From contig OY762492.1 in the NCBI GenBank assembly GCA_963665845.2, positions 2,304,001 to 2,368,000 of the forward strand: a stretch of 64,000 nt of DNA. Reading direction: 5' to 3'. The translations under genes were made by a program, and so were the position numbers. The notes under the pieces were generated by a model. It saw only the letters and a list, made by a program, of their open reading frames with translations, was not told the DNA's origin and made no database searches. Position 1 is the stretch's first letter, and each line of letters opens with the position of its first letter. Positions 1 to 64,000 of the stretch are shown one piece after another. This DNA comes from Candidatus Poribacteria bacterium. GTDB lineage: Bacteria > Poribacteria > WGA-4E > GCA-2687025.

Positions 1-3000
1 CCATAAGGCTAATCGCAACCTTGTCGGCAAGAATACCGGCTGGAACGGCTCCACCGACAATGTGCGGGTTCAGATTCCGACGCTTCCGCGCGGGACATGG
101 ACGCTTGTCGTTCAGCAGGACGGAACAAACGATCCGTTGACCAATGCGCCGCGTCAGGCGACTGCAGACATTTCGGTCACGCCGCGCATCACGCATATCG
201 AAGGCGAAGGCAACCAAGGCAAATGGCCAAAGGCTGTCACGGTGCGCAATGCGGACGATTCGTTCCGGACCTTCAGGGTTCAGGGCAACGGCTTCGAAGC
301 CGGCAGCGCCCTCTCCGTGTACCACACCAACGCGAGCGGCGATGAGTTCACGATCACATCGGGCGGCGCGGTCAACGCCAACGGAACGTTTGATCTGCGG
401 GCGCAGCTTGAGGATTCGGCGCACGGACCTTTCAAACTGTATGTTGCCGACAGCAAGGGCGGCGTTGCGACAGCGAAAGACGCGATTCGGGTCGGACCGG
501 TGATCTTCGTTTCGAAGACCTCCGTGTTAAGGGTACCGGATCCAAATGATACGGAAAAGAATAAGATCCAGATCACCGGCTCCGGTTTCGCGGCGGGCGC
601 GGTCACTTTCCGCTTTAAAAGCGGAGAGAACATGTTCACAGGGACGAGCAGCACGACCGTTATTGTCGGTCAAAAAGTGGTCGCCTTCAAAGGCGCTCTA
701 AACCCGCTCGCGCCGAGTGGGTGGCAGACGATCGTCGCAACCGACAGCACGGGCGCGACGGCGGAAAAGAATATCCTGGTCGCCACCGAGCCAGGAATAC
801 GGTTGACCTTGAATAGGACTGCCGCGCATGTGGGCGATGAGGTGGAGGCGACGGGAACGGGTTACGTTGCGAACACATCTTATCCCGCGCTGTTCGGCGG
901 GAACCCTGTGACCATCACGAGCGCGACCGTCGGGCATTTGCCGACCAACAAGACCTACATTCGGACAGACGGCAACGGCGCCTTCCGCTTTAAAGCGAAG
1001 CTTCCGAATGCGACGAAGGGAACGCAGCAGCCGTTCCGCGTCGGCGCCAACCATGCGGTCGCCCCGATTCAGGTCACCGAGAAGGTGTGGTTGAGCGGCT
1101 CGTTGAACGGCGTTCAAGAGGGCGCTTCCTTCACCGTGAACGGATCAGGCTTTGCGCCGGGCGAGACGCTGGCGCTTGTGTTGGCAATAGAGGGCAACCC
1201 CCCGAACCCGCTTTACTTCTACACGCAATCCGGCGGGACCAGGAACGAAGTGACGACACGGGTGAAGCTTAACGGCGGCGCGGATGTCGGCAGCGTCATC
1301 TGGGACGGCAATGCGAACCGCGGTCCTGGCTTCCGCGCCCGTTCGAACGGCTCTTTCAGCGTGACGATGGAGTCGCCGGGCATCCCTCTGGGCAAATACC
1401 GCGTGGACGTTTTCAAGATGAACACGTCCAAGGGAGGCGCCATTACGTCGACAGGATCCTTGCGGGCGCGGTCGAGCAACACATTCACCTCAAGCGTGAA
1501 AGCGGTTTTGGCGGTCAGCTCCTCCACCGTTTACAACCAGTCGACAGGGGTCGGCGGGAACAACAACGGGCAGCTGTTCATCTCCGGTACCGGCTTCAAG
1601 GCAGGTCAAAATGTGACGGTATCGCTCCCCGGTTGGTCGCAGAATGTGACTCCGGACGCGGACGGCTTCGTGAACACCACCGTGACGGTCACCGGCGCTC
1701 AGTACGGGAACCATGAAATCTCGGCGGCAAGCAACGGCGTGGATCACAACACCTTTAAAAAGCATGGGTACCACGACGCTAAACTCAAAGTGAATGTGGC
1801 GTCGGAGATTGTGGTTGTGCCGTCGACCGCGAGTCCGGGACAGACGGTGACGATCCATGGCTTCGGTTTCGGCAACGACAACCGAGCCAACAAGAACGAC
1901 GAGCAGGTGCGGTTCCGCGCGAACGGCCTGGATATCGGCAGTGCGAAGGGCATCGTCGGCTCCCACGGCCGATTCTTATTCAACTATAGGCTCCCTAATG
2001 CCATCAAGGCCGGCAAAAACCTGACAGGAGTTCCGGGCGGAACGATCGTGGTGCGGGCTGAAGGGCATAGCACGGGCGGCGCCGGCGCCGCCGAGGACAG
2101 CCTGACCATCATTCCGGTGGCGAAGATCAAGAATACGTCGGTTGAGATCGGCGGCGACATCCAGATTGAAGGTTACGGGTTCCCGGCGGGGGCGGCGGTC
2201 CAGCTCTATCTGGATCAGAGCGCCAACGGCAGCGGCGTCTATGAGCTGGGAATAGCGCCCAGCGGCACGGAGAACAAGGCGAACGCGCGCGGCGGACTTG
2301 AAGCGAAAGTGACATCGAAGGCGTTTGTGAATCCGCACATTGCCCGCCATGTCCGGTGGCAGGTGCAGGGGACAGACGCGAATACGGCTGTCGGCGCCGG
2401 CAACACGACGAACACCTACGTAGCGAAGCCGTCCATCACGGTGGATCCGTACACCGGGCGCGGCACCGAGGACATTCAGGTTGTCGGAAAAGGGTTCACG
2501 CCCGGCTCCGCTTTGAGCGTGAAGGTCGGCGCTAACTGGGCGGCCGGGACGAGCGCGTTCTGGCAGAACGTGACGGTCGGGACGATCAACGGCGGCGGCG
2601 CCTCGTTAACTCCCGCCAATACGGGCGACTTCATCGCCCGTTTCAACGCGCCGACGGCTGCATCGCCGGGCAAGACGAAAGTTCATGTCGGCTCCGCGTC
2701 GTCTATCGCGTCGAAAGACTTCATCTACTCCTCGCCTACGGGGACGAAGATGCTGGAGGCCTTCGACGGCAAAAGCGGAGCCCCCGGCACAACGGTGAAG
2801 CTTCGCGGCTGGAACTACGGCAGCTTTGAGTCGGTCGGGCTTCTTCGGATCGACAACAGCGCGCCAACAAATAGTTCGCCGTTGATCCGGGACGCCGTGA
2901 AGCTCGGCGGCGACAGCCGCGGCTGGCAGGCGATCGGCGGTTATATCACCGCGGATGTGAACGGCGTCTTTGAGGTGTCGTTCAAGACGCCTCAATACAC

Positions 3001-6000
3001 GGCGGTTTCGACGAACGGAACGAAGTACATCAACACGCAGAACGGAGCCGCGCCAACGTCCGCCACGGTGACGATCACCTCTACCCTTGCGCGCAGTCCG
3101 CGGGTCGTCTCGCCTGGCTCTACCGTCACATTTACGGGCAGCGGCTTCGGCGCCAATCAGAACCTCGGCAAAGCGACGGTGGTTGGATTCGGGCAGCTGG
3201 GCAAGGAGATCAAGGCAGACGCCAACGGCGTCGTCACCGGCGCGACGTTCAAAATTCCGGACGAGAAAAACAGCGATGGCACCTTTAAAAATGCCAACGT
3301 TTACAACAGAAACATCAATATCACGTCGCCCTCCCTTAGCGGCGGCAACGATAAGAAGGATCTGCATCTTCGGAACGCGGAGGAGATCATTTACTTCTCG
3401 CCGACCAGCGGCGGCTCTGGGACGGTCGTTCGCGTCAAAGCGCGCGGCTTCTTCGCCAATTGGCAAGTGGAAGTTCAATTTGACGGCAAGCATGTCTCGC
3501 CGTATGACGTATTGAGCGGCAAGGTTCATGGCGGTCATTATGTCACGGCGAGCGCCGCTGGCGATCTGGACTTCTACTTCAACGTTCCGCCTTCCGACTC
3601 CGGCGCGCGTGAATTCTGGGTGCGTCAATATCAGCATGGCGACCGGAACAAGAATCATCGTACCAAGCAGCACAAGCGAACCTTCATGGTTGGCGCGATC
3701 ATTGCGGTTCGTCCTTTGAGCCGCGAGGTGGGCGAAGACTTGACGGTGACAGGAACCGGTTTTGGCGCCAATCAAGCTCTGACGGTGAATGTCGGCGGAA
3801 CGGTCATCCAAAAGAACGGCATTGACAGGACGTTCAAAGCCAACGGGGACGGCACCTTCAATGCGAAGTTCAAGGTTCCGGAAGTTCAGGGCGGATTGCA
3901 GACGGTGACGGTGGGCAGCGCGTCCTTCCGGTCGCTCATGGTCAACCCGAACTATACGCTGAGCGGCGTCAGGGCGAAGGTTGACGATCCTTCGACCCCG
4001 TTGATCGCGAGGGTTGACGATCCTTCGACCCCGTTGACCGTCACTGGATACGGTATGGAAGCCGGCACGTCTGTGATGATTTATCTTGACAACGACGATA
4101 AAGACCGGCAGAAGTCGCCACCCCTTCAGGTAGGGTCGAACGGAACGGTGAGCTGGACGTTCCCGACGATCGCGGCGACCTCCTCCGACCGCAGTTACAC
4201 GGCGACGCTGGTTGATTCGGGCGGCAACAGGCACGATGCGGGTACATGGCATGTGGTCAGTACTGCGACTGCGGCAACAGAGACGACGCAGTCCGGGAAA
4301 CTGTTCGGGAACTCCGGCGACGTGGTGACGCTTTCGGCGAAGGGCTTCTCTCGCTATGAGCGTGTGCGGGCGTTGTTCGGCAGCGTCAAGAACGGCATTG
4401 TCACCGGCATTTCCGCGATTGACGGCGAAGGCATTCCGGTGGATGAGAACGGAACGCTTGGCGAAACGAAGGTGCGCGTGCCGAATCTGGCTCCTGGCGC
4501 GACGAAGTTGATCTTGGTCGGACAGGCTTTGAACTCTCAAGGCAAGTTGAACCTGCATCAATGGGACTTTGCGGTCGGCAGCGAAACGAAAGATGTCTTG
4601 ACAGTGGCGCCGGCTATCAACGGCGGCAAGCCTATTTCGGAAGCCAGCCCCGGCGACCGCATCCGCGTTTACATCAATGTCGTCAACACGTTCCAGCCCA
4701 ACGAAGCTGTGACGGTGTACTATGACTACGATCCGGTCAATAAGACCGGCGCGCTGTCTCAGACAACGACAGCGGATCCCAACGGGTCCATACCGGCGGT
4801 CAGGGCGGTGTCGTTCACGGTGCCGGGCGGTCCGGGCGGTATGAAGACCATCGGAGCGGTCGGGGCGAAGTCGGGCGCGGAGCGCAAAGCCGAGTTCACG
4901 GTGATTCCGAAGGTGACGCTGCTGAATCCGTCCCAGTTTGATCTGGGCGATCAGGTTACGATTGACGGCGTCGGCGCCGGCGCGAATCAACCGTTGCAGG
5001 TGGAAATCGCCACCGCGAAGGATAATAATGCAGCGGATGGGTCGGGCGCCGTCTCGACGGTGACGATCGATTCGGGCGCGACCTCGGGCGCGGACGGGCG
5101 GTTCAAGGTAACCTTCCGCGTGCTGAATGCGCTGTATACGAAGAACCCGCAGCCTGTTCGCATCCGCGTCAAAAGTGGAAGCGAGCTGACCTCGCCATGG
5201 TTTGGACGCGCTGCGAAGCTGCAGGTGGTGACGAAGGGCGTTCGGGTGGCGCTGAGACCTGCCGCTGAAGGTCCGGGCGACGCCGTCTTGACGCTGGAAG
5301 GCACCGCCGCCGACTCGGGAGGCAATTCGCGCATTCTTGAGAACATCGGGAATGTGGAGTTGGCGCACGGCTCGATTAACAACGGGCAGCGGCGGAAGAT
5401 GAAATACGAGAACCTTACGGTACTGGACGGTATCGGCACGAGGGAAAAAGACGCCGGCGGGTTTGCGACGATCCGCACCGACTCGAACGGCCGTTTCAAG
5501 GTGCGCGTCAACTTGACGTCGCTGAACGGCGGGAAGCCTGTGCCGAGCGGTCTTGTGACGATCTATGTCGGCGGCGAGCTTGTGACGACCAGTTACACGG
5601 TGACGCCTCAGCTGCGCCTGACGGACGCGGACGACAAGGCGGTCGCGCAGGTGAAACTCGGTCAGGACTACACCTTAAAAGGGATCAGTTTCAGCCGCAG
5701 CCGCGCGGTGACGCTGACCTTGGGCGGCAAGTCGGCGACGGCCTTAGACGTGAAGACGGACAATAACGGCGAGTTCACGGCAACGATGAACTGGGCGGCC
5801 GGCGGCTGGGTCGGCGGAGTTAAGAAACTGACAGCTGCAACGCTGTATGACGATGCAGAGTTGGATTTGACGGTTTTGGGTTCCATCACCGACGTGGAAG
5901 CTGGGACAGCGGTTAAAGTCGGCGATAAAGTCGATGTGTCGGGCAACGGCTTCGGCGCAGAGGAGGCGTTGACCATCACGGTCGGCGGCAACCCTGCGGA

Positions 6001-8230
6001 GGCGACTGAAGGCGGCACAACGAACGCGGACGGAACCTTCACGGCGACGATCGCGATTCCTGACTCATCTTCGGGCGCGAAGGATTTGAGAGTGTCTTCA
6101 GACACGAGCTCCGCGACCGTTACAGGCGCGTATGCGATCGGAACGTCGCTCAGCGCGAAGATGACGAAGGCGGACACGGCGACGGTCGCGGGAACAGGCT
6201 ACCCCGCCGGCAACGTTACCATTATGGTTGCGGGCGAGGCGGATGCGGCAGCGACCGCGGGCGCCAACGGCAGCTTCACGGCGGAGATCGCTTTGACCGC
6301 CGATCGGGATCATGGCTCTTCGGTCGCAGTGACCGCCGGTTCGCAGACCGCCAGCTTCCTATACGATGACACGGCGGAGGCGCAGAACATTGCGGTGTCG
6401 CCGAATCCTGCCGGCTCCGGCAAGACGGTTACGGTGAGCGCGGAGATTGAAGCGGGTTCAACGGCGATGTTCAGCGTCGCAGGCGTTGACGGCGCTTCGG
6501 GCGATCTGGAAGCTGTTGAAGGCGGCGACGCTCCTGACGGCTTCACGGCGGTTGCCGGCATGTATGCGGTCGAGGATAGCGTGAACGTTGCGGACGCTGT
6601 CGTTACGGTGACGGTGACGGACAGCATCGACAACGAGACCATGTATGACAATATGTCGGAGATGAAAGTCCCGACATTGACGATTGACACGATCGCTCCG
6701 ATAGGAACGGCGGCGTTGAGCTCGGAGACGACCCGCAACAATCTGTCCTTCACGATCACGGCGACCTCGGAGGAGTCGGGCTTGACCGCTGCGGCGGATG
6801 TGAGCGCTGTTGACTCGACGAAAGTTGACCCGGTCGCGCTTGCTGAAAGCGATGAGGGCGGCTCCTACTCGGCTGATGTGGTGGTGAGCGGCAAGAACGA
6901 AGCGACGCCGGGCGATAAGACGGTGGTTGTGACGCTGACCGACGCTGCGGGCAACAGCGCCTCTATAGAGGTCGGCATTGAGTTGCGCGCGAACACCGCC
7001 TTCACCGTGAAACTGTATCCTGGGCTGAACCTGATTCATGTTCCGGTGAGCGAGGAAGGGCTGGATCGGGCGAGCGCCCTTTGGGAGAAGATCAACAAAA
7101 GCGGCAACGGCGGCAACATCATCAACGCGATTGTGATGCTGAAATACGCCGACAGTCCGGGAGGGACTCCGAAGTTTGTGTCCTACACAGGCGGCTTGGT
7201 CGGTTCTGCGGTGGATCTTCCGTTGGAGGATTCGACAGGCGTCCTGGTTCTGATGAAGCAGGCGGCGTCGGTCACCTTCACGGGCGGCCCTTTGGAAGCT
7301 TCGGTTCCCTTGCGGAGCGGCATCAACCTGATTGGAGTTCCGCGGGACAGCGACGATGTCTCCATGGCGAGTCATATAGCGGCTCTTGGTCAGCCGGATG
7401 TGGCGATACAGACGTTGGCGTTGAAGCGGGATGACGACGGCAATGTGCAGTTCATTGCGGCGACGCCGAGCAACGATGTTGCCGTGACAGGCGGTCAAGG
7501 GTTCATCGTGGTCGCGTCGGGTCCGTGGGCTTTGACGATGCCGGGCGCTCCGTGGGAGAACGCTGCTGCGCCGTCTACCGCGGCGTCCGCGGAGCATCTG
7601 CTCCCGACATCCACGCCGTTGCTGGTGGTGGAAGGTTCGCTGGCTCGCGAGGACACCTTGGCGGCTCTGAACGGGCTGGAGGTGTCGGTGACGAACCTGC
7701 GGACGGGTCAAAAGGCGACGGAGCGGGTCGGTTCGACCTCCGGCAACGGACGCTTCTCGGCGGCAATGATCGACCTCAAAGGCGGGCGTTATGAGGCGTC
7801 CGATCAGTTTGAGGTTCAGGTTGTGGATCCGAGCGGCGTCTTCGGCGGCTTCCCGGCGCGGCGCATCGTTTTCGATGAAAAGAGCGTTGTGAGCGGTCGG
7901 GTGGATCTGGGTCAGCTGTTGTTGAGCGCGGTTCCGGACTATTCGGCTCTGCTGCCGAACTATCCGAACCCGTTCAACCCAGAAACCTGGATTCCGTTCC
8001 AGTTGGCAGAGTCGAGCCGCGTGACGGTGACGGTCTACAACGCCGCTGGTCAGACGGTTCGCGTGTTGGAGTTGGGTCAGCTTCCGGCAGGGACCTACCA
8101 TAGCCGTTCCAAGGCGGCGTATTGGGATGGTCGGAACGCGCTGGGCGAGCGGGTCGCAAGCGGTTTGTATTTCTACCGCATTGAAGCGGGCTCGTTCAGC
8201 CAGCTGCGTCGGATGGTGATCCTGAAATAG
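1..8230 (+). CDS. Giant secreted surface protein (5'-truncated, >2740 aa): tandem IPT/TIG-like Ig repeats and a C-terminal T9SS type A / FlgD-Ig-like sorting domain
   Basis: The frame is open from position 2 (HKANRNLVGKNTGWNGSTDNV...), so the GTG at 62 is not the true start. Roughly 15-20 'G.GF..G..V' beta-sandwich repeats. It ends 'LLPNYPNPFNPETWIPFQL...YWDGRNALGERVASGLYFYRIEAG...RRMVILK'. Confidence 0.9.
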   Translation, partial: HKANRNLVGKNTGWNGSTDNVRVQIPTLPRGTWTLVVQQDGTNDPLTNAPRQATADISVTPRITHIEGEGNQGKWPKAVTVRNADDSFRTFRVQGNGFEAGSALSVYHTNASGDEFTITSGGAVNANGTFDLRAQLEDSAHGPFKLYVADSKGGVATAKDAIRVGPVIFVSKTSVLRVPDPNDTEKNKIQITGSGFAAGAVTFRFKSGENMFTGTSSTTVIVGQKVVAFKGALNPLAPSGWQTIVATDSTGATAEKNILVATEPGIRLTLNRTAAHVGDEVEATGTGYVANTSYPALFGGNPVTITSATVGHLPTNKTYIRTDGNGAFRFKAKLPNATKGTQQPFRVGANHAVAPIQVTEKVWLSGSLNGVQEGASFTVNGSGFAPGETLALVLAIEGNPPNPLYFYTQSGGTRNEVTTRVKLNGGADVGSVIWDGNANRGPGFRARSNGSFSVTMESPGIPLGKYRVDVFKMNTSKGGAITSTGSLRARSSNTFTSSVKAVLAVSSSTVYNQSTGVGGNNNGQLFISGTGFKAGQNVTVSLPGWSQNVTPDADGFVNTTVTVTGAQYGNHEISAASNGVDHNTFKKHGYHDAKLKVNVASEIVVVPSTASPGQTVTIHGFGFGNDNRANKNDEQVRFRANGLDIGSAKGIVGSHGRFLFNYRLPNAIKAGKNLTGVPGGTIVVRAEGHSTGGAGAAEDSLTIIPVAKIKNTSVEIGGDIQIEGYGFPAGAAVQLYLDQSANGSGVYELGIAPSGTENKANARGGLEAKVTSKAFVNPHIARHVRWQVQGTDANTAVGAGNTTNTYVAKPSITVDPYTGRGTEDIQVVGKGFTPGSALSVKVGANWAAGTSAFWQNVTVGTINGGGASLTPANTGDFIARFNAPTAASPGKTKVHVGSASSIASKDFIYSSPTGTKMLEAFDGKSGAPGTTVKLRGWNYGSFESVGLLRIDNSAPTNSSPLIRDAVKLGGDSRGWQAIGGYITADVNGVFEVSFKTPQYTAVSTNGTKYINTQNGAAPTSATVTITSTLARSPRVVSPGSTVTFTGSGFGANQNLGKATVVGFGQLGKEIKADANGVVTGATFKIPDEKNSDGTFKNANVYNRNINITSPSLSGGNDKKDLHLRNAEEIIYFSPTSGGSGTVVRVKARGFFANWQVEVQFDGKHVSPYDVLSGKVHGGHYVTASAAGDLDFYFNVPPSDSGAREFWVRQYQHGDRNKNHRTKQHKRTFMVGAIIAVRPLSREVGEDLTVTGTGFGANQALTVNVGGTVIQKNGIDRTFKANGDGTFNAKFKVPEVQGGLQTVTVGSASFRSLMVNPNYTLSGVRAKVDDPSTPLIARVDDPSTPLTVTGYGMEAGTSVMIYLDNDDKDRQKSPPLQVGSNGTVSWTFPTIAATSSDRSYTATLVDSGGNRHDAGTWHVVSTATAATETTQSGKLFGNSGDVVTLSAKGFSRYERVRALFGSVKNGIVTGISAIDGEGIPVDENGTLGETKVRVPNLAPGATKLILVGQALNSQGKLNLHQWDFAVGSETKDVLTVAPAINGGKPISEASPGDRIRVYINVVNTFQPNEAVTVYYDYDPVNKTGALSQTTTADPNGSIPAVRAVSFTVPGGPGGMKTIGAVGAKSGAERKAEFTVIPKVTLLNPSQFDLGDQVTIDGVGAGANQPLQVEIATAKDNNAADGSGAVSTVTIDSGATSGADGRFKVTFRVLNALYTKNPQPVRIRVKSGSELTSPWFGRAAKLQVVTKGVRVALRPAAEGPGDAVLTLEGTAADSGGNSRILENIGNVELAHGSINNGQRRKMKYENLTVLDGIGTREKDAGGFATIRTDSNGRFKVRVNLTSLNGGKPVPSGLVTIYVGGELVTTSYTVTPQLRLTDADDKAVAQVKLGQDYTLKGISFSRSRAVTLTLGGKSATALDVKTDNNGEFTATMNWAAGGWVGGVKKLTAATLYDDAELDLTVLGSITDVEAGTAVKVGDKVDVSGNGFGAEEALTITVGGNPAEATEGGTTNADGTFTATIAIPDSSSGAKDLRVSSDTSSATVTGAYAIGTSLSAKMTKADTATVAGTGYPAGNVTIMVAGEADAAATAGANGSFTAEIALTADRDHGSSVAVTAGSQTASFLYDDTAEAQNIAVSPNPAGSGKTVTVSAEIEAGSTAMFSVAGVDGASGDLEAVEGGDAPDGFTAVAGMYAVEDSVNVADAVVTVTVTDSIDNETMYDNMSEMKVPTLTIDTIAPIGTAALSSETTRNNLSFTITATSEESGLTAAADVSAVDSTKVDPVALAESDEGGSYSADVVVSGKNEATPGDKTVVVTLTDAAGNSASIEVGIELRANTAFTVKLYPGLNLIHVPVSEEGLDRASALWEKINKSGNGGNIINAIVMLKYADSPGGTPKFVSYTGGLVGSAVDLPLEDSTGVLVLMKQAASVTFTGGPLEASVPLRSGINLIGVPRDSDDVSMASHIAALGQPDVAIQTLALKRDDDGNVQFIAATPSNDVAVTGGQGFIVVASGPWALTMPGAPWENAAAPSTAASAEHLLPTSTPLLVVEGSLAREDTLAALNGLEVSVTNLRTGQKATERVGSTSGNGRFSAAMIDLKGGRYEASDQFEVQVVDPSGVFGGFPARRIVFDEKSVVSGRVDLGQLLLSAVPDYSALLPNYPNPFNPETWIPFQLAESSRVTVTVYNAAGQTVRVLELGQLPAGTYHSRSKAAYWDGRNALGERVASGLYFYRIEAGSFSQLRRMVILK
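3979..4037 (+). repeat. In-frame 33-bp-period tandem duplication (VDDPSTPL x2)
   Basis: ggttgacgatccttcgaccccgttga at 3979-4004 and 4012-4037. Confidence 0.9.
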
Positions 8231-8247
8231 GCGTCTTATGCGGGCTG

Positions 8248-8281
8248 ACGGGAGAGGCGGGGCTTGTTCCTCCTCTCCCGT
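8248..8281 (+). terminator. Stem-loop after giant gene 1 (possible terminator, weak U tract)
   Basis: acgggagagg (8248-8257) pairs with cctctcccgt (8272-8281). Confidence 0.6.
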
Positions 8282-8551
8282 TGCCTTGTAATTGGCGAGG
8301 CGAAGGAATATACTTGAAACGCCGGCAGTTTTGTCGCATGATATGGAGCGGTAGGCAGCGTCGCTGTTGTGTCGAATAAAAAGGTAGCATTCGAAAGCGA
8401 TGCGTTGTATGCTGTATGTGTGTTCGGGTTTTGGCGGCAGGCGTCGGGACGGTAGGAGAGCGGATTTGACGACATTTCATTTTCAGAGTTTGAACAACAA
8501 TTTTTGTAGGGTACGATCATGACAAGACCCCTTGTTTTATGGAGGCAACGG

Positions 8552-11500
8552 ATGCGCGATTTTCAGTCGTATTTCAAGACAGCGGTCGTCTGGATTGCGG
8601 CGATTGGACTGGTTTTTGGGAGCGCGGCGACCGCAGCTGCGCAGTTCTCGAATTTTAAGGTGACGGTTTCCCTGACCGACAGGGAGGGGAACGCTGCGAC
8701 CGGCTTGAACGTTGTGTTCCAGAACACAAGCGCCCCTGAAGGTTCGCAAGCGGCGCAGGAACAGGATCTGTCGGAGGACGCCTCGACTCCTGGCTCCTAT
8801 AGCGTCACGCTCACCGACCTTGACATCGGAGGAATCTTCAAGCAGGTGCTGATTCCAAAAGAGGGGGATGTCGTTTCTATACGCGCGACGCAGACCGTCG
8901 GCGGGGTAACATCGCCATGGTCGACTCTGCAGCGGACGATTACCAAGGCTGAACTGGACGCTGGAGAGACCAACATCGCTATGACCGAATCCGGCCTCAC
9001 GGTCGAATTCGAGGAAGCGGATGTGAGAGGCGACGGCGTGTCCACCGCGACTCTTGTGGTTACGGTGGTGGACGCCTCTGGAAATCTCATTGACGACGCG
9101 GACCTGACCGCGACGACGACGGCCGGATCTGTGGGCGCCTTTACAAGCGTCGGCAGCGGAAAGCATGAGGCGGTCTTCAACGCGCCTTTAACAAGCCAAG
9201 ATGTGACGGCGGAAGTTACCGTTACATACGGCGCCGATTCGGGTAAAGCGACCATCAACATTATAGGCGTCCCGGCGAATATAACCGTGTCGGTGGACCC
9301 GACCGAACTGGTCGCCGACGGAGCCTCTACCGCAGTTGTCACGGCAACGTTGACGCGCGAAGGCGAAGCGGTTGTGAACGAAACGGTGACGATAGAAGCC
9401 ACCTTAGGTACCGTGGGCGATGTGACCAACAACGAAGACGGAACCTACACGGCGACCTTCACCGCAGGGACGACGGCAGGAACCGCCGAGATCACCGTTA
9501 CGGCTTCGGCGGGCGATACAGGCGAGGCGAGCTTGACTCTAACGCCGGGCGCGCCTGCCGGCATCGTTGCCTCAGTGGATCCGACGCAGATACGCGGCGA
9601 CAGCATCACCACGGCGACCTTCACCGCCACCATCGCCGACGCGAACGGCAACCCCGTTTCCGGGCTTGAAAACGTGACGGCAACGCTCACGGGCGGCGGC
9701 TCCATCGGCGATGTGGCGGATGCCGGCGACGGAACCTACACGGCGGTCTACACCTCCCCCCTGGTGAAAGAAGACGCGGTCGCAACGGTTGAATTCGCTT
9801 ATGCGGCGTTGACGCCCGCCTCGGCGACATTGACCGTGACGGGTGAACCTGACGCCGAAGCGACCATCCTGGTGGTGAAAGGTTTAGCCACCTATCTTGA
9901 CAGATCGCATGCGGCTCCGAACGGCCTTTCTGTCTTGGTGGAAAACGTGACGAAAGATTCGAGCGTAACGAGCGCAACAGGAGACGACGGACTAGGACGT
10001 TACTCCGCAACGTTCTTTGACCTCGCCAATCCGAATGCGGTCGTCGCGAGCTCAAACGATCTGATTCGAGTGACGGTGACCGATCCTGAATCCAACCAGT
10101 CGACCGTGGTTGAGCGGCGCTTGACGGCGGATGAAGTGAACGCGACGATCGTTGACATTGACGTTGAGACAAACCTGAAAGCTACGGCGTCTGAGTTCCT
10201 TGTAGCAGGCACGGTGCAGTATTCCGACGGAACCGCTGCAGTTCTTCCAGGCGCGGGTTTGAGGGTGGAGGTGAGCATCGGAGAGGCTGTGCAGGGGCAG
10301 CCGCTGAATGAGGCGCCGAACGGCGTGTTTAGCATCCAATTCGCAGGCCCGACGTTTGAAGTCGCGACCGGCGACCTGATCAACATCACTGTCTACGATA
10401 TCGACAACAATGTCGTGGCGACCGGCAGCCAGTTCACGTTTATTGCGTCCTCCGCGCAGGTGATTGGCGGCGAGATTGATCTGGGAGATATTCAGACAAC
10501 GGTTGACGCGCACACCGCGAGCCTGAAGGTGATCGGCTCTTTGAAATACAATGACGGAGCCGCTGGGATTCTTCCGAGAGAGCAATTGACAGCGATTGTC
10601 ACCGTTGGCGCTGACAGGAAGGATCCCCTGTCTATCGACAGTCCTATGGGCGACTTCGAGGTCAGCTTTCTTGATGCGCAGTCTGCGGCTAAGACGGGCG
10701 ATCTGGTGAGCATTGAGGTTCTCAAGAACGGCGACGTTGTTGCAAGCATGAGCCGACAGATCACCTCGCAGGAGGTGATTGACGGAGCCTTTAACTTCAA
10801 CGATGTCGTCACTTCGCTGCCGGCGATGTCGGGCGGGACAGGCTTGTTAATCGTCTCCGGTACGGTCACAGCCGACGTTGAGATTCCGGACGGTTCCATG
10901 GTTCTAGTGACGAACCTGCACCGCGGAGACACAAGCACAAGCTCGCCCGTTACCATCACAAACGGCAAGTATAGCGCGGTATTGCAATCCAGCAATGTCG
11001 GGGCGCCCAACTTGGGCGATGTCGCTGAGACGGGCGATGTGCTGCTCATTGAGGTACTTGATCCGGACGGCGTTGTCCTCGCGGCCAATGAAACCGTTCT
11101 CGATTCGATGGCGGTGGTTCTCGGAGCGATGACGGGCGCGAATGTCCAAGTGACCGGCGTTGTGATAGCGCTGACCATCGGCGGCGACCCAGTGGACGCT
11201 AACTCATCCCATCAAACCCAGTATGATGCGAACGGCGTCGCTTCGGCGACGGTGGTAGCGACGGTGTCCGGCTCGGTGAGCGCGGGCGAACTGACATTCG
11301 ATTCAGGCGGCGTGGGATCCTTTGAGCCGTTGGACGGAAACACTCGCACCTTTAGTACCGTTTACGCTGACGAGATGTATTTCTCGTCAGACAGAGGTCT
11401 CGTGACGATCACGGTCTCGGCCGGCGACAAGGCGAGCCGCACCGTCACGCTGAACGTGGTGGATATAGACGATCCAGTGATCAACTCCATCACGCCAGAA

Positions 11501-14500
11501 GGTCCCATGGCTTTGATCGGCGAGGAAGAAACGCTGACAGCCGATGTTGAAGACAACACGGCAGTTGCATCGATTGTTTGGGAATTCCCGGACGGCACAA
11601 CGCAATCGGGCATGGCCGCAACAAAGTCGTTTGACGAGGTTGCGCGTTATTCGGTGACGTTGACCGTTACAGACGTGGCGAACAACGAAGTAACCCGAAC
11701 CAAGACGATTGACGTGCTGGATCTGCGGTTCTCAACCGCCTCTGATCAGGTGGAATACGATGAGAACGGCGTCGCAACCGTTGCCGTTACCATCGAAGCG
11801 GAAGGGCCCGCTGGAATCATCGATTTTGGCGACAGCGTCTATACGTTGACGCTGACGGACGGCGTTTCCGACGACACGGATGATTTCACGAAGACATACG
11901 AGTCGGACGCAGACCTCGGCGACCATACGCTGACAGCGACGGTCACGAACGAGGACGGGCAGACGGTGATCCAGTCGGTGACGGTGGAGCTTGTTGACCT
12001 GATCGCTCCGACAGCGGAGTTGACTTCGGTTGCGGAGCCGCTTGAGCTGGTCGGGCAGCCTGTTGATGTGAGCGTTACGGTGGTGGAAAACACCGAAATC
12101 GCATCGATAGAGTGGCGAGCCGACGGCGAAGTTCTCGAATCGAGAGCGCCGACAGCGGAAGAGATCGAATCGGGCGTTTTCGCCTACACCTACATGCAGG
12201 AAGGCGACGACCCGGCGCCGGCGCTGGTGAACGTGACTTTCCATGTCACGGACACTTCCGACAACACGAACGATGCGGACACGCCAATATCGGTTCCGAT
12301 CACCTTCGTGGATGTTGAGTTCAGCGCGGAGTCGCTGGAAGTGCCTTACGATGCGGACGGCGTCGCTTCTACAGCCATGACGATCGTTGTGAACGGGCCT
12401 GACGGCGTTGTGACGCCGGAAAGCGCGGGGCTGACCATGGCGTTGACCCCTGACGATCTGTTCCCCGATCTTGAAACGTTCTCCAAGACCTACGCGAGCG
12501 CGGAAGACCTTGGCGAGCATGAAGTGACGCTGACGATCACATCCGAAGCGGGCGAGCAGATTGTCAAGATGCTGACGCTGACCCTCGTTGATCATATCTA
12601 TCCGATGGTAACGCTGACCTCTACTGCGGAGCCTCTTAAAGAGGCCGGGCAGTCTGTTATGGTGAGCGTTGATGTGGTGGAAAACACGGAGATCAGAGGG
12701 ATTGAATGGAGAGTTGACGGCGTAGCGGTTGAAATACGAAAGCCCGAAGCGGGCGAGACTGCATTCAGCTACACCTACACGCAGGACGATCCTGCGCCGG
12801 CGGCTGTCGAGGTGTCGTTCCATACTGCGGATACCTCTAGGAACCGAAACGACGACTCTGAGAGCGCCGACGCGACGCCGATCAATGTTCCGATCACCTT
12901 CGTGGAAGTTGAGTTCAGCGCGAAGGTTCCGGACCCAGATCCGTCTACAGAGGCGCATGAGGTGTATTACGACGCTGACGGCGTCGCTTCCCTAGACATG
13001 ACGATCGTCATGGAGTTGCCTGCCGGCGTTACGCTGACCACAGCGTTGGCTCCTGAGGATCTGTTCATCGATGATACATTCTCCAATACCTACGAAGCGC
13101 CGGAGGATATTCGGGACCAGTTAGTGAGTCTGACGATTGCCAAAAGCGGCGAAGAGATTGTCAAGGAGCTGACGCTGGCGCTTCGCGATATGATTCCACC
13201 GACGGTTTCCCCGATTGCGGCAGATTCGACGAACTCGGCCGGCGAGCCGTTCATTCTGACGAACCGCGATCTGACTCTGTCGGCGAGCGCGTCGGACAAT
13301 ACCGAAATCTTGACGGTGGAGTGGGTCTTCCCCGACGGGACGGTTGAAGGGGCTTTGGACGCGGAGGGCAACACCTCCGTGACGCGCGTCTTCACGGAGC
13401 CGGGCGACTTCACGGTGACGCTGCGCGTTGTGGACGCGGGCGGCAACGAAAGTACCTCGGAGACGATGGTGACGGTTCGACGGGTTGAGGTGGGCGGTTT
13501 GGCGCTTGACCTGCGCGGCGCGTCCGAAATTATTGTGGCGCTGCTGCAATCGCCGTTGGTGAGCGATTTGCTGGCAGAGAACGGTCTGCCGACGATTCCG
13601 CAGCTTCTGGGCGACAACCCCACCACAGCGGATGTTCTGCAGTTGTTGAACTCGCCTGAAATTATGGCGGCGCTGCAGCAAGCCGGCTTGACATTGCCGG
13701 GTTTGCCTGCAATGTTGAACCCTGTGATCATCCCTGACGATGAAGACCTTTACCTTGAGAACTTCGGCAATGCGCTGTCGGTTCCGCATCTTGAGGTGTG
13801 GGACAACCTGAGCGGCGTTGCGGACGGCTCCTATCGTATCGAGAAGGGTTTGACGCTGACAGGACATAAGTTGAGCCTGTTTGCGGTCGCCCCGAAGGCG
13901 ATGGAGGTGATCGTTACGCTGCATGGAAGCGACGGGATGACCTATCCCGTCTCCGGCATGAGCGCCGAGGGAACGGGAACCTTCCAGCATGAGTTCGCCG
14001 TTGATGAAGAGCTGTTCCTGGCGACGCTGCCTGCATGGCCTGCGAGCGACTCCAGCCCCATTCAGGAGGTGACGCTGCGTCTTTCCACGAACGGGATGGA
14101 AGGTCCGTATCGGTCGGTTCCGCTGACTAAAGAGATGCGGACGGTCGGCGGATACGCGGAGCCTGTCTGGAGCGCGACCGATACGCTTGACGCGGGCAAA
14201 ACCCACTACTACTACTATGTGGTGGAAATGACGCACCAGATACCGGTCGGCGGCGGGAAACGCACGGCGAAGATGCTTGTGATCCCCGATCCGCGCAATC
14301 TTCAGATGGAGCCGACGATCGATATTGCCAGCTTGACGATTGAGGACCTTCAGAATGTGGCGAACACGGGGCGCGTTCCGCTCGTGTCTAAGTTCTCGAC
14401 TCCTTCGGCAGAAGGCCTCTGGACTTTTGACTTTGACCTGAGCCAGATTCCCGACGGCGACTATCAAGTGACCGTCACGGTGGACGGCGAGGATGGATTT

Positions 14501-17500
14501 GTCACGCCGGACGGCGCGGCTGGAATGCGGCCCTTGAGCATCAACCGCGCGCCTGAACCTGTTTCAGATGTGACGGTAGAAGCGATCAACGGCGCGACTC
14601 ATTATATAGATGAGAGCGGCGCGGTTGTGACGACGAACGCCAACGGCGAAGGTTCCTTGTCGCTGACAGCGGAAGCGATGGACGGCGGCGAGGACATCTA
14701 CGACCGCACCAGCGTTGTCTTCCAAATCCGTCCGGTCACCGGCGAGCCGACCGTTGACTTCTGGACGACGATTAACATCCCCACGAGCGTGACGCCGCTC
14801 ATGGACGGCTTGGCGAACGACGAGTTCGTGCCGCTGCTCGCCTATGTGAATCAGATTGCAGGCGGGAACGGATTGCTCGGACGCATCGGACCTGAACCTG
14901 TCCGCACGGAGATGCTGGACTATCCGCAGGTCGGCAGCTACCAGATTCGGGCGATTTCCATTGACCAGTTCAGCAACCTGAGCATGTCGAATCCACAGGC
15001 GGTTGAGGTTGTTCCGCGCACGGTTGGCGAGTTCAATGTGTCCAGTCTGGGCATCGGGAACTTGAAAGGCAACGAAGCGGAACGTTATATCTCCGCCGAG
15101 GTGCCGGAAGACGGCTCGGTCGCCGCGGACGATTTCCGCATCTGGTCGGACACGACGCAGTTGGAACTGATGATACGCAGTTTGCGGGATGTTACTATTC
15201 CGTTGACGAGCGCGACGATCCAAAGCTCGACAGACGGCGGAGCCACTTGGACAGACCTGAAAATGTATGACGAGGCTGCTTTGGCGGATGTGGACGCATC
15301 TTGGATGTCGGACATGACCTCTCATATGATCGACGGCGTTCAGCTCGCGACGGACGGCGTGACGGAATACCGCCTGCGCGTTGCGGCGGAGAATAGGCTG
15401 ACAATCAGCGGCGTCGGACCTGAAACGGTCTTGGTTGTGGATGTCTTGCCGATACCGGTTACGCCGGAGGTTCTGGCGTTTGCGTCAGCGCAGGCTGAAG
15501 GAACGTCGGTCAGCCCGGACAGCGGCGGGGCGCGCGATCAGCTGGTGTTGACGGTTGATACGCCGTTCAACATGCTGCCGAAAGCGCCCTCGGTTGTGAT
15601 TGAAATCAGCGCGGACGGCGGACAAACGTTCATGCCGCTTGCGATGGAGATGGGCGGTCCCGAAGCGGGAACGATCTCTGCAGACGACCACACAGCGGCT
15701 GACGGAATGCCTGAAATCGGCGTGAACCGCACCACCTGGACGGCGGTCTGGGACACGACGATGGCGGCTGACACGGTTGAAAATATGGAACCGGAAGCGC
15801 GCGACGCTTCTATGGACGACAACCCGTATATCGTCCGCGCGTCTCTGATGGGAGAAGGCGGCACGGCGTATCTGTCCGAAACGCTGACGATCCCTGTCGA
15901 CAATGTGGACGATGTCCCGCCGCTCTCTTCAACGGTTGTGACGCTGGTGGAACGCGAAGCGAAGGCGCCGGGAACCTTTGAAGCGGTGGACGCGAATGAG
16001 GACGGCTCCTACACGGTTCGCTCCGATGTTCGCATCACGGCGAGCGTGACGGCGGGCTATCTGACGATTGAGGGAGGCGATGTCGCGCTGGTCGTTGTGG
16101 ATGAAAGCGGCGCCGTGATGGAAATGCTGGGCGACGCGGCTCCTGTGGCGGAAGGTCAAGAGAGTTACAGCTTTGAGTTTGACTCGACGATGTTCCCGAA
16201 CGGAGCTTTGCGCCTTGCCGTTCTCGCGACGGACGCCTCCGGGAATCAAGAGTTGACCGTGATGGATACGACGGTGGTCGCCAACATCGCCAACATTCTG
16301 ATTGGCGGGCTGCTGCCGGACGATCCGGGCGTGTATGAGTTGATTCGCATCACGCAGACGGGCGCCTTGATGACCGACCGCACCTTTGCGACGGATCAAG
16401 CTGATCGGCCGATTGGCGGAACGGCGCTGTTTGAGCTGGACACCGAAAACGCGATGACGGCTCAAGCCTACATCTCCGCCAACATGGCGGATCTGATGGA
16501 CGAGGCGCTTGCTGACGCGACGCCGATGGAGGCGGTGGGCGAGAACGGCGCCTTCCAGTTGCCGTTGGATGTGAGCGGCTTGGCGGACGGCGAATACTAT
16601 GTGCGTATCGTCCTTGCCGCCAGCCCGAACGTGTTTGCGCCGCTGGCGCCGGTTGCGTTCACCGTTGACAACACGGCTCCTCCGCTTACGATTGAGGCGC
16701 CGGCTTCTGGAACAGCGGTCAATACGCGGCCGACGATCGTCTCGGAAGGTTATGAAGACCCGACGGGCATCGTGACGGTTGGGCTGACGCTTTCTGCGAA
16801 CGGCTCGGAAGTCTTCACAGGCTTTGCGGGCGGGAACGCGGATATGCGGCTCGCCGGCAACGAAGACCTTGTGAACGCCGACGGCATGACGACAGACGGT
16901 CTCATGTTTGCGGCTCCGCAGATCAGCTACATAACGCCGAGCGATGTTCGCCATCCGAGCGGCAGCTACGTAGCGACGGGAACCGCGACCGACTATGCGG
17001 GGAATGTCGCTGTCGTGAGCGCTGTTTATGTGATTGAACAGGATGCGACGGCTCCGACCGTTAGCGCGTATTCGCCGACAGGCGTCATCGCGACGCGAAC
17101 GCCGACGGTGAGAGTTTCCTTCACAGAAGACAACTCCGGCGTGACCGCCGAGGGCGTTTCTATACAGGTGAGCGACAACGAAGGCAATGCGGTTGCGGGA
17201 ACGACGACCCTGCAGACGATTCCGCTGCATCTGGGCGACGACGCTACCGCAGACGACATACTGGATGCATTGAATTCGTCCGACGTTATGGACGAGCTGC
17301 AGCAGGGCGACGGACCGCAATTGAGCGGCATCGTTAGCTTCATCGCAGACGAAGACCTTGCGAACGGCGCCTACAGCGTCGTCGCGAGCGTCGCGGACGC
17401 TGAAGGCAACGCCGCGCCTGTATCGTGGGAGTTCACGGTCTATGTGGACGACAACCCGCCCGTCATCACCGAGTTCTCGCCGTCCGGAACCATCGAAACG

Positions 17501-20500
17501 GCGGATACGACGCTGAGCGCGACCTTCTATGACGAGTTGGAAGTGACGAGCGTGACCTTCACGGTTGACGGCGGCGAGCCGATGGACGCTGACGCGATTG
17601 TTGACAACACCTCAGCAACGCTGGCGGTGACGGGACTTTCCGACGGCGCCCATACAGTGGTTGTAACAGCAACCGACGCGCTTGGAAATGTCGGCTCTGG
17701 GCAGTTCACCTTCACGGTCTCGTTGGATCTGGAGCCGCCGGTTATCACGGCGTTCTCCCCGACGGGCGTTGTAGAGATGCCTGATACGACGTTGGCGGCG
17801 ACCTTCTTGGACGAATCCGAGGTGGTGAGCGTGACCTTCGCGGTTGACGGCGGCGAGGCGATGGACGCGGACGCAATCGCGGACAACACCTCGGCGACGC
17901 TGGCGGTGACAGGGCTTGCCGACGGCGATCATACGGTCGTTGTGACGGCGACGGATGAGCATGGGAATGTCGGCTCTGCCGAGTATCAGTTCACGGTGTC
18001 GTTGGATCTGGAGGCTCCGGTCATCACGACGGTTTCTCCGACGGGCGTTGTTGAGATGCCTGATACAACGTTGGCGGTTGCCTTCTCGGACGAATCCGCT
18101 GTGACAAGCGTGACCTTCGCCGTTGACGGCGGCGACGCCATGGACGCTGCGATTGCGGACGACAACACTTCCGCGACGCTGGCGGTGACAGGGCTTGCCG
18201 ACGGCGATCATACGGTCGTAGTGACGGCGACGGACGAGCATGGGAATGTCGGCTCTGCCGAGTATCAGTTCACAGTGTCGTTGGATCTGGAGCCGCCTGT
18301 CATCACGACGGTTTCTCCGACCGGCGTTGTTGAGATGCCCGATACGACATTGGCGGTCGCCTTCTCGGACGAATCCGCGGTGACAAGCGTGACCTTCGCC
18401 GTTGACGGCGGGGACGCGATGGACGCCGCGATTGCGGACGACAACACCTCGGCGACGCTGGCGGTGACCGGACTTGCCGACGGCGATCATACGGTCGTTG
18501 TGACCGCGACGGATGAGCATGGGAATGTCGGTTCCGCCGAGTATCAGTTCACGGTGTCGTTGGATCTGGAGGCTCCTGTCATCACGACGGTTTCTCCGAC
18601 CGGCGTTGTTGAGATGCCTGATACAACGTTGGCGGCTGCTTTCTCGGACGCTTCCGCTGTGACAAGCGCGACCTTCGCCGTTGACGGCGGGGACGCGGTG
18701 GACGCTGCGATTGCGGATGACAACACTTCCGCGACGCTGGCGGTGACAGGACTATCCGACGGCGATCATACGGTCGTTGTGACCGTGACGGACGAACATG
18801 GGAATGTTGGCTCTGCCGAGTATCAGTTCACGGTGTCGCTGGATCTGGAGGCTCCGGTCATCACGACGGTTTCTCCGACCGGCGTTGTTGAGATGCCTGA
18901 TACGACGTTGGCGGCGACCTTCTCAGACGCCTCGGCGGTGGTGAGCGTGACCTTCGCAGTGGATGGCGGCGACGCCGTTGACGCTGCGGCGATTGCGGAC
19001 AACACCTCGGCGACGCTGGCGGTGACTGGACTTGCCGACGGCGATCATACGGTCGTAGTGACGGCGACGGATGAGCATGGGAATGTCGGCTCTGCCGAGT
19101 ATCAGTTCACGGTGTCGCTGGATCTGGAAGCGCCGGTCATCACGACAGTGTCGCCTACAGGAACGGTGGAATCTGCCGATACAACGTTGGCGGCGACCTT
19201 CTCGGACGCCTCCGAGGTGGACAGCGTGACCTTCTCGGTTGACGGCGGAGCCGCCCAAGACGCGGCGAGCATCGCGGACAACACGATGGCGCGGCTGCCT
19301 GTGACGGGTCTTTCCGACGGCGAACATACGGTTGTTGTGACGGCGACGGATGAACATGGCAATGTCGGCTCGGCGGAATACCTGTTCACGGTATCGCTGG
19401 ACACGGCGGCGCCGGTCATCACATCCATCTCCCCGACAGGGGTTGTCCGAACGGCTGACACGACGCTGGCGGTCAACTTCTTTGACGACTCTGAGGTGGA
19501 CAGCGTGACCTTCGCCGTTGACGGCGGAGCCGCCCAAGACGCGGCGGACATCATCGACAACTCGCGGGCGCATCTGCCGGTGGACGGGCTTTCGCAAGGA
19601 AGCCATACGGTGGTTGTGACGGCGACCGATGAACATGGGAATAAGGCGTCGGCTCAATTCAGCTTCTTGGTTGAGATCGACATGATCCCGCCGACGATCG
19701 CAACGACGGCTCCCACAGGATATGTGCGGTCGCTGCGGCCGCTCATCTCGGCGACCTTCACCGACAACCTTGCCGGCGTGGACGCCGACAGCGTTGAGCT
19801 GATGGTCAACGGAAATGCTGTGAACGCCGATGCAACCGACTCGAGCGTCTCGTATCAGCCCAGCGCGGATCTGGCGACAGGAACGCATGAAGTGACGCTG
19901 ACGCTTGCGGACGCGCTCGGAAACGAAACGTCGACAAGCTGGACATTCACAATTGAAACCACGCCTCCGAGCATCTGGCCGGCCGCTCCGGTGGACGGCG
20001 CGCGCGTCGGCAAGAATGTGGCGGCGCGGACAGATGTGGTTGTGAGCGCCTACTACACCGATGCCGATTCGGGCATTGATGTGGATTCGGTTGAGCTGAC
20101 CGTGACTCGGAACGGCAACCGCGTAGCGGGAACGATTGAAAGCAAGACGGAATCGGGCGTCGCATGGAAAGCGCAGAATGTGCTGCGAGCCGGCATCTAC
20201 ACGGTGACGGTCTCGGTCGCAGACAATCTGGGCAACGCGACGGAGCATTCCTGGAGCTTCATCGTTGAAGAGGAAGAGGCGATCACCATACCGGTTCGCG
20301 TCGTTCCGAACCCGTTTGAAAAAGATGTGGCTGTCTGGGTCGGTCTCGGCAAAGAAGCCGAAGTGCGGGTTCGCATCTACGACCTGAACGGACGGCTTGT
20401 GGCAGAGCGCCCGGGACAGATACTGCTTCCGGGACGCCATGCGATCAACCTGACTGAAGAGACCTGCAACTACGGACGCGGCGTTTACATCTGCCAAGTG

Positions 20501-20563
20501 ATTGTGGACGCGGCGGATCGGGAGCGGGTTGTCAAGATCGTCAAGATGGCGAAAATCAGATAA
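8552..20563 (+). CDS. Giant acidic adhesin-like protein (~4000 aa): signal peptide, invasin/Big_1-like and PKD-like domains, tandem 93-aa Ig repeats, divergent T9SS-like C-terminal domain
   Basis: GGAGG at 8541 precedes ATG 8552 (ORF track starts at 8519). Sec signal '...IAAIGLVFGSAATAAAQ'. Big_1-like 'ADGASTAVVTATL...DGTYTATFTAG'. PKD-like 'WEFPDG...YSVTLTVTD'. It ends 'VVPNPF...VRIYDLNGRLV...GVYICQV...KIVKMAKIR'. Confidence 0.92.
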   Translation: MRDFQSYFKTAVVWIAAIGLVFGSAATAAAQFSNFKVTVSLTDREGNAATGLNVVFQNTSAPEGSQAAQEQDLSEDASTPGSYSVTLTDLDIGGIFKQVLIPKEGDVVSIRATQTVGGVTSPWSTLQRTITKAELDAGETNIAMTESGLTVEFEEADVRGDGVSTATLVVTVVDASGNLIDDADLTATTTAGSVGAFTSVGSGKHEAVFNAPLTSQDVTAEVTVTYGADSGKATINIIGVPANITVSVDPTELVADGASTAVVTATLTREGEAVVNETVTIEATLGTVGDVTNNEDGTYTATFTAGTTAGTAEITVTASAGDTGEASLTLTPGAPAGIVASVDPTQIRGDSITTATFTATIADANGNPVSGLENVTATLTGGGSIGDVADAGDGTYTAVYTSPLVKEDAVATVEFAYAALTPASATLTVTGEPDAEATILVVKGLATYLDRSHAAPNGLSVLVENVTKDSSVTSATGDDGLGRYSATFFDLANPNAVVASSNDLIRVTVTDPESNQSTVVERRLTADEVNATIVDIDVETNLKATASEFLVAGTVQYSDGTAAVLPGAGLRVEVSIGEAVQGQPLNEAPNGVFSIQFAGPTFEVATGDLINITVYDIDNNVVATGSQFTFIASSAQVIGGEIDLGDIQTTVDAHTASLKVIGSLKYNDGAAGILPREQLTAIVTVGADRKDPLSIDSPMGDFEVSFLDAQSAAKTGDLVSIEVLKNGDVVASMSRQITSQEVIDGAFNFNDVVTSLPAMSGGTGLLIVSGTVTADVEIPDGSMVLVTNLHRGDTSTSSPVTITNGKYSAVLQSSNVGAPNLGDVAETGDVLLIEVLDPDGVVLAANETVLDSMAVVLGAMTGANVQVTGVVIALTIGGDPVDANSSHQTQYDANGVASATVVATVSGSVSAGELTFDSGGVGSFEPLDGNTRTFSTVYADEMYFSSDRGLVTITVSAGDKASRTVTLNVVDIDDPVINSITPEGPMALIGEEETLTADVEDNTAVASIVWEFPDGTTQSGMAATKSFDEVARYSVTLTVTDVANNEVTRTKTIDVLDLRFSTASDQVEYDENGVATVAVTIEAEGPAGIIDFGDSVYTLTLTDGVSDDTDDFTKTYESDADLGDHTLTATVTNEDGQTVIQSVTVELVDLIAPTAELTSVAEPLELVGQPVDVSVTVVENTEIASIEWRADGEVLESRAPTAEEIESGVFAYTYMQEGDDPAPALVNVTFHVTDTSDNTNDADTPISVPITFVDVEFSAESLEVPYDADGVASTAMTIVVNGPDGVVTPESAGLTMALTPDDLFPDLETFSKTYASAEDLGEHEVTLTITSEAGEQIVKMLTLTLVDHIYPMVTLTSTAEPLKEAGQSVMVSVDVVENTEIRGIEWRVDGVAVEIRKPEAGETAFSYTYTQDDPAPAAVEVSFHTADTSRNRNDDSESADATPINVPITFVEVEFSAKVPDPDPSTEAHEVYYDADGVASLDMTIVMELPAGVTLTTALAPEDLFIDDTFSNTYEAPEDIRDQLVSLTIAKSGEEIVKELTLALRDMIPPTVSPIAADSTNSAGEPFILTNRDLTLSASASDNTEILTVEWVFPDGTVEGALDAEGNTSVTRVFTEPGDFTVTLRVVDAGGNESTSETMVTVRRVEVGGLALDLRGASEIIVALLQSPLVSDLLAENGLPTIPQLLGDNPTTADVLQLLNSPEIMAALQQAGLTLPGLPAMLNPVIIPDDEDLYLENFGNALSVPHLEVWDNLSGVADGSYRIEKGLTLTGHKLSLFAVAPKAMEVIVTLHGSDGMTYPVSGMSAEGTGTFQHEFAVDEELFLATLPAWPASDSSPIQEVTLRLSTNGMEGPYRSVPLTKEMRTVGGYAEPVWSATDTLDAGKTHYYYYVVEMTHQIPVGGGKRTAKMLVIPDPRNLQMEPTIDIASLTIEDLQNVANTGRVPLVSKFSTPSAEGLWTFDFDLSQIPDGDYQVTVTVDGEDGFVTPDGAAGMRPLSINRAPEPVSDVTVEAINGATHYIDESGAVVTTNANGEGSLSLTAEAMDGGEDIYDRTSVVFQIRPVTGEPTVDFWTTINIPTSVTPLMDGLANDEFVPLLAYVNQIAGGNGLLGRIGPEPVRTEMLDYPQVGSYQIRAISIDQFSNLSMSNPQAVEVVPRTVGEFNVSSLGIGNLKGNEAERYISAEVPEDGSVAADDFRIWSDTTQLELMIRSLRDVTIPLTSATIQSSTDGGATWTDLKMYDEAALADVDASWMSDMTSHMIDGVQLATDGVTEYRLRVAAENRLTISGVGPETVLVVDVLPIPVTPEVLAFASAQAEGTSVSPDSGGARDQLVLTVDTPFNMLPKAPSVVIEISADGGQTFMPLAMEMGGPEAGTISADDHTAADGMPEIGVNRTTWTAVWDTTMAADTVENMEPEARDASMDDNPYIVRASLMGEGGTAYLSETLTIPVDNVDDVPPLSSTVVTLVEREAKAPGTFEAVDANEDGSYTVRSDVRITASVTAGYLTIEGGDVALVVVDESGAVMEMLGDAAPVAEGQESYSFEFDSTMFPNGALRLAVLATDASGNQELTVMDTTVVANIANILIGGLLPDDPGVYELIRITQTGALMTDRTFATDQADRPIGGTALFELDTENAMTAQAYISANMADLMDEALADATPMEAVGENGAFQLPLDVSGLADGEYYVRIVLAASPNVFAPLAPVAFTVDNTAPPLTIEAPASGTAVNTRPTIVSEGYEDPTGIVTVGLTLSANGSEVFTGFAGGNADMRLAGNEDLVNADGMTTDGLMFAAPQISYITPSDVRHPSGSYVATGTATDYAGNVAVVSAVYVIEQDATAPTVSAYSPTGVIATRTPTVRVSFTEDNSGVTAEGVSIQVSDNEGNAVAGTTTLQTIPLHLGDDATADDILDALNSSDVMDELQQGDGPQLSGIVSFIADEDLANGAYSVVASVADAEGNAAPVSWEFTVYVDDNPPVITEFSPSGTIETADTTLSATFYDELEVTSVTFTVDGGEPMDADAIVDNTSATLAVTGLSDGAHTVVVTATDALGNVGSGQFTFTVSLDLEPPVITAFSPTGVVEMPDTTLAATFLDESEVVSVTFAVDGGEAMDADAIADNTSATLAVTGLADGDHTVVVTATDEHGNVGSAEYQFTVSLDLEAPVITTVSPTGVVEMPDTTLAVAFSDESAVTSVTFAVDGGDAMDAAIADDNTSATLAVTGLADGDHTVVVTATDEHGNVGSAEYQFTVSLDLEPPVITTVSPTGVVEMPDTTLAVAFSDESAVTSVTFAVDGGDAMDAAIADDNTSATLAVTGLADGDHTVVVTATDEHGNVGSAEYQFTVSLDLEAPVITTVSPTGVVEMPDTTLAAAFSDASAVTSATFAVDGGDAVDAAIADDNTSATLAVTGLSDGDHTVVVTVTDEHGNVGSAEYQFTVSLDLEAPVITTVSPTGVVEMPDTTLAATFSDASAVVSVTFAVDGGDAVDAAAIADNTSATLAVTGLADGDHTVVVTATDEHGNVGSAEYQFTVSLDLEAPVITTVSPTGTVESADTTLAATFSDASEVDSVTFSVDGGAAQDAASIADNTMARLPVTGLSDGEHTVVVTATDEHGNVGSAEYLFTVSLDTAAPVITSISPTGVVRTADTTLAVNFFDDSEVDSVTFAVDGGAAQDAADIIDNSRAHLPVDGLSQGSHTVVVTATDEHGNKASAQFSFLVEIDMIPPTIATTAPTGYVRSLRPLISATFTDNLAGVDADSVELMVNGNAVNADATDSSVSYQPSADLATGTHEVTLTLADALGNETSTSWTFTIETTPPSIWPAAPVDGARVGKNVAARTDVVVSAYYTDADSGIDVDSVELTVTRNGNRVAGTIESKTESGVAWKAQNVLRAGIYTVTVSVADNLGNATEHSWSFIVEEEEAITIPVRVVPNPFEKDVAVWVGLGKEAEVRVRIYDLNGRLVAERPGQILLPGRHAINLTEETCNYGRGVYICQVIVDAADRERVVKIVKMAKIR
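17447..19678 (+). repeat. Eight tandem 279-bp (93-aa) coding repeats, with more diverged copies on both sides
   Basis: Units 'D..PPVIT..SP.G...GL.DG.HTVVVTATD..GN' start at 17447, 17726, 18005, 18284, 18563, 18842, 19121 and 19400, an exact 279-bp period. Confidence 0.95.
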
Positions 20564-20571
20564 CAAGGAAC

Positions 20572-20604
20572 GCGGGGGCTGCGCAAACAGCCCCCGCCCC
20601 TTTC
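20572..20604 (+). terminator. GC-rich intergenic stem-loop (attenuating terminator or mRNA-stabilising hairpin)
   Basis: gcgggggctg (20572-20581) pairs with cagcccccgc (20588-20597), followed by a short T run. Confidence 0.6.
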
Positions 20605-20635
20605 ACCTTCGCGCAGAGATACATAGGAGCGTCTG

Positions 20636-21634
20636 ATGATTGACGGAAGAAAATGGGCAAAGTTAGCCGCGTTTGCGCTCGCAACGTCGGCACTGATTGG
20701 ATACGCCGCTGTGGCAACAGCGCAGGACGACACGGCAGGGACGCGGCATGGAGCCTCATGGCTCTTCCCAGGGCAAGGCGCCCGGGCAACCGCTCTCCAA
20801 GCGTTCTCGCCCCTCGCCGGCGGCGTTCCAGCAATCACCACCAACCCCGCGGGGCTGGGCGGAAGCGCCAACACTGAACTGGCGATATACACACAAGACA
20901 GCCCGCTGGATATTCGACGAAACGCCTTCGGGATCGCGCTCGGATACATAGGCGGAGAAAACGGTTCGCTGGGAATTTCATGGCGAAATGTGAGCGTCGG
21001 AGACAGCGACGCCGCCCCCTTTGAACGCACCGACCTACAAGGACAAACGCACGGTTCACTCGGCTATGCCAGCAACGCCATCGACTTGGCGTATGGACAT
21101 ACCGTCAACGAGATGTTTGGGTTCGGACTGGGCGTCGGAATGGTGTTTGACAAGTTCGACGGCGTGGACGATGCATACCCTGACGACGCCAGCGCTTCCG
21201 GGTTCGGCGGCGTGACGCTCGGCGTTCAGGGGCTGATCGCCGATACGGTCCACTACGGGCTGTCGGCGCGGAACCTCGGCGGGACGCTCGGAGAAGGCGA
21301 AATCGCGCCGACCGTTTCGGCGGGCGTCGCGGTGACCTATCCGTCCTACGACGGCGTCCTGATGGCTGCTGAAGTTGAGCAGCTGCTGGTGAACCTCATC
21401 AACGCGGACGGCGAAGTGACGCGGGTTGTCAAATTCGGCGTCGAATACTCCCTAAATCCGGTCAGCCTGAGACTCGGAACGAGCCAAAGCTCCGACCGCA
21501 GCGCGTGGTATACCGGCCTCGGCGTCAACTTCGGCTCGTTGGCGTTGGATTATGCCTACCAGTTGAGCAATGAAGCGGCGAGCAGCCTTGAGGAAGTTCC
21601 CCGGCACTTTGTTTCCATCGGCTACCAGTATTGA
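20636..21634 (+). CDS. PorV/PorQ (FadL-like, UPF0164) family outer-membrane beta-barrel
   Basis: Signal peptide; family motif 'GARATALQAFSPLAGGVPAITTNPAGL'; alternating beta-strands; 'LDYAY...HFVSIGYQY' beta-signal; AGGAG RBS at 20625. Confidence 0.8.
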   Translation: MIDGRKWAKLAAFALATSALIGYAAVATAQDDTAGTRHGASWLFPGQGARATALQAFSPLAGGVPAITTNPAGLGGSANTELAIYTQDSPLDIRRNAFGIALGYIGGENGSLGISWRNVSVGDSDAAPFERTDLQGQTHGSLGYASNAIDLAYGHTVNEMFGFGLGVGMVFDKFDGVDDAYPDDASASGFGGVTLGVQGLIADTVHYGLSARNLGGTLGEGEIAPTVSAGVAVTYPSYDGVLMAAEVEQLLVNLINADGEVTRVVKFGVEYSLNPVSLRLGTSQSSDRSAWYTGLGVNFGSLALDYAYQLSNEAASSLEEVPRHFVSIGYQY

Positions 21635-21669
21635 TGAGCCGCAGACCGACGAGAGAGAAGGAGTTTCAT

Positions 21670-22449
21670 ATGATGAAGCGTAAAGGTTTTCAAACGATCG
21701 CGGCTGTCGCGCTTGCGCTGGCGGTTGGCGCCCCTCTGTTTGCGGGGATGTACGAAACCCTGACCGTGAAAAAAGGCGACACGTTGTGGGATCTTTCCGT
21801 AGAGCATCTTGGCGACGCGCTGCGCTTTCCGGAATGGGTTGAAATCAACGATCTGCGTTCCGGCGATCCGCACTGGATCTATCCGGGCGAGGTGCTGAAT
21901 ATCCCTGGGACCGTCGCGGAGCCAGAGCCGGAGCCTGTACCGGCGGTGGAAGTGCCGCTTCCAAGAGTTGAGGAGATGCTGAACGACTTGAGCGCGCGGC
22001 TTTCCAAAGCTCATGAGGAACTGGCGGCTCTCCGCGAAGAGCTGGAGCATGTTGACAGCCATCTTCATGACAAAGATTTCGAAGACCTGATGAAGAAACT
22101 GGATTCCATCCATCCGATGGATCTGAGCTCCATTGAGAAGAGAATCAGCCAGCTCAGCAAGACGATCTCTTCAAAGGTGGATAAGCTGTCGAACAGGACC
22201 CAAGAGCAGCATAAATGGACAAAGGGCGAGCTGCAGTCCTTGACAAAGGAACTGGCGACTCTCATGAGCGCCGTTGAGAAGCATGAGACGACTCGTCAAA
22301 AGGCGGTGGAAGAGCTTGCCGCAAAAATGATGGAACTGCACGCGCCGGTGAATCCGATCGGCGAAGTCCATCAGAATAAGCGCACGATCGGGGTGCTGTC
22401 GTTCTTGGCAGCCAGCGTTGCGCTGATGGTGGTGACGGCAACTCGCTAA
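21670..22449 (+). CDS. LysM peptidoglycan-binding protein with signal peptide, Pro/Glu linker, long coiled coil and C-terminal TM helix
   Basis: AAGGAG before ATG 21670 (ORF track starts at 21631). LysM 'TVKKGDTLWDLS...IYPGEVLNIP'; 'EPEPEP' linker; heptad region; C-terminal 'IGVLSFLAASVALMVV'. Confidence 0.85.
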   Translation: MMKRKGFQTIAAVALALAVGAPLFAGMYETLTVKKGDTLWDLSVEHLGDALRFPEWVEINDLRSGDPHWIYPGEVLNIPGTVAEPEPEPVPAVEVPLPRVEEMLNDLSARLSKAHEELAALREELEHVDSHLHDKDFEDLMKKLDSIHPMDLSSIEKRISQLSKTISSKVDKLSNRTQEQHKWTKGELQSLTKELATLMSAVEKHETTRQKAVEELAAKMMELHAPVNPIGEVHQNKRTIGVLSFLAASVALMVVTATR

Positions 22450-22476
22450 CCATAAAATTGACATCGTTGAACTTGG

Positions 22477-22512
22477 AAACGGGTAGGCCGCATCTGGTCT
22501 GCCCGTTTTTTT
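22477..22512 (+). terminator. Rho-independent terminator closing the surface-protein operon
   Basis: aaacgggtaggcc pairs with ggtctgcccgttt, followed by a T7 tract. Confidence 0.8.
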
Positions 22513-22518
22513 ATACCT

Positions 22519-22980
22519 ATGCTGACAAACCGATTCGAGCTGCATGGCGACCGAACGCGGGGAGAAGACCCCCAAACAGAGATCGGGCTGGCAAACATCG
22601 GCGCGGCAAAATGCTGCTATGTACGGAATAGAACAGGCGTCTTCACAGCCCCCGCCTACGGAAAGGCGGCGCGGGTCATCTCTCTGGCGGAGAGGCTCAA
22701 CATCCCCGTTCTTTTTTTATACAACGCCCCCGCCCTCTGCGCCGCGCCAACCGACAGCGCCTTGACAAACGCGCATGCAGAACTGATGGAGGCGCTGGCG
22801 GGAGCCGCCGTCCCGTTGATTGCTGTGTTAGACGACAAACAGATGCGCCAATTCGCAGCGGCGATATTCGATCTGACGACGCGTCTAGACACAATGGCGG
22901 TTGAAACCGCGCTGGCGCATGCCGCTCAATGGACGCCTGACGAAATGCGCCGGCGCAGAGCGTATTCGCCCAAGTTCTAA
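22519..22980 (+). CDS. Short, degenerate AccA-like (carboxyltransferase alpha) protein, possibly a pseudogene
   Basis: 'FELHGDRTRGED' and 'AYGKAARVISLAERLNIPVL' resemble AccA 'ELHGDR..DD' and 'GYRKA.RLM.LAE.F..P'. Only 153 aa, about half an AccA. Confidence 0.55.
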   Translation: MLTNRFELHGDRTRGEDPQTEIGLANIGAAKCCYVRNRTGVFTAPAYGKAARVISLAERLNIPVLFLYNAPALCAAPTDSALTNAHAELMEALAGAAVPLIAVLDDKQMRQFAAAIFDLTTRLDTMAVETALAHAAQWTPDEMRRRRAYSPKF

Positions 22981-23033
22981 ATATCTTCAATCAGCGCAAA
23001 ATCAACGCGCGAGACGAATAAAAGGAAAACGCC

Positions 23034-24572
23034 ATGAGCCGCCGACCGCCCAACATCCTTTTCGCCTTCGCCGACGACTGGGGGCGTTACGCGAGCGCTT
23101 ACCGCGGCATCGAAGGCGACAACACGCCCAACGCGCTCATCGACACGCCCAACTTTGACCGCGTCGCCAACGAAGGCGCGCTCTTCACGAACGCCTTCGT
23201 CCCCGCCCCGTCCTGCACCCCATGCCGCAGCTCCATTTTGACAGGGCGGTATTTCTGGCAAACGGGGCGCGGAGCCATCCTGCAGGGCGCGCATTGGGAC
23301 GAGTCGATCCCGTCTTATCCGCTCGCGCTGGAAGAATCGGGATACCACATCGGATACACCTACAAGGTATGGTCGCCGGGGACGCCGCGCGACGCCCCCT
23401 ACGGCGGCGACCGAACGCGCTACGCTCCCGCAGGAACGCAGTTTGGCCAGTTCTCCTTCGCCGCGACCCGAAACGCCCCCGAACATGGCGTCGAAGGCGC
23501 GAAGCGGCTTTTATACAACGAAACGCGCGACAATTTCCAAGCGTTCCTAGACGCGCGGACCGGCGACCGTCCCTTCTGCTACTGGTGGGGTCCCACCAAC
23601 ACGCACCGAAAATGGCAGCGAGGCTCCGGCAAACAGCTCTGGGGATTGGAACCGGACGACCTGAAAGGCAAACTGCCCGCCTTCCTGCCGGACGTCCACG
23701 ACATACGCGAAGATGTGTGCGACTATCTCGGCGAATGCCTCGCGTTTGACAGCGGACTCGGCGTTCTGTTGAACATGCTGGAGGAGATCGGGGAGATCGA
23801 CAACACGCTCATCGTCGTCAGCGGAGACCATGGCATACCGGGCTTCCCAAGAGGCAAATGCAATCTTTACAACCTCGGATGCGAAGTGGCGCTCGCCGTT
23901 CGGTGGCCGGAAAGATGCCCAGAAGGGCGCGTCGTGGACGACTTCGTCAACCTGATGGACTTGGCGCCAACCTTCCTAGAAGCAGGCGGGCTGGAACCGC
24001 TTCAAGGCATGTCCGCCAAAAGCCTCCTGCCCGTTATCGAATCGGAGAAGCAGGGGCTGGTGGACGCGGCGCGCGATCATGTCGTCCTCGGACGCGAACG
24101 GCATGTCGCCAAAGCGAGACCTGGCAGCCTGCCTTATCCGCAGCGCGCCCTGCGCACCGACCGCTACCTTTATATACGCAACTTTGAGCCGGACCGATGG
24201 CCGATGGGCGACCCAAGAGGGCTGGACGACCCGACCGCTGAACCGCCCTCATACGACAAGCTCTGCAACGACACCTTCATCGCGTATCCCGACATGGACG
24301 CCTCGCCGACGAAAGCGTGGATGATACACAACCGCGCGGCGCCTGAAACGCAGCGGCTTTTTCAGATGGGGTTCGGCAAATTTCCCGCCGAAGAGCTGTA
24401 CGATCTCCAGAGCGACCCGCACTACATGAACAACCTTGCGGGCGATCCGTCCGCCGCGGATGTTCAGCGGCAGTTGTCCGCGCGGCTGACGGAGATACTG
24501 CGGGAGCAGGCGGATCCGCGCGTCGTTGAAACGGAATGCCGATTTGAAAATCCGCCCTACGCCGGCGGATAG
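23034..24572 (+). CDS. Sulfatase (formylglycine-dependent, S1)
   Basis: '[10 protein letters not shown]', '[12 protein letters not shown]' (CxPxR), 'SGDHG', 'ELYDL..DP'. Confidence 0.95.
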
Positions 24573-24575
24573 CCG

Positions 24576-26885
24576 CTACTCCACAATGCGAATGGAGAGG
24601 GACGCTTCCTGCGACATCGGCTCGCGGCATAGCTCATCGTTGCATGCCTGATAGCGCGCGCGGATCGTCAGCTGCATGCCGCCCGCCGCGTCCGACGGCG
24701 CCTGAACCGAAAGCCGAAACGAGGTTTCGCCGTCATACACCTGAAGCGGCGCGTCCGAAAACGCGAATGACTTCGCCTCGCCGGACGGGTACTCCACGCT
24801 CAACAGCGTGAAGCGGGCGTCCGCCGATTCTATCGTGGTCGGGATCAGATAACTCTCCGACGCAGGATTGGCGTTCACATGCCACCCGACCTCCACTTGC
24901 AGACGCGCCTCCACCTCAAAAACGGAGCCGGCGGACGCTTCAGTCGGCGCGGAGACGATCGTCAACAGCGCCAAAGCGTCCCCGTTGTTCAATAAGACCG
25001 CAAACGGTTCCGGCTCCGGCAACGGATCATCCAGATAACGCGCCGCCGCCGCCAGCATCCACACAAAAGCGCGCGGATAAAGGCGCATCGCTTCGGAACT
25101 GGAGCGCAGCGTCTCATACGCCAATTCCTTATAGGACGGATCGTCCAGAGCGGACGAGAGCGACAGCAGCGCATGCGCCGCCTCCGAATTGCCGGACGGA
25201 ATCGCCCCGTCGTACAGGTTCTTCACGCGCAGCGGCAGGTCGCCCTTCGACTCGGTGAAATAAAAAGCGCCTTTCTCCTCATCCCAAAACCGCCGCTTCA
25301 TCTCATCCGCCGTCTCTTGAGCGCGGCGCAGATACTCTTCGTTTTCCGTCGCCTCATGAAGTTTCAACAGCCCGCTCGCATAGAAAGCGTAATCGTCCAA
25401 AAAAGCGTTTTGCTTCGCCTGTCCCGCGCGGTAGGAACGAAGCAGGCTGCCGCGCTCATCCCGCAGCCGCTCCTCAATAAACGCCGCCGCTTTCTCGGCG
25501 CTGCGCAGATACTCTTTTTTGTTTAAAACCGCATACGCTTCGGCATACGCCCCGATCATCATGCCGTTCCAGCTGGTCAGCGCCTTCGTGTCAATGAGCG
25601 GCTGCAGGCGCCGGTCGCGCGTCTGCAGAAGTCGGCGGAGAAGGTCGTCCCGCTCCATCGGGCGCTTCACATACAGCGTTTTGCCCTTGCCGTCCGGCAT
25701 CGGCTCCAGTCCGTATGAGCGCAAAAAAGCGGCGGCGTCTTTTCCGAGCGTCTCGCGTATTTCGTCCTCCGTCCAGAGATACGACTTGCCCTCCTCCGCC
25801 TCCGTTTCCGAGTCAACCGCCGAATAAAACTCGCCGTTCGGTCCCGTCATCGTCTTTTCAACAAAAGCGAGGATGCCTTCCGCCGCCTTCAAAAACTCCT
25901 CCCGCTCCGTCAATCGATAGGCGCGCAGATAAACGGACGCCAACTGCGCTTGGTTGTAAAGCATCTTTTCAAAATGCGGCACGCGCCACTGCGCGTCGGT
26001 CGAATAGCGGTGAAAGCCGCCCGCCAGATGATCATGGATGCCGCCGCGCGCCATCTCGCTCAACGTCTTGACAACAATCTCCAGCGTTTCCTGATCGTCC
26101 GAACGCTCATATTCTGCCAGCAGCGTCGCCAGCTCAATCTCGTTTGGGAACTTCGGCGCGCCGCCAAATCCGCCGAAACGCTTGTCGAAATCGGCTTTCA
26201 AGAGACCCGTCAGTTGAGCCGTATGCTCCCTTGAAAACGGTCCTGGCGTCAACACATCGCCGCCCGCCTGTATTTTGGCGATCCCGTCGGCGACCCGTTC
26301 CGCGCGGGCTATGAGCTGCTCGCGGTTGCTTTTCCACGCCTTATTCACCGCCTCCATGACGCGCGGAAACGAGGGCGCCAGCCCCAGCCCGTCTGTCGGC
26401 GGAAAATAGGTTCCGGCGTATAACGGCTTCAAATCGGGCGACAAAAAAACCGAGTTCGGCCATCCGCCCCGCCCGCTCAACAGCTGCGTCGCCGTCATAT
26501 AGTAATTGTCGATGTCGGGGCGCTCCTCGCGGTCCACCTTGATATTCACAAACGACGCATTCATCGCCTCCGCAATTTCAACATTAGAGAACACAAGCCG
26601 CTCCATCACATGGCACCAGTAGCAGGTCGAATAACCGACCGACAAAAAAATCGGGCGGTCCAGCTGGCGCGCCAGCTCAATCGCCTCAGGTCCCCAAGGA
26701 TGCCAATCGACAGGGTTATGCGCATGGGACAGCAGATAAGGGCTGGTTTCATTGATCAGCGCGTTCGTGTATTTCCAAGTTCCGTCCGCGTTTTTCAACT
26801 CCGCCGCGCCGTTCTCCGAAGCGACACTCGACCAGCAGAGCGCCCAGCAGACAATCGCCCCATACAGCAAACGACCGAATTTCAT
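24576..26885 (-). CDS. YyaL/SSP411 (DUF255) thioredoxin plus (alpha/alpha)6 protein with signal peptide and C-terminal DsbD-N-like domain
   Basis: '[16 protein letters not shown]', 'CYWCHVM', '[19 protein letters not shown]'; C-terminal 'GWHVNAN...YP...YQACNDELC'. Confidence 0.9.
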
Positions 26886-28192
26886 GGATTCCCCCCTTGA
26901 TCCGACCCCTCTGACTCCATCGCCTCAACCGCCGAAATGAGCAGATCGATCGCCTCTTCCGTAAACTGAACATCGTTCTCCGACGCGGCAGACCCGTCCT
27001 TCAATCGAACCGCCAATTCGGTCAGCAGATCAGCCGACTCGGCATACTCGCCGCTCTCACTGACAAGGTCATGCAGCGCCTGCCGCTCAATCTCATCCCG
27101 TTTATGCAACTGAAGCGATTCCATTGACGAGGCGGAAACGGGCAAATTTGCGCGGTTCACGACCTCCACATGCAAGGCTCCGCTCGCTTCCTGCGCCGCT
27201 TCCCGAACCTGGTCTATCGGAATGTCTTTCGCGTCAAACTCTATATCCCCCTCCAGCGTCAATACAACCACCGGCGCCTTCCCCTCGGACGACAACTTCG
27301 CCGCCTCCTCTGACGCCTTTTTAGACGCGCGGGAGACAACGTCGGACTGGGACGGGGAGCCGTCCAAATCAACAGGAATGAGCAGATGCGGACGGCAAGG
27401 CGTTTCCTCAAACGTTATGAGCGGCTCGCCCTTCGGGTCGTCAGGCGTCTCGATCAGGAAAAAGCCGCGGTCATATTCCGCCTCGCGGATGTCGCACACC
27501 TCCGGCGACCCCGGCATCAGCGCCTTAAAGCTTTCAATCTGCCACTCGCGCTTGCGGTGCCAGTGTCCCAGCGCGGCGAGCTGCGCGCGCCCGTCCAGCC
27601 GCGCCAGCGCCTCCTTTGAAACGGAACCCATGATGAACCCGTCCGGCTGCCCGACGCCCGAATGAAACATGAGTATCGTGAAAAGATCGTCCGCGGACGG
27701 CAAAGCCGTGTCTACCTGCTCTAAAAAATCGTCACCCTGCGCGCCGCGGTAACCCAGCCCGACCAGCCGAACGCCCTCGATTTCTAGTATCGCGCCGCTT
27801 CGGGTCGCTTCATCCCACGGCGGCAGCTGAACTTCGCCTGAAGAGACGGACGGATGCAGTAGGTGAAGGTATCGCTCCTCTGAAAGATAGCGGAGCCATT
27901 CCAGCCGCGTGGAGAGGGTTCGGCGAAACGCCTTGTCGTGGTTGCCCTCTATCGCTACGACCTGAACGCCCGCCTCCTTTAACAACCGAAGCCCTGTCAG
28001 CGCCTGCGACAAGATCGCCGCGTCAATGTCCCGCTTGTCAAAAAAATCGCCTGATATGAGTAGAATGTCCGCGTTCAGTTCTACCGCCCGCTCCGCGATA
28101 CGACGAAATATAAGCCCAAAATCGTCAAACCGCTCCTTCAAGTTGAACGGACGCCGCCCAAGATGTACATCGGCGCAGTGCAGTATGCGCAT
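26882..28192 (-). CDS. sbcD: SbcD/Mre11-family DNA repair nuclease
   Basis: Metallophosphoesterase motifs 'ADVHLG', 'SGDFFD', 'GNHD', 'LGHWH', 'PGSPE'; GGAGG before ATG 28192. Confidence 0.85.
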
Positions 28193-28194
28193 CG

Positions 28195-28677
28195 TCAACC
28201 TCCCCGCCGTTCATATGCGTCGCCGCGCCCGCCAGTTTTGCGAACCAAGCGTATCTCGCCGATCGTCATCTCTTTGTCGACCGACTTGCACATATCATAC
28301 ACGGTCAACGCCGCGACCGAGACCGCCGTCAACGCCTCCATTTCGACGCCTGTCTGTCCGCGAACCTTGACCGTCGCTTCGATGTCAACGCAGCCTTGAG
28401 GCGCGTTCAGCTCTAAGCGCACCGAAACGGCGGTTAAAAAAAGCGGATGGCAGAGCGGTATCAGTTCGCTTGTCCGCTTCGCCGCCATCATGCCAGCCAG
28501 ACGCGCCGCGGCAAGCGGATCGCCTTTGGCAAGGGTTTGGGACGCGATGCGCTCCAGCGTTTGCGCGGACGCATAGACGCAGCCGCGCGCGGTCGCCTCG
28601 CGCGCGGTCGCCTCTTTTGAGGATACATCAACGATGCGCTCCTCGCCGCGCTCATTGAAATGCGTCAAGTCGGACAA
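28195..28677 (-). CDS. moaC: Cyclic pyranopterin monophosphate synthase
   Basis: 'LTHF...VDVSSK', '[13 protein letters not shown]', '[10 protein letters not shown]', 'YDMCK', 'KTGG'. Confidence 0.97.
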
Positions 28678-28684
28678 TTTCAGC

Positions 28685-30202
28685 CTAACTCACAAAAATT
28701 TCGCGGTTGTGCGGCATTTCAAAGACTCGAAAATCCTCCATATGGATGTCAGGGTTCGCGTCCACCTTGACGCGGATGTTCATGCTTTTCGTCAAATCGC
28801 GCAGCTTCTGCCGATCCTCCTTGCGAAGACGCGCGGCGATCATGTCGCTCACAACAAGGCGGTAGGAGCCTTTAGAGGCGCGCGCCGCCGCCCGCTTCAA
28901 ACTGCGCAGCGTCCGAATCACAACTGTTTCTTCAGACAGCACATAGCCCGACCCGCCGCAATACGGGCATCCCGAGCAGTACATCGCGCTCAAGCTTTCC
29001 TTCTGGCGCTGGCGCGTCATCTCAATGATCCCAAGCTCCGTGAACTGCAGAATGTTGGTGCGGGCGCGGTCTTTCCGTATCTCCTTCTCCAGCGTCTGTA
29101 ACACACGCTTTCGGTTGCTCGGATTTTCCATGTCGATGAAGTCAAGAACGATGATGCCGCCCAGATCGCGCAGGCGGATTTGACGGGCGATCTCCACCGC
29201 CGCTTCGAGATTGTTCTGGTAGATCGTCTCCTCATGGCTCTCGCTGCCGACGAACTTGCCGGTGTTGACATCGATGGCGACCAGCGCTTCCGTTTCGTCG
29301 ATGACAAGGTATCCGCCCGATTTGAGCCAGATGCGTCGGCTCGTCGCTTTTTTCACCTCCTGCTCAATTCCGAACTTTTCAAACGCCGGAATCTCATCCT
29401 CGTAGAAGACGATCTTTTCTTGGAGGGACGGCAGCGACTCTTCAACATATTTCAGGATGTTCTCATGAAGCGCGGCGCCCTCGACGATGAAGCGGTTGAT
29501 GTCGTCTGTGAAAATGTCGCGGATGACGCGGTAGACGAGACCGAGGTCCTCATAGACAAGCGCGGGGGCTTTTTTCCGCTCGCTCTTGGAGACGACCGCT
29601 TCCCATGTTTTGATGAGAAACTTGATTTCTGGAACGAACTGGCTGTCCTCGCTTCCAGCGCATGCGGTGCGGACGATGATGCCGCCCGTTTTCGGCATGT
29701 GCTTGGAGACCGCTTTTTGAAGCCGGCTGCGCTCCTTTTGACTGTCAATGCGCCGCGAGATGCCCAGCGTGGACGATGTCGGCGCAAACACCAGATGACG
29801 CCCCGGTATGGTGATGTAACCCGTGACGCGCGGTCCCTTCGTTCCGATCGGCTCCTTGTCGATCTGAACAAGGATCTCCTGCCCCTTTTTCAGGATCGAC
29901 TCGATGGGGGTGCGGTTTCGGGCGGCTCTTCCGTTTCCGTCGATGTTCCGCTCAATCTCGCCGTATTCGTTCACATGCGCCTGCAGATCGGACACATGCA
30001 AGAACCCGTTTTTGCTGGAGCCGATGTCGATGAACGCCGCCTGCATTCCTGGCAGGACGCTTCCGACTCGGCCTTTGTAGATGTTTCCTAACGAACGCTC
30101 CTCGGACTTCCTCTCGTTGAAAATTTCGACGCAACTCCCGTTCTCCAGAATTGCGGCTCGGACTTCGTACTCATCCTCCGAAACAATAATATCGGTAGCC
30201 AT
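28685..30202 (-). CDS. rng: Rne/Rng family ribonuclease (RNase G-sized)
   Basis: 'GNIYKGRV..VLPGMQAAF', 'IDVNTG', 'RQIRLRDLGGIIVLDFIDM', 'CPYCGG'; 505 aa with no scaffold tail. Confidence 0.93.
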   Translation of the reverse strand: MATDIIVSEDEYEVRAAILENGSCVEIFNERKSEERSLGNIYKGRVGSVLPGMQAAFIDIGSSKNGFLHVSDLQAHVNEYGEIERNIDGNGRAARNRTPIESILKKGQEILVQIDKEPIGTKGPRVTGYITIPGRHLVFAPTSSTLGISRRIDSQKERSRLQKAVSKHMPKTGGIIVRTACAGSEDSQFVPEIKFLIKTWEAVVSKSERKKAPALVYEDLGLVYRVIRDIFTDDINRFIVEGAALHENILKYVEESLPSLQEKIVFYEDEIPAFEKFGIEQEVKKATSRRIWLKSGGYLVIDETEALVAIDVNTGKFVGSESHEETIYQNNLEAAVEIARQIRLRDLGGIIVLDFIDMENPSNRKRVLQTLEKEIRKDRARTNILQFTELGIIEMTRQRQKESLSAMYCSGCPYCGGSGYVLSEETVVIRTLRSLKRAAARASKGSYRLVVSDMIAARLRKEDRQKLRDLTKSMNIRVKVDANPDIHMEDFRVFEMPHNREIFVS

Positions 30203-30492
30203 CTGACGCCTCCCTGCGACCTAACGGCCGAAACTGAAGCGCCGACCTCCTCTTGGCATGAAGATACCCGCGCGGCGCGCGGCGAACGCGATCAAGACCC
30301 GCCCCTTTCAAACAAGCGGTCAAAAGAATGCGCGCATCAATAGCGCCGCATGGACGATCTCACCTGATGAACGCTGCGTTGGGCGTTGCAGCGAACGTTT
30401 CCGCTCCCGACTGCCTAGATTCTGACCGGCGCCGCAGCGTCGGCCACCTTCAAAACATTCTCTCCGAGAGCGCCCGTCACGCTCCCCTAAAC

Positions 30493-32046
30493 TCATCGAC
30501 GGCGCATCAACGCGCATGGGATCAGCATCTCCTCCATCGAAATTCCCCCATGCTGAAAGCCGCCCTTCAATTTTTCGCGATATATCTGGTAATCGCTTGG
30601 GTACACAAAGTAGTAATCTTCTTTTGCAAACACGTAGTTTTTGCCCGGAAAATCGGACGGCAGGCGGTATTCCGACGGGCTGACTGACGCCGCCGCCGAC
30701 TCCTCCGCGCATTGAACGCGCTTGCCAAACTTGAAGCGCAAGCCGGACGCCGTGTCCCTGTCGCCGAACACCTTCGACGCCCGATTGCACAAGACAGACC
30801 CATGATCCGTTGTGACGACCACGGCTGCGCCCTTGTCGCCCATCAAACGAAAGATCTCATACAGGTCCGAATTTTGAAACCATGAACGAAATAGCGAGCA
30901 GAAGGACGCCTCATCCGGCGCAATCTGACGCAGAAGCTCCGAATGGGAACGCTCATGCGTCAAGGCGTCCACAAAATTCACCACCAAACAAGCCAAACTG
31001 AATCGGTCATAGGACGCGACGCGCTTGCGGTACAGCCGCCCGCCCTCTGGATCAAAGATTTTGAAGTAACGCGGCGCCGGCCACAGCTCCAAACCGCTCC
31101 GCTCCAACTTCAGCTCCAAAAGGCGTTTCTCATGCCGATTCAAACTCTCCGCCGAACGTACATCCTCCGACCAGCAATCTGGGTGCCGTTCGGCAATCTC
31201 CGACGGAAACAGTCCGCTAAACAGCGCGTTGCGGGCGTACGCGGTCGCCGTCGGCAAGACGCCGTAATACAGCTCCGTTTCAATATGAAAGATCTCCGCC
31301 AGCAGCGGCTGTATCGTCAGCCACAGGTCGTAGCGCATGCAATCGATAACGACGAAAAAGACAGGCGTCCCCTCCCGCAGATGCGGCAGAACATGCCTGT
31401 CCAGAACATCAACCGAGAGCGGCGGAGAATCGCTGTCGCCCCGCGCCCAGGAGCCGTAATGATCCGCGGCGTAGTTGGAAAAACGGCGGTTCAGGTCGGC
31501 GCGCAGCTCCGCATGGTTGGCGTCCAGCCCAACCGCTTTCAGCTCCTCGATGCGCATGTCCCAGGCGCACAGCTGCCGATACGCCTCGATCCACCCGCGC
31601 CAGTCCAGCTCGGCGTCGGTCAACGCGGACAGCTCCCTGTATGCGTTCAGATACTGCGCGGCGGCTCCTTCCGCCTCGACGCGCTTTCGGTCTAAGAGGC
31701 GGCGCAGCGTCCGCGCCACCTGCACCGCCTGCGTCGGCTTCACCAGGAAATCGTCCACCCGCCCGCGCAGCGCCTCGTCCATGAGCGCATCCTCATGGCT
31801 TTGAGTGATCATGACGACCGGCAGAAGCGGGTAGCTTGCCTTGATGGCGTCCAGCGCCTCCAGCCCGCTCATGCCGACCATGTGATGATCCAGCAGCGCG
31901 GCGTCGAACCTTTTTTCTGCAAGAAGGGCGAGTCCGTCGCGCGCGTTGGAAGCGGGCGTCACGCGGTAGCCGCGGCTTTGCAGGAAAAGCGTATGCGACC
32001 GCAGCGAGTCGATCTCGTCGTCAATCCATAGAATTTCTTGCGTCAT
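30493..32046 (-). CDS. porX: PorX-family response regulator (receiver plus PglZ/alkaline-phosphatase domain)
   Basis: Receiver 'ILWIDDE...LLD...KP'; PglZ motifs 'IDCMRYD', 'LPTATAYARNALFSG', 'VDALTH', 'TTDHG', 'FQHGGISMEEMLIP'; 517 aa, the size of PorX. Confidence 0.9.
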   Translation of the reverse strand: MTQEILWIDDEIDSLRSHTLFLQSRGYRVTPASNARDGLALLAEKRFDAALLDHHMVGMSGLEALDAIKASYPLLPVVMITQSHEDALMDEALRGRVDDFLVKPTQAVQVARTLRRLLDRKRVEAEGAAAQYLNAYRELSALTDAELDWRGWIEAYRQLCAWDMRIEELKAVGLDANHAELRADLNRRFSNYAADHYGSWARGDSDSPPLSVDVLDRHVLPHLREGTPVFFVVIDCMRYDLWLTIQPLLAEIFHIETELYYGVLPTATAYARNALFSGLFPSEIAERHPDCWSEDVRSAESLNRHEKRLLELKLERSGLELWPAPRYFKIFDPEGGRLYRKRVASYDRFSLACLVVNFVDALTHERSHSELLRQIAPDEASFCSLFRSWFQNSDLYEIFRLMGDKGAAVVVTTDHGSVLCNRASKVFGDRDTASGLRFKFGKRVQCAEESAAASVSPSEYRLPSDFPGKNYVFAKEDYYFVYPSDYQIYREKLKGGFQHGGISMEEMLIPCALMRRR

Positions 32047-33551
32047 GGCGTTGTTGATGCTGAATCCCCGCCTGCGTTTGCTGCTGCCGGCAGCTCCACT
32101 CGAAACGTTGAGCCGCCCGATCCCGTTTTCACAAGGGCGATGCGCCCCTCAAACGGACCTTCCACGATGCGCCTTGCGAGCGCGAGGCCGATGCCCCATC
32201 CGCCCGCTTTTGTGGTGAAGCCCGGCTCAAAGATGCGCCGCCGGTCGGAACGAGCGACGCCGCCGCCGTTGTCCGTTACCTTAATAATAACACATTTAGA
32301 TCGAAACGCAAAGTCCGCGGAGACCTCTATCGTCCCTTTTTGCGTTTGATCAGGGCGATTTGCGACCGCGTCCGCCGCGTTTCGCACCAAATTGTCGATC
32401 ACCCAGCGCAATAGCGCCTCATTCGCCCGCACCTGCGGAACCGATTCATACCGCTCCAAAATATCGATCCCGCCGCCGAGCTGCGGGAGTCGTTCACGGA
32501 AATAGGAGGCGGAGGAACGCGCCGCCTCGACCGCATCCACCGGGCGAAGCCGAGGCGCGTTTCCAATCTCCGAAAAACGCGCCGCCACCTGACGCAGCCG
32601 CTCAACGTCGCGCCGCATCTCCGCATGAATGTCGACCTCGGAGTCGGCGCCTTCGTCCGCGAGATTGATCCAGCCCATCAGCGACGAAATCGGCGAGCCG
32701 AGCTGATGGGCGCCCTCCTTCGCCAGCCCCGCCCAGACCGCCGCCTGCTCCTGCGAACGGACGCGCCGATACAACGGAACGGCGCCCAGCGCAAACAGCA
32801 GCGCTAAAAATATCTGAATATACGGCATCCACTCCAGCGCGCGCAGCGGCGGCAGCTCATAATAAAAAACGCCCTGCGCCAAGCGCGGATTGATCTGGAG
32901 ATCGTCTACGCGGTTGAAACGCTCCGCGCCGCGCATGAACGCCCGCGCCTTCTGCAGCCCCTCTGGGTTCGTCGCCGGCGTCTCCCATTGTCCGTATATC
33001 CGCCAGCCGACAGGGTTGCCGTCCACATCCGCGACGGCAAGCGGTATCTCCGACAGCAGCTCCACATCCACATCGCCGTAGTAAAGCCGCCCGATGATGC
33101 GCCGCTGCTGATAGTCGGGCGGATACTCGATGGGTATGCGGTTTTTAGGGCGCCGGCGCATTCTTGAAAGCGTCGACTCAAGGCGTTTGCGCTGGGCGTC
33201 GGCAAGCGGCTCGTTCGCGTCCAGACGGCGCTGCAGCTCGGCGTTCATGCCGCGCGCTAGAACCGCCTCCCCCTGCGCGTCGACGATGATAAAACGCAGC
33301 CCGCTGCCGGATGAGACGCCGCGAATCGCCTGCGCGACGCGGTCGCTCGTCTCCTTGTCGTCGATGACCGGCACATAGGAATAAAGGCGCGCCAGCGGCT
33401 CCACAAAGGCGCGGCTTTGATCCTCTAGCCGACCGACGATCCAGTTGGTGTAAAGGACGAAGCCGGCAAACAGAACGACCGCGCCCGCCAAGCCGTAGAG
33501 GCGAAGCAAACCTGCCGCGGATGCGCGCCGAAGCCTCGCCAACAAGCTCAT
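32043..33551 (-). CDS. porY: Membrane sensor histidine kinase, PorY-like
   Basis: Two TM segments; 'PYIQ...VWAGLAKEGAHQLGSPISSLMGW' H-box typical of the Bacteroidota PorY-like family; N, G1, F and G2 boxes ('NLVRNA', 'DNGGG', 'IFEPGFTTK..GWGIGL'); 4-bp overlap with porX. Confidence 0.75.
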   Translation of the reverse strand: MSLLARLRRASAAGLLRLYGLAGAVVLFAGFVLYTNWIVGRLEDQSRAFVEPLARLYSYVPVIDDKETSDRVAQAIRGVSSGSGLRFIIVDAQGEAVLARGMNAELQRRLDANEPLADAQRKRLESTLSRMRRRPKNRIPIEYPPDYQQRRIIGRLYYGDVDVELLSEIPLAVADVDGNPVGWRIYGQWETPATNPEGLQKARAFMRGAERFNRVDDLQINPRLAQGVFYYELPPLRALEWMPYIQIFLALLFALGAVPLYRRVRSQEQAAVWAGLAKEGAHQLGSPISSLMGWINLADEGADSEVDIHAEMRRDVERLRQVAARFSEIGNAPRLRPVDAVEAARSSASYFRERLPQLGGGIDILERYESVPQVRANEALLRWVIDNLVRNAADAVANRPDQTQKGTIEVSADFAFRSKCVIIKVTDNGGGVARSDRRRIFEPGFTTKAGGWGIGLALARRIVEGPFEGRIALVKTGSGGSTFRVELPAAANAGGDSASTTP

Positions 33552-33610
33552 TTAACCTCGTTCCTTGAGTTAGGACAATTCTGAACGGACGTCTTACCGC
33601 AAGGGCGACA

Positions 33611-33701
33611 GCGCCTGCGTCGGCTAAGATTCCCGCTTACGCGGGAATGACGGCCTTGGGCGCCTGCGGCGGCTAAGATTCCCGCTTACGCGGGAATGAC
33701 G
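33611..33701 (-). repeat. Two tandem CGTC-type REP palindromes (49-bp period)
   Basis: gattcccgcttacgcgggaatgacg at 33628-33652 and 33677-33701. Confidence 0.9.
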
Positions 33702-33720
33702 ACCAGGTAGACAACGCTCT

Positions 33721-35715
<1,995 letters not shown>

Positions 35716-35806
35716 GAACGGCGCTCTCCATATGTTTTACCTGACCCCGCTCCTTAGAATTGCAGCAATTCTGAATGCGAATGCGGACGGCCTCTGCGGC
35801 ACTTAA

Positions 35807-35831
35807 GATTCCCGCTTACGCGGGAATGACG
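35807..35831 (-). repeat. CGTC-type REP palindrome
   Basis: gattcccgcttacgcgggaatgacg. Confidence 0.9.
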
Positions 35832-35859
35832 ATATGCGGCGCGGCGCTCTCCGTATGCC

Positions 35860-37314
35860 TTACGGTTCCCAATCCTCTCGGATGTAAAGAGCCGCGCGGT
35901 TGTCTTCTTTAATGCGGTTTTTCCAGTACATGTTGCCTTCAAAATCGAGCCGCTCATACCCTTCAAAATCCCTGTTCGGTTTGGAGACGATGATGGCGTC
36001 CGGTTTCCCCTCTAGGAGCTTTTTGATGTCCCCGTCGCGCGCGACCGAGTCGCCCCATCCCTGCCGATTCGGGTCGTCCGGCTTTTCCCATCTCCAGTAG
36101 GCGGGCGGGTTGCCGTTGTTGTGGTTTGAGAACAGGTTGCTTTTGAAGTAGGGCTGGAAGGTTGTCGACCAGAAGTTCAAGCCGATCACGTTGCCGTTTT
36201 CCAAGCCGCGCTCTTTGACGGCGGCGGACAGCTGTTTCCCCGGCGAATATTCGCTTGACCAGTCGCCGCGGGAGACCTGAACCGTCCAGAATATCTGAAC
36301 GGCGCAGAATGCCAAACATGCAGCCGCCATCGCCCAGCGCATGAATTTCGGCTCCCAACGGCGCGGCTCAATCGACTTGTCAAAACTGACCCAGACCGCA
36401 AACAGCCACCAAAGCACAAGGACGCCCTCATGCCAGCCGTTGAAATACTTGATGCCGAACAGCGTCATAATGCAGAGCGTCGGCGCGAGGTAGATGTACA
36501 GCGTCCGCCGAAAATAGAACCAGACAAGCGAGACGGCGACAATCGGCAGCGTCAAGATCCACCGCTCCGTCATGGAGGCGTTCAGCGCGTATTTCGCCGT
36601 GTTGAAGGGACCCTTCCATGCGTTGAGCAGGTCGTTCCAGTTGATATGCCAGCGGTAGAAGGTGGAGTTTTCGGGCTGCCACAGCTGATAGATCAAGAAC
36701 AAGCCGGCGGCGACATAGGACCCGAAACAGAGCCAGTACGTGCGCTTCTGCTCCTCGGACAGCTCGGCGCGGCGCATCAGCGCTTCCACAAAAAAGGCGA
36801 TCATGATACATCCCGCGCCGACGGCGGGGAAAACGCTCGTGAAGGTCAACAGGGCGCAGATCAGGACGAACCGCCATGGGCGCTCATGCCGCCGCGGGTA
36901 TTCATGCGCGAGCCAGAACATCAGCAGCGGCAGCAGAACATAACTGCGCGCGACGACCGCATACTGATAAAAAAGAAAGTAGGTGAACGGAACCGCCAAA
37001 CGAACCGCCAACGGAACCGGCGACCGCAGCGTCCAGAGCAGCGCGCCCGCGATGCCGAATAGGACGGCGACGACCGTCATCGCGCCGTATGGGAGCGTCT
37101 TCGCAAACGGCGTCAGGACAAGATACCAAAGGATCGGATGCCCCTCGTAGCGCAGGACATCAACCGCCATCTGGATCGGGTTCGAGTCGCGCGCGATGAG
37201 CCACGCCTGCGCCTCGTCCGCCCACGGCTCATGACGCAGCGCGACCGCCGCGACGCCGACCGCATAAACCGCCGCGCCTACCCAAACAACATACCGCCAA
37301 CGCGATGTTTCCAT
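35860..37314 (-). CDS. Polytopic membrane protein, probable GT-C-fold glycosyltransferase
   Basis: Real start is probably ATG 37314 (GGAGG upstream). 'HEPWADEAQAW', 'YEGHPILWY', 'ARSY' and about ten hydrophobic segments, as in PMT/ArnT-like enzymes. Confidence 0.7.
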   Translation of the reverse strand: METSRWRYVVWVGAAVYAVGVAAVALRHEPWADEAQAWLIARDSNPIQMAVDVLRYEGHPILWYLVLTPFAKTLPYGAMTVVAVLFGIAGALLWTLRSPVPLAVRLAVPFTYFLFYQYAVVARSYVLLPLLMFWLAHEYPRRHERPWRFVLICALLTFTSVFPAVGAGCIMIAFFVEALMRRAELSEEQKRTYWLCFGSYVAAGLFLIYQLWQPENSTFYRWHINWNDLLNAWKGPFNTAKYALNASMTERWILTLPIVAVSLVWFYFRRTLYIYLAPTLCIMTLFGIKYFNGWHEGVLVLWWLFAVWVSFDKSIEPRRWEPKFMRWAMAAACLAFCAVQIFWTVQVSRGDWSSEYSPGKQLSAAVKERGLENGNVIGLNFWSTTFQPYFKSNLFSNHNNGNPPAYWRWEKPDDPNRQGWGDSVARDGDIKKLLEGKPDAIIVSKPNRDFEGYERLDFEGNMYWKNRIKEDNRAALYIREDWEP

Positions 37315-37533
37315 GTTCCGCCCTCCCGCCCCTAGTGTCGCATATTTTCCCGCGCCGCGTAAGCGCCTATAGGCTGCCTCCGTCCGCGCGCTTGACTTTA
37401 ACAACGAAATGCGCGATCTTAACATCGCGAAAGGGAGGCTGCCATGAACAACGCAAGCGGCGCGCTGAACTCTGCGGAGGAGTATATCCGCCGCGGGAAT
37501 GAATTGAAACGCGACGGAAAGAAGGAGCGGCGC

Positions 37534-38805
37534 ATGAAAAAAAGAGTTCAGGTTCTGATGGCGGTTGGCGTTCTTCTTGCCGCCGCGGTTGTGATGTTTC
37601 AAAGAAACCGGTCGGCGGACACTTCGGAGATTCCCGCGCCGGAGAAGGTCAAGCCGAGCCAGGTTTCCGGCGATGCGGAGGAGGGCGGCGGCGCGGCGGC
37701 TGCTGCGGAAAACGTTCTTGAAAGCGTTGAAGAGTTGAGCGCTGATCAGCTGCAGATGGTTCGGATTGTGGAGCGCATGGAGGCGGGGACGGCGGACGAC
37801 GCTGACCATGCGCTTCTGAATGAGCTGTTTAATCGGCTGTATCCGGAAGTCGCCGCCCAGGTTCCCAACACCAGCATGGCGGATGCGGTCAAGGGCTGGC
37901 TGTATAGGATGTCGCCTGCGGCGGAAGCGGAAGCGAAAGCGCAAGTGGCGGAGAACTATCGTCGAAAGACGGCGGGGGCGGAGTATGACATTGAACGCGC
38001 TTTGGCTGACATCGGATACGCGGAGGAACACATAAAAAGTGCGCAGGAAGCGTTAAAAGAGGCGGAACCTGGGACTTACAAGGCACGATGGCTAAAAAAA
38101 GACCTCGAAGCGCCCCTGGACCCTTGGGTTGACGCCACCGACGCCGCGATGGCGGAGACGCTGACCGGTCCTGCGGAGAGGCTGTTTGGCGCGGCGGAGA
38201 AGGAGGCGCAGGCGGCGGAGAACCTTTTGACCCGCGCCCAGGCGCTCCGCAGGGCATGGGTTCAGTCTAAAGACGCCTATTTGACGGTTGAGAGCTGGAC
38301 AGACACTCCTGCCGAGGTGAGACGCGCGGAGTCGGCGTATAGGGCTGCAGAAGCGGCGATGAGGGAGGCGGAAGACGCATACAGCCGCGCCAAAGACGAA
38401 TATGCTGCAGCCGATGACGTGGCCAGAGAGCAGAGGCTGTTTTATCAGAGAGAGCATTATATCTCTTTGGACGAAGAGCGTTATGCTGACCGCCCAGAGA
38501 GCGAAGAGTTGAATCGTCTGGGGCAGAAGGTTCGGGAATCTGCGCAGCGCTTGTTGGCGTATCGAGAGGCGCGTTTGGCATTTTATCGGTCGGGTCAAGA
38601 GGAGTCGCGTGAAAGCAGGGCGTCGGCGCGTAAGAAAGACAGCGAACTGGGCGATGCCCTAAGGGCCGCCGAGAAGGAACTTGTCGCTGCCCAGACAGAG
38701 GCCCATTGGGAGCTATTGAGCCGTACTTTGCGGCCCGAAGATCTGGAGAAACTTGCGCCGCAGTATGATGAACTGCGCCGTCTGCGGCGCGGGGAAACCG
38801 AATAA
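37534..38805 (+). CDS. Hypothetical N-terminally anchored or secreted alpha-helical (coiled-coil) protein
   Basis: AAGGAG plus ATG 37534 gives 'MKKRVQVLMAVGVLLAAAVVMF'; Ala/Glu/Arg-rich helical body; alternative in-frame start at 37444. Confidence 0.75.
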   Translation: MKKRVQVLMAVGVLLAAAVVMFQRNRSADTSEIPAPEKVKPSQVSGDAEEGGGAAAAAENVLESVEELSADQLQMVRIVERMEAGTADDADHALLNELFNRLYPEVAAQVPNTSMADAVKGWLYRMSPAAEAEAKAQVAENYRRKTAGAEYDIERALADIGYAEEHIKSAQEALKEAEPGTYKARWLKKDLEAPLDPWVDATDAAMAETLTGPAERLFGAAEKEAQAAENLLTRAQALRRAWVQSKDAYLTVESWTDTPAEVRRAESAYRAAEAAMREAEDAYSRAKDEYAAADDVAREQRLFYQREHYISLDEERYADRPESEELNRLGQKVRESAQRLLAYREARLAFYRSGQEESRESRASARKKDSELGDALRAAEKELVAAQTEAHWELLSRTLRPEDLEKLAPQYDELRRLRRGETE

Positions 38806-39065
38806 CCTGAAACGGACGCATATCGGCGTTTTGACGGGCGGCGGTTTGGAATCGGGTGCCTGTACGCCGATGTGCGCGTTTCTAATTGAGCGCAAACCGA
38901 TCGGCTGAACGGGCGGAGCGTATAGCGGAAGCGTCGGCGCGGATTCTGAACGCCGATATGCGCCGCTGACACACCCGCAAGCCGCGCGCTTAAACGGTTT
39001 GCGGGTTGGGTTGACGAACGCTGCTGCAAAATTGAGCGTCGCCGCCTGTACAACGCCCGGTCAGA

Positions 39066-39219
39066 GGCAGTCTCTATAGGCGATGATTATGGTTTAGAGG
39101 GTTCCGTTTGGAATGCGAAGGTTGTCTGGGAAAACTCTGGATTCCCGCTTGCGCGGGAATGACGATCTGGATCGACAGGCCGTCGCGCAAAATGAATATC
39201 ATCGCCTGTAGGTACTGCC
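39066..39219. mobile_element. 154-bp MITE with ~21-bp terminal inverted repeats, 8-bp target duplication and an internal REP
   Basis: Left end GGCAGTCTCTATAGGCGATGA; right end (reverse complement) GGCAGTACCTACAGGCGATGA; CGGTCAGA at 39058-39065 and 39220-39227; REP at 39140-39164. Confidence 0.85.
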
Positions 39220-39297
39220 CGGTCAGACTTAGCCTTGCGCAAACCGCCCCCACCCCCTACAATAGCGCATAACGGCAACTCTCCAAAGGCGGCGCGC

Positions 39298-40593
39298 ATG
39301 AACAAGCCCAACATCGTATATCTGCTCCTAGACGACCTCGGCCCCTACGAGCTTTCCTGCTTAGGGCATCCGACGCTGAAAACGCCCAACCTGGATCGTC
39401 TCATACGCAGCGGCATGCGTTTTGAGAACGCGTACTCCGGCGCGCCGGTTTGCGCGCCCGCCCGCAGCGCGCTCATGACGGGTCAGCACACTGGGCATAC
39501 CTCCGTGCGCGGCAACTTAGGCGGCATACCGCTCCTGAAGGAGGATTTCACCGCCGCCCAAATGCTCAAAGACGCGGGCTACGCAACCGGCGGATTCGGC
39601 AAATGGGGCTGCGGAGACGCAGGAACCGACGGCGCCCCCGAAAAACATGGCTTCGACCTGTTCTACGGCTACTACCACCAAGTCCACGCCCACGCGTATT
39701 TCACCGACTACCTATGGCGCAACGGCGAACGGGTCGACCTAGAAGACGGCGCCTATTCCCAGTATCGGATTCACGACGAGGCGAAGCGGTTCATCCGTCA
39801 AAACCGAGACCGCCCCTTCTTTTGCTATCTTCCGTACACGCCGCCGCACGGCCGCTTTGAGATACCGGACAGCGACCCAGGCTGGCAGCAATATAAAGAC
39901 AAGCCATGGGAAGAAGGCCCCCGAAAAAGAGCCGCCATGATCAGCATGGTTGACCGGCATGCCGGGGAGATTCTGGACCTGCTGGACGAGCTGAATTTAA
40001 CCGAGAACACGCTCCTGCTGTTCGCTTCCGACAACGGCGGCGGGCGCGAATTCAACGACTTCTTCAAGCCGAATCGCGAACTGAAAGGCAGTAAAGGAAA
40101 CCTGTACGAAGGCGGGATACGGGTTCCGTTTGCAGCGCGTTGGCCGGGTCGCATTGAGCCGAATTCCGTATGCGCCTTTCCAACCTATTTCCCGGACTTT
40201 CTGCCTACAGCGGCGGAGATGGCCGACGCCCCCCTTCCGCCGGACATAGACGGCGTTTCCATCGCGCCTTCGTTCTTAGGCGAAAGCGAACGGCAAACGG
40301 AGCGCGGCTTTCTTTACTGGGAATACAGGCGGGTCGCCAACTGGCAAAAGCAGACCTACGCCGAAAGAGGGCTTCAACAGGCGGTTCGGCAAGGGAAATG
40401 GAAGATCGCGCGGATGAGCCTGGACGAGCCGTTTCAGCTGTACGATCTCGAAAACGACCCGAACGAAACGACCGACCTTGCGGGCGAACATCCGCAGCGC
40501 GCCGCGGAGATGGCGCGTCTCGCCGAGGCGTCCCATACGCCGCCTCCGCCGCAAACGGAGCCTGAAATGCCGCCCGGCAAGCGTTTCCGATAG
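39298..40593 (+). CDS. Arylsulfatase (S1)
   Basis: 'MNKPNIVYLLLDDLG', 'VCAPARSALMTG', 'GKWG', 'SDNG', 'KGNLYEGGIRVP'. Confidence 0.95.
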   Translation: MNKPNIVYLLLDDLGPYELSCLGHPTLKTPNLDRLIRSGMRFENAYSGAPVCAPARSALMTGQHTGHTSVRGNLGGIPLLKEDFTAAQMLKDAGYATGGFGKWGCGDAGTDGAPEKHGFDLFYGYYHQVHAHAYFTDYLWRNGERVDLEDGAYSQYRIHDEAKRFIRQNRDRPFFCYLPYTPPHGRFEIPDSDPGWQQYKDKPWEEGPRKRAAMISMVDRHAGEILDLLDELNLTENTLLLFASDNGGGREFNDFFKPNRELKGSKGNLYEGGIRVPFAARWPGRIEPNSVCAFPTYFPDFLPTAAEMADAPLPPDIDGVSIAPSFLGESERQTERGFLYWEYRRVANWQKQTYAERGLQQAVRQGKWKIARMSLDEPFQLYDLENDPNETTDLAGEHPQRAAEMARLAEASHTPPPPQTEPEMPPGKRFR

Positions 40594-40601
40594 TTCGGAT
40601 C

Positions 40602-41456
40602 ATGTTAAAGGCGCATCCGTATATCTGGCAGGACGGGAAGATTCGGCGCGGCAGCGAGGCGGTCGTATCCGCTCTCTCGCCCGGTTTTTTATACGGGGTC
40701 GGCGCGTTTGAGACGGCGCGCTGGCGCGTCGGTAAAAGGGTCTTCAGGCTTCATGAACATGCGCAGCGGATGGCGCGCGCCCTCCGTTATCTGAATATGC
40801 CGGCTCCGCCCGCCGATCCGGACGCCATGAAACGCGCCGCCGAGACCGTCGCCGAAGCGAACCGCCTGAACGAAGACGCCGCCGTCCGATGGACATGCGC
40901 CCTCGGCGCGGACGGGGAGTTGATCAACATCGTTCATATGCGACCCTTGCCGTATGATAAAGAGAAGTTGGAAGCGGGTCTTTCCGCCGTCTCTTTTATC
41001 ATGGAAAGAGGAGAAGAGGCTCAATATAAAACGCTCAATTACGCGCCTTTGCTCTTGGCGAAGCAGGCGGCTCTTCGCGCCGGCTGCGATGAAGCGGTCT
41101 TAATAGACAAAAATGGCAGCGTCTTGGAGGCTTCAACCGCCAACCTGTTCATGGTTAAAGACGGACAACTTGCGACGCCGCCCGACGACCTGCCGATACT
41201 GTCCGGCGTGACGCGCAAGGCGGTTCTAGAAGCGGCGCGGGAATGCGGCGTCGCCGCCGGTGAAAAAATGATCAAGGCGCGGGAGCTGGAGCGGGCGGAG
41301 GAGGCGTTCCTGACAAACGCGACGGGAGGGGTCATGCCGCTCGCGCGGTTGAACGGACAGCGCATCGGAAAATCGGAGGCGGGGCTGTTGCCCATAACGG
41401 AGGCGGTTCAAACGGCGCTCGCGCGGATGACAGCGCGGGAAATGGACGGGGCATGA
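40602..41456 (+). CDS. Class IV PLP aminotransferase / aminodeoxychorismate lyase-like
   Basis: 'GFLYGVGAFET', 'YKTLNY', 'EASTANLF', 'LSGVTR', 'EAFLTNA'. Confidence 0.9.
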   Translation: MLKAHPYIWQDGKIRRGSEAVVSALSPGFLYGVGAFETARWRVGKRVFRLHEHAQRMARALRYLNMPAPPADPDAMKRAAETVAEANRLNEDAAVRWTCALGADGELINIVHMRPLPYDKEKLEAGLSAVSFIMERGEEAQYKTLNYAPLLLAKQAALRAGCDEAVLIDKNGSVLEASTANLFMVKDGQLATPPDDLPILSGVTRKAVLEAARECGVAAGEKMIKARELERAEEAFLTNATGGVMPLARLNGQRIGKSEAGLLPITEAVQTALARMTAREMDGA

Positions 41457-42661
41457 TCGCCAGCCTCGTTGTGGACGCGGCAGGGAGCCTTCCCGAAACA
41501 GCGCTGCGCGGTATGAAAAACGCCGCCGACGCCGCCGACGAACGCGGCGTCCCGATAACATGGGCGGTCGACGTTTCAACCGCGCAGAGCGAAGCGGGCG
41601 AATGGCTGCGCAAACGGACCGGCGACGGGTTGATACTCATGCTAAACGCGGGCGAATGGACGCATCCGGACGACGGCGTCGAAGCGCGCGCGCGTCAACG
41701 AATGGAGCTGCCGCAGAAAATCGCGCGGGAGCGGGAGCTTGTCCAAAAAGCGCTGCCGGACGCCGATCTGAGCATCGCCGGCGCCGACATGAAAACCGCG
41801 CCGCTGATACAGGCGCTGGAGACGCTGCGGTTCAAAGGGCTATGGGGGTACCGCTGGAACGAGGCGTCGAAGCGGGCGGTGGATCGGGGCTGCCCGTTCT
41901 CTTTCTTTTATCCAAGTCGGGAGCGGAGCCGTTCAGGCGGTCCGCCCTCCAGCTCGATTGCGGCAATTCCGCGCGAGGCGAAGCCGCTGACATTCTGGAG
42001 GCGCGTCCCCCCCGAACCGCGCGCGTCCGAAATAGAAACGGAACCGTTTTTAAAAGCGGCGGAATCGGCCGCGCAGTCGCAATCGGTGAACGCATGGAGC
42101 TTCGTCTGTATGACGCTCTCGGCGGAGGCGTGCGCGGACCTGGACGCGGAGCGGCGGCAGTCTCTTATCGATATGTGGGACCGAACCGCCGAGATGGGTT
42201 TCCAACATGCCGCGCTGAACGAAGCGGCGGAGCTGTACCGCAGCCGATTTCCAGAAACGGAGCCGACGGCGCTGTTTGAAAAAAATGAAAAAAGCGGCAA
42301 GATGGAGCTGTTTTATGCGGACGCGCGGGCGATGTTCATCTTCGACGAAGGGAATGCGCAGCCCGCCGTTTTTCACAACTACGTGAACCCGCCGACCGGT
42401 TCCCCATTTTTAACCGAAACCTCCCCGCCGGAGCTGCTTGAGTTCACGCCGCGCCGCTCCAGAGATCAGCTCAAAATACAGTTCGTTCTGGACGCGCACA
42501 AGCCGATGCCGTATGCGCTCTTCCTGTGGGGCGACTATTCGGGACTGCGGATTGTGCATGAAAACGCCCTAGAAGCGCGCAAACTGGCAAAGTATGGTAT
42601 GCTGCTGCTAGTGGATTTGAATACGGGCGAGAATCGATTCTCGCTCCTCACCGCCATTTAA
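41453..42661 (+). CDS. Hypothetical protein (402 aa)
   Basis: Long ORF translationally coupled (ATGA overlap) to the upstream gene; no confidently recognised family. Confidence 0.75.
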   Translation: MIASLVVDAAGSLPETALRGMKNAADAADERGVPITWAVDVSTAQSEAGEWLRKRTGDGLILMLNAGEWTHPDDGVEARARQRMELPQKIARERELVQKALPDADLSIAGADMKTAPLIQALETLRFKGLWGYRWNEASKRAVDRGCPFSFFYPSRERSRSGGPPSSSIAAIPREAKPLTFWRRVPPEPRASEIETEPFLKAAESAAQSQSVNAWSFVCMTLSAEACADLDAERRQSLIDMWDRTAEMGFQHAALNEAAELYRSRFPETEPTALFEKNEKSGKMELFYADARAMFIFDEGNAQPAVFHNYVNPPTGSPFLTETSPPELLEFTPRRSRDQLKIQFVLDAHKPMPYALFLWGDYSGLRIVHENALEARKLAKYGMLLLVDLNTGENRFSLLTAI

Positions 42662-42678
42662 CGCGCGAAGGGTAAACG

Positions 42679-43719
42679 ATGAAGCGTCTGATTGCCGCCG
42701 CTGTATGCGCAGCGGTTCTTGTCTCCGCCGACGCAAAATGGACAGAAGTGAGACCGGACGATTTCTTGCGGGACGACGGCATAGAAGGCGACTTGCTCGC
42801 GATCTCTTTTTTAGATGAACAACGCGGATGGGCAGCCGGCATCAACGGACTGATCCTGTCCACAAACGACGGGGGAGAAACCTGGACGAAGCAGGAGATG
42901 CCCGAACCGCCGGAGGATGTGCCGCCTAGATTTCGCCGCCGGCTCGCTTCGCCGCTGCTTTCCGCCGCGCTGACCTTTGACAAAAAGCGCATACTCCTCG
43001 CCGGGACAGGCGCCATCCTCTCCAAAGACGGGGGCAAGACGTGGGAGTTCACCAATGTCGGAACGCGCAACCGCATCCTCTCTGGAACGGTCCTTTCGAA
43101 CAAGACGCTCTTTCTCGCAGGCGACAACAGCTCCCTCACGCGCAGCGACAACGCGGCAGGCTCCTGGGAGTTGGTTTCAGACGGCGGATTCACCCGCGTC
43201 GGCGAAAGCAGAACCTCCTATGAAGCGATCGCCTTCGCCGACAAACAGAACGGCTGGATCGTCGGCACGGGCGGACTCATCCTCTCGTCAACAGACGGAG
43301 GCGCAACGTGGAGCAAGCCCGACATCAAGGCGAACGTCGTTGAAAACCTGTACGACATTCGATTCGTCTCCCCCGAAACGGGCTGGATCGTCGGTCAAGA
43401 AGCGACCCTACTTCGCACAACAGACGCCGGCGCCGCCTGGGAACGCATCGCAAACGACGCGCAGAAAGACGATTTTTATTACGATCTGCGCTCGGTCGCC
43501 TTCTCAACGAAGAACCCAAAGATGGGCTGGATCGTCGGCGACAACGGAAAGACGCTTGTTACCGAGGATGGCGGCGCCACATGGCCCTTCGCCGACACCG
43601 GCGTTACGCACAAGCTGTACGCGGTCGCGGCGCATCCTTCCGGGACGGCGTTCGCGGTGGGCGAATGGGGCATCGTTCTGAAATACACGCCTGAAGACCT
43701 GGAGCCTGAAACGGAATAA
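42679..43719 (+). CDS. YCF48/BNR-repeat beta-propeller secreted protein
   Basis: Signal peptide; repeated 'GW.VG..G.IL.T.DGG.TW'. Confidence 0.9.
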   Translation: MKRLIAAAVCAAVLVSADAKWTEVRPDDFLRDDGIEGDLLAISFLDEQRGWAAGINGLILSTNDGGETWTKQEMPEPPEDVPPRFRRRLASPLLSAALTFDKKRILLAGTGAILSKDGGKTWEFTNVGTRNRILSGTVLSNKTLFLAGDNSSLTRSDNAAGSWELVSDGGFTRVGESRTSYEAIAFADKQNGWIVGTGGLILSSTDGGATWSKPDIKANVVENLYDIRFVSPETGWIVGQEATLLRTTDAGAAWERIANDAQKDDFYYDLRSVAFSTKNPKMGWIVGDNGKTLVTEDGGATWPFADTGVTHKLYAVAAHPSGTAFAVGEWGIVLKYTPEDLEPETE

Positions 43720-43721
43720 TA

Positions 43722-43964
43722 GACAGCGCCTAAAGACGATGGCATTCATTTTTGCGCGACAGCCCGCCGATCCATGTCGTCATTCCCGCGTAAGCGGGAA
43801 TCTTAGGCGCCGCTGAACGAACAAAGCCTTTATTCATGGGAAAAAGCGTCGTCAACCAGACCGTCATTCCCGCCCTTGCGGTAAAACGTGCGGGAATCCA
43901 GAGGCGCCGTAGAAGCCGCCCGCGTTCGCCCGCCGGCATGTCCCAACTAAAGACGTAAGGTCAG
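43722..43964. repeat. Composite repeat: degenerate MITE-A arm, two REPs and the right end of MITE-B
   Basis: REPs at 43778-43802 and 43862-43898; left part matches 53587-53670; right part matches 51995-52139 and ends ...AAGACGTAAGGTCAG. Confidence 0.8.
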
Positions 43965-43974
43965 TATACGCTGC

Positions 43975-44003
43975 TTGAGTTCCGGTTGTTCTGACGTTAA
44001 ACT
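43975..44003 (+). promoter_or_regulatory. Candidate sigma70 promoter for the TA pair
   Basis: TTGAGT-N17-TAAACT. Confidence 0.45.
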
Positions 44004-44030
44004 AGTATGGCAATGTTGATGGAGCGGACG

Positions 44031-44909
44031 ATGCAGCTTTCCATGAGTTCAGCGACCAGACCGCTGACCGCATCTCTTTTAAATCTAGATGCGCAGGGCG
44101 CGCATAACTTTCATGGGTTTTTTACCGATCAACCGATGAGTATTCTGCCGACCATCGAGATAACGGCGGTTGAGGATACGGCGAATGTTATTGTCGGGAA
44201 TATCGAAGGCGGATCGTTCCATTTCAGCCGCGCGACTGCGCATCTGGAAACGAAAAATATCGAGGGTTTTAAGTCAGAACTTTTGAGCGCCATTCGATGT
44301 TTTGACGAAGCGATTCGGCTTCTCAAAAATGAAACGGATGTTCCGGATGATGCGGCGATGGGGCATCTCTATTTTGCCCGCGGCGGCGCGGCATTTTCAT
44401 TGGAGATCGGATTGAGATTGGTTTCGCCGCAGGCGTCGCCGTATCTAAAGAAGGCGATCGCCGACTTGGCGGAATCAAAAAAGCGCTTTGTCAAATCAAC
44501 GCATCTCAATCGCGCCCGAACGGTTCTTTTCCTCTTGGGAAGCGCCTACATGTGCGCAAAGCAGTGGTCGAAAGCGATCGCATGCTTCAAAGACATCATC
44601 CGGCAGGACATGTACTGCGCCCCCGCCTTCATATGCCGCGGACTTGCTTATCGAGAGCTTGGCGAAATAGACGAATACGAGGAGGATTTCCGAATCGCCG
44701 TTTCGCTGCAGCCCGATCTGGTGAACGACGAAACATACGGCGCCGAATTTAGCCGCATCAAAAAAAGAAGCGAAAAAGAAAAAGAAAAATGGGAAGCGGC
44801 ATTCGCGCTGCCGGAGTCCAAGATATTCCTGGAGCAGACGGCTAAAGAGGTCCTTGAAGAGCATCGCCGAGGTGAAACCACACCGCTCAATATCGAAGAT
44901 TTGAAATGA
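44031..44909 (+). CDS. TPR-repeat protein with a C-terminal antitoxin-like segment
   Basis: GGAG at 44021 before ATG 44031 (track start 44007). TPR-like 'AFICRGLAYRELGE...DFRIAVSLQP'; tail 'WEAAF..PES..FLEQ.A.E..EE.RRGET.PL'. Confidence 0.75.
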   Translation: MQLSMSSATRPLTASLLNLDAQGAHNFHGFFTDQPMSILPTIEITAVEDTANVIVGNIEGGSFHFSRATAHLETKNIEGFKSELLSAIRCFDEAIRLLKNETDVPDDAAMGHLYFARGGAAFSLEIGLRLVSPQASPYLKKAIADLAESKKRFVKSTHLNRARTVLFLLGSAYMCAKQWSKAIACFKDIIRQDMYCAPAFICRGLAYRELGEIDEYEEDFRIAVSLQPDLVNDETYGAEFSRIKKRSEKEKEKWEAAFALPESKIFLEQTAKEVLEEHRRGETTPLNIEDLK

Positions 44910-44910
44910 A

Positions 44911-45252
44911 ATGCGCTCATTTACATGCCGACGCTTCTGGGATGCGTTTAAAAAACGCCCTAAGAAGATTCGAGACCGAACGCGTGAAGCCTACGAGTTC
45001 TTCTCCAAATACCCAAATTACCCTAGCCTAGATTTTAACAAATTAAAAGGATTTCCGACGCTGTATTCCGCAGAAATAACCGAAAACTACCGAACGCTGG
45101 GCGTAGTAGAAAAGAACGACGTTATGTGGTTTTGGATCGGCCCGCACGACGACTACATGAACAAACTTAAAAACCCAAGCATCCAAAAATCTATCCGTAT
45201 GGCTCACGAAAACCTAAAAAAACGGCAAGCAAAACACGGTCGACAAAACTAA
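44911..45252 (+). CDS. ParE/RelE-superfamily toxin
   Basis: 113 aa, basic; 'FW..FKK.P', 'P.YPSL.F.KL', 'YS..I..NYR', 'WFWIGPHDDY'; starts 1 nt after the upstream stop. Confidence 0.85.
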   Translation: MRSFTCRRFWDAFKKRPKKIRDRTREAYEFFSKYPNYPSLDFNKLKGFPTLYSAEITENYRTLGVVEKNDVMWFWIGPHDDYMNKLKNPSIQKSIRMAHENLKKRQAKHGRQN

Positions 45253-45285
45253 AAACCTGACGGCCGCTACCAGAAGGAGACACTG

Positions 45286-46086
45286 TTGAAATGGAACCTC
45301 GGCGCGACAACGCGCCCATGGAATCGATGGACATTTGAAGAGGCATGCGGGCATATCGCGGACGCGGGATATACGGATGTCGCCGTCTTTGCGAACGCGG
45401 GCGTTCACCCGCTGCGCTCCAACGCGGACGCCGACGAGATCGCCGAAACGGTTGAGATCCTGGCGAAGCGGAATCTGAACCCGTCTATGCTGCTTTCAGG
45501 ACCGCAGCTGAACGCCGACCTGGAAGACGCGGCGGCCGATTATCGGCGTCAGGTGGATGTGTGCGCGGCGGCGGGCGTCCGCTATCTGATGGACTGCGGC
45601 TGCGGAGACAATCTGCGGGAGAAGTATATCGCGGTCATGCGCGCCGTCGCGCCGCATGCGGAGGCGAAAGGCGTTGAGCTGCAGCTGAAACCGCACGGCG
45701 GAATCGGCTTGAACGGCGAAATGCTCGCGCAGGTTCATGAGGAGGTCGGCCATCCAGCGTTCTCGATATGCTACGACCCCGGCAACATCATTTACTACAC
45801 CGCCGGCGGAGAACGGCCGGAACCGGATGTCCTGAAAGTGGCGGACCGCGTCGGCTCCTTCATCGTCAAAGACTGCGTCGTTCAGAACGGACGCCCCGAC
45901 GTCTGGATCAAGCCTGGCGAGGGGGAGGTCGACTTTGAAGCGGTTCTGTCGGCGCTGGCGGATGCGGGCTTTCAGGGTCCGCTTTATGTGGAGTGTTTAG
46001 GCGGCGACGATCTGGAGGAGATCAACGCGAACGCCCGCGCAACCTTTGAGACGCTTCAACAGCTGAAGGCGAAACTGGCGCCTTAA
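45286..46086 (+). CDS. Sugar phosphate isomerase/epimerase (xylose-isomerase-like TIM barrel)
   Basis: AAGGAG plus TTG; 'KPHGG', 'YDPGN', 'VKD', 'PGEGEVDF', 'GPLYVE'. Confidence 0.85.
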   Translation: MKWNLGATTRPWNRWTFEEACGHIADAGYTDVAVFANAGVHPLRSNADADEIAETVEILAKRNLNPSMLLSGPQLNADLEDAAADYRRQVDVCAAAGVRYLMDCGCGDNLREKYIAVMRAVAPHAEAKGVELQLKPHGGIGLNGEMLAQVHEEVGHPAFSICYDPGNIIYYTAGGERPEPDVLKVADRVGSFIVKDCVVQNGRPDVWIKPGEGEVDFEAVLSALADAGFQGPLYVECLGGDDLEEINANARATFETLQQLKAKLAP

Positions 46087-46997
46087 GAAGCGTGGCGGAC
46101 CGCCGACAAGACCGCGTCGGCGACCGCCTCCGCGGCGAGCGTTCCGGCGGCGTTGGCGTTCGCGCCGCCTCCGCCGAGAGCGAGCGCGAATAACGTGTCG
46201 CCGTCGTATAACGTGTGGGCGGGGCGGATCGTCCGCGCTAAGCCGTCATGCGCCATGGACGCCATGCGGTACGCCTCGCCCTGGGACAGGTCGGCGTTCG
46301 TCGCGACGACGCCAATGGTCGTGTTTAAGCCAGCTCCGCCCCGCTCTATGAAGCCGTCGGTCAAATCAAACTGGGTCAGTTTGCCGGTTTCAGGGTCGCG
46401 CGCGCCGGCAACGATGCCGCCGGCGGACGGGTCAATGATGTTGCCGACAGCGTTCACCGCGACGACGGCGCCGACAAGCAAGCCTCCAGGTCCGCGTTTC
46501 AACGCGGAGCCGAGACCGCCGTTGGAAGGGGTCATGCCGGGCGCTTTGCCGACCGTCGCGCCGATTCCAGGTCCGACAAGCCCCGTCTGGACGGGCGCGG
46601 AGCTGGCGTTTTCGCAGGCGGCTCTGCCCATGGCGGCGTCCGGACGGACGCGCGAATCTCCGACGCCAAGGTCGAACAGGGCGGCGGCAGGGACAATCGG
46701 AACGCGAACCGACCCCGCCTGAAAACCGACGCCCCGCTCCTCCAGATACGCCATGACGCCTCCCGCCGCGTCCAACCCGAAGGCGCTTCCTCCGGTGAGC
46801 AGTACGGCGTGCGCCTTCTTCACAAGGTTGCCGGGGCGCAGCGCCGCCAGTTCGCGCGTTCCCGGCGCCCCTCCGCGGACGGACGCCGCGGCAACCGCCC
46901 CGCGTTCGCATATCAAGACAGCGCAGCCGGTCCGCGCCTCTCTGTTTTCAGCAACGCCAAACCGCAGACCTGGAATCGCCGTGATCGTTTCGTTCAT
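46083..46997 (-). CDS. P1/DmpA (S58) family peptidase
   Basis: 'VRGGAPGTRE', 'LTGGSAFGL', 'VPIVPAAALFDL', 'NTTIGVVATN', 'PAHTLYDGD'. Confidence 0.92.
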   Translation of the reverse strand: MNETITAIPGLRFGVAENREARTGCAVLICERGAVAAASVRGGAPGTRELAALRPGNLVKKAHAVLLTGGSAFGLDAAGGVMAYLEERGVGFQAGSVRVPIVPAAALFDLGVGDSRVRPDAAMGRAACENASSAPVQTGLVGPGIGATVGKAPGMTPSNGGLGSALKRGPGGLLVGAVVAVNAVGNIIDPSAGGIVAGARDPETGKLTQFDLTDGFIERGGAGLNTTIGVVATNADLSQGEAYRMASMAHDGLARTIRPAHTLYDGDTLFALALGGGGANANAAGTLAAEAVADAVLSAVRHAS

Positions 46998-47029
46998 CTT
47001 CCGCTCCTTTCATGCCCGCGTCCCCATTC

Positions 47030-47136
47030 CGTCATTCCCGCCCCTCCTCGTCATTCCCGCCTCTTTCCTCGTCATTTCCGCCTCTTTCCTCGTCATTTCC
47101 GCCTCTTTCCTCGTCATTCCCGCGCAAGCGGGAATC
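47030..47136 (+). repeat. Tandem array of REP left arms ending in a complete REP
   Basis: cgtcattYccgc starts at 47030, 47049, 47070, 47091 and 47112; only the last has the gcgggaatc right arm. Confidence 0.9.
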
Positions 47137-47154
47137 TTAGCCGCGGTTGTCGTC

Positions 47155-47228
47155 TGAACTAGGATTGCCAAGAAAATTCCCGTATGCCGCTATCTTGGCA
47201 ATCTTAATCATCCTTCAATCTTAGTTCA
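47155..47228. repeat. TGAACTAG-ended inverted-repeat element, copy 1
   Basis: tgaactaggattgccaaga...tcttggcaatcttaatcatccttcaatcttagttca. Confidence 0.85.
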
Positions 47229-47392
47229 AAACTGAGCGCAACCCGCGCGCCCGCGCAAACCCCCAGCCCCCTTGACAAGGGGGAACGTAACGCGCCCCTT
47301 CGACTGAAACGTATCATAAACGCTTCGCATGACGTTGACCATATGAATCTTGAAGCCAACTGCAGCGGATCGAACAAAGGAAGGCGGAACGG

Positions 47393-48019
47393 ATGAAAAC
47401 AGCGGAGGAAGCGTTGATCGGTTATCTGACGCGCATCGACAGCGAGTCGCGCAACATGTCGGCGGGGGGGCTGCTGGTCGCCAATCGGCGCGGGATACCG
47501 ATAGAGTTCCGTTACACCGACCCCGTAGAGATGTCGGAGCCGCGCCATCTGCTGTATGAGGACGAGGAGAGCCGTATGGCGGCGGTCTCGCTCACGATAG
47601 CGGCGAGCCTGTGGAAGTCGCTGCGTCAAAAACCGCCGATTTTGTTGATGGAAGAGTTTTCGTCAACGCGCCTATGGGAGCGAATCTCCAAAAGCGGAAC
47701 CTTCATCGCCGTTCACGTTAGCCGAGCCAAACCGCGCGGCATGAGCGCCAAAGCGTTCCCAGACGGCGGCGACGGGTCGGTTTACATGCAGGCGGTTCCG
47801 CCGTCCGACGCGGCGCTCGATTTGGCTTCCGCCCAGTTGACGCTTGCCGCAAAAGAGATGCGCATCGATGAGCCGTTTGAGCGGGTTGAGCGCATACTCC
47901 AGAGCCTCCACGGGTTGCCTGAAAGCGAGAAACGGGCGCGCGAATCGACCCATGAGACGGCATCGCCCTCGCCCGCCGGCATTGCGAAGCGCCCCGACCT
48001 TGAGTGGCTTCGGCGTTGA
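47393..48019 (+). CDS. Conserved hypothetical protein upstream of SNF2
   Basis: GGAAGG upstream; 208 aa; motif 'GGLLVAN.RGIPIEFRYTDPV...LLY'. Confidence 0.75.
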   Translation: MKTAEEALIGYLTRIDSESRNMSAGGLLVANRRGIPIEFRYTDPVEMSEPRHLLYEDEESRMAAVSLTIAASLWKSLRQKPPILLMEEFSSTRLWERISKSGTFIAVHVSRAKPRGMSAKAFPDGGDGSVYMQAVPPSDAALDLASAQLTLAAKEMRIDEPFERVERILQSLHGLPESEKRARESTHETASPSPAGIAKRPDLEWLRR

Positions 48020-48056
48020 TGGAAAAGACATAACGGAAAAAAGAGAGACCGAGAGT

Positions 48057-49718
48057 ATGGACGTTCTGATGGATCATGTGAAGGTTCCAATGGAGAAACG
48101 GCTCTTCGGAATGAAGGTGCGCGGCGTGGATCTGTCGCCGTCTTTGGACGCGCGCGAGCTGCCGCCAATACCGCCTCTGCCTGCTGTCCGCGGCGACCGG
48201 TTCTTCGACCTGGAGCTTTCCGCCGAGCGGTTGAACGCCATGACCCTGCTGGACAAGCCGGTTCAGGACGCGCTTTCCGCGGCGGCGGAGACATTCGCGG
48301 CGAAGAACGACTCCGCCTGGGAGCAGTACTTCTTGCTGATACCGCCGCTGGAAGACGCGCTCAAACGCGGGTTCGACCTGCCCTTCGCGCTGTATCCATA
48401 CCAAGCCGAGGGGGTCTCTTTTCTTGCCAACCGGCGCCGGGCGTTGCTGGCGGACGACATGGGGCTTGGCAAGACGATACAGGCGATTACGGCGGCGCGG
48501 TTTCTTTTGAACAGCGGGCTGATTCGCTCCATTCTCGCCGTCTGCCCCGCCGGTCTCAAATCGAACTGGAAGGCGGAATTTGAACGCTGGGCGCCTGAAG
48601 CCTCCGCCGTGGTCGTCGCGGGCGACGCGAAAAAACGCGCCAAGCAATGGAGCGGACCCTACCATGTCTGGATCGCCGGGTATGAAACAACGCGAAACGA
48701 TATGGAGCGGATGTCCCAACGCGGCTTCGATCTGGTCATTCTAGACGAAGCGCAGCGCATCAAAAATGCTGAAACGCGCGTCGCCAAAGCGGTGAAGGCG
48801 CTGCCGAGGCGCGCCTCATGGTGTTTGACCGGAACGCCGATTGAGAACAGCGTCTCCGACCTCGGCTCCATCGGGCAGTTTTTAGACCCGCAGCTTTCTA
48901 TCGGCGAGGCGGCGGAGCCGGAGGAGGCGCGGAAGATCATGGCGCCTTATTACCTGCGGCGGCATAAATCTGCCGCGCTGAAAAACCTGCCTGAAAAACA
49001 TGTCCGAACCGCCCGGCTAGACCTGACCCCCGCGCAGAGAAAAGCGTACGACGCGGCGGAAAGCAAAGGCGAAACGCGGCTGCAGCATATGGGCGATTCG
49101 GTGACGCTGCAGCATGTGCTGGCGCTCATCACGCGGCTCAAACAGATCTGCAATTACGATCCGCTGACCGAAAAAAGCGTCAAGCTGAACTATCTGCGCG
49201 ATGCGCTCAAGGAGATTGCGGAACGGGGCGAAAAAGCGCTCATCTTTTCGCAATACCGAAAGACGCTCGATTTCATCGAAGCGCGGCTGGAGGAGTTCAA
49301 CCCTGTCCCCTACCACGGCGGGCTATGGCCCTCTCAAAAAGAGGCGGCGGTGGCGCGCTTCAAGGAGGACTCCGACGCGAAGGCGATGCTCATCTCGCTG
49401 CAGGCGGGCGGCGTCGGGCTGAACCTGCAGGAAGCCTCCTATGTGTTTCATTACGATCGATGGTGGAACCCCGCGGTGGAGCGTCAGGCGGAGGACCGCG
49501 CCTATCGGCTGGGTCAGCGGCGCGATGTGATTGTGACGCGGCTTGTCGCGGCGGACACCATCGAAGAGAAGATTGACGCGATTTTAAAAGAAAAAGAAGA
49601 GCTGTTTGATCGGTTCGTTGACGAGGGCGTTGAAAGCGGGCAGGGGAGGCTGTCCGAGTCGGACTACTTCCAGCTGGTCGGGCTAGAGCAGGCGCTGGCT
49701 CCCGCCGCTGCGGTATGA
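48057..49718 (+). CDS. SNF2-family (DEAD/DEAH) helicase/ATPase
   Basis: 'LADDMGLGKT', 'DEAQ', 'TGTPIEN', 'GGVGLNL', 'WWNPAVERQAEDRAYRLGQ'. Start uncertain; first ATG after the upstream stop is 48057. Confidence 0.92.
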   Translation: MDVLMDHVKVPMEKRLFGMKVRGVDLSPSLDARELPPIPPLPAVRGDRFFDLELSAERLNAMTLLDKPVQDALSAAAETFAAKNDSAWEQYFLLIPPLEDALKRGFDLPFALYPYQAEGVSFLANRRRALLADDMGLGKTIQAITAARFLLNSGLIRSILAVCPAGLKSNWKAEFERWAPEASAVVVAGDAKKRAKQWSGPYHVWIAGYETTRNDMERMSQRGFDLVILDEAQRIKNAETRVAKAVKALPRRASWCLTGTPIENSVSDLGSIGQFLDPQLSIGEAAEPEEARKIMAPYYLRRHKSAALKNLPEKHVRTARLDLTPAQRKAYDAAESKGETRLQHMGDSVTLQHVLALITRLKQICNYDPLTEKSVKLNYLRDALKEIAERGEKALIFSQYRKTLDFIEARLEEFNPVPYHGGLWPSQKEAAVARFKEDSDAKAMLISLQAGGVGLNLQEASYVFHYDRWWNPAVERQAEDRAYRLGQRRDVIVTRLVAADTIEEKIDAILKEKEELFDRFVDEGVESGQGRLSESDYFQLVGLEQALAPAAAV

Positions 49719-49777
49719 CGCCGGCAGCGGAATTGACGATCTCTCTATTTATGGATAAATGCGCCGCCAGCCAGGCC

Positions 49778-50060
49778 GTTCCCCGCTTCCCCGTTTTCAC
49801 GAGGACATGCCCGCGAGGACATGCATTCCCGCCCCTGCGGTAAAACGCGCGGGAATCTAGAGGCGACCCTGAAACCGTCCGCTATTTGAACTAGGATTAA
49901 AGGATTGAAAAGATTGCCAGGAGAATTGCCTAAAACCGATATTTCGTTTTCGACATGCCGCATCGCCGAATCTTGAAAATCCTAGTTCAATAGCCAAGCG
50001 CTTCTCCTAAACCCGTCATTCCCTCCCTGTGGTAAAACGCGCGGGAATCTAGAGGCGCCG
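49778..50060. repeat. Composite repeat: nested REP, TGAACTAG element copy 2 (49887-49989) and long-loop REP
   Basis: attcccgcccctgcggtaaaacgcgcgggaatctagaggcg occurs twice (one copy slightly degenerate), flanking tgaactaggatt...aatcctagttca. Confidence 0.85.
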
Positions 50061-50172
50061 CTGAAGGAGGGATCTGTCGGAGAGTAGGGCGCTGAGGAAG
50101 ACATGCGCCGCCGTTCCGTGTACGCTATATTAACGTTGAACGCATGGAACGACCGCAAGCGAAAGGGGCGTC

Positions 50173-50976
50173 ATGGACCCTGTTCACATCAATTCCGAAG
50201 GTTTGCCCGCCATCGAATTCACCGAGAGGCAAAAGTATCTGTTCGACATACACGGTTGGATCGCCGTCCCGGGCGTCCTGTCCAACGACGAGATCAAGGA
50301 GATGCGCGATTTCTGCTATGAACTGAAAAACAACCCGAACGGCTTGGAGCCGAAAGACCGCTCCTCCATCGGCGGACCGCTGCAGCGGCTCACCGACCAC
50401 CCTGTCGTCGTCGGCTTCATGAACGAGTTTGTGGCGCATATGCCGCTCGCGTCGCCGGACGGGTACGGGTTTCGTTTTGAAGGCAGCTTTTTGACAATCC
50501 GCTCCAATGGGCATGACAATTTCCGTCCGCACGGCGGAAATGGACTCATGCGTTTTCCCGGCAACCATCACACCTACTCCTGCGTCCCCGGCAAGGCGAA
50601 CAGCGGGCTGACGCGCGTTGTGTGGGAATTGAACCCTGTCAACAAAAACGAGGGCGGGACGCTCTTTTTGACGGGAAGCCATAAGGCGGTCTTCTCGGCG
50701 CCAGGGGACATCCAGGATCGAGACAGCGACCTGTGGGACAGCTACGCATGCCCCGCAGGCTCGGCGCTGTTCTTTACGGAGGCGATCACGCACACGGGCG
50801 CGCGCTGGGAGAACGCGGAGCGCGACCGCGTCGCCGTCTTCAACTGCTACAACACGATCGGCAGCAAGTGGCACAGCTGGCAACCGCATCCGGAGCTGGT
50901 CGCCGGCATGCCGAAAAAACGGCAATCGCTCTTTAGACCTGTACACTGTCAGGGGAATCGAATTGAAGCGGCTTAA
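50173..50976 (+). CDS. Phytanoyl-CoA dioxygenase (PhyH) family Fe(II)/2-oxoglutarate enzyme
   Basis: 'QKYLFDIHGW', 'GGTLFLTGSHK', 'AGSALFFTEAITH', conserved downstream Arg. Confidence 0.88.
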   Translation: MDPVHINSEGLPAIEFTERQKYLFDIHGWIAVPGVLSNDEIKEMRDFCYELKNNPNGLEPKDRSSIGGPLQRLTDHPVVVGFMNEFVAHMPLASPDGYGFRFEGSFLTIRSNGHDNFRPHGGNGLMRFPGNHHTYSCVPGKANSGLTRVVWELNPVNKNEGGTLFLTGSHKAVFSAPGDIQDRDSDLWDSYACPAGSALFFTEAITHTGARWENAERDRVAVFNCYNTIGSKWHSWQPHPELVAGMPKKRQSLFRPVHCQGNRIEAA

Positions 50977-51898
50977 TTTATTTGCATGCGCGTCGGCGTT
51001 TTTGTTGATCTTGACCTGCGCGGCGGCTGAAGAAGGCGTCGAAGGCGCGGCGCAGCCGGAAGGCGAATCGGGGGCGGAAAACCAAGCGGAAGGGGACTCC
51101 GAGGCGATGCGTCTGGCGGAAGGTTTCGACGACGCCTCCGCCGACGAGTTAAAACAGATGGCTCAACAGGCGCAGCGCGTGGGCCAATACAGCAAGGCGG
51201 CGGCGCTCTTAGAGAAGGCGGTTTGGAAAAACGGGACGGCGGAAAATTGGAACCTGCTCGGAGAGGCGTATTACGATCTGGAGCGGTACACCGAATCGTA
51301 CGAGGCGTTTCAAACCGCTCTGGAGATCGACCCGAAATACACGCGGGCGGTCGCCAATCTGGAGCTGGTGAAATGGGCTTTGCCGCAGCCCGGCTTTGAG
51401 GACAACATGCAGCAGCGGTTCTCCACGCCGAAAACGATTGGGGCGCAAATACTCGGCAGCTACTTCACCGGAACCGCGATGGGCGGATGGTTTCTCTTCA
51501 TCTCCTCGCTCGTCGGCTACAAGGAGCTGGACGATCAGCTGACGATCATGGCGTCCGGGCTTGTTTTGAGCTCCATGATGCGCGTTCCGGAGGTCGGCAA
51601 GCTGGTCAGCTTTGGGCATGGCGCTTCCAGAAGCGCGTTTGCGGGCGCGGTCCTGCCGCCGTTGATTGGCGCGCTGATTGTCAAGTTGAGCAATGAGAAC
51701 CCGACTCGGCGCGACCTGATACATGGGGCGCGCATCGGCGCGATCTTTTCGCCGCTCGGCTCCACGCTTGGATACCACCTTTCAACCTCCGGACTCTTCA
51801 GACGCTCCAGCTCCAGCTCAAGTTCAACCGCGCAACATACGCCGTTTGAGAGAACCGAATCACAGTTGTCGATAAAGTTCGCCCAGTTCTCCTTTTGA
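50963..51898 (+). CDS. Exported TPR protein with a hydrophobic, Gly-rich C-terminal region
   Basis: Signal-like N-terminus (TTG start); TPR 'WNLLGEAYYDLERY...FQTALEIDP'; several hydrophobic segments; ends in Phe. Confidence 0.75.
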   Translation: MKRLNLFACASAFLLILTCAAAEEGVEGAAQPEGESGAENQAEGDSEAMRLAEGFDDASADELKQMAQQAQRVGQYSKAAALLEKAVWKNGTAENWNLLGEAYYDLERYTESYEAFQTALEIDPKYTRAVANLELVKWALPQPGFEDNMQQRFSTPKTIGAQILGSYFTGTAMGGWFLFISSLVGYKELDDQLTIMASGLVLSSMMRVPEVGKLVSFGHGASRSAFAGAVLPPLIGALIVKLSNENPTRRDLIHGARIGAIFSPLGSTLGYHLSTSGLFRRSSSSSSSTAQHTPFERTESQLSIKFAQFSF

Positions 51899-51949
51899 AA
51901 AAAGGGGGATGGAGGTTTGAGCGCGCGGGTTGAAGTTGGTTTTGAACTA

Positions 51950-52139
51950 CTGACCTCATGCATGAAGTTGGGACATTTGAACTGACGATCGCTCTATTCA
52001 TGGGAAAAAGGCGTCGCCAACCAAACCGTCCCCCGCTTACGCGAGGGCATGCATTCCCGCGTAAGCGGGAATCTAGAGGCGCCTCAGAAGACGTCCGCGT
52101 TCGCCCGCCGCCATGTTCCAACTAAAGACGCGAGGTCAG
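51950..52139. mobile_element. 190-bp MITE with imperfect 27-bp terminal inverted repeats and an 18-bp flanking direct repeat
   Basis: Left end CTGACCTCATGCATGAAGTTGGGACAT; right end (reverse complement) CTGACCTCGCGTCTTTAGTTGGAACAT; GAAGTTGGTTTTGAACTA at 51932-51949 and 52140-52157. Confidence 0.85.
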
Positions 52140-52150
52140 GAAGTTGGTTT

Positions 52151-52295
52151 TGAACTAAGATTGAAGGATGATTAAGATTGCCAAGATAGGGGCTTACAGG
52201 AATTTCTTGGCAATCTTTCAATCCTGGCAATCCTAGTTCAGACGACAACTGCGGCTAAGATTCCCGCGCGTTTTACCGCAAGGGCGGGAATGGCG
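52151..52295. repeat. TGAACTAG element copy 3 (52151-52240) plus long-loop REP
   Basis: Closely matches the reverse complement of 47112-47228, including the linker. Confidence 0.85.
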
Positions 52296-52330
52296 ATCGG
52301 CGGTCGCGGTCATGGCGGCGGGGGGCGCTG

Positions 52331-53503
52331 TTAGCCTGTTTCGACGCGGTGTCGTTTGACAAACTCCTCATTCACCGTGACGCCCAGCCCCGGTCGGTCG
52401 GGTATTTCGATCTGTCCGTTTTCTACAGGAAAATCTTCATGGGCGAGGTCATGCAGCATCGGGTTGGCGCCTAAGGAGTATTCAAGGATCAACACATTCG
52501 GCGCGGCGGCTGCGATCTGCAGCCCGGCGGCGAACATGAGCGCGCCCCCCCACAGATGCGGCGCCAGCGGTATCTGATACGCCGAGCCGAGCGCCGCGAT
52601 GCGCATCGCTTCCGTCACGCCGCCGCAGATGGCGAGGTCGGGCTGAAAAATATCGACCGCCCGCTGATCAGCCAGGTCGCGGAAGTCGAAGCGGGTGAAT
52701 TCGCTTTCGCCGGCGGCGATCGGTATGTCGGTGGAGGCGCGCACCTCGGCGCAGCCCGCCTTGTCGTCCGCGACGACAGGCTCCTCAAACCAGGCGATGT
52801 TCGCGTCCGCGGCTTCTCTGCAGAAACGCTTGGCGCCGGCGACGCTGAAGGTGCCATGCGCGTCGGCCATGATGTCGATTCGGCTGCCGAGCGCGCCGCG
52901 CGCCGCATAGACGCGGGCGACCGAGTCTTCCACCCGTCCGTCCGCGATGCCGATGCGCATTTTGACCGCGTCAAATCCGCCCGCTTCCACATAGCTGAGC
53001 AGCTGCTCTCCGATGGTTTCAACGGGCGCCCAGCCGCCGGAGGCGTAGGCGCGCATCCTGTCGCGGCATTTTCCGCCGAGGAGCTGCCAAACCGGCGCGT
53101 TGAGCGATCTGCCGAGTATGTCCCAGAGAGCCATGTCGATGCCGCTCATCGCCGAGACGGTCGCGCCGCGCCTGCCGAGTATCGGAAAGACGCGCCCCTC
53201 GTCCAGCGCGTAATGCGCGCGCGTTCCGTTATACATCAGCTCCCATAGGCGCGCTGGATTCCGCGGGTCCTCCCCAATCACAATCGGCGCCAGCTCCTTC
53301 TCTACGGCCGTTACGAGCGCGTGGTAGACGCCGGAGCTGCCGACCGCCGCCTTCGACTCGCCGTAGCCGACAAGCCCGCATTCGGTTTCAACGCGCACAA
53401 GGGTCGTGTCGAAGGAGGCGATTCTGCCAAAATCGCTCACATGCTGCTTCTCATACGGTATCGGTACATGGAGCCACTCGGCGGATACGGACGCGATTTT
53501 CAT
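52331..53503 (-). CDS. Mandelate racemase / muconate lactonizing (enolase superfamily) enzyme
   Basis: 'AMSGIDMALWDILG', 'KMR', 'MADAH', 'WFEEP', 'AAGES', 'QPD', 'APH'. Confidence 0.93.
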   Translation of the reverse strand: MKIASVSAEWLHVPIPYEKQHVSDFGRIASFDTTLVRVETECGLVGYGESKAAVGSSGVYHALVTAVEKELAPIVIGEDPRNPARLWELMYNGTRAHYALDEGRVFPILGRRGATVSAMSGIDMALWDILGRSLNAPVWQLLGGKCRDRMRAYASGGWAPVETIGEQLLSYVEAGGFDAVKMRIGIADGRVEDSVARVYAARGALGSRIDIMADAHGTFSVAGAKRFCREAADANIAWFEEPVVADDKAGCAEVRASTDIPIAAGESEFTRFDFRDLADQRAVDIFQPDLAICGGVTEAMRIAALGSAYQIPLAPHLWGGALMFAAGLQIAAAAPNVLILEYSLGANPMLHDLAHEDFPVENGQIEIPDRPGLGVTVNEEFVKRHRVETG

Positions 53504-53583
53504 ACGGACGCCTCTATGGATGACGCTTGAACGGGAGGCTTATGTTACCGCCTGCGGAATGTAAGCGCAAGAGAGACGCGCTT

Positions 53584-53898
53584 GGCAGTACCTACAGGCG
53601 ATGTCATTCATTTTTGCGCGACAGCCCGTTGATCCAGGCCGTCATTCCCGCGTAAGCGGGAATCCAGAGGCGCCGCAGGCCCCGTCCGCGTTCAACATTC
53701 GGTGTCAACCCCCGCTGCCGTCTGAACTAGGACTGCCAGGATTGAAAGATTAACATGAGGTTTGCGAAAACCGAGACGCCGCCTGCGATATGCTGCATTT
53801 CCTAATCCTGTAAATCTTATCCATCTTGAAAATCCTAGTTCAAAACAAGCGCAACCGGCGCGCCAAACCCCCCTAGCCCCCTTTTCAAGGGGGGAATC
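53584..53898. repeat. Composite repeat: MITE-A end, REP (53640-53664), TGAACTAG element copy 4 (53723-53842) and CCCCCTT...AAGGGGG palindrome
   Basis: GGCAGTACCTACAGGCGATG at 53584; same module order as 47112-47286. Confidence 0.8.
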
Positions 53899-53908
53899 GA
53901 ACGCCGCG

Positions 53909-55729
53909 TTAAAAATGGTGGCCTGTGCCGAAGTGAAGGCGCCAGCCGGGAGAGGGCGGGTCGAAGCCGTAGGCGGCGTCCACGCGCAGGACGGGCGCGC
54001 GCGCAATCCGTCGGACGCCGATGCGCAGCCCGAATCCGACGCTGCGGGCGGGATCGTTCCATGACGGCGAATCGCGCCAGATGAAGCCATGATCGTAAAA
54101 CAGCGCGCCCATCGCCGCAAAAAACCGATGCTCCCAGACCGTCTGCCGCGCCTCAATGTTCAATATGATCTTGCGCTGACCGTCCAGCGCGCGGGAGCCG
54201 TAGCCCCGTATGCCGAACTCGCCGCCGAGGAGCAGGTTCGTCTCTCGGCGGGGGCGGAAGCGCGACTCGTACTGCGCGCGGAGGACCGCCATTCTCGATG
54301 AGCCGCGCCGAAGAAACAGCCGCGTATAAACGAGAGCCGACGCATCCTCCAGACGGGCGGATTCGAAAAGATAAGAACCTTCCGCCAACAACGCGCCTTG
54401 CCACAGAGTTTCCCGCCCGATCGGCGCCGATATGCGGTATGACAGCGACGGGCGCAGTTCGTTCAGGTCGTTTGAAAGCGCCGTCAGACCGACGCCGGCG
54501 CCGACATTGAGCGAATGCCCCAGCGCGATGTCCTCCACATTTCCCATCCTGTCCAGATTGCGGTATTGACGAAAGCGGATGGAGCGGGCTGACAACCGTC
54601 CGCCGATGAGCGCATGGGTGGCGCGCGGTTCCTGCCGCTCGTCCTGCCGCACTTCTGGCAGCGTCAGGCGCGAGTCTTCAATGCCGCGGCGGAGCCATAC
54701 TGTTGTCAAAAGCCGTCGATTCGGCTTCCCGAACGCTCTTGTCAGGCTCGCCGCTTGACCTTTTAAGTGGCGTTCCCGCTGCCGAAGAAGAACGCCGTTC
54801 TCTCGGTAGTCGCTCAAACGGCCGAAGTCGTAGGCGGACAGCGACGCCGCCCAGTTTGCCCGAAGCGAGTAGAACGGAAGCGAAAGCGACGCCTCCCAGG
54901 CGTCAATGTCGGTGAGCGGCTGCTGCAGGTACTGCGCCGAGAATTCCCATCGGCTTCCAAAAAGGTTCGGATCGCTCATCTCTATTCCGGTGCGGCTTCG
55001 CCCGCCTTCGACGCGCCCCGTTTCGTTGTTGAACCTTTTGGCGTCCCATCGGTATTGAAACCTCCACCGCTGCCCGCTGCCGAGAAAGTTGGAGTCGGTG
55101 AGGTTCATTAAAAAGCCGATTTCGCCGCGCAAGAAGCCTTTGAGCGTTGTGCCGCTTCCGGTGTCGACCAGGCGGAAGCGCGGCACCAGCCCCCATAGCT
55201 CCTCGATCGTCACGATCGCTTTGACGCGGTTGGTCTGGGGGTCCGCTTCCGCCTTTATGCTCGCGGCGCCGATGTACGGCTTGTCGCGCAAGATGCGTTC
55301 GCTTTCTTGCCTGTCCGCTTCAAAGTACACTTTTCCGGGTTTCAGCAGCAGCTGGCTCCGGATGACCTCCTCGCGCGTATGCGCCGCGCCGCGCACTTCG
55401 ATTTCATCCAGAACGCCTTCGTCCATGCGCACGGTCGCGTGGTAGCCGGGCGACCTGCCGCGCAGCAGGCGCGTTTTGACAGGCGCGGCGCGCGCGAACC
55501 GGTAACCGTTCTCTCGGTAACGGCGCACAATGCCGTCAACGGCGGCTTGCAGCTGCGCCTTGTCATAGGGCTGATCGCTCAATTTTGCCGTCGTCTCTCG
55601 AAATTCAGACAGATAGGCGCGGAAACCAAACAGGGTGACGCTCTTCAACGGGTAGCCCGGCGCCTCCGCGTATAAAGCGGTTTGAAACGCCGCTGTCAGC
55701 GCCGCGCACAGAAGGAGCCGCCGAATCAA
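53909..55729 (-). CDS. Omp85 (BamA/TamA-like) outer-membrane protein with about two POTRA domains
   Basis: Signal peptide; POTRA-like 'YRENGY', 'IEVRG..HTREEVIRSQL'; 'DSNFLGSGQ', 'DPNLFG', 'LGG..GIRGY', 'FYD.G', 'VGFGLR'; C-terminal Phe. Confidence 0.85.
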   Translation of the reverse strand: MIRRLLLCAALTAAFQTALYAEAPGYPLKSVTLFGFRAYLSEFRETTAKLSDQPYDKAQLQAAVDGIVRRYRENGYRFARAAPVKTRLLRGRSPGYHATVRMDEGVLDEIEVRGAAHTREEVIRSQLLLKPGKVYFEADRQESERILRDKPYIGAASIKAEADPQTNRVKAIVTIEELWGLVPRFRLVDTGSGTTLKGFLRGEIGFLMNLTDSNFLGSGQRWRFQYRWDAKRFNNETGRVEGGRSRTGIEMSDPNLFGSRWEFSAQYLQQPLTDIDAWEASLSLPFYSLRANWAASLSAYDFGRLSDYRENGVLLRQRERHLKGQAASLTRAFGKPNRRLLTTVWLRRGIEDSRLTLPEVRQDERQEPRATHALIGGRLSARSIRFRQYRNLDRMGNVEDIALGHSLNVGAGVGLTALSNDLNELRPSLSYRISAPIGRETLWQGALLAEGSYLFESARLEDASALVYTRLFLRRGSSRMAVLRAQYESRFRPRRETNLLLGGEFGIRGYGSRALDGQRKIILNIEARQTVWEHRFFAAMGALFYDHGFIWRDSPSWNDPARSVGFGLRIGVRRIARAPVLRVDAAYGFDPPSPGWRLHFGTGHHF

Positions 55730-55851
55730 ACCTCCGCTCCCATTTGCTCATTCATCTCCCGCATGTGTCAACGCCGCAAAGGGCATGGTTGACGAGGCGG
55801 TACGCTTATACGGAGGTTTTCATTTTAATCCTAAGCGTCCGCGTCGCCTGT

Positions 55852-55876
55852 CGTCATTCCCGCGTAAGCGGGAATC
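55852..55876 (+). repeat. CGTC-type REP palindrome
   Basis: cgtcattcccgcgtaagcgggaatc. Confidence 0.9.
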
Positions 55877-56055
55877 TTAAAAGGCGCATCTCTCGATTAA
55901 AAGCCATCGCCGTGAATAACTCCGTTTGAGCGTACCGCCGTTGATGACATCAGCTTGATTAATCGGAATCGATACGTTACATTATACCAGTATGCGAGGG
56001 CGGATAGAAACGCCCGTACGGTTCAGCAGCAAACTTGTCTCGGAGACGTTTCGCC

Positions 56056-57978
56056 ATGATGGGATTTTTTCGCTCAAAACTGTTCAAAGGCATTATCATG
56101 TGGGTCATGGCGATCGTATTCGCCGCGATGTTTGGACTGGTCGTCGCGGGAGTCGATCCCAGCGCCATGTTCGGAGGCGGCGCGCCATGGGTACTCAAGG
56201 TGAACGGAGAAAAGGTGGACGCGCAGTCGTACCAAAACGCGCTCCGCATCGTATCGAGCCGGCAGCAGATGCGGAACCAAAGCGACGTGGATCTGCATGC
56301 GATCGCGTCCGACGACATCATACGCGGTATGCTTTACATGTCTAAGGCGCGCGAACTCGAGACGTCGCTGGACCTCTCCTCCATCAAGCGCGCCGTCTCC
56401 CGAAGCCCTGAAATCGGCGCCGACTATGAGCGGTATGGGTACCTGCCGGAGGCGGCGCGGCTGGAAACGATATGGAGAGAGCGCGCCTACAACAGCGTCG
56501 ACCTGTTGATGAATCAGCTCCCTGTCGTTTCGCCGAAGGAGATTGAGGCGGATTATCTTGAAAAGGAATCGAAGGCGATTCTGCGGTATGCAACCTTTGC
56601 CTACCAAGATTATGCTTCCAACATTGAAATTTCTGATGGAGAGGCGAAGGCGTATTACGACGCCAACCCCGACATGTTCTGGCAGGGCGACGCGGTCAAC
56701 CTTGAGTTTGTGAAGCTGAACATCGCCTTGGCGCCTGTTGACGTGACCGAGGAGGATGTTGCCGACTACTATGAACGGCGCAAGTCCGATTTTCCCGATC
56801 GGCAGAGATGGGCGCGCCATATTCTCCTGAAAGACGAGGAGGACACGCCCGAAGCGCGCGCCGCCACCGACAAGAAAGCGCAGGAGCTGCTTGAACAAGC
56901 AAAGGCGGAGGGAGCCGATTTTGCCGCAATGGCGCGGGAGCATTCCACAGACAAGGGAACCGCCCCTCTCGGCGGCGACCTCGGCTGGTTTGACGAGAAG
57001 AGGATGGTGCCGGAATTCACTGAAGCCGCCTTCGCCCTCACCGAAAAAGGGGAACTGAGCGAGCCTGTGCGCTCCACGTTCGGCGTACATATCATCCAGC
57101 TGGAAGAAGCGCGCGAGTACAAGCCGCTTGAAGAGGTACAGAACGAAATTCGCGCCGCTATCCGAACGGCGAGGCAGTCGGACAAGGCGCGGGAAGACAT
57201 CCAAGAGCTGTATTTTGAGATCGACTCGGCGGGCGGACCGGATGAAGCGCTCCAGAAGGAGCAGTTCACGCCGTATAACGCGGTCTTGACGACAACAGGC
57301 TTTTTCTCGCGTTACGATACGTTCGGCGGCGATCTGGACGCGGCGTTTCGCAACTCCGATGTGAACCGAGCCGTTTTTCTCGCGCCGCTTGAACAATGGA
57401 GCGAACCGATACAGGTTGTCGAATGGAATACGCTGCAAAGCTATCTGCTCATTCGGGTCAACGAAAAACGAAGCGAAGGCGTCCAGCCGTTCGACGAGGC
57501 GAGGGAGGACATTGAAACGATACTGAAGGCGCAGAAAGCGCGCCAGCTCGCCAGAGCCGCCGCCGAGACGCTGTACGCGCAGCTGGAGGAGGGGGACACG
57601 TTGGACGGCCTTGTCGAAAAATACAGCCCCGGCGAGAACGACCCCGCCGAGCTGACGCCCGAAGACACCGACGAGTTCTCCGCCAACCTGAGCGGAAATA
57701 TCAGCGGCATCGGCGTCAGCAGGGAGGCGATGGCCGCCGCGTTCCGCATGACCGAAGGGCAGATTCAGGGCATCTTCGAAGGCGAAAACGGCGCGTTCAT
57801 CATCGAGATGAAACAGAAAACAGACGCGAACCTAGAGGACATGACCGACGAAAAACGGCAGGAAATACGGCGGCGCCTTCTCGCCGCCAAGCAGCATTAC
57901 GCCCGCATGTCATGGTACCAAGATGTGTGGAACGAAGCGAACATCGAATACAACGCGAAGGCGCTGGAAGATTATTGA
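56056..57978 (+). CDS. ppiD: PpiD-like membrane-anchored chaperone / parvulin PPIase
   Basis: N-terminal TM then 'VNGEKV'; rotamase 'ARHILL...DFAAMAREHSTD...GGDLGWF...MVPEF..AAF...STFGVHII'; about 640 aa. Confidence 0.8.
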   Translation: MMGFFRSKLFKGIIMWVMAIVFAAMFGLVVAGVDPSAMFGGGAPWVLKVNGEKVDAQSYQNALRIVSSRQQMRNQSDVDLHAIASDDIIRGMLYMSKARELETSLDLSSIKRAVSRSPEIGADYERYGYLPEAARLETIWRERAYNSVDLLMNQLPVVSPKEIEADYLEKESKAILRYATFAYQDYASNIEISDGEAKAYYDANPDMFWQGDAVNLEFVKLNIALAPVDVTEEDVADYYERRKSDFPDRQRWARHILLKDEEDTPEARAATDKKAQELLEQAKAEGADFAAMAREHSTDKGTAPLGGDLGWFDEKRMVPEFTEAAFALTEKGELSEPVRSTFGVHIIQLEEAREYKPLEEVQNEIRAAIRTARQSDKAREDIQELYFEIDSAGGPDEALQKEQFTPYNAVLTTTGFFSRYDTFGGDLDAAFRNSDVNRAVFLAPLEQWSEPIQVVEWNTLQSYLLIRVNEKRSEGVQPFDEAREDIETILKAQKARQLARAAAETLYAQLEEGDTLDGLVEKYSPGENDPAELTPEDTDEFSANLSGNISGIGVSREAMAAAFRMTEGQIQGIFEGENGAFIIEMKQKTDANLEDMTDEKRQEIRRRLLAAKQHYARMSWYQDVWNEANIEYNAKALEDY

Positions 57979-57993
57979 GGAGAGGAACCGACC

Positions 57994-58824
57994 ATGGCGG
58001 CGATTGAGCTGGAAGACGAATTTGGCGACATCATCGGAAAGGCGCGGATGGGGCTAAGGCGCTCGCTGGAAGAAACGGCGAACGACGCCGGGTTGCCGAC
58101 CAATCTGCTGCGCGACTTTGAAAATTACGAACGCAGCCCCAACCGAGACGAAACGGACAAGGTCGCGTCCGCGCTCCAGCTGGACGGCGAACGGCTATGG
58201 GCGATCGCGTCCGGCAAATGGGCGCCGGACGAGGAGCCTGAAGACGCCGATCCCGACGCGCGCGTTCTACGGCTCATGAACTATGTCGGCGGTTGGCCCG
58301 TCTTCTCCTTCATACTGGTCTGCAAAAAAACGAACGCATGCGCCGTCGTTGACACCGCCGCGCATCCTGAACAGATCATCGAAACGGTGGAACGGGAAGA
58401 GCTGAACCCGTCGCTGATATTGCTGACGCATGGGCATGCCGACCATGTGGAAGGCGTTGACGCGCTTCAAAAGCGGTTCCAGGTTCCGGTCGTCATGGGG
58501 GAAGATATGAGGGCGCCGCGCAATCTCGGCGAGACAGGGCGTCTAGCGGAAGGCGGCGCGGTCCAGGTCGGAGAGCTGACGGTCAAAATGATGAAGACGC
58601 CGGGGCATTCGGAAGGGTGCGTCACGTTTTTATGCGGCTCGCTGGCGCTCATCGGGGACGTCATCTTCTCTGGGTCGATCGGCAAACCGAACCGCTCCTA
58701 TGAACAGAGCCGCGCCTCGGCGGCAAAACTGCTCGCGCTGCCGGACAACACGCGGCTTTACCCCGGACACGGTCCTTCGACGACCGTCGGGGAAGAGAAG
58801 GCGCATAATCCGTTTTTTGCTTAG
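57994..58824 (+). CDS. MBL-fold metallo-hydrolase with an N-terminal HTH-like extension
   Basis: 'THGHADH', 'TPGH', 'GD.IF', 'PGHGP.TT...E...NPF'; N-terminal 'IIGKARMG...LEETA...L..FE' resembles an XRE HTH. Confidence 0.88.
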   Translation: MAAIELEDEFGDIIGKARMGLRRSLEETANDAGLPTNLLRDFENYERSPNRDETDKVASALQLDGERLWAIASGKWAPDEEPEDADPDARVLRLMNYVGGWPVFSFILVCKKTNACAVVDTAAHPEQIIETVEREELNPSLILLTHGHADHVEGVDALQKRFQVPVVMGEDMRAPRNLGETGRLAEGGAVQVGELTVKMMKTPGHSEGCVTFLCGSLALIGDVIFSGSIGKPNRSYEQSRASAAKLLALPDNTRLYPGHGPSTTVGEEKAHNPFFA

Positions 58825-58829
58825 CGCCC

Positions 58830-58967
58830 TTCTCGTTCCACGTTTTCACGGGGACATGCATTCCCGCGCGTTATACCGCATGGGCGGAAATCCAGAGTTT
58901 TCCCACACAGCCTACGCATTCCAAAACGGCTCTCCAAAATCAAAATCATTGTCTATAGAGACTTCCG
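58830..58967. repeat. Degenerate nested REP plus a MITE-A arm
   Basis: The reverse complement of 58890-58967 matches 39066-39141 (GG.AGTCTCTATAG.C.ATGA...GGGAAAACTCTGGA). Confidence 0.75.
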
Positions 58968-58998
58968 CCTCGCGGACGCCGGACGAAAGAACGCGCCG

Positions 58999-59394
58999 CT
59001 ATACTTCGCTGTCGGCGTCCGTTAGCATGGCGGCGATTTCGTCGGGCATCTTGATGCCGGTCTTCTGCTCAAAGTGGGCGACGTTCTCGTAGTCGTTATG
59101 GAATGAAGCGACGATATCGGATCCCATGTCTCTGGCTGTCGTCAGATCGGATTTGGCTTTATCCCAGCCTTCTTTATGCAACCATGCTGCGCCGCGATTG
59201 ATATAGGCTTGGGCGTAATTTGGATCCAGCTTTATCGCTTTGTCGTAGTCTGGAATAGCGTTGGTCCATTCGCGCATTTTGGAGTAGACTAGCCCGCGAT
59301 TGTAATATGCGGCTGCTTGATCAGGCCTGATCTTGATCGCTTCGGTAAAATAATACACAGCCTTTTCATAATCTTTATTGATTTTCGCGGTCAT
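58999..59394 (-). CDS. Small TPR-repeat protein
   Basis: 'AYYNRGLVY...AIPDYDKAIKLDPNYAQAYINRG'; GAGGAG RBS upstream; lower GC than its flanks. Confidence 0.88.
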   Translation of the reverse strand: MTAKINKDYEKAVYYFTEAIKIRPDQAAAYYNRGLVYSKMREWTNAIPDYDKAIKLDPNYAQAYINRGAAWLHKEGWDKAKSDLTTARDMGSDIVASFHNDYENVAHFEQKTGIKMPDEIAAMLTDADSEV

Positions 59395-59468
59395 TTACCC
59401 GTCTCCTCTGTTGCTGTGGGCAACAGCTCTATAGAAATCCGTAGGCTGCGTTTCTACCGCATTTGAAT

Positions 59469-59497
59469 AATATAATGCATCCGCCGGCGAACGTCAA
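59469..59497 (-). promoter_or_regulatory. Near-consensus sigma70 promoter for the TPR gene
   Basis: On the minus strand: TTGACG-N17-TATATT. Confidence 0.6.
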
Positions 59498-59507
59498 CCC
59501 TGAATGT

Positions 59508-59714
59508 CTGACCTTACGTCTTAAGTTGGGACATGTCGGCATGCGAACGCGGACGTCTTCTGCGGCGCCTCTAGATTCCCGCGCGTTTTACCGCAGGGGC
59601 GGGAATGACGGCCTGGTTGTCGGCGCCTCTAGATTCCCGCGCGTTTTACCGCAAGGGCGGGAATGCATGTCTTCGCGGGCATGTCCCCGTGAAAACGGGG
59701 AAGCGGGGAACGGC
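59508..59714. repeat. MITE-B end plus two long-loop REPs (one nested)
   Basis: CTGACCTTACGTCTTAAGTTGGGACAT at 59508; gattcccgcgcgttttaccgcaRgggcgggaatg twice; tail is the reverse complement of 49775-49825. Confidence 0.85.
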
Positions 59715-59751
59715 GAGAGGGCGCGGCGGCTTTCGCTGTTCTCCGTCTGTG

Positions 59752-59780
59752 TTGACGGAAACGGGGGCGCGGTGTATCAT
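59752..59780 (+). promoter_or_regulatory. Candidate sigma70 promoter for thiO-thiS
   Basis: TTGACG-N17-TATCAT. Confidence 0.55.
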
Positions 59781-59852
59781 GACGAAGCGGGGCGGCGGAT
59801 AGGCTTCGTATGTATACCTTTATATAAGGGCGACTCGGGGAGGAGGACGTGA

Positions 59853-60983
59853 ATGGAGCGGGATCGAATTTTGATTGTCGGAGGCGGCGTCTGCGGCCTC
59901 GGCGTCGGATGGAAACTTGCCAAAGCGGGCAAGCGGGTCGTTCTGTTTGAAAAAAGCGGCCTCCGACAAGGCGCCACATGGATTGCCGCCGGCATGCTCG
60001 CTCCGCAGATGGAGCTTGCCGACGAAGAAGAAAAGTTTATGGGTCTCGGACGCGACTCGCTGCGCCGATGGCCGAATTACCGCGACGAGCTGGAAGCGGA
60101 CGCCGGCATGTCGGTCGACTACCGCGACGACGGGACGCTGTTCGCCGCGTTCGGCAGAGAGGACGTCCAGCAGCTGCGCGAGCTATACGACGATCAGATT
60201 CGGATGGGTCTGGATGTGGAGTGGATGGGCGGGTCTAAGACGCGCGAGATGGAGCCGCGCCTCTCTCGACGCGCTTCCGCTGGGATCTACTCCGCCATTG
60301 AGCATCAGGTGGACCCGATCAAGGTCGGGGACGCGCTCATTCGCGCCTTTCAAAAATGCGGGGGCGAAATACGCGACCATACGCCCGTTGAATCGGTTCT
60401 GATAGAAGACGGGCGCGCCGTCGGCGTTCAGCTGGAAGACGGAACGGCGGAAGGCTCCGCGGTCGTCGTCGCGGCGGGCGCATGGACAGGGCTGCTTGGA
60501 GAGATGGGAACGCTTTCGCCCGCGCCGGTGCGCCCCGTGAAAGGGCAGATATTCTCGGTTCAGCAGACGGGCGAGCCGCTGATACGCCATGTCGTCTGGG
60601 CGCTTTATGACGGCGACTTCGTTTATCTGGCGCCGAAAAGCGACGGGCGTCTGATGATCGGGGCGACGGTTGAAGAGCGCGGATTTGACACGCAGCCGAC
60701 GGTTGACGCGGCGGTGAAGCTGTTAACCCCCGCGTGCGAAACGCTGCCCGATCTGCGCGAGCTGCCGATTATCAAATGGGGCGTCGGGCTTCGACCTGGG
60801 AGCCGAGACAACGCGCCCATCTTAGGCAATACGGCGGTGGAGCGGCTGTTCATGGCGACGGGCCTCTACCGCAACGGAATCCTGTTCGCGCCGATCACGG
60901 CGGAGGAGGTGTCCGCGGCGGTTCTCACCGGCGAAATGAGCGAGGCGATCGCCCCTTACAGCCTGGGAAGGTTTCAAAAATGA
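59853..60983 (+). CDS. thiO: Glycine oxidase
   Basis: 'IVGGGVCG', 'AT..AAGMLAP', 'PVKGQ', 'IGATVEE.GFD', 'GLRP', 'G.YRNGIL.AP'; coupled to thiS. Confidence 0.92.
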   Translation: MERDRILIVGGGVCGLGVGWKLAKAGKRVVLFEKSGLRQGATWIAAGMLAPQMELADEEEKFMGLGRDSLRRWPNYRDELEADAGMSVDYRDDGTLFAAFGREDVQQLRELYDDQIRMGLDVEWMGGSKTREMEPRLSRRASAGIYSAIEHQVDPIKVGDALIRAFQKCGGEIRDHTPVESVLIEDGRAVGVQLEDGTAEGSAVVVAAGAWTGLLGEMGTLSPAPVRPVKGQIFSVQQTGEPLIRHVVWALYDGDFVYLAPKSDGRLMIGATVEERGFDTQPTVDAAVKLLTPACETLPDLRELPIIKWGVGLRPGSRDNAPILGNTAVERLFMATGLYRNGILFAPITAEEVSAAVLTGEMSEAIAPYSLGRFQK

Positions 60984-61186
60984 AACGGATACAGGTCAAC
61001 GGCGAGGAGCGCAAGACGGCGGCGCGCTCCCTAGAGGCGCTGCTGAAGGAGCTGGGCATTGAGCCTGGCGCGAAAGGCGTCGCCGCCGCTGTCAACGAGA
61101 AGGTGGCGCCGAAGTCGCGGTGGCATGATACGCCGCTTGCCGACGGCGATCAGGTGGAGATCATTCGCATCGTTCAGGGCGGTTAA
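60980..61186 (+). CDS. thiS: Sulfur carrier protein
   Basis: ATG 60980 overlaps the thiO stop; 'IQVNGE...VAAAVNE...L.DGD.VEII...QGG'. Confidence 0.95.
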   Translation: MKRIQVNGEERKTAARSLEALLKELGIEPGAKGVAAAVNEKVAPKSRWHDTPLADGDQVEIIRIVQGG

Positions 61187-61221
61187 CGGATAGAGACGGC
61201 GTTTCCTGCGCGGAAAGGAAG

Positions 61222-61272
61222 CAAAGGGAAGGCATGCCCCGCCGGCGCGAGGGCATGAACCTTTCCCGTTTG
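61222..61272. terminator. Imperfect palindrome between convergent genes
   Basis: caaagggaaggcatgccc...gggcatgaacctttcccgtttg. Confidence 0.45.
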
Positions 61273-62829
61273 TCATTCGTCAACCTCTTCGTCCTCCTCG
61301 TCCGATGTGTCGCCGTCTTCGTTGGCAGGCGGAGAAGGCGGCTTTGGCTCCTGTCGCCGCAGCCGATCCTGGCCCTTCCACATTTGATACGCCTCGTAAC
61401 GCTGCTTCAAGCCGCGGCGCACATTCTCCGGCACATCCGCGTTCTCGATGAGATGCAGATCAAGAAAGTCAAAGAAGGCGTCCACATCCTCGGGGCTTTT
61501 GCCCGGCGACTGCGGCAGCTCCACGCCCGGCGGCAAAAGCGGCGGAAGCGCCTGTTCATCCGCCGCCGCGCGATCCGCTGTCGGCTCATCAGGCGGCGCG
61601 ACAACCCCAGAAGGCGCAGGCGAAACGGGCGGCGCGTCGGAAACTCCTGAGCGTCCGCCATCGGTGTAATCCAACAGCGCGCCCGTATAGTCCGCCATCA
61701 TCATCCACTGAACGATCGTCATTTCCTTCACCTTCTCGGAATTCAAAAAATCAACCGCGCCTTGAAGAGCCGTCTGCCGTTGATGTTCTGACATGACAGC
61801 GATGCGGTCCTTCCAGTCCAAGCGCATCGGCTTGCTGTCGGGAGGCATCACTTCGTTGTTCTCATCCAGGTAAAACACCTCAATGCCTTCGGGGGCGACG
61901 CCATGGTATTTTAAGAGATGCGTCTCTTCGCCCGTCAGCCTGCGGTCGCGAGGGCCGTACATGACAACCGCATGGTTTGGATCGCCTGGAGCGATCCTCA
62001 CATGCACCTGATTGCCCCTCGTCGGGATGATCCGATCTGCTAGATGAATCCCGCCCATGCTGCGCGGATCTTGGCGCGCCGCTTCCCGAAACATGATGTT
62101 GTCCCGCGCAATTTTAAGGATCTTCCTGTCGATGTACGCGTTGTACTTGTCGTCATCTTCCAAGCCGTAGATTCGGATGATGTCGGCATACGACTCTGGA
62201 TGAGTTCGAATCCGCGCAAGAAGTCCCCGTATGTTGAGTATTCCTGAATAATCGTGGTTGTCGCGGAACACGATCCCAAGATCAAGCGCGCGTTGAATCC
62301 ATTCCTTGCGCGGGAAAGCTTTCTCGACCCAGGCTCCGTAGTATTTGTCGCCTTTGCCCTTACCGTACCTTTCCATGAGAGCTTCGACGGTCTGCGGCCT
62401 GTCGTAGTTGCCCAGGCTGCTTGTATCGATCTCGACGCGGGATTCTCGCTGCGGGGGCTTGTCGGTGAACTTGATATCTGAATGACTCGGTTTGCGCCCG
62501 TATTCCTTAACGTACTCCTTGAAGGCTTCCGCGGCGACTTTCCGAAAATGAGCCGCTTCATCAGGCGACAGCTCTCTGCCGTATTTCTTGTACGATTCCC
62601 GCAGCTTTTCAAGATACACGGCGGCGAGCTGCTCCGTGGACTCATAGACCCCGTTGTCCGCGTCCGTTCCGTCTTTACGGACAGAGTTTGACATCGGGTC
62701 GACTCCTTGCGCGGCTGTTGGAAAGGAAGCGGGCGGCTGAACAGCCGCCCGCTTCCATCCAAAGACCATCAGAAATGCCGTCAACAGAGCAACCGCTGCG
62801 CCGATGAGAGCGATGCGCGTCCTTTTCAT
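61273..62829 (-). CDS. Hypothetical N-terminally membrane-anchored protein with a Pro-rich/acidic C-terminus
   Basis: GAGG plus ATG 62829 gives 'MKRTRIALIGAAVALLTAFLMVFGW'; about 518 aa; no recognised family. Confidence 0.8.
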   Translation of the reverse strand: MKRTRIALIGAAVALLTAFLMVFGWKRAAVQPPASFPTAAQGVDPMSNSVRKDGTDADNGVYESTEQLAAVYLEKLRESYKKYGRELSPDEAAHFRKVAAEAFKEYVKEYGRKPSHSDIKFTDKPPQRESRVEIDTSSLGNYDRPQTVEALMERYGKGKGDKYYGAWVEKAFPRKEWIQRALDLGIVFRDNHDYSGILNIRGLLARIRTHPESYADIIRIYGLEDDDKYNAYIDRKILKIARDNIMFREAARQDPRSMGGIHLADRIIPTRGNQVHVRIAPGDPNHAVVMYGPRDRRLTGEETHLLKYHGVAPEGIEVFYLDENNEVMPPDSKPMRLDWKDRIAVMSEHQRQTALQGAVDFLNSEKVKEMTIVQWMMMADYTGALLDYTDGGRSGVSDAPPVSPAPSGVVAPPDEPTADRAAADEQALPPLLPPGVELPQSPGKSPEDVDAFFDFLDLHLIENADVPENVRRGLKQRYEAYQMWKGQDRLRRQEPKPPSPPANEDGDTSDEEDEEVDE

Positions 62830-62831
62830 GA

Positions 62832-63323
62832 TCACATATCCTCTGAAGGCGGATCCCCAGTGTATTCTCCCGTCCCACAAATGTCGGGGTCAAGGCCGTT
62901 GGGGCAGGTATGTACCGCAAAAGCGATTGGATGAAGATGCAGCCCGCCAGGCAGTACCATTTGCCCATCCGCCACGCCCTCCGTCACGCCAGCCAAGTCT
63001 TGGTCGTCTTTAACGTTGCGGATTAAATGGTACTGGTAAGACAGACCTGTTGAAATGTAATCGTCAGGGAGGGGATGCACTCTCAGCCCGCTCAACGCAT
63101 ATGAATCAACGCTCACAGGGTCGCTTGCGTACCAGCCAAGCATGCCTATTCGATTGTAAGGCTCTCGGTCGGTCGTTCCTGAGGATTCCCCGTAAGACCC
63201 GCTGCCGCCTATGTCAATCACCTCAAGATCCACCCCAACATTCAACTCAAACTGCCCTGAGGAAGATCTGTGGAAGCTTCTGACGCCTTCCACATGCGTC
63301 ACGCGAAGAATTTTGACGACCAC
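62832..63323 (-). pseudogene. Probable 3' remnant of a gene upstream of the hypothetical
   Basis: Protein-like 163 codons ending 2 nt before the next ATG. The GTG at 63323 is directly preceded by an in-frame TGA, has no RBS, and there are further stops upstream. Confidence 0.45.
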
Positions 63324-63711
63324 TCAGTGTTGGAACTTTCGTTTCCAGACGGTTCATCCCGCCTGCTTTCAGTGTAGCATAAGCCGTTCTCCAGCGCTAA
63401 CGGCTTTCGCCGCTGATCTAAAGACCGGCTCAATGCCGTATCGTAACGCTAGCATGGTTTTCGCTGTCGCGCAACAACTATTTCTGCGCCCACGATTCCA
63501 TGCTTGCCCTTACCCTACATTGTTCGTTCTCACGTGTCAACATCTTTTTTGCTGAGGCTGTCTCTACAGACGATGCGCTCAACGGCGGCGGATAAGAGCG
63601 GGATTTTCGTACATCATTGCATGGGCGTACCGCCTTCCGGTTGGCGCGCTTTCAAAATTTCTCAAAACAGCGTATCATTGCGTTCAGTGTCAAACATGAA
63701 ACGGAGAACGG

Positions 63712-64000
63712 ATGGAGATCAAGCAAGGCGCGGACGCGCCCAACTTCAAAGCAACAACCGAAACAGGCGCCGACATTTCTCTCGATATGTTCAAAGGGAA
63801 GCGGATCGTCGTCCTGTATTTTTACCCAAAAGACGACACGCCCGGCTGCACCATCGAAGCGAAGGGGTTCCGCGACGCGCTCGGAGAGTTTGAAAAGCGC
63901 GGCGCCGCCGTCATCGGATGCAGCGGCGGAACCGCGCAAAGCCATCAGAAATTCATCGACAAATACGGCCTGAACTTTTCGCTGCTGGTCGACGAAGACC
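63712..64000 (+). CDS. bcp: Peroxiredoxin BCP/PrxQ (3'-truncated)
   Basis: Not in the ORF track. GGAG plus ATG 63712 gives 'MEIKQGADAPNF...VVLYFYPKDDTPGCTIEAKGFRD...SHQKFIDKYGLNFSLL'. Confidence 0.93.
   Translation, partial: MEIKQGADAPNFKATTETGADISLDMFKGKRIVVLYFYPKDDTPGCTIEAKGFRDALGEFEKRGAAVIGCSGGTAQSHQKFIDKYGLNFSLLVDED

What the first reader, a model, noticed from the sequence alone, without database searches (positions are those of the whole stretch)
1..22512. T9SS-like surface-display locus outside Bacteroidota: two giant CTD cargoes, a PorV-like shuttle and a LysM tether
Seen: four co-directional genes closed by one terminator, namely two giant Ig-repeat proteins with T9SS-type C-terminal domains, a PorV/PorQ-motif barrel and a LysM-coiled-coil-TM protein. 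Known: in Porphyromonas and Flavobacterium, type A CTD cargo exits through SprA/Sov and is handed to PorV, powered by PorLM/PorKN. Inference: this probable Poribacteria genome uses a T9SS-related pathway with a locus-encoded shuttle and possibly different periplasmic parts. No SprA, PorU or motor genes are in this window.
Basis: partly seen in the sequence, partly recalled or inferred. Interest (0 to 1): 0.8.

Follow-up and report, generated by a model that had tools for sequence, protein, structure and literature searches.

The report
Motor-less type IX export in Poribacteria
Poribacteria keep, across almost the whole phylum, a gene unit for a giant tailed protein, its own PorV-like outer-membrane barrel and a LysM rod, plus the pore, sortase-like protease and regulator of type IX secretion but no detectable motor, so they likely run a variant of an export system thought to belong to Bacteroidota and their allies.

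Summary
Observation confirmed. The four co-directional genes end at a terminator (z -4.1). The genome is Ca. Poribacteria.

Elsewhere in the genomes lie an SprA homologue (150 of 151), PorU-like C25 proteases (46 of 46) and a PorX (31 of 31, one in this window). GldL, GldM and GldN were not found in 46-61 genomes, though no positive control rang.

Best reading: a T9SS variant in which this operon displays one giant Ig-repeat protein on its own shuttle barrel, like the type B cargo-PorP-PorE unit but built from a type A tail, a PorV-family barrel and a TsaP-like LysM rod. Binding and the tether are inferred; no complex model could be run.

It answers a question left open by Kamke 2014. The scan found the same triad before in another Poribacteria genome (e1-9532661).

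The parts
2..8230 (+). Cargo1, 3' part of a 3960-aa protein with a signal-peptide-like start and the genome's common type A tail (aa 3872-3958); accessory member of the operon
   Evidence: a homologue lies upstream of cargo2 in 11 of 14 relatives with enough sequence, and not in 3 of 3 from family f4
8519..20563 (+). Cargo2, 4014-aa acidic (pI 4.05) Ig/PKD/invasin-repeat protein with eight motifs spaced exactly 93 aa apart and a divergent type A-like tail; conserved partner of the barrel
   Evidence: relatives 1965-5452 aa; tail upstream of the barrel in 28 of 29 relative loci, the 29th cut by a contig end
20572..20597 (+). G+C-rich hairpin between cargo2 and the barrel, without a U run on the + strand; role unknown
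   Evidence: z -3.06, 1 of 200 shuffles
20636..21634 (+). PorV-family 14-strand outer-membrane barrel; likely dedicated shuttle and anchor for cargo2
   Evidence: single copy in 146 of 151 genomes; one clade, 99/99
21631..22449 (+). Signal peptide, TsaP-like LysM, coiled coil of conserved length, C-terminal hydrophobic helix; probable start ATG 21670; likely peptidoglycan-bound spacer
   Evidence: adjacent to the barrel in 144 of 144 genomes with both
22475..22512 (+). Intrinsic-terminator-like hairpin with U run
   Evidence: z -4.08, 0 of 200 shuffles
30493..32046 (-). PorX, the T9SS response regulator (receiver plus PglZ domain); same system, separate locus
   Evidence: NF052313 554.7 bits, cut-off 300; 31 of 31 genomes; near the operon in G000 and G008, far from it in G014
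32043..33551 (-). Histidine kinase directly upstream of porX; possible partner kinase, not shown to be PorY
   Evidence: no PorY model among the 25 best families shown

Best explanation
This is a conserved Poribacteria operon for a giant Ig-repeat protein with a type IX-style tail, a PorV-family barrel and a LysM-coiled-coil protein, and it likely displays that protein on the cell surface through a type IX secretion variant with no detectable GldLM/GldN motor. Steps: (1) cargo2 would cross the inner membrane by Sec (signal-peptide-like start seen, export inferred). (2) Its tail would enter the genome's single SprA homologue (gene shown, pore inferred). (3) The co-encoded barrel likely collects it at the pore's lateral gate and keeps it anchored, as PorP/SprF barrels do for type B cargo (inferred from homology, gene order and joint loss). 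(4) The LysM rod likely binds peptidoglycan and holds the unit in place, as PorE does; direct contact with the barrel is the weakest step, about 0.4. (5) Cargo1 and the other 46 proteins with the uniform tail likely use a general PorV paralogue and may be processed by the PorU-like proteases. The energy for cargo release is not identified.
Confidence: 0.63

Rival explanations
1. It is an ordinary T9SS whose GldLM motor and GldKN ring have diverged beyond the reach of Bacteroidota-trained profiles; the operon is then a normal cargo-shuttle-anchor unit.
For: No positive control rang for GldN or GldL_N. FGE-domain proteins that hit the C-terminal half of GldK occur in 31 of 46 genomes. Release from SprA needs energy in F. 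johnsoniae (PMC10994853).
Against: The same library detects SprA, PorU-like, PorV-family and PorX here. GldM_1st 0 of 61 over cut-off (4 weak hits; the one inspected is a coiled-coil protein), GldM_4th 0 of 46, GldL_N 0 of 46, GldN 0 of 61, GldK 0 of 46 over cut-off. G000's two GldK hits cover only the FGE part.
Confidence: 0.15
2. The barrel is the general shuttle for all tailed cargo, and cargo2 and the LysM protein are structural parts of the secretion machine itself.
For: Single copy and near-universal in the phylum; cargo1, with the common tail, is often in the same operon; PG1035 was proposed as a cap of PorP (PMC9143113).
Against: Three genomes, one in two contigs and 96% complete, lack the triad but keep SprA. 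Other paralogues score higher on PorV models, and one sits directly after a PorU-like gene in G000 and G044.
Confidence: 0.13
3. The barrel is a FadL-type transporter or a platform like the FadL-fold subunit of the Bacteroidota BAM complex, unrelated to tail-dependent export; the genes are co-expressed envelope genes.
Against: No FadL chain appears by sequence at E up to 1. All 27 rows hit PorV/PorQ models. The barrel stays next to a tailed gene and is lost with it.
Confidence: 0.06

Closest known systems
PG1035-PorP-PorE complex of Porphyromonas gingivalis and the type B cargo-porP/sprF-porE gene sets of Flavobacterium johnsoniae (PMC9143113, PMC12618676)
   Same: Tailed cargo gene, then its own FadL-family barrel, then a peptidoglycan-binding protein; several barrel paralogues per genome, some paired with a cargo.
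   Different: The tail scores as type A, not type B (28 of 28 versus 2 of 28 weak). The barrel scores as PorV family, not PorP. The third gene is a LysM-coiled-coil-helix protein, not a TPR-WD40-OmpA lipoprotein.
T9SS core of Bacteroidota: SprA/Sov, PorV, PorU, type A CTD, GldLM, GldKN, PorXY (PDB 6H3I, 6ZA2; PMC10994853)
   Same: SprA homologue, PorV-family barrels, PorU-like C25 proteins, TIGR04183 tails and PorX are present across the phylum.
   Different: GldL, GldM, GldN and full-length GldK not found; PorZ matched only through its tail; SprA homologue is about 2200 aa with no conserved neighbours in 16 loci; PorU-like proteins are about 2000 aa, mostly in 2-3 copies.
TsaP of type IV pili (PDB 3JC8, 6VE2)
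   Same: The LysM domain is closest to TsaP's among solved LysMs. That TsaP ties an outer-membrane secretin to peptidoglycan is recalled.
   Different: The match covers only the LysM; the rest is a coiled coil and a hydrophobic helix. The likeness may reflect a common LysM subtype.
TIGR04183-tailed proteins of Poribacteria (Kamke et al. 2014, PMC3909097)
   Same: Same phylum and tail family.
   Different: That paper found no structural genes of the system. One of its genomes (WGA-3G, contig prefix ASZN01) holds the operon barrel and the SprA homologue.

Membership tests
Type IX secretion system (Bacteroidota) | SprA/Sov homologue in the genome | tested here: met
   Pfam SprA_N 36.6 over 27; TIGR04189 181.7, under 200; hhalign 98.4%, 1159 columns; PDB sequence searches blank
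Type IX secretion system (Bacteroidota) | 36-strand barrel fold of SprA | not tested
   The folding machine was busy for this alignment
Type IX secretion system (Bacteroidota) | Cargo with type A C-terminal domain | tested here: met
Type IX secretion system (Bacteroidota) | PorV-family shuttle | tested here: met
   5 of 13 NF033709 matches in G000 are over the cut-off; neither of two paralogues tested reaches the PorV equivalog cut-off
Type IX secretion system (Bacteroidota) | PorU sortase | tested here: inconclusive
   C25 proteins with His/Cys motifs, best PDB hit PorU, but best stretches 235 and 220 bits against a cut-off of 420
Type IX secretion system (Bacteroidota) | GldL/GldM motor | tested here: inconclusive
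   Not found in 46-61 genomes; no positive control genome
Type IX secretion system (Bacteroidota) | GldK/GldN ring | tested here: inconclusive
   GldN 0 of 61; GldK only FGE-part hits, 0 of 46 over cut-off; control record blank
Type IX secretion system (Bacteroidota) | SprE/PorW, PorG, PorT, A-LPS attachment | not tested
   Only PorZ was searched, in G000: tail-only hits
PorV/PorQ family (NF033709), window barrel | Score over the curated cut-off | tested here: not met
   50.8 against 90; orthologues reach E 4.5e-39 and NCBI names one 'PorV/PorQ family protein'
PorV/PorQ family (NF033709), window barrel | 14-strand FadL-type barrel with N-terminal plug | tested here: met
PorV/PorQ family (NF033709), window barrel | Binds a CTD | not tested
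PorP/SprF shuttle with type B cargo | TIGR03519 match for the barrel | tested here: not met
   0 of 27 rows at E up to 0.01; other paralogues give weak hits, 0 of 41 genomes over cut-off
PorP/SprF shuttle with type B cargo | TIGR04131 tail on the cargo | tested here: not met
   2 of 28 rows, best E 0.012
PorE | Lipoprotein with TPR, WD40 and OmpA-like domains | tested here: not met
   LysM, coiled coil and helix instead
PorX (NF052313) | Score over the curated cut-off | tested here: met
   554.7 against 300

The most novel reading that the evidence does not exclude
Poribacteria run a complete type IX translocon-shuttle-sortase system with no GldLM/GldKN energy chain. The SprA-PorV-CTD core would then work with another energy source or none, and could predate Bacteroidota gliding, against the proposal that T9SS arose as part of the gliding machine (PMC12635249). 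The operon would be a new surface-anchoring unit in which a LysM rod of fixed length ties a cargo-loaded barrel to the cell wall.
Probability: 0.45. Interest if true: 0.85.

Novelty: new variant of a known kind. Interest (0 to 1): 0.68.

Why it matters
Reviews confine T9SS to Bacteroidota (PMC12618676) or the FCB group (PMC11205867). Kamke 2014 saw the tails in Poribacteria, found no machinery and left the route open; the machinery is in nearly every genome searched, including one of theirs. Because cargo release in F. johnsoniae needs the motor (PMC10994853), a phylum-wide system without a detectable one makes two questions testable: what powers release, and whether the pore is older than gliding. 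It also gives a likely export route for the many repeat proteins of these sponge symbionts (61 tailed proteins in this genome) and names one conserved giant surface protein as a target for imaging.

Tried and rejected

Positive control for the motor searches: the Parabacteroides record behind L076 has sprA but no GldN match, so it could not serve. Protein atlas for the LysM protein: no usable hit.

Triad outside Poribacteria: the metagenome scan kept 80 loci; 78 match only the LysM domain, and 2 (L096, L137) are full-length with the barrel upstream, taxon not given. The genome scan returned 76 of 80 loci named Poribacteria and 4 unnamed. Both used short patterns drawn from Poribacteria, so they do not show absence elsewhere.

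Conserved neighbours of sprA that might be replacement parts: none in 16 loci. MotA/ExbB hits in G000: 4, none next to T9SS-like genes. The weak GldL hit lies in a Zorya-like cluster. A twin-Cys tail as in SprF: no conserved Cys, 3 of 27 barrels have any mature Cys. Promoter-like sites in 8000-27000 are at chance level, 5 against 4.9.

RNA cover falls to 0-2 after 22592 and is patchier on a control stretch (21, 27, 12, 13 of 30 bins against 28, 28, 26, 27), but these are contigs of one study, from relatives, and cannot rank genes or show one transcript.
Full report
1. The observation. The window is G000:C1:2304001-2368000, in a genome of 3.98 Mb, 90% complete. Cargo1 begins 3.65 kb before the window and is 3960 aa; its tail passes TIGR04183 and FlgD_ig, and its body gives only weak TIG hits. 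Cargo2 is 4014 aa and acidic, with Big, PKD and invasin domains and eight motifs spaced 93 aa apart. Its tail passes TIGR04183 alone (29.8 bits) but not within the whole protein (21.6). A terminator-like hairpin follows the LysM gene (z -4.08) and a second hairpin lies between cargo2 and the barrel (z -3.06). A member of the barrel's 90% cluster is named from Ca. Poribacteria, and 76 of 80 related loci are titled Poribacteria.

3. Conservation. Of 151 genomes drawn from the phylum, the barrel orthologue is single-copy in 146 and the LysM query matched in 145 (the G004 match is LysM-only and unrelated). In 144 of 144 genomes with both, the barrel lies directly upstream. G001 and G006, missed by the single query, hold the full triad; G006 is of another class. 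A tailed gene precedes the barrel in 28 of 29 relative loci, the last being cut off; in G140 one unrelated gene is inserted between them. Twelve operon barrels form one clade against 13 paralogues, 99/99. G078, G093 and G128 lack barrel, LysM and the cargo2-type tail but keep SprA; all three are of one genus, so this may be one loss. G002 and G004 also lack the barrel orthologue. Cargo1 is accessory: present upstream in 11 of 14 relatives with enough sequence, absent in the 3 from family f4.

4. The rest of the machine. One 2205-aa gene at C1:935094-941711 matches TIGR04189 in five collinear stretches, 181.7 bits as a protein against a cut-off of 200, passes Pfam SprA_N and aligns to Parabacteroides SprA at 98.4% over 1159 columns. 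It occurs in 150 of 151 genomes. Against this, its last 500 or so residues do not align and two PDB sequence searches missed SprA. Two C25 proteins have PorU as best PDB hit and keep the His and Cys motifs; C25 proteins occur in 46 of 46 genomes. G000 has 13 PorV-family matches, 9 of them nearly full-length and 5 over cut-off, and 61 tailed proteins: 47 with a uniform tail, none beside a barrel, and 14 divergent, 6 beside one (seeds were chosen partly for that adjacency). A PorX over its cut-off lies in this window and in 31 of 31 genomes.

5. The motor. GldM_1st 0 of 61 over cut-off, GldM_4th 0 of 46, GldL_N 0 of 46, GldN 0 of 61. GldK gives only FGE-part hits, 0 of 46 over cut-off. No control genome with a known motor was at hand, so this is 'not found', not 'absent'. 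That Bacteroidota-trained models do detect SprA, PorU-like, PorV and PorX here makes a plain miss less likely.

6. The LysM protein. Among solved LysM proteins the best hits are TsaP. The stretch from LysM to the hydrophobic helix is 158-237 aa, median 170, in 28 rows that share only 19-37% identity with the window protein, which suggests a spacer of set length (inference). Basic residues precede the helix, so whether it sits in the inner or outer membrane is open.

7. Expression. Contigs of four RNA runs from one study, mostly 90-99% alike, cover 26-28 of 30 bins and bridge each gene junction; a control stretch has 12-27 of 30. This fits transcription in relatives and shows no more.

8. Mechanism. 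In Bacteroidota, type B cargo genes are followed by their own shuttle barrel, which keeps them on the surface, and PorE links PorP to peptidoglycan (PMC9143113, abstract and discussion read; PMC12618676, abstract and introduction read). The Poribacteria operon has the same logic with other parts. I therefore read it as a display unit for cargo2: Sec export, entry into the SprA homologue, capture and retention by its own barrel, and a LysM rod on the wall. Genes, order and homology are shown; export, binding and tether are inferred. One result weakens the idea of a separate tail class: without family f1, the cargo2-tail profile does not rank this genome's cargo2 tail among its top 13 of 61.

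9. What is known. Kamke 2014 (PMC3909097, passages read; its Table S9 not read) reported TIGR04183 tails and stated that structural genes were not found. Its genome WGA-3G holds the barrel and the SprA homologue. Lauber 2024 (PMC10994853, passages) shows that loading needs no energy but release does. Liu 2025 (PMC12635249, passages) proposes that T9SS arose within gliding. T9SS tails are reported in Fibrobacter (PMC6851124, passages), and one review extends the system to the FCB group (PMC11205867, passages). Six searches listed no paper describing SprA, PorV or this operon in Poribacteria; I saw only the top of the longer lists, and subscription papers are not covered. NCBI already names some of these barrels PorV/PorQ family. 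The scan noted the same triad in another Poribacteria genome and motor-less systems in other phyla; I formed my reading before that look-up and tested the triad myself.

10. Verdict. Real, conserved and not a known arrangement: a new variant of type IX secretion. Confidence 0.63 in the full mechanism, higher (about 0.85) that it is a T9SS-related route. Interest 0.68.

Noticed in passing
window 30493-33551 (-): PorX over its NCBIfam cut-off with a histidine kinase directly upstream, 8 kb from the operon; one or two copies in 31 of 31 genomes.
   Followed up: partly
G000:C1:1858843-1865773 (L187) and L080:2-4553: A PorU-like gene directly followed by a PorV-family gene in two genomes; these two barrels group together (99/96). 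Candidate for the general shuttle and attachment pair.
   Followed up: partly
G000:C1:1315914-1326741: Zorya-like cluster with three ZorA-like and four ZorB-like genes, judged from helix patterns and weak MotA hits; the name is recalled and no defence library was scanned.
   Followed up: no
G000:C1:2371984-2378228: ExbB-ExbD-ExbD cluster after a 1164-aa protein, with no evident TonB, 4-10 kb beyond the window; an untested candidate energiser.
   Followed up: no
G000 contigs C2 and C3: Both are 97% copies of stretches of C1; the C3 copy of the PorU-like gene is in pieces, probably assembly error or a second strain.
   Followed up: partly
window near 33650, 35800, 39100, 43800, 53650: Short intergenic repeat; one 10-mer occurs 424 times on C1 counting both strands.
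   Followed up: no
G000:C1:1216269-1221206, 1291087-1292997; L082, L083, L092: DUF6785-DUF6784 membrane proteins lie beside PorV-like, PorU-like or SprA-like genes in several genomes; G000 has 7 copies on C1, so chance is possible.
   Followed up: no
G000:C1:2940669-2942888: 739-aa protein with a PorV-like N-terminal barrel and a long C-terminal extension that may end in a wall-binding domain; a possible fused barrel and tether.
   Followed up: no
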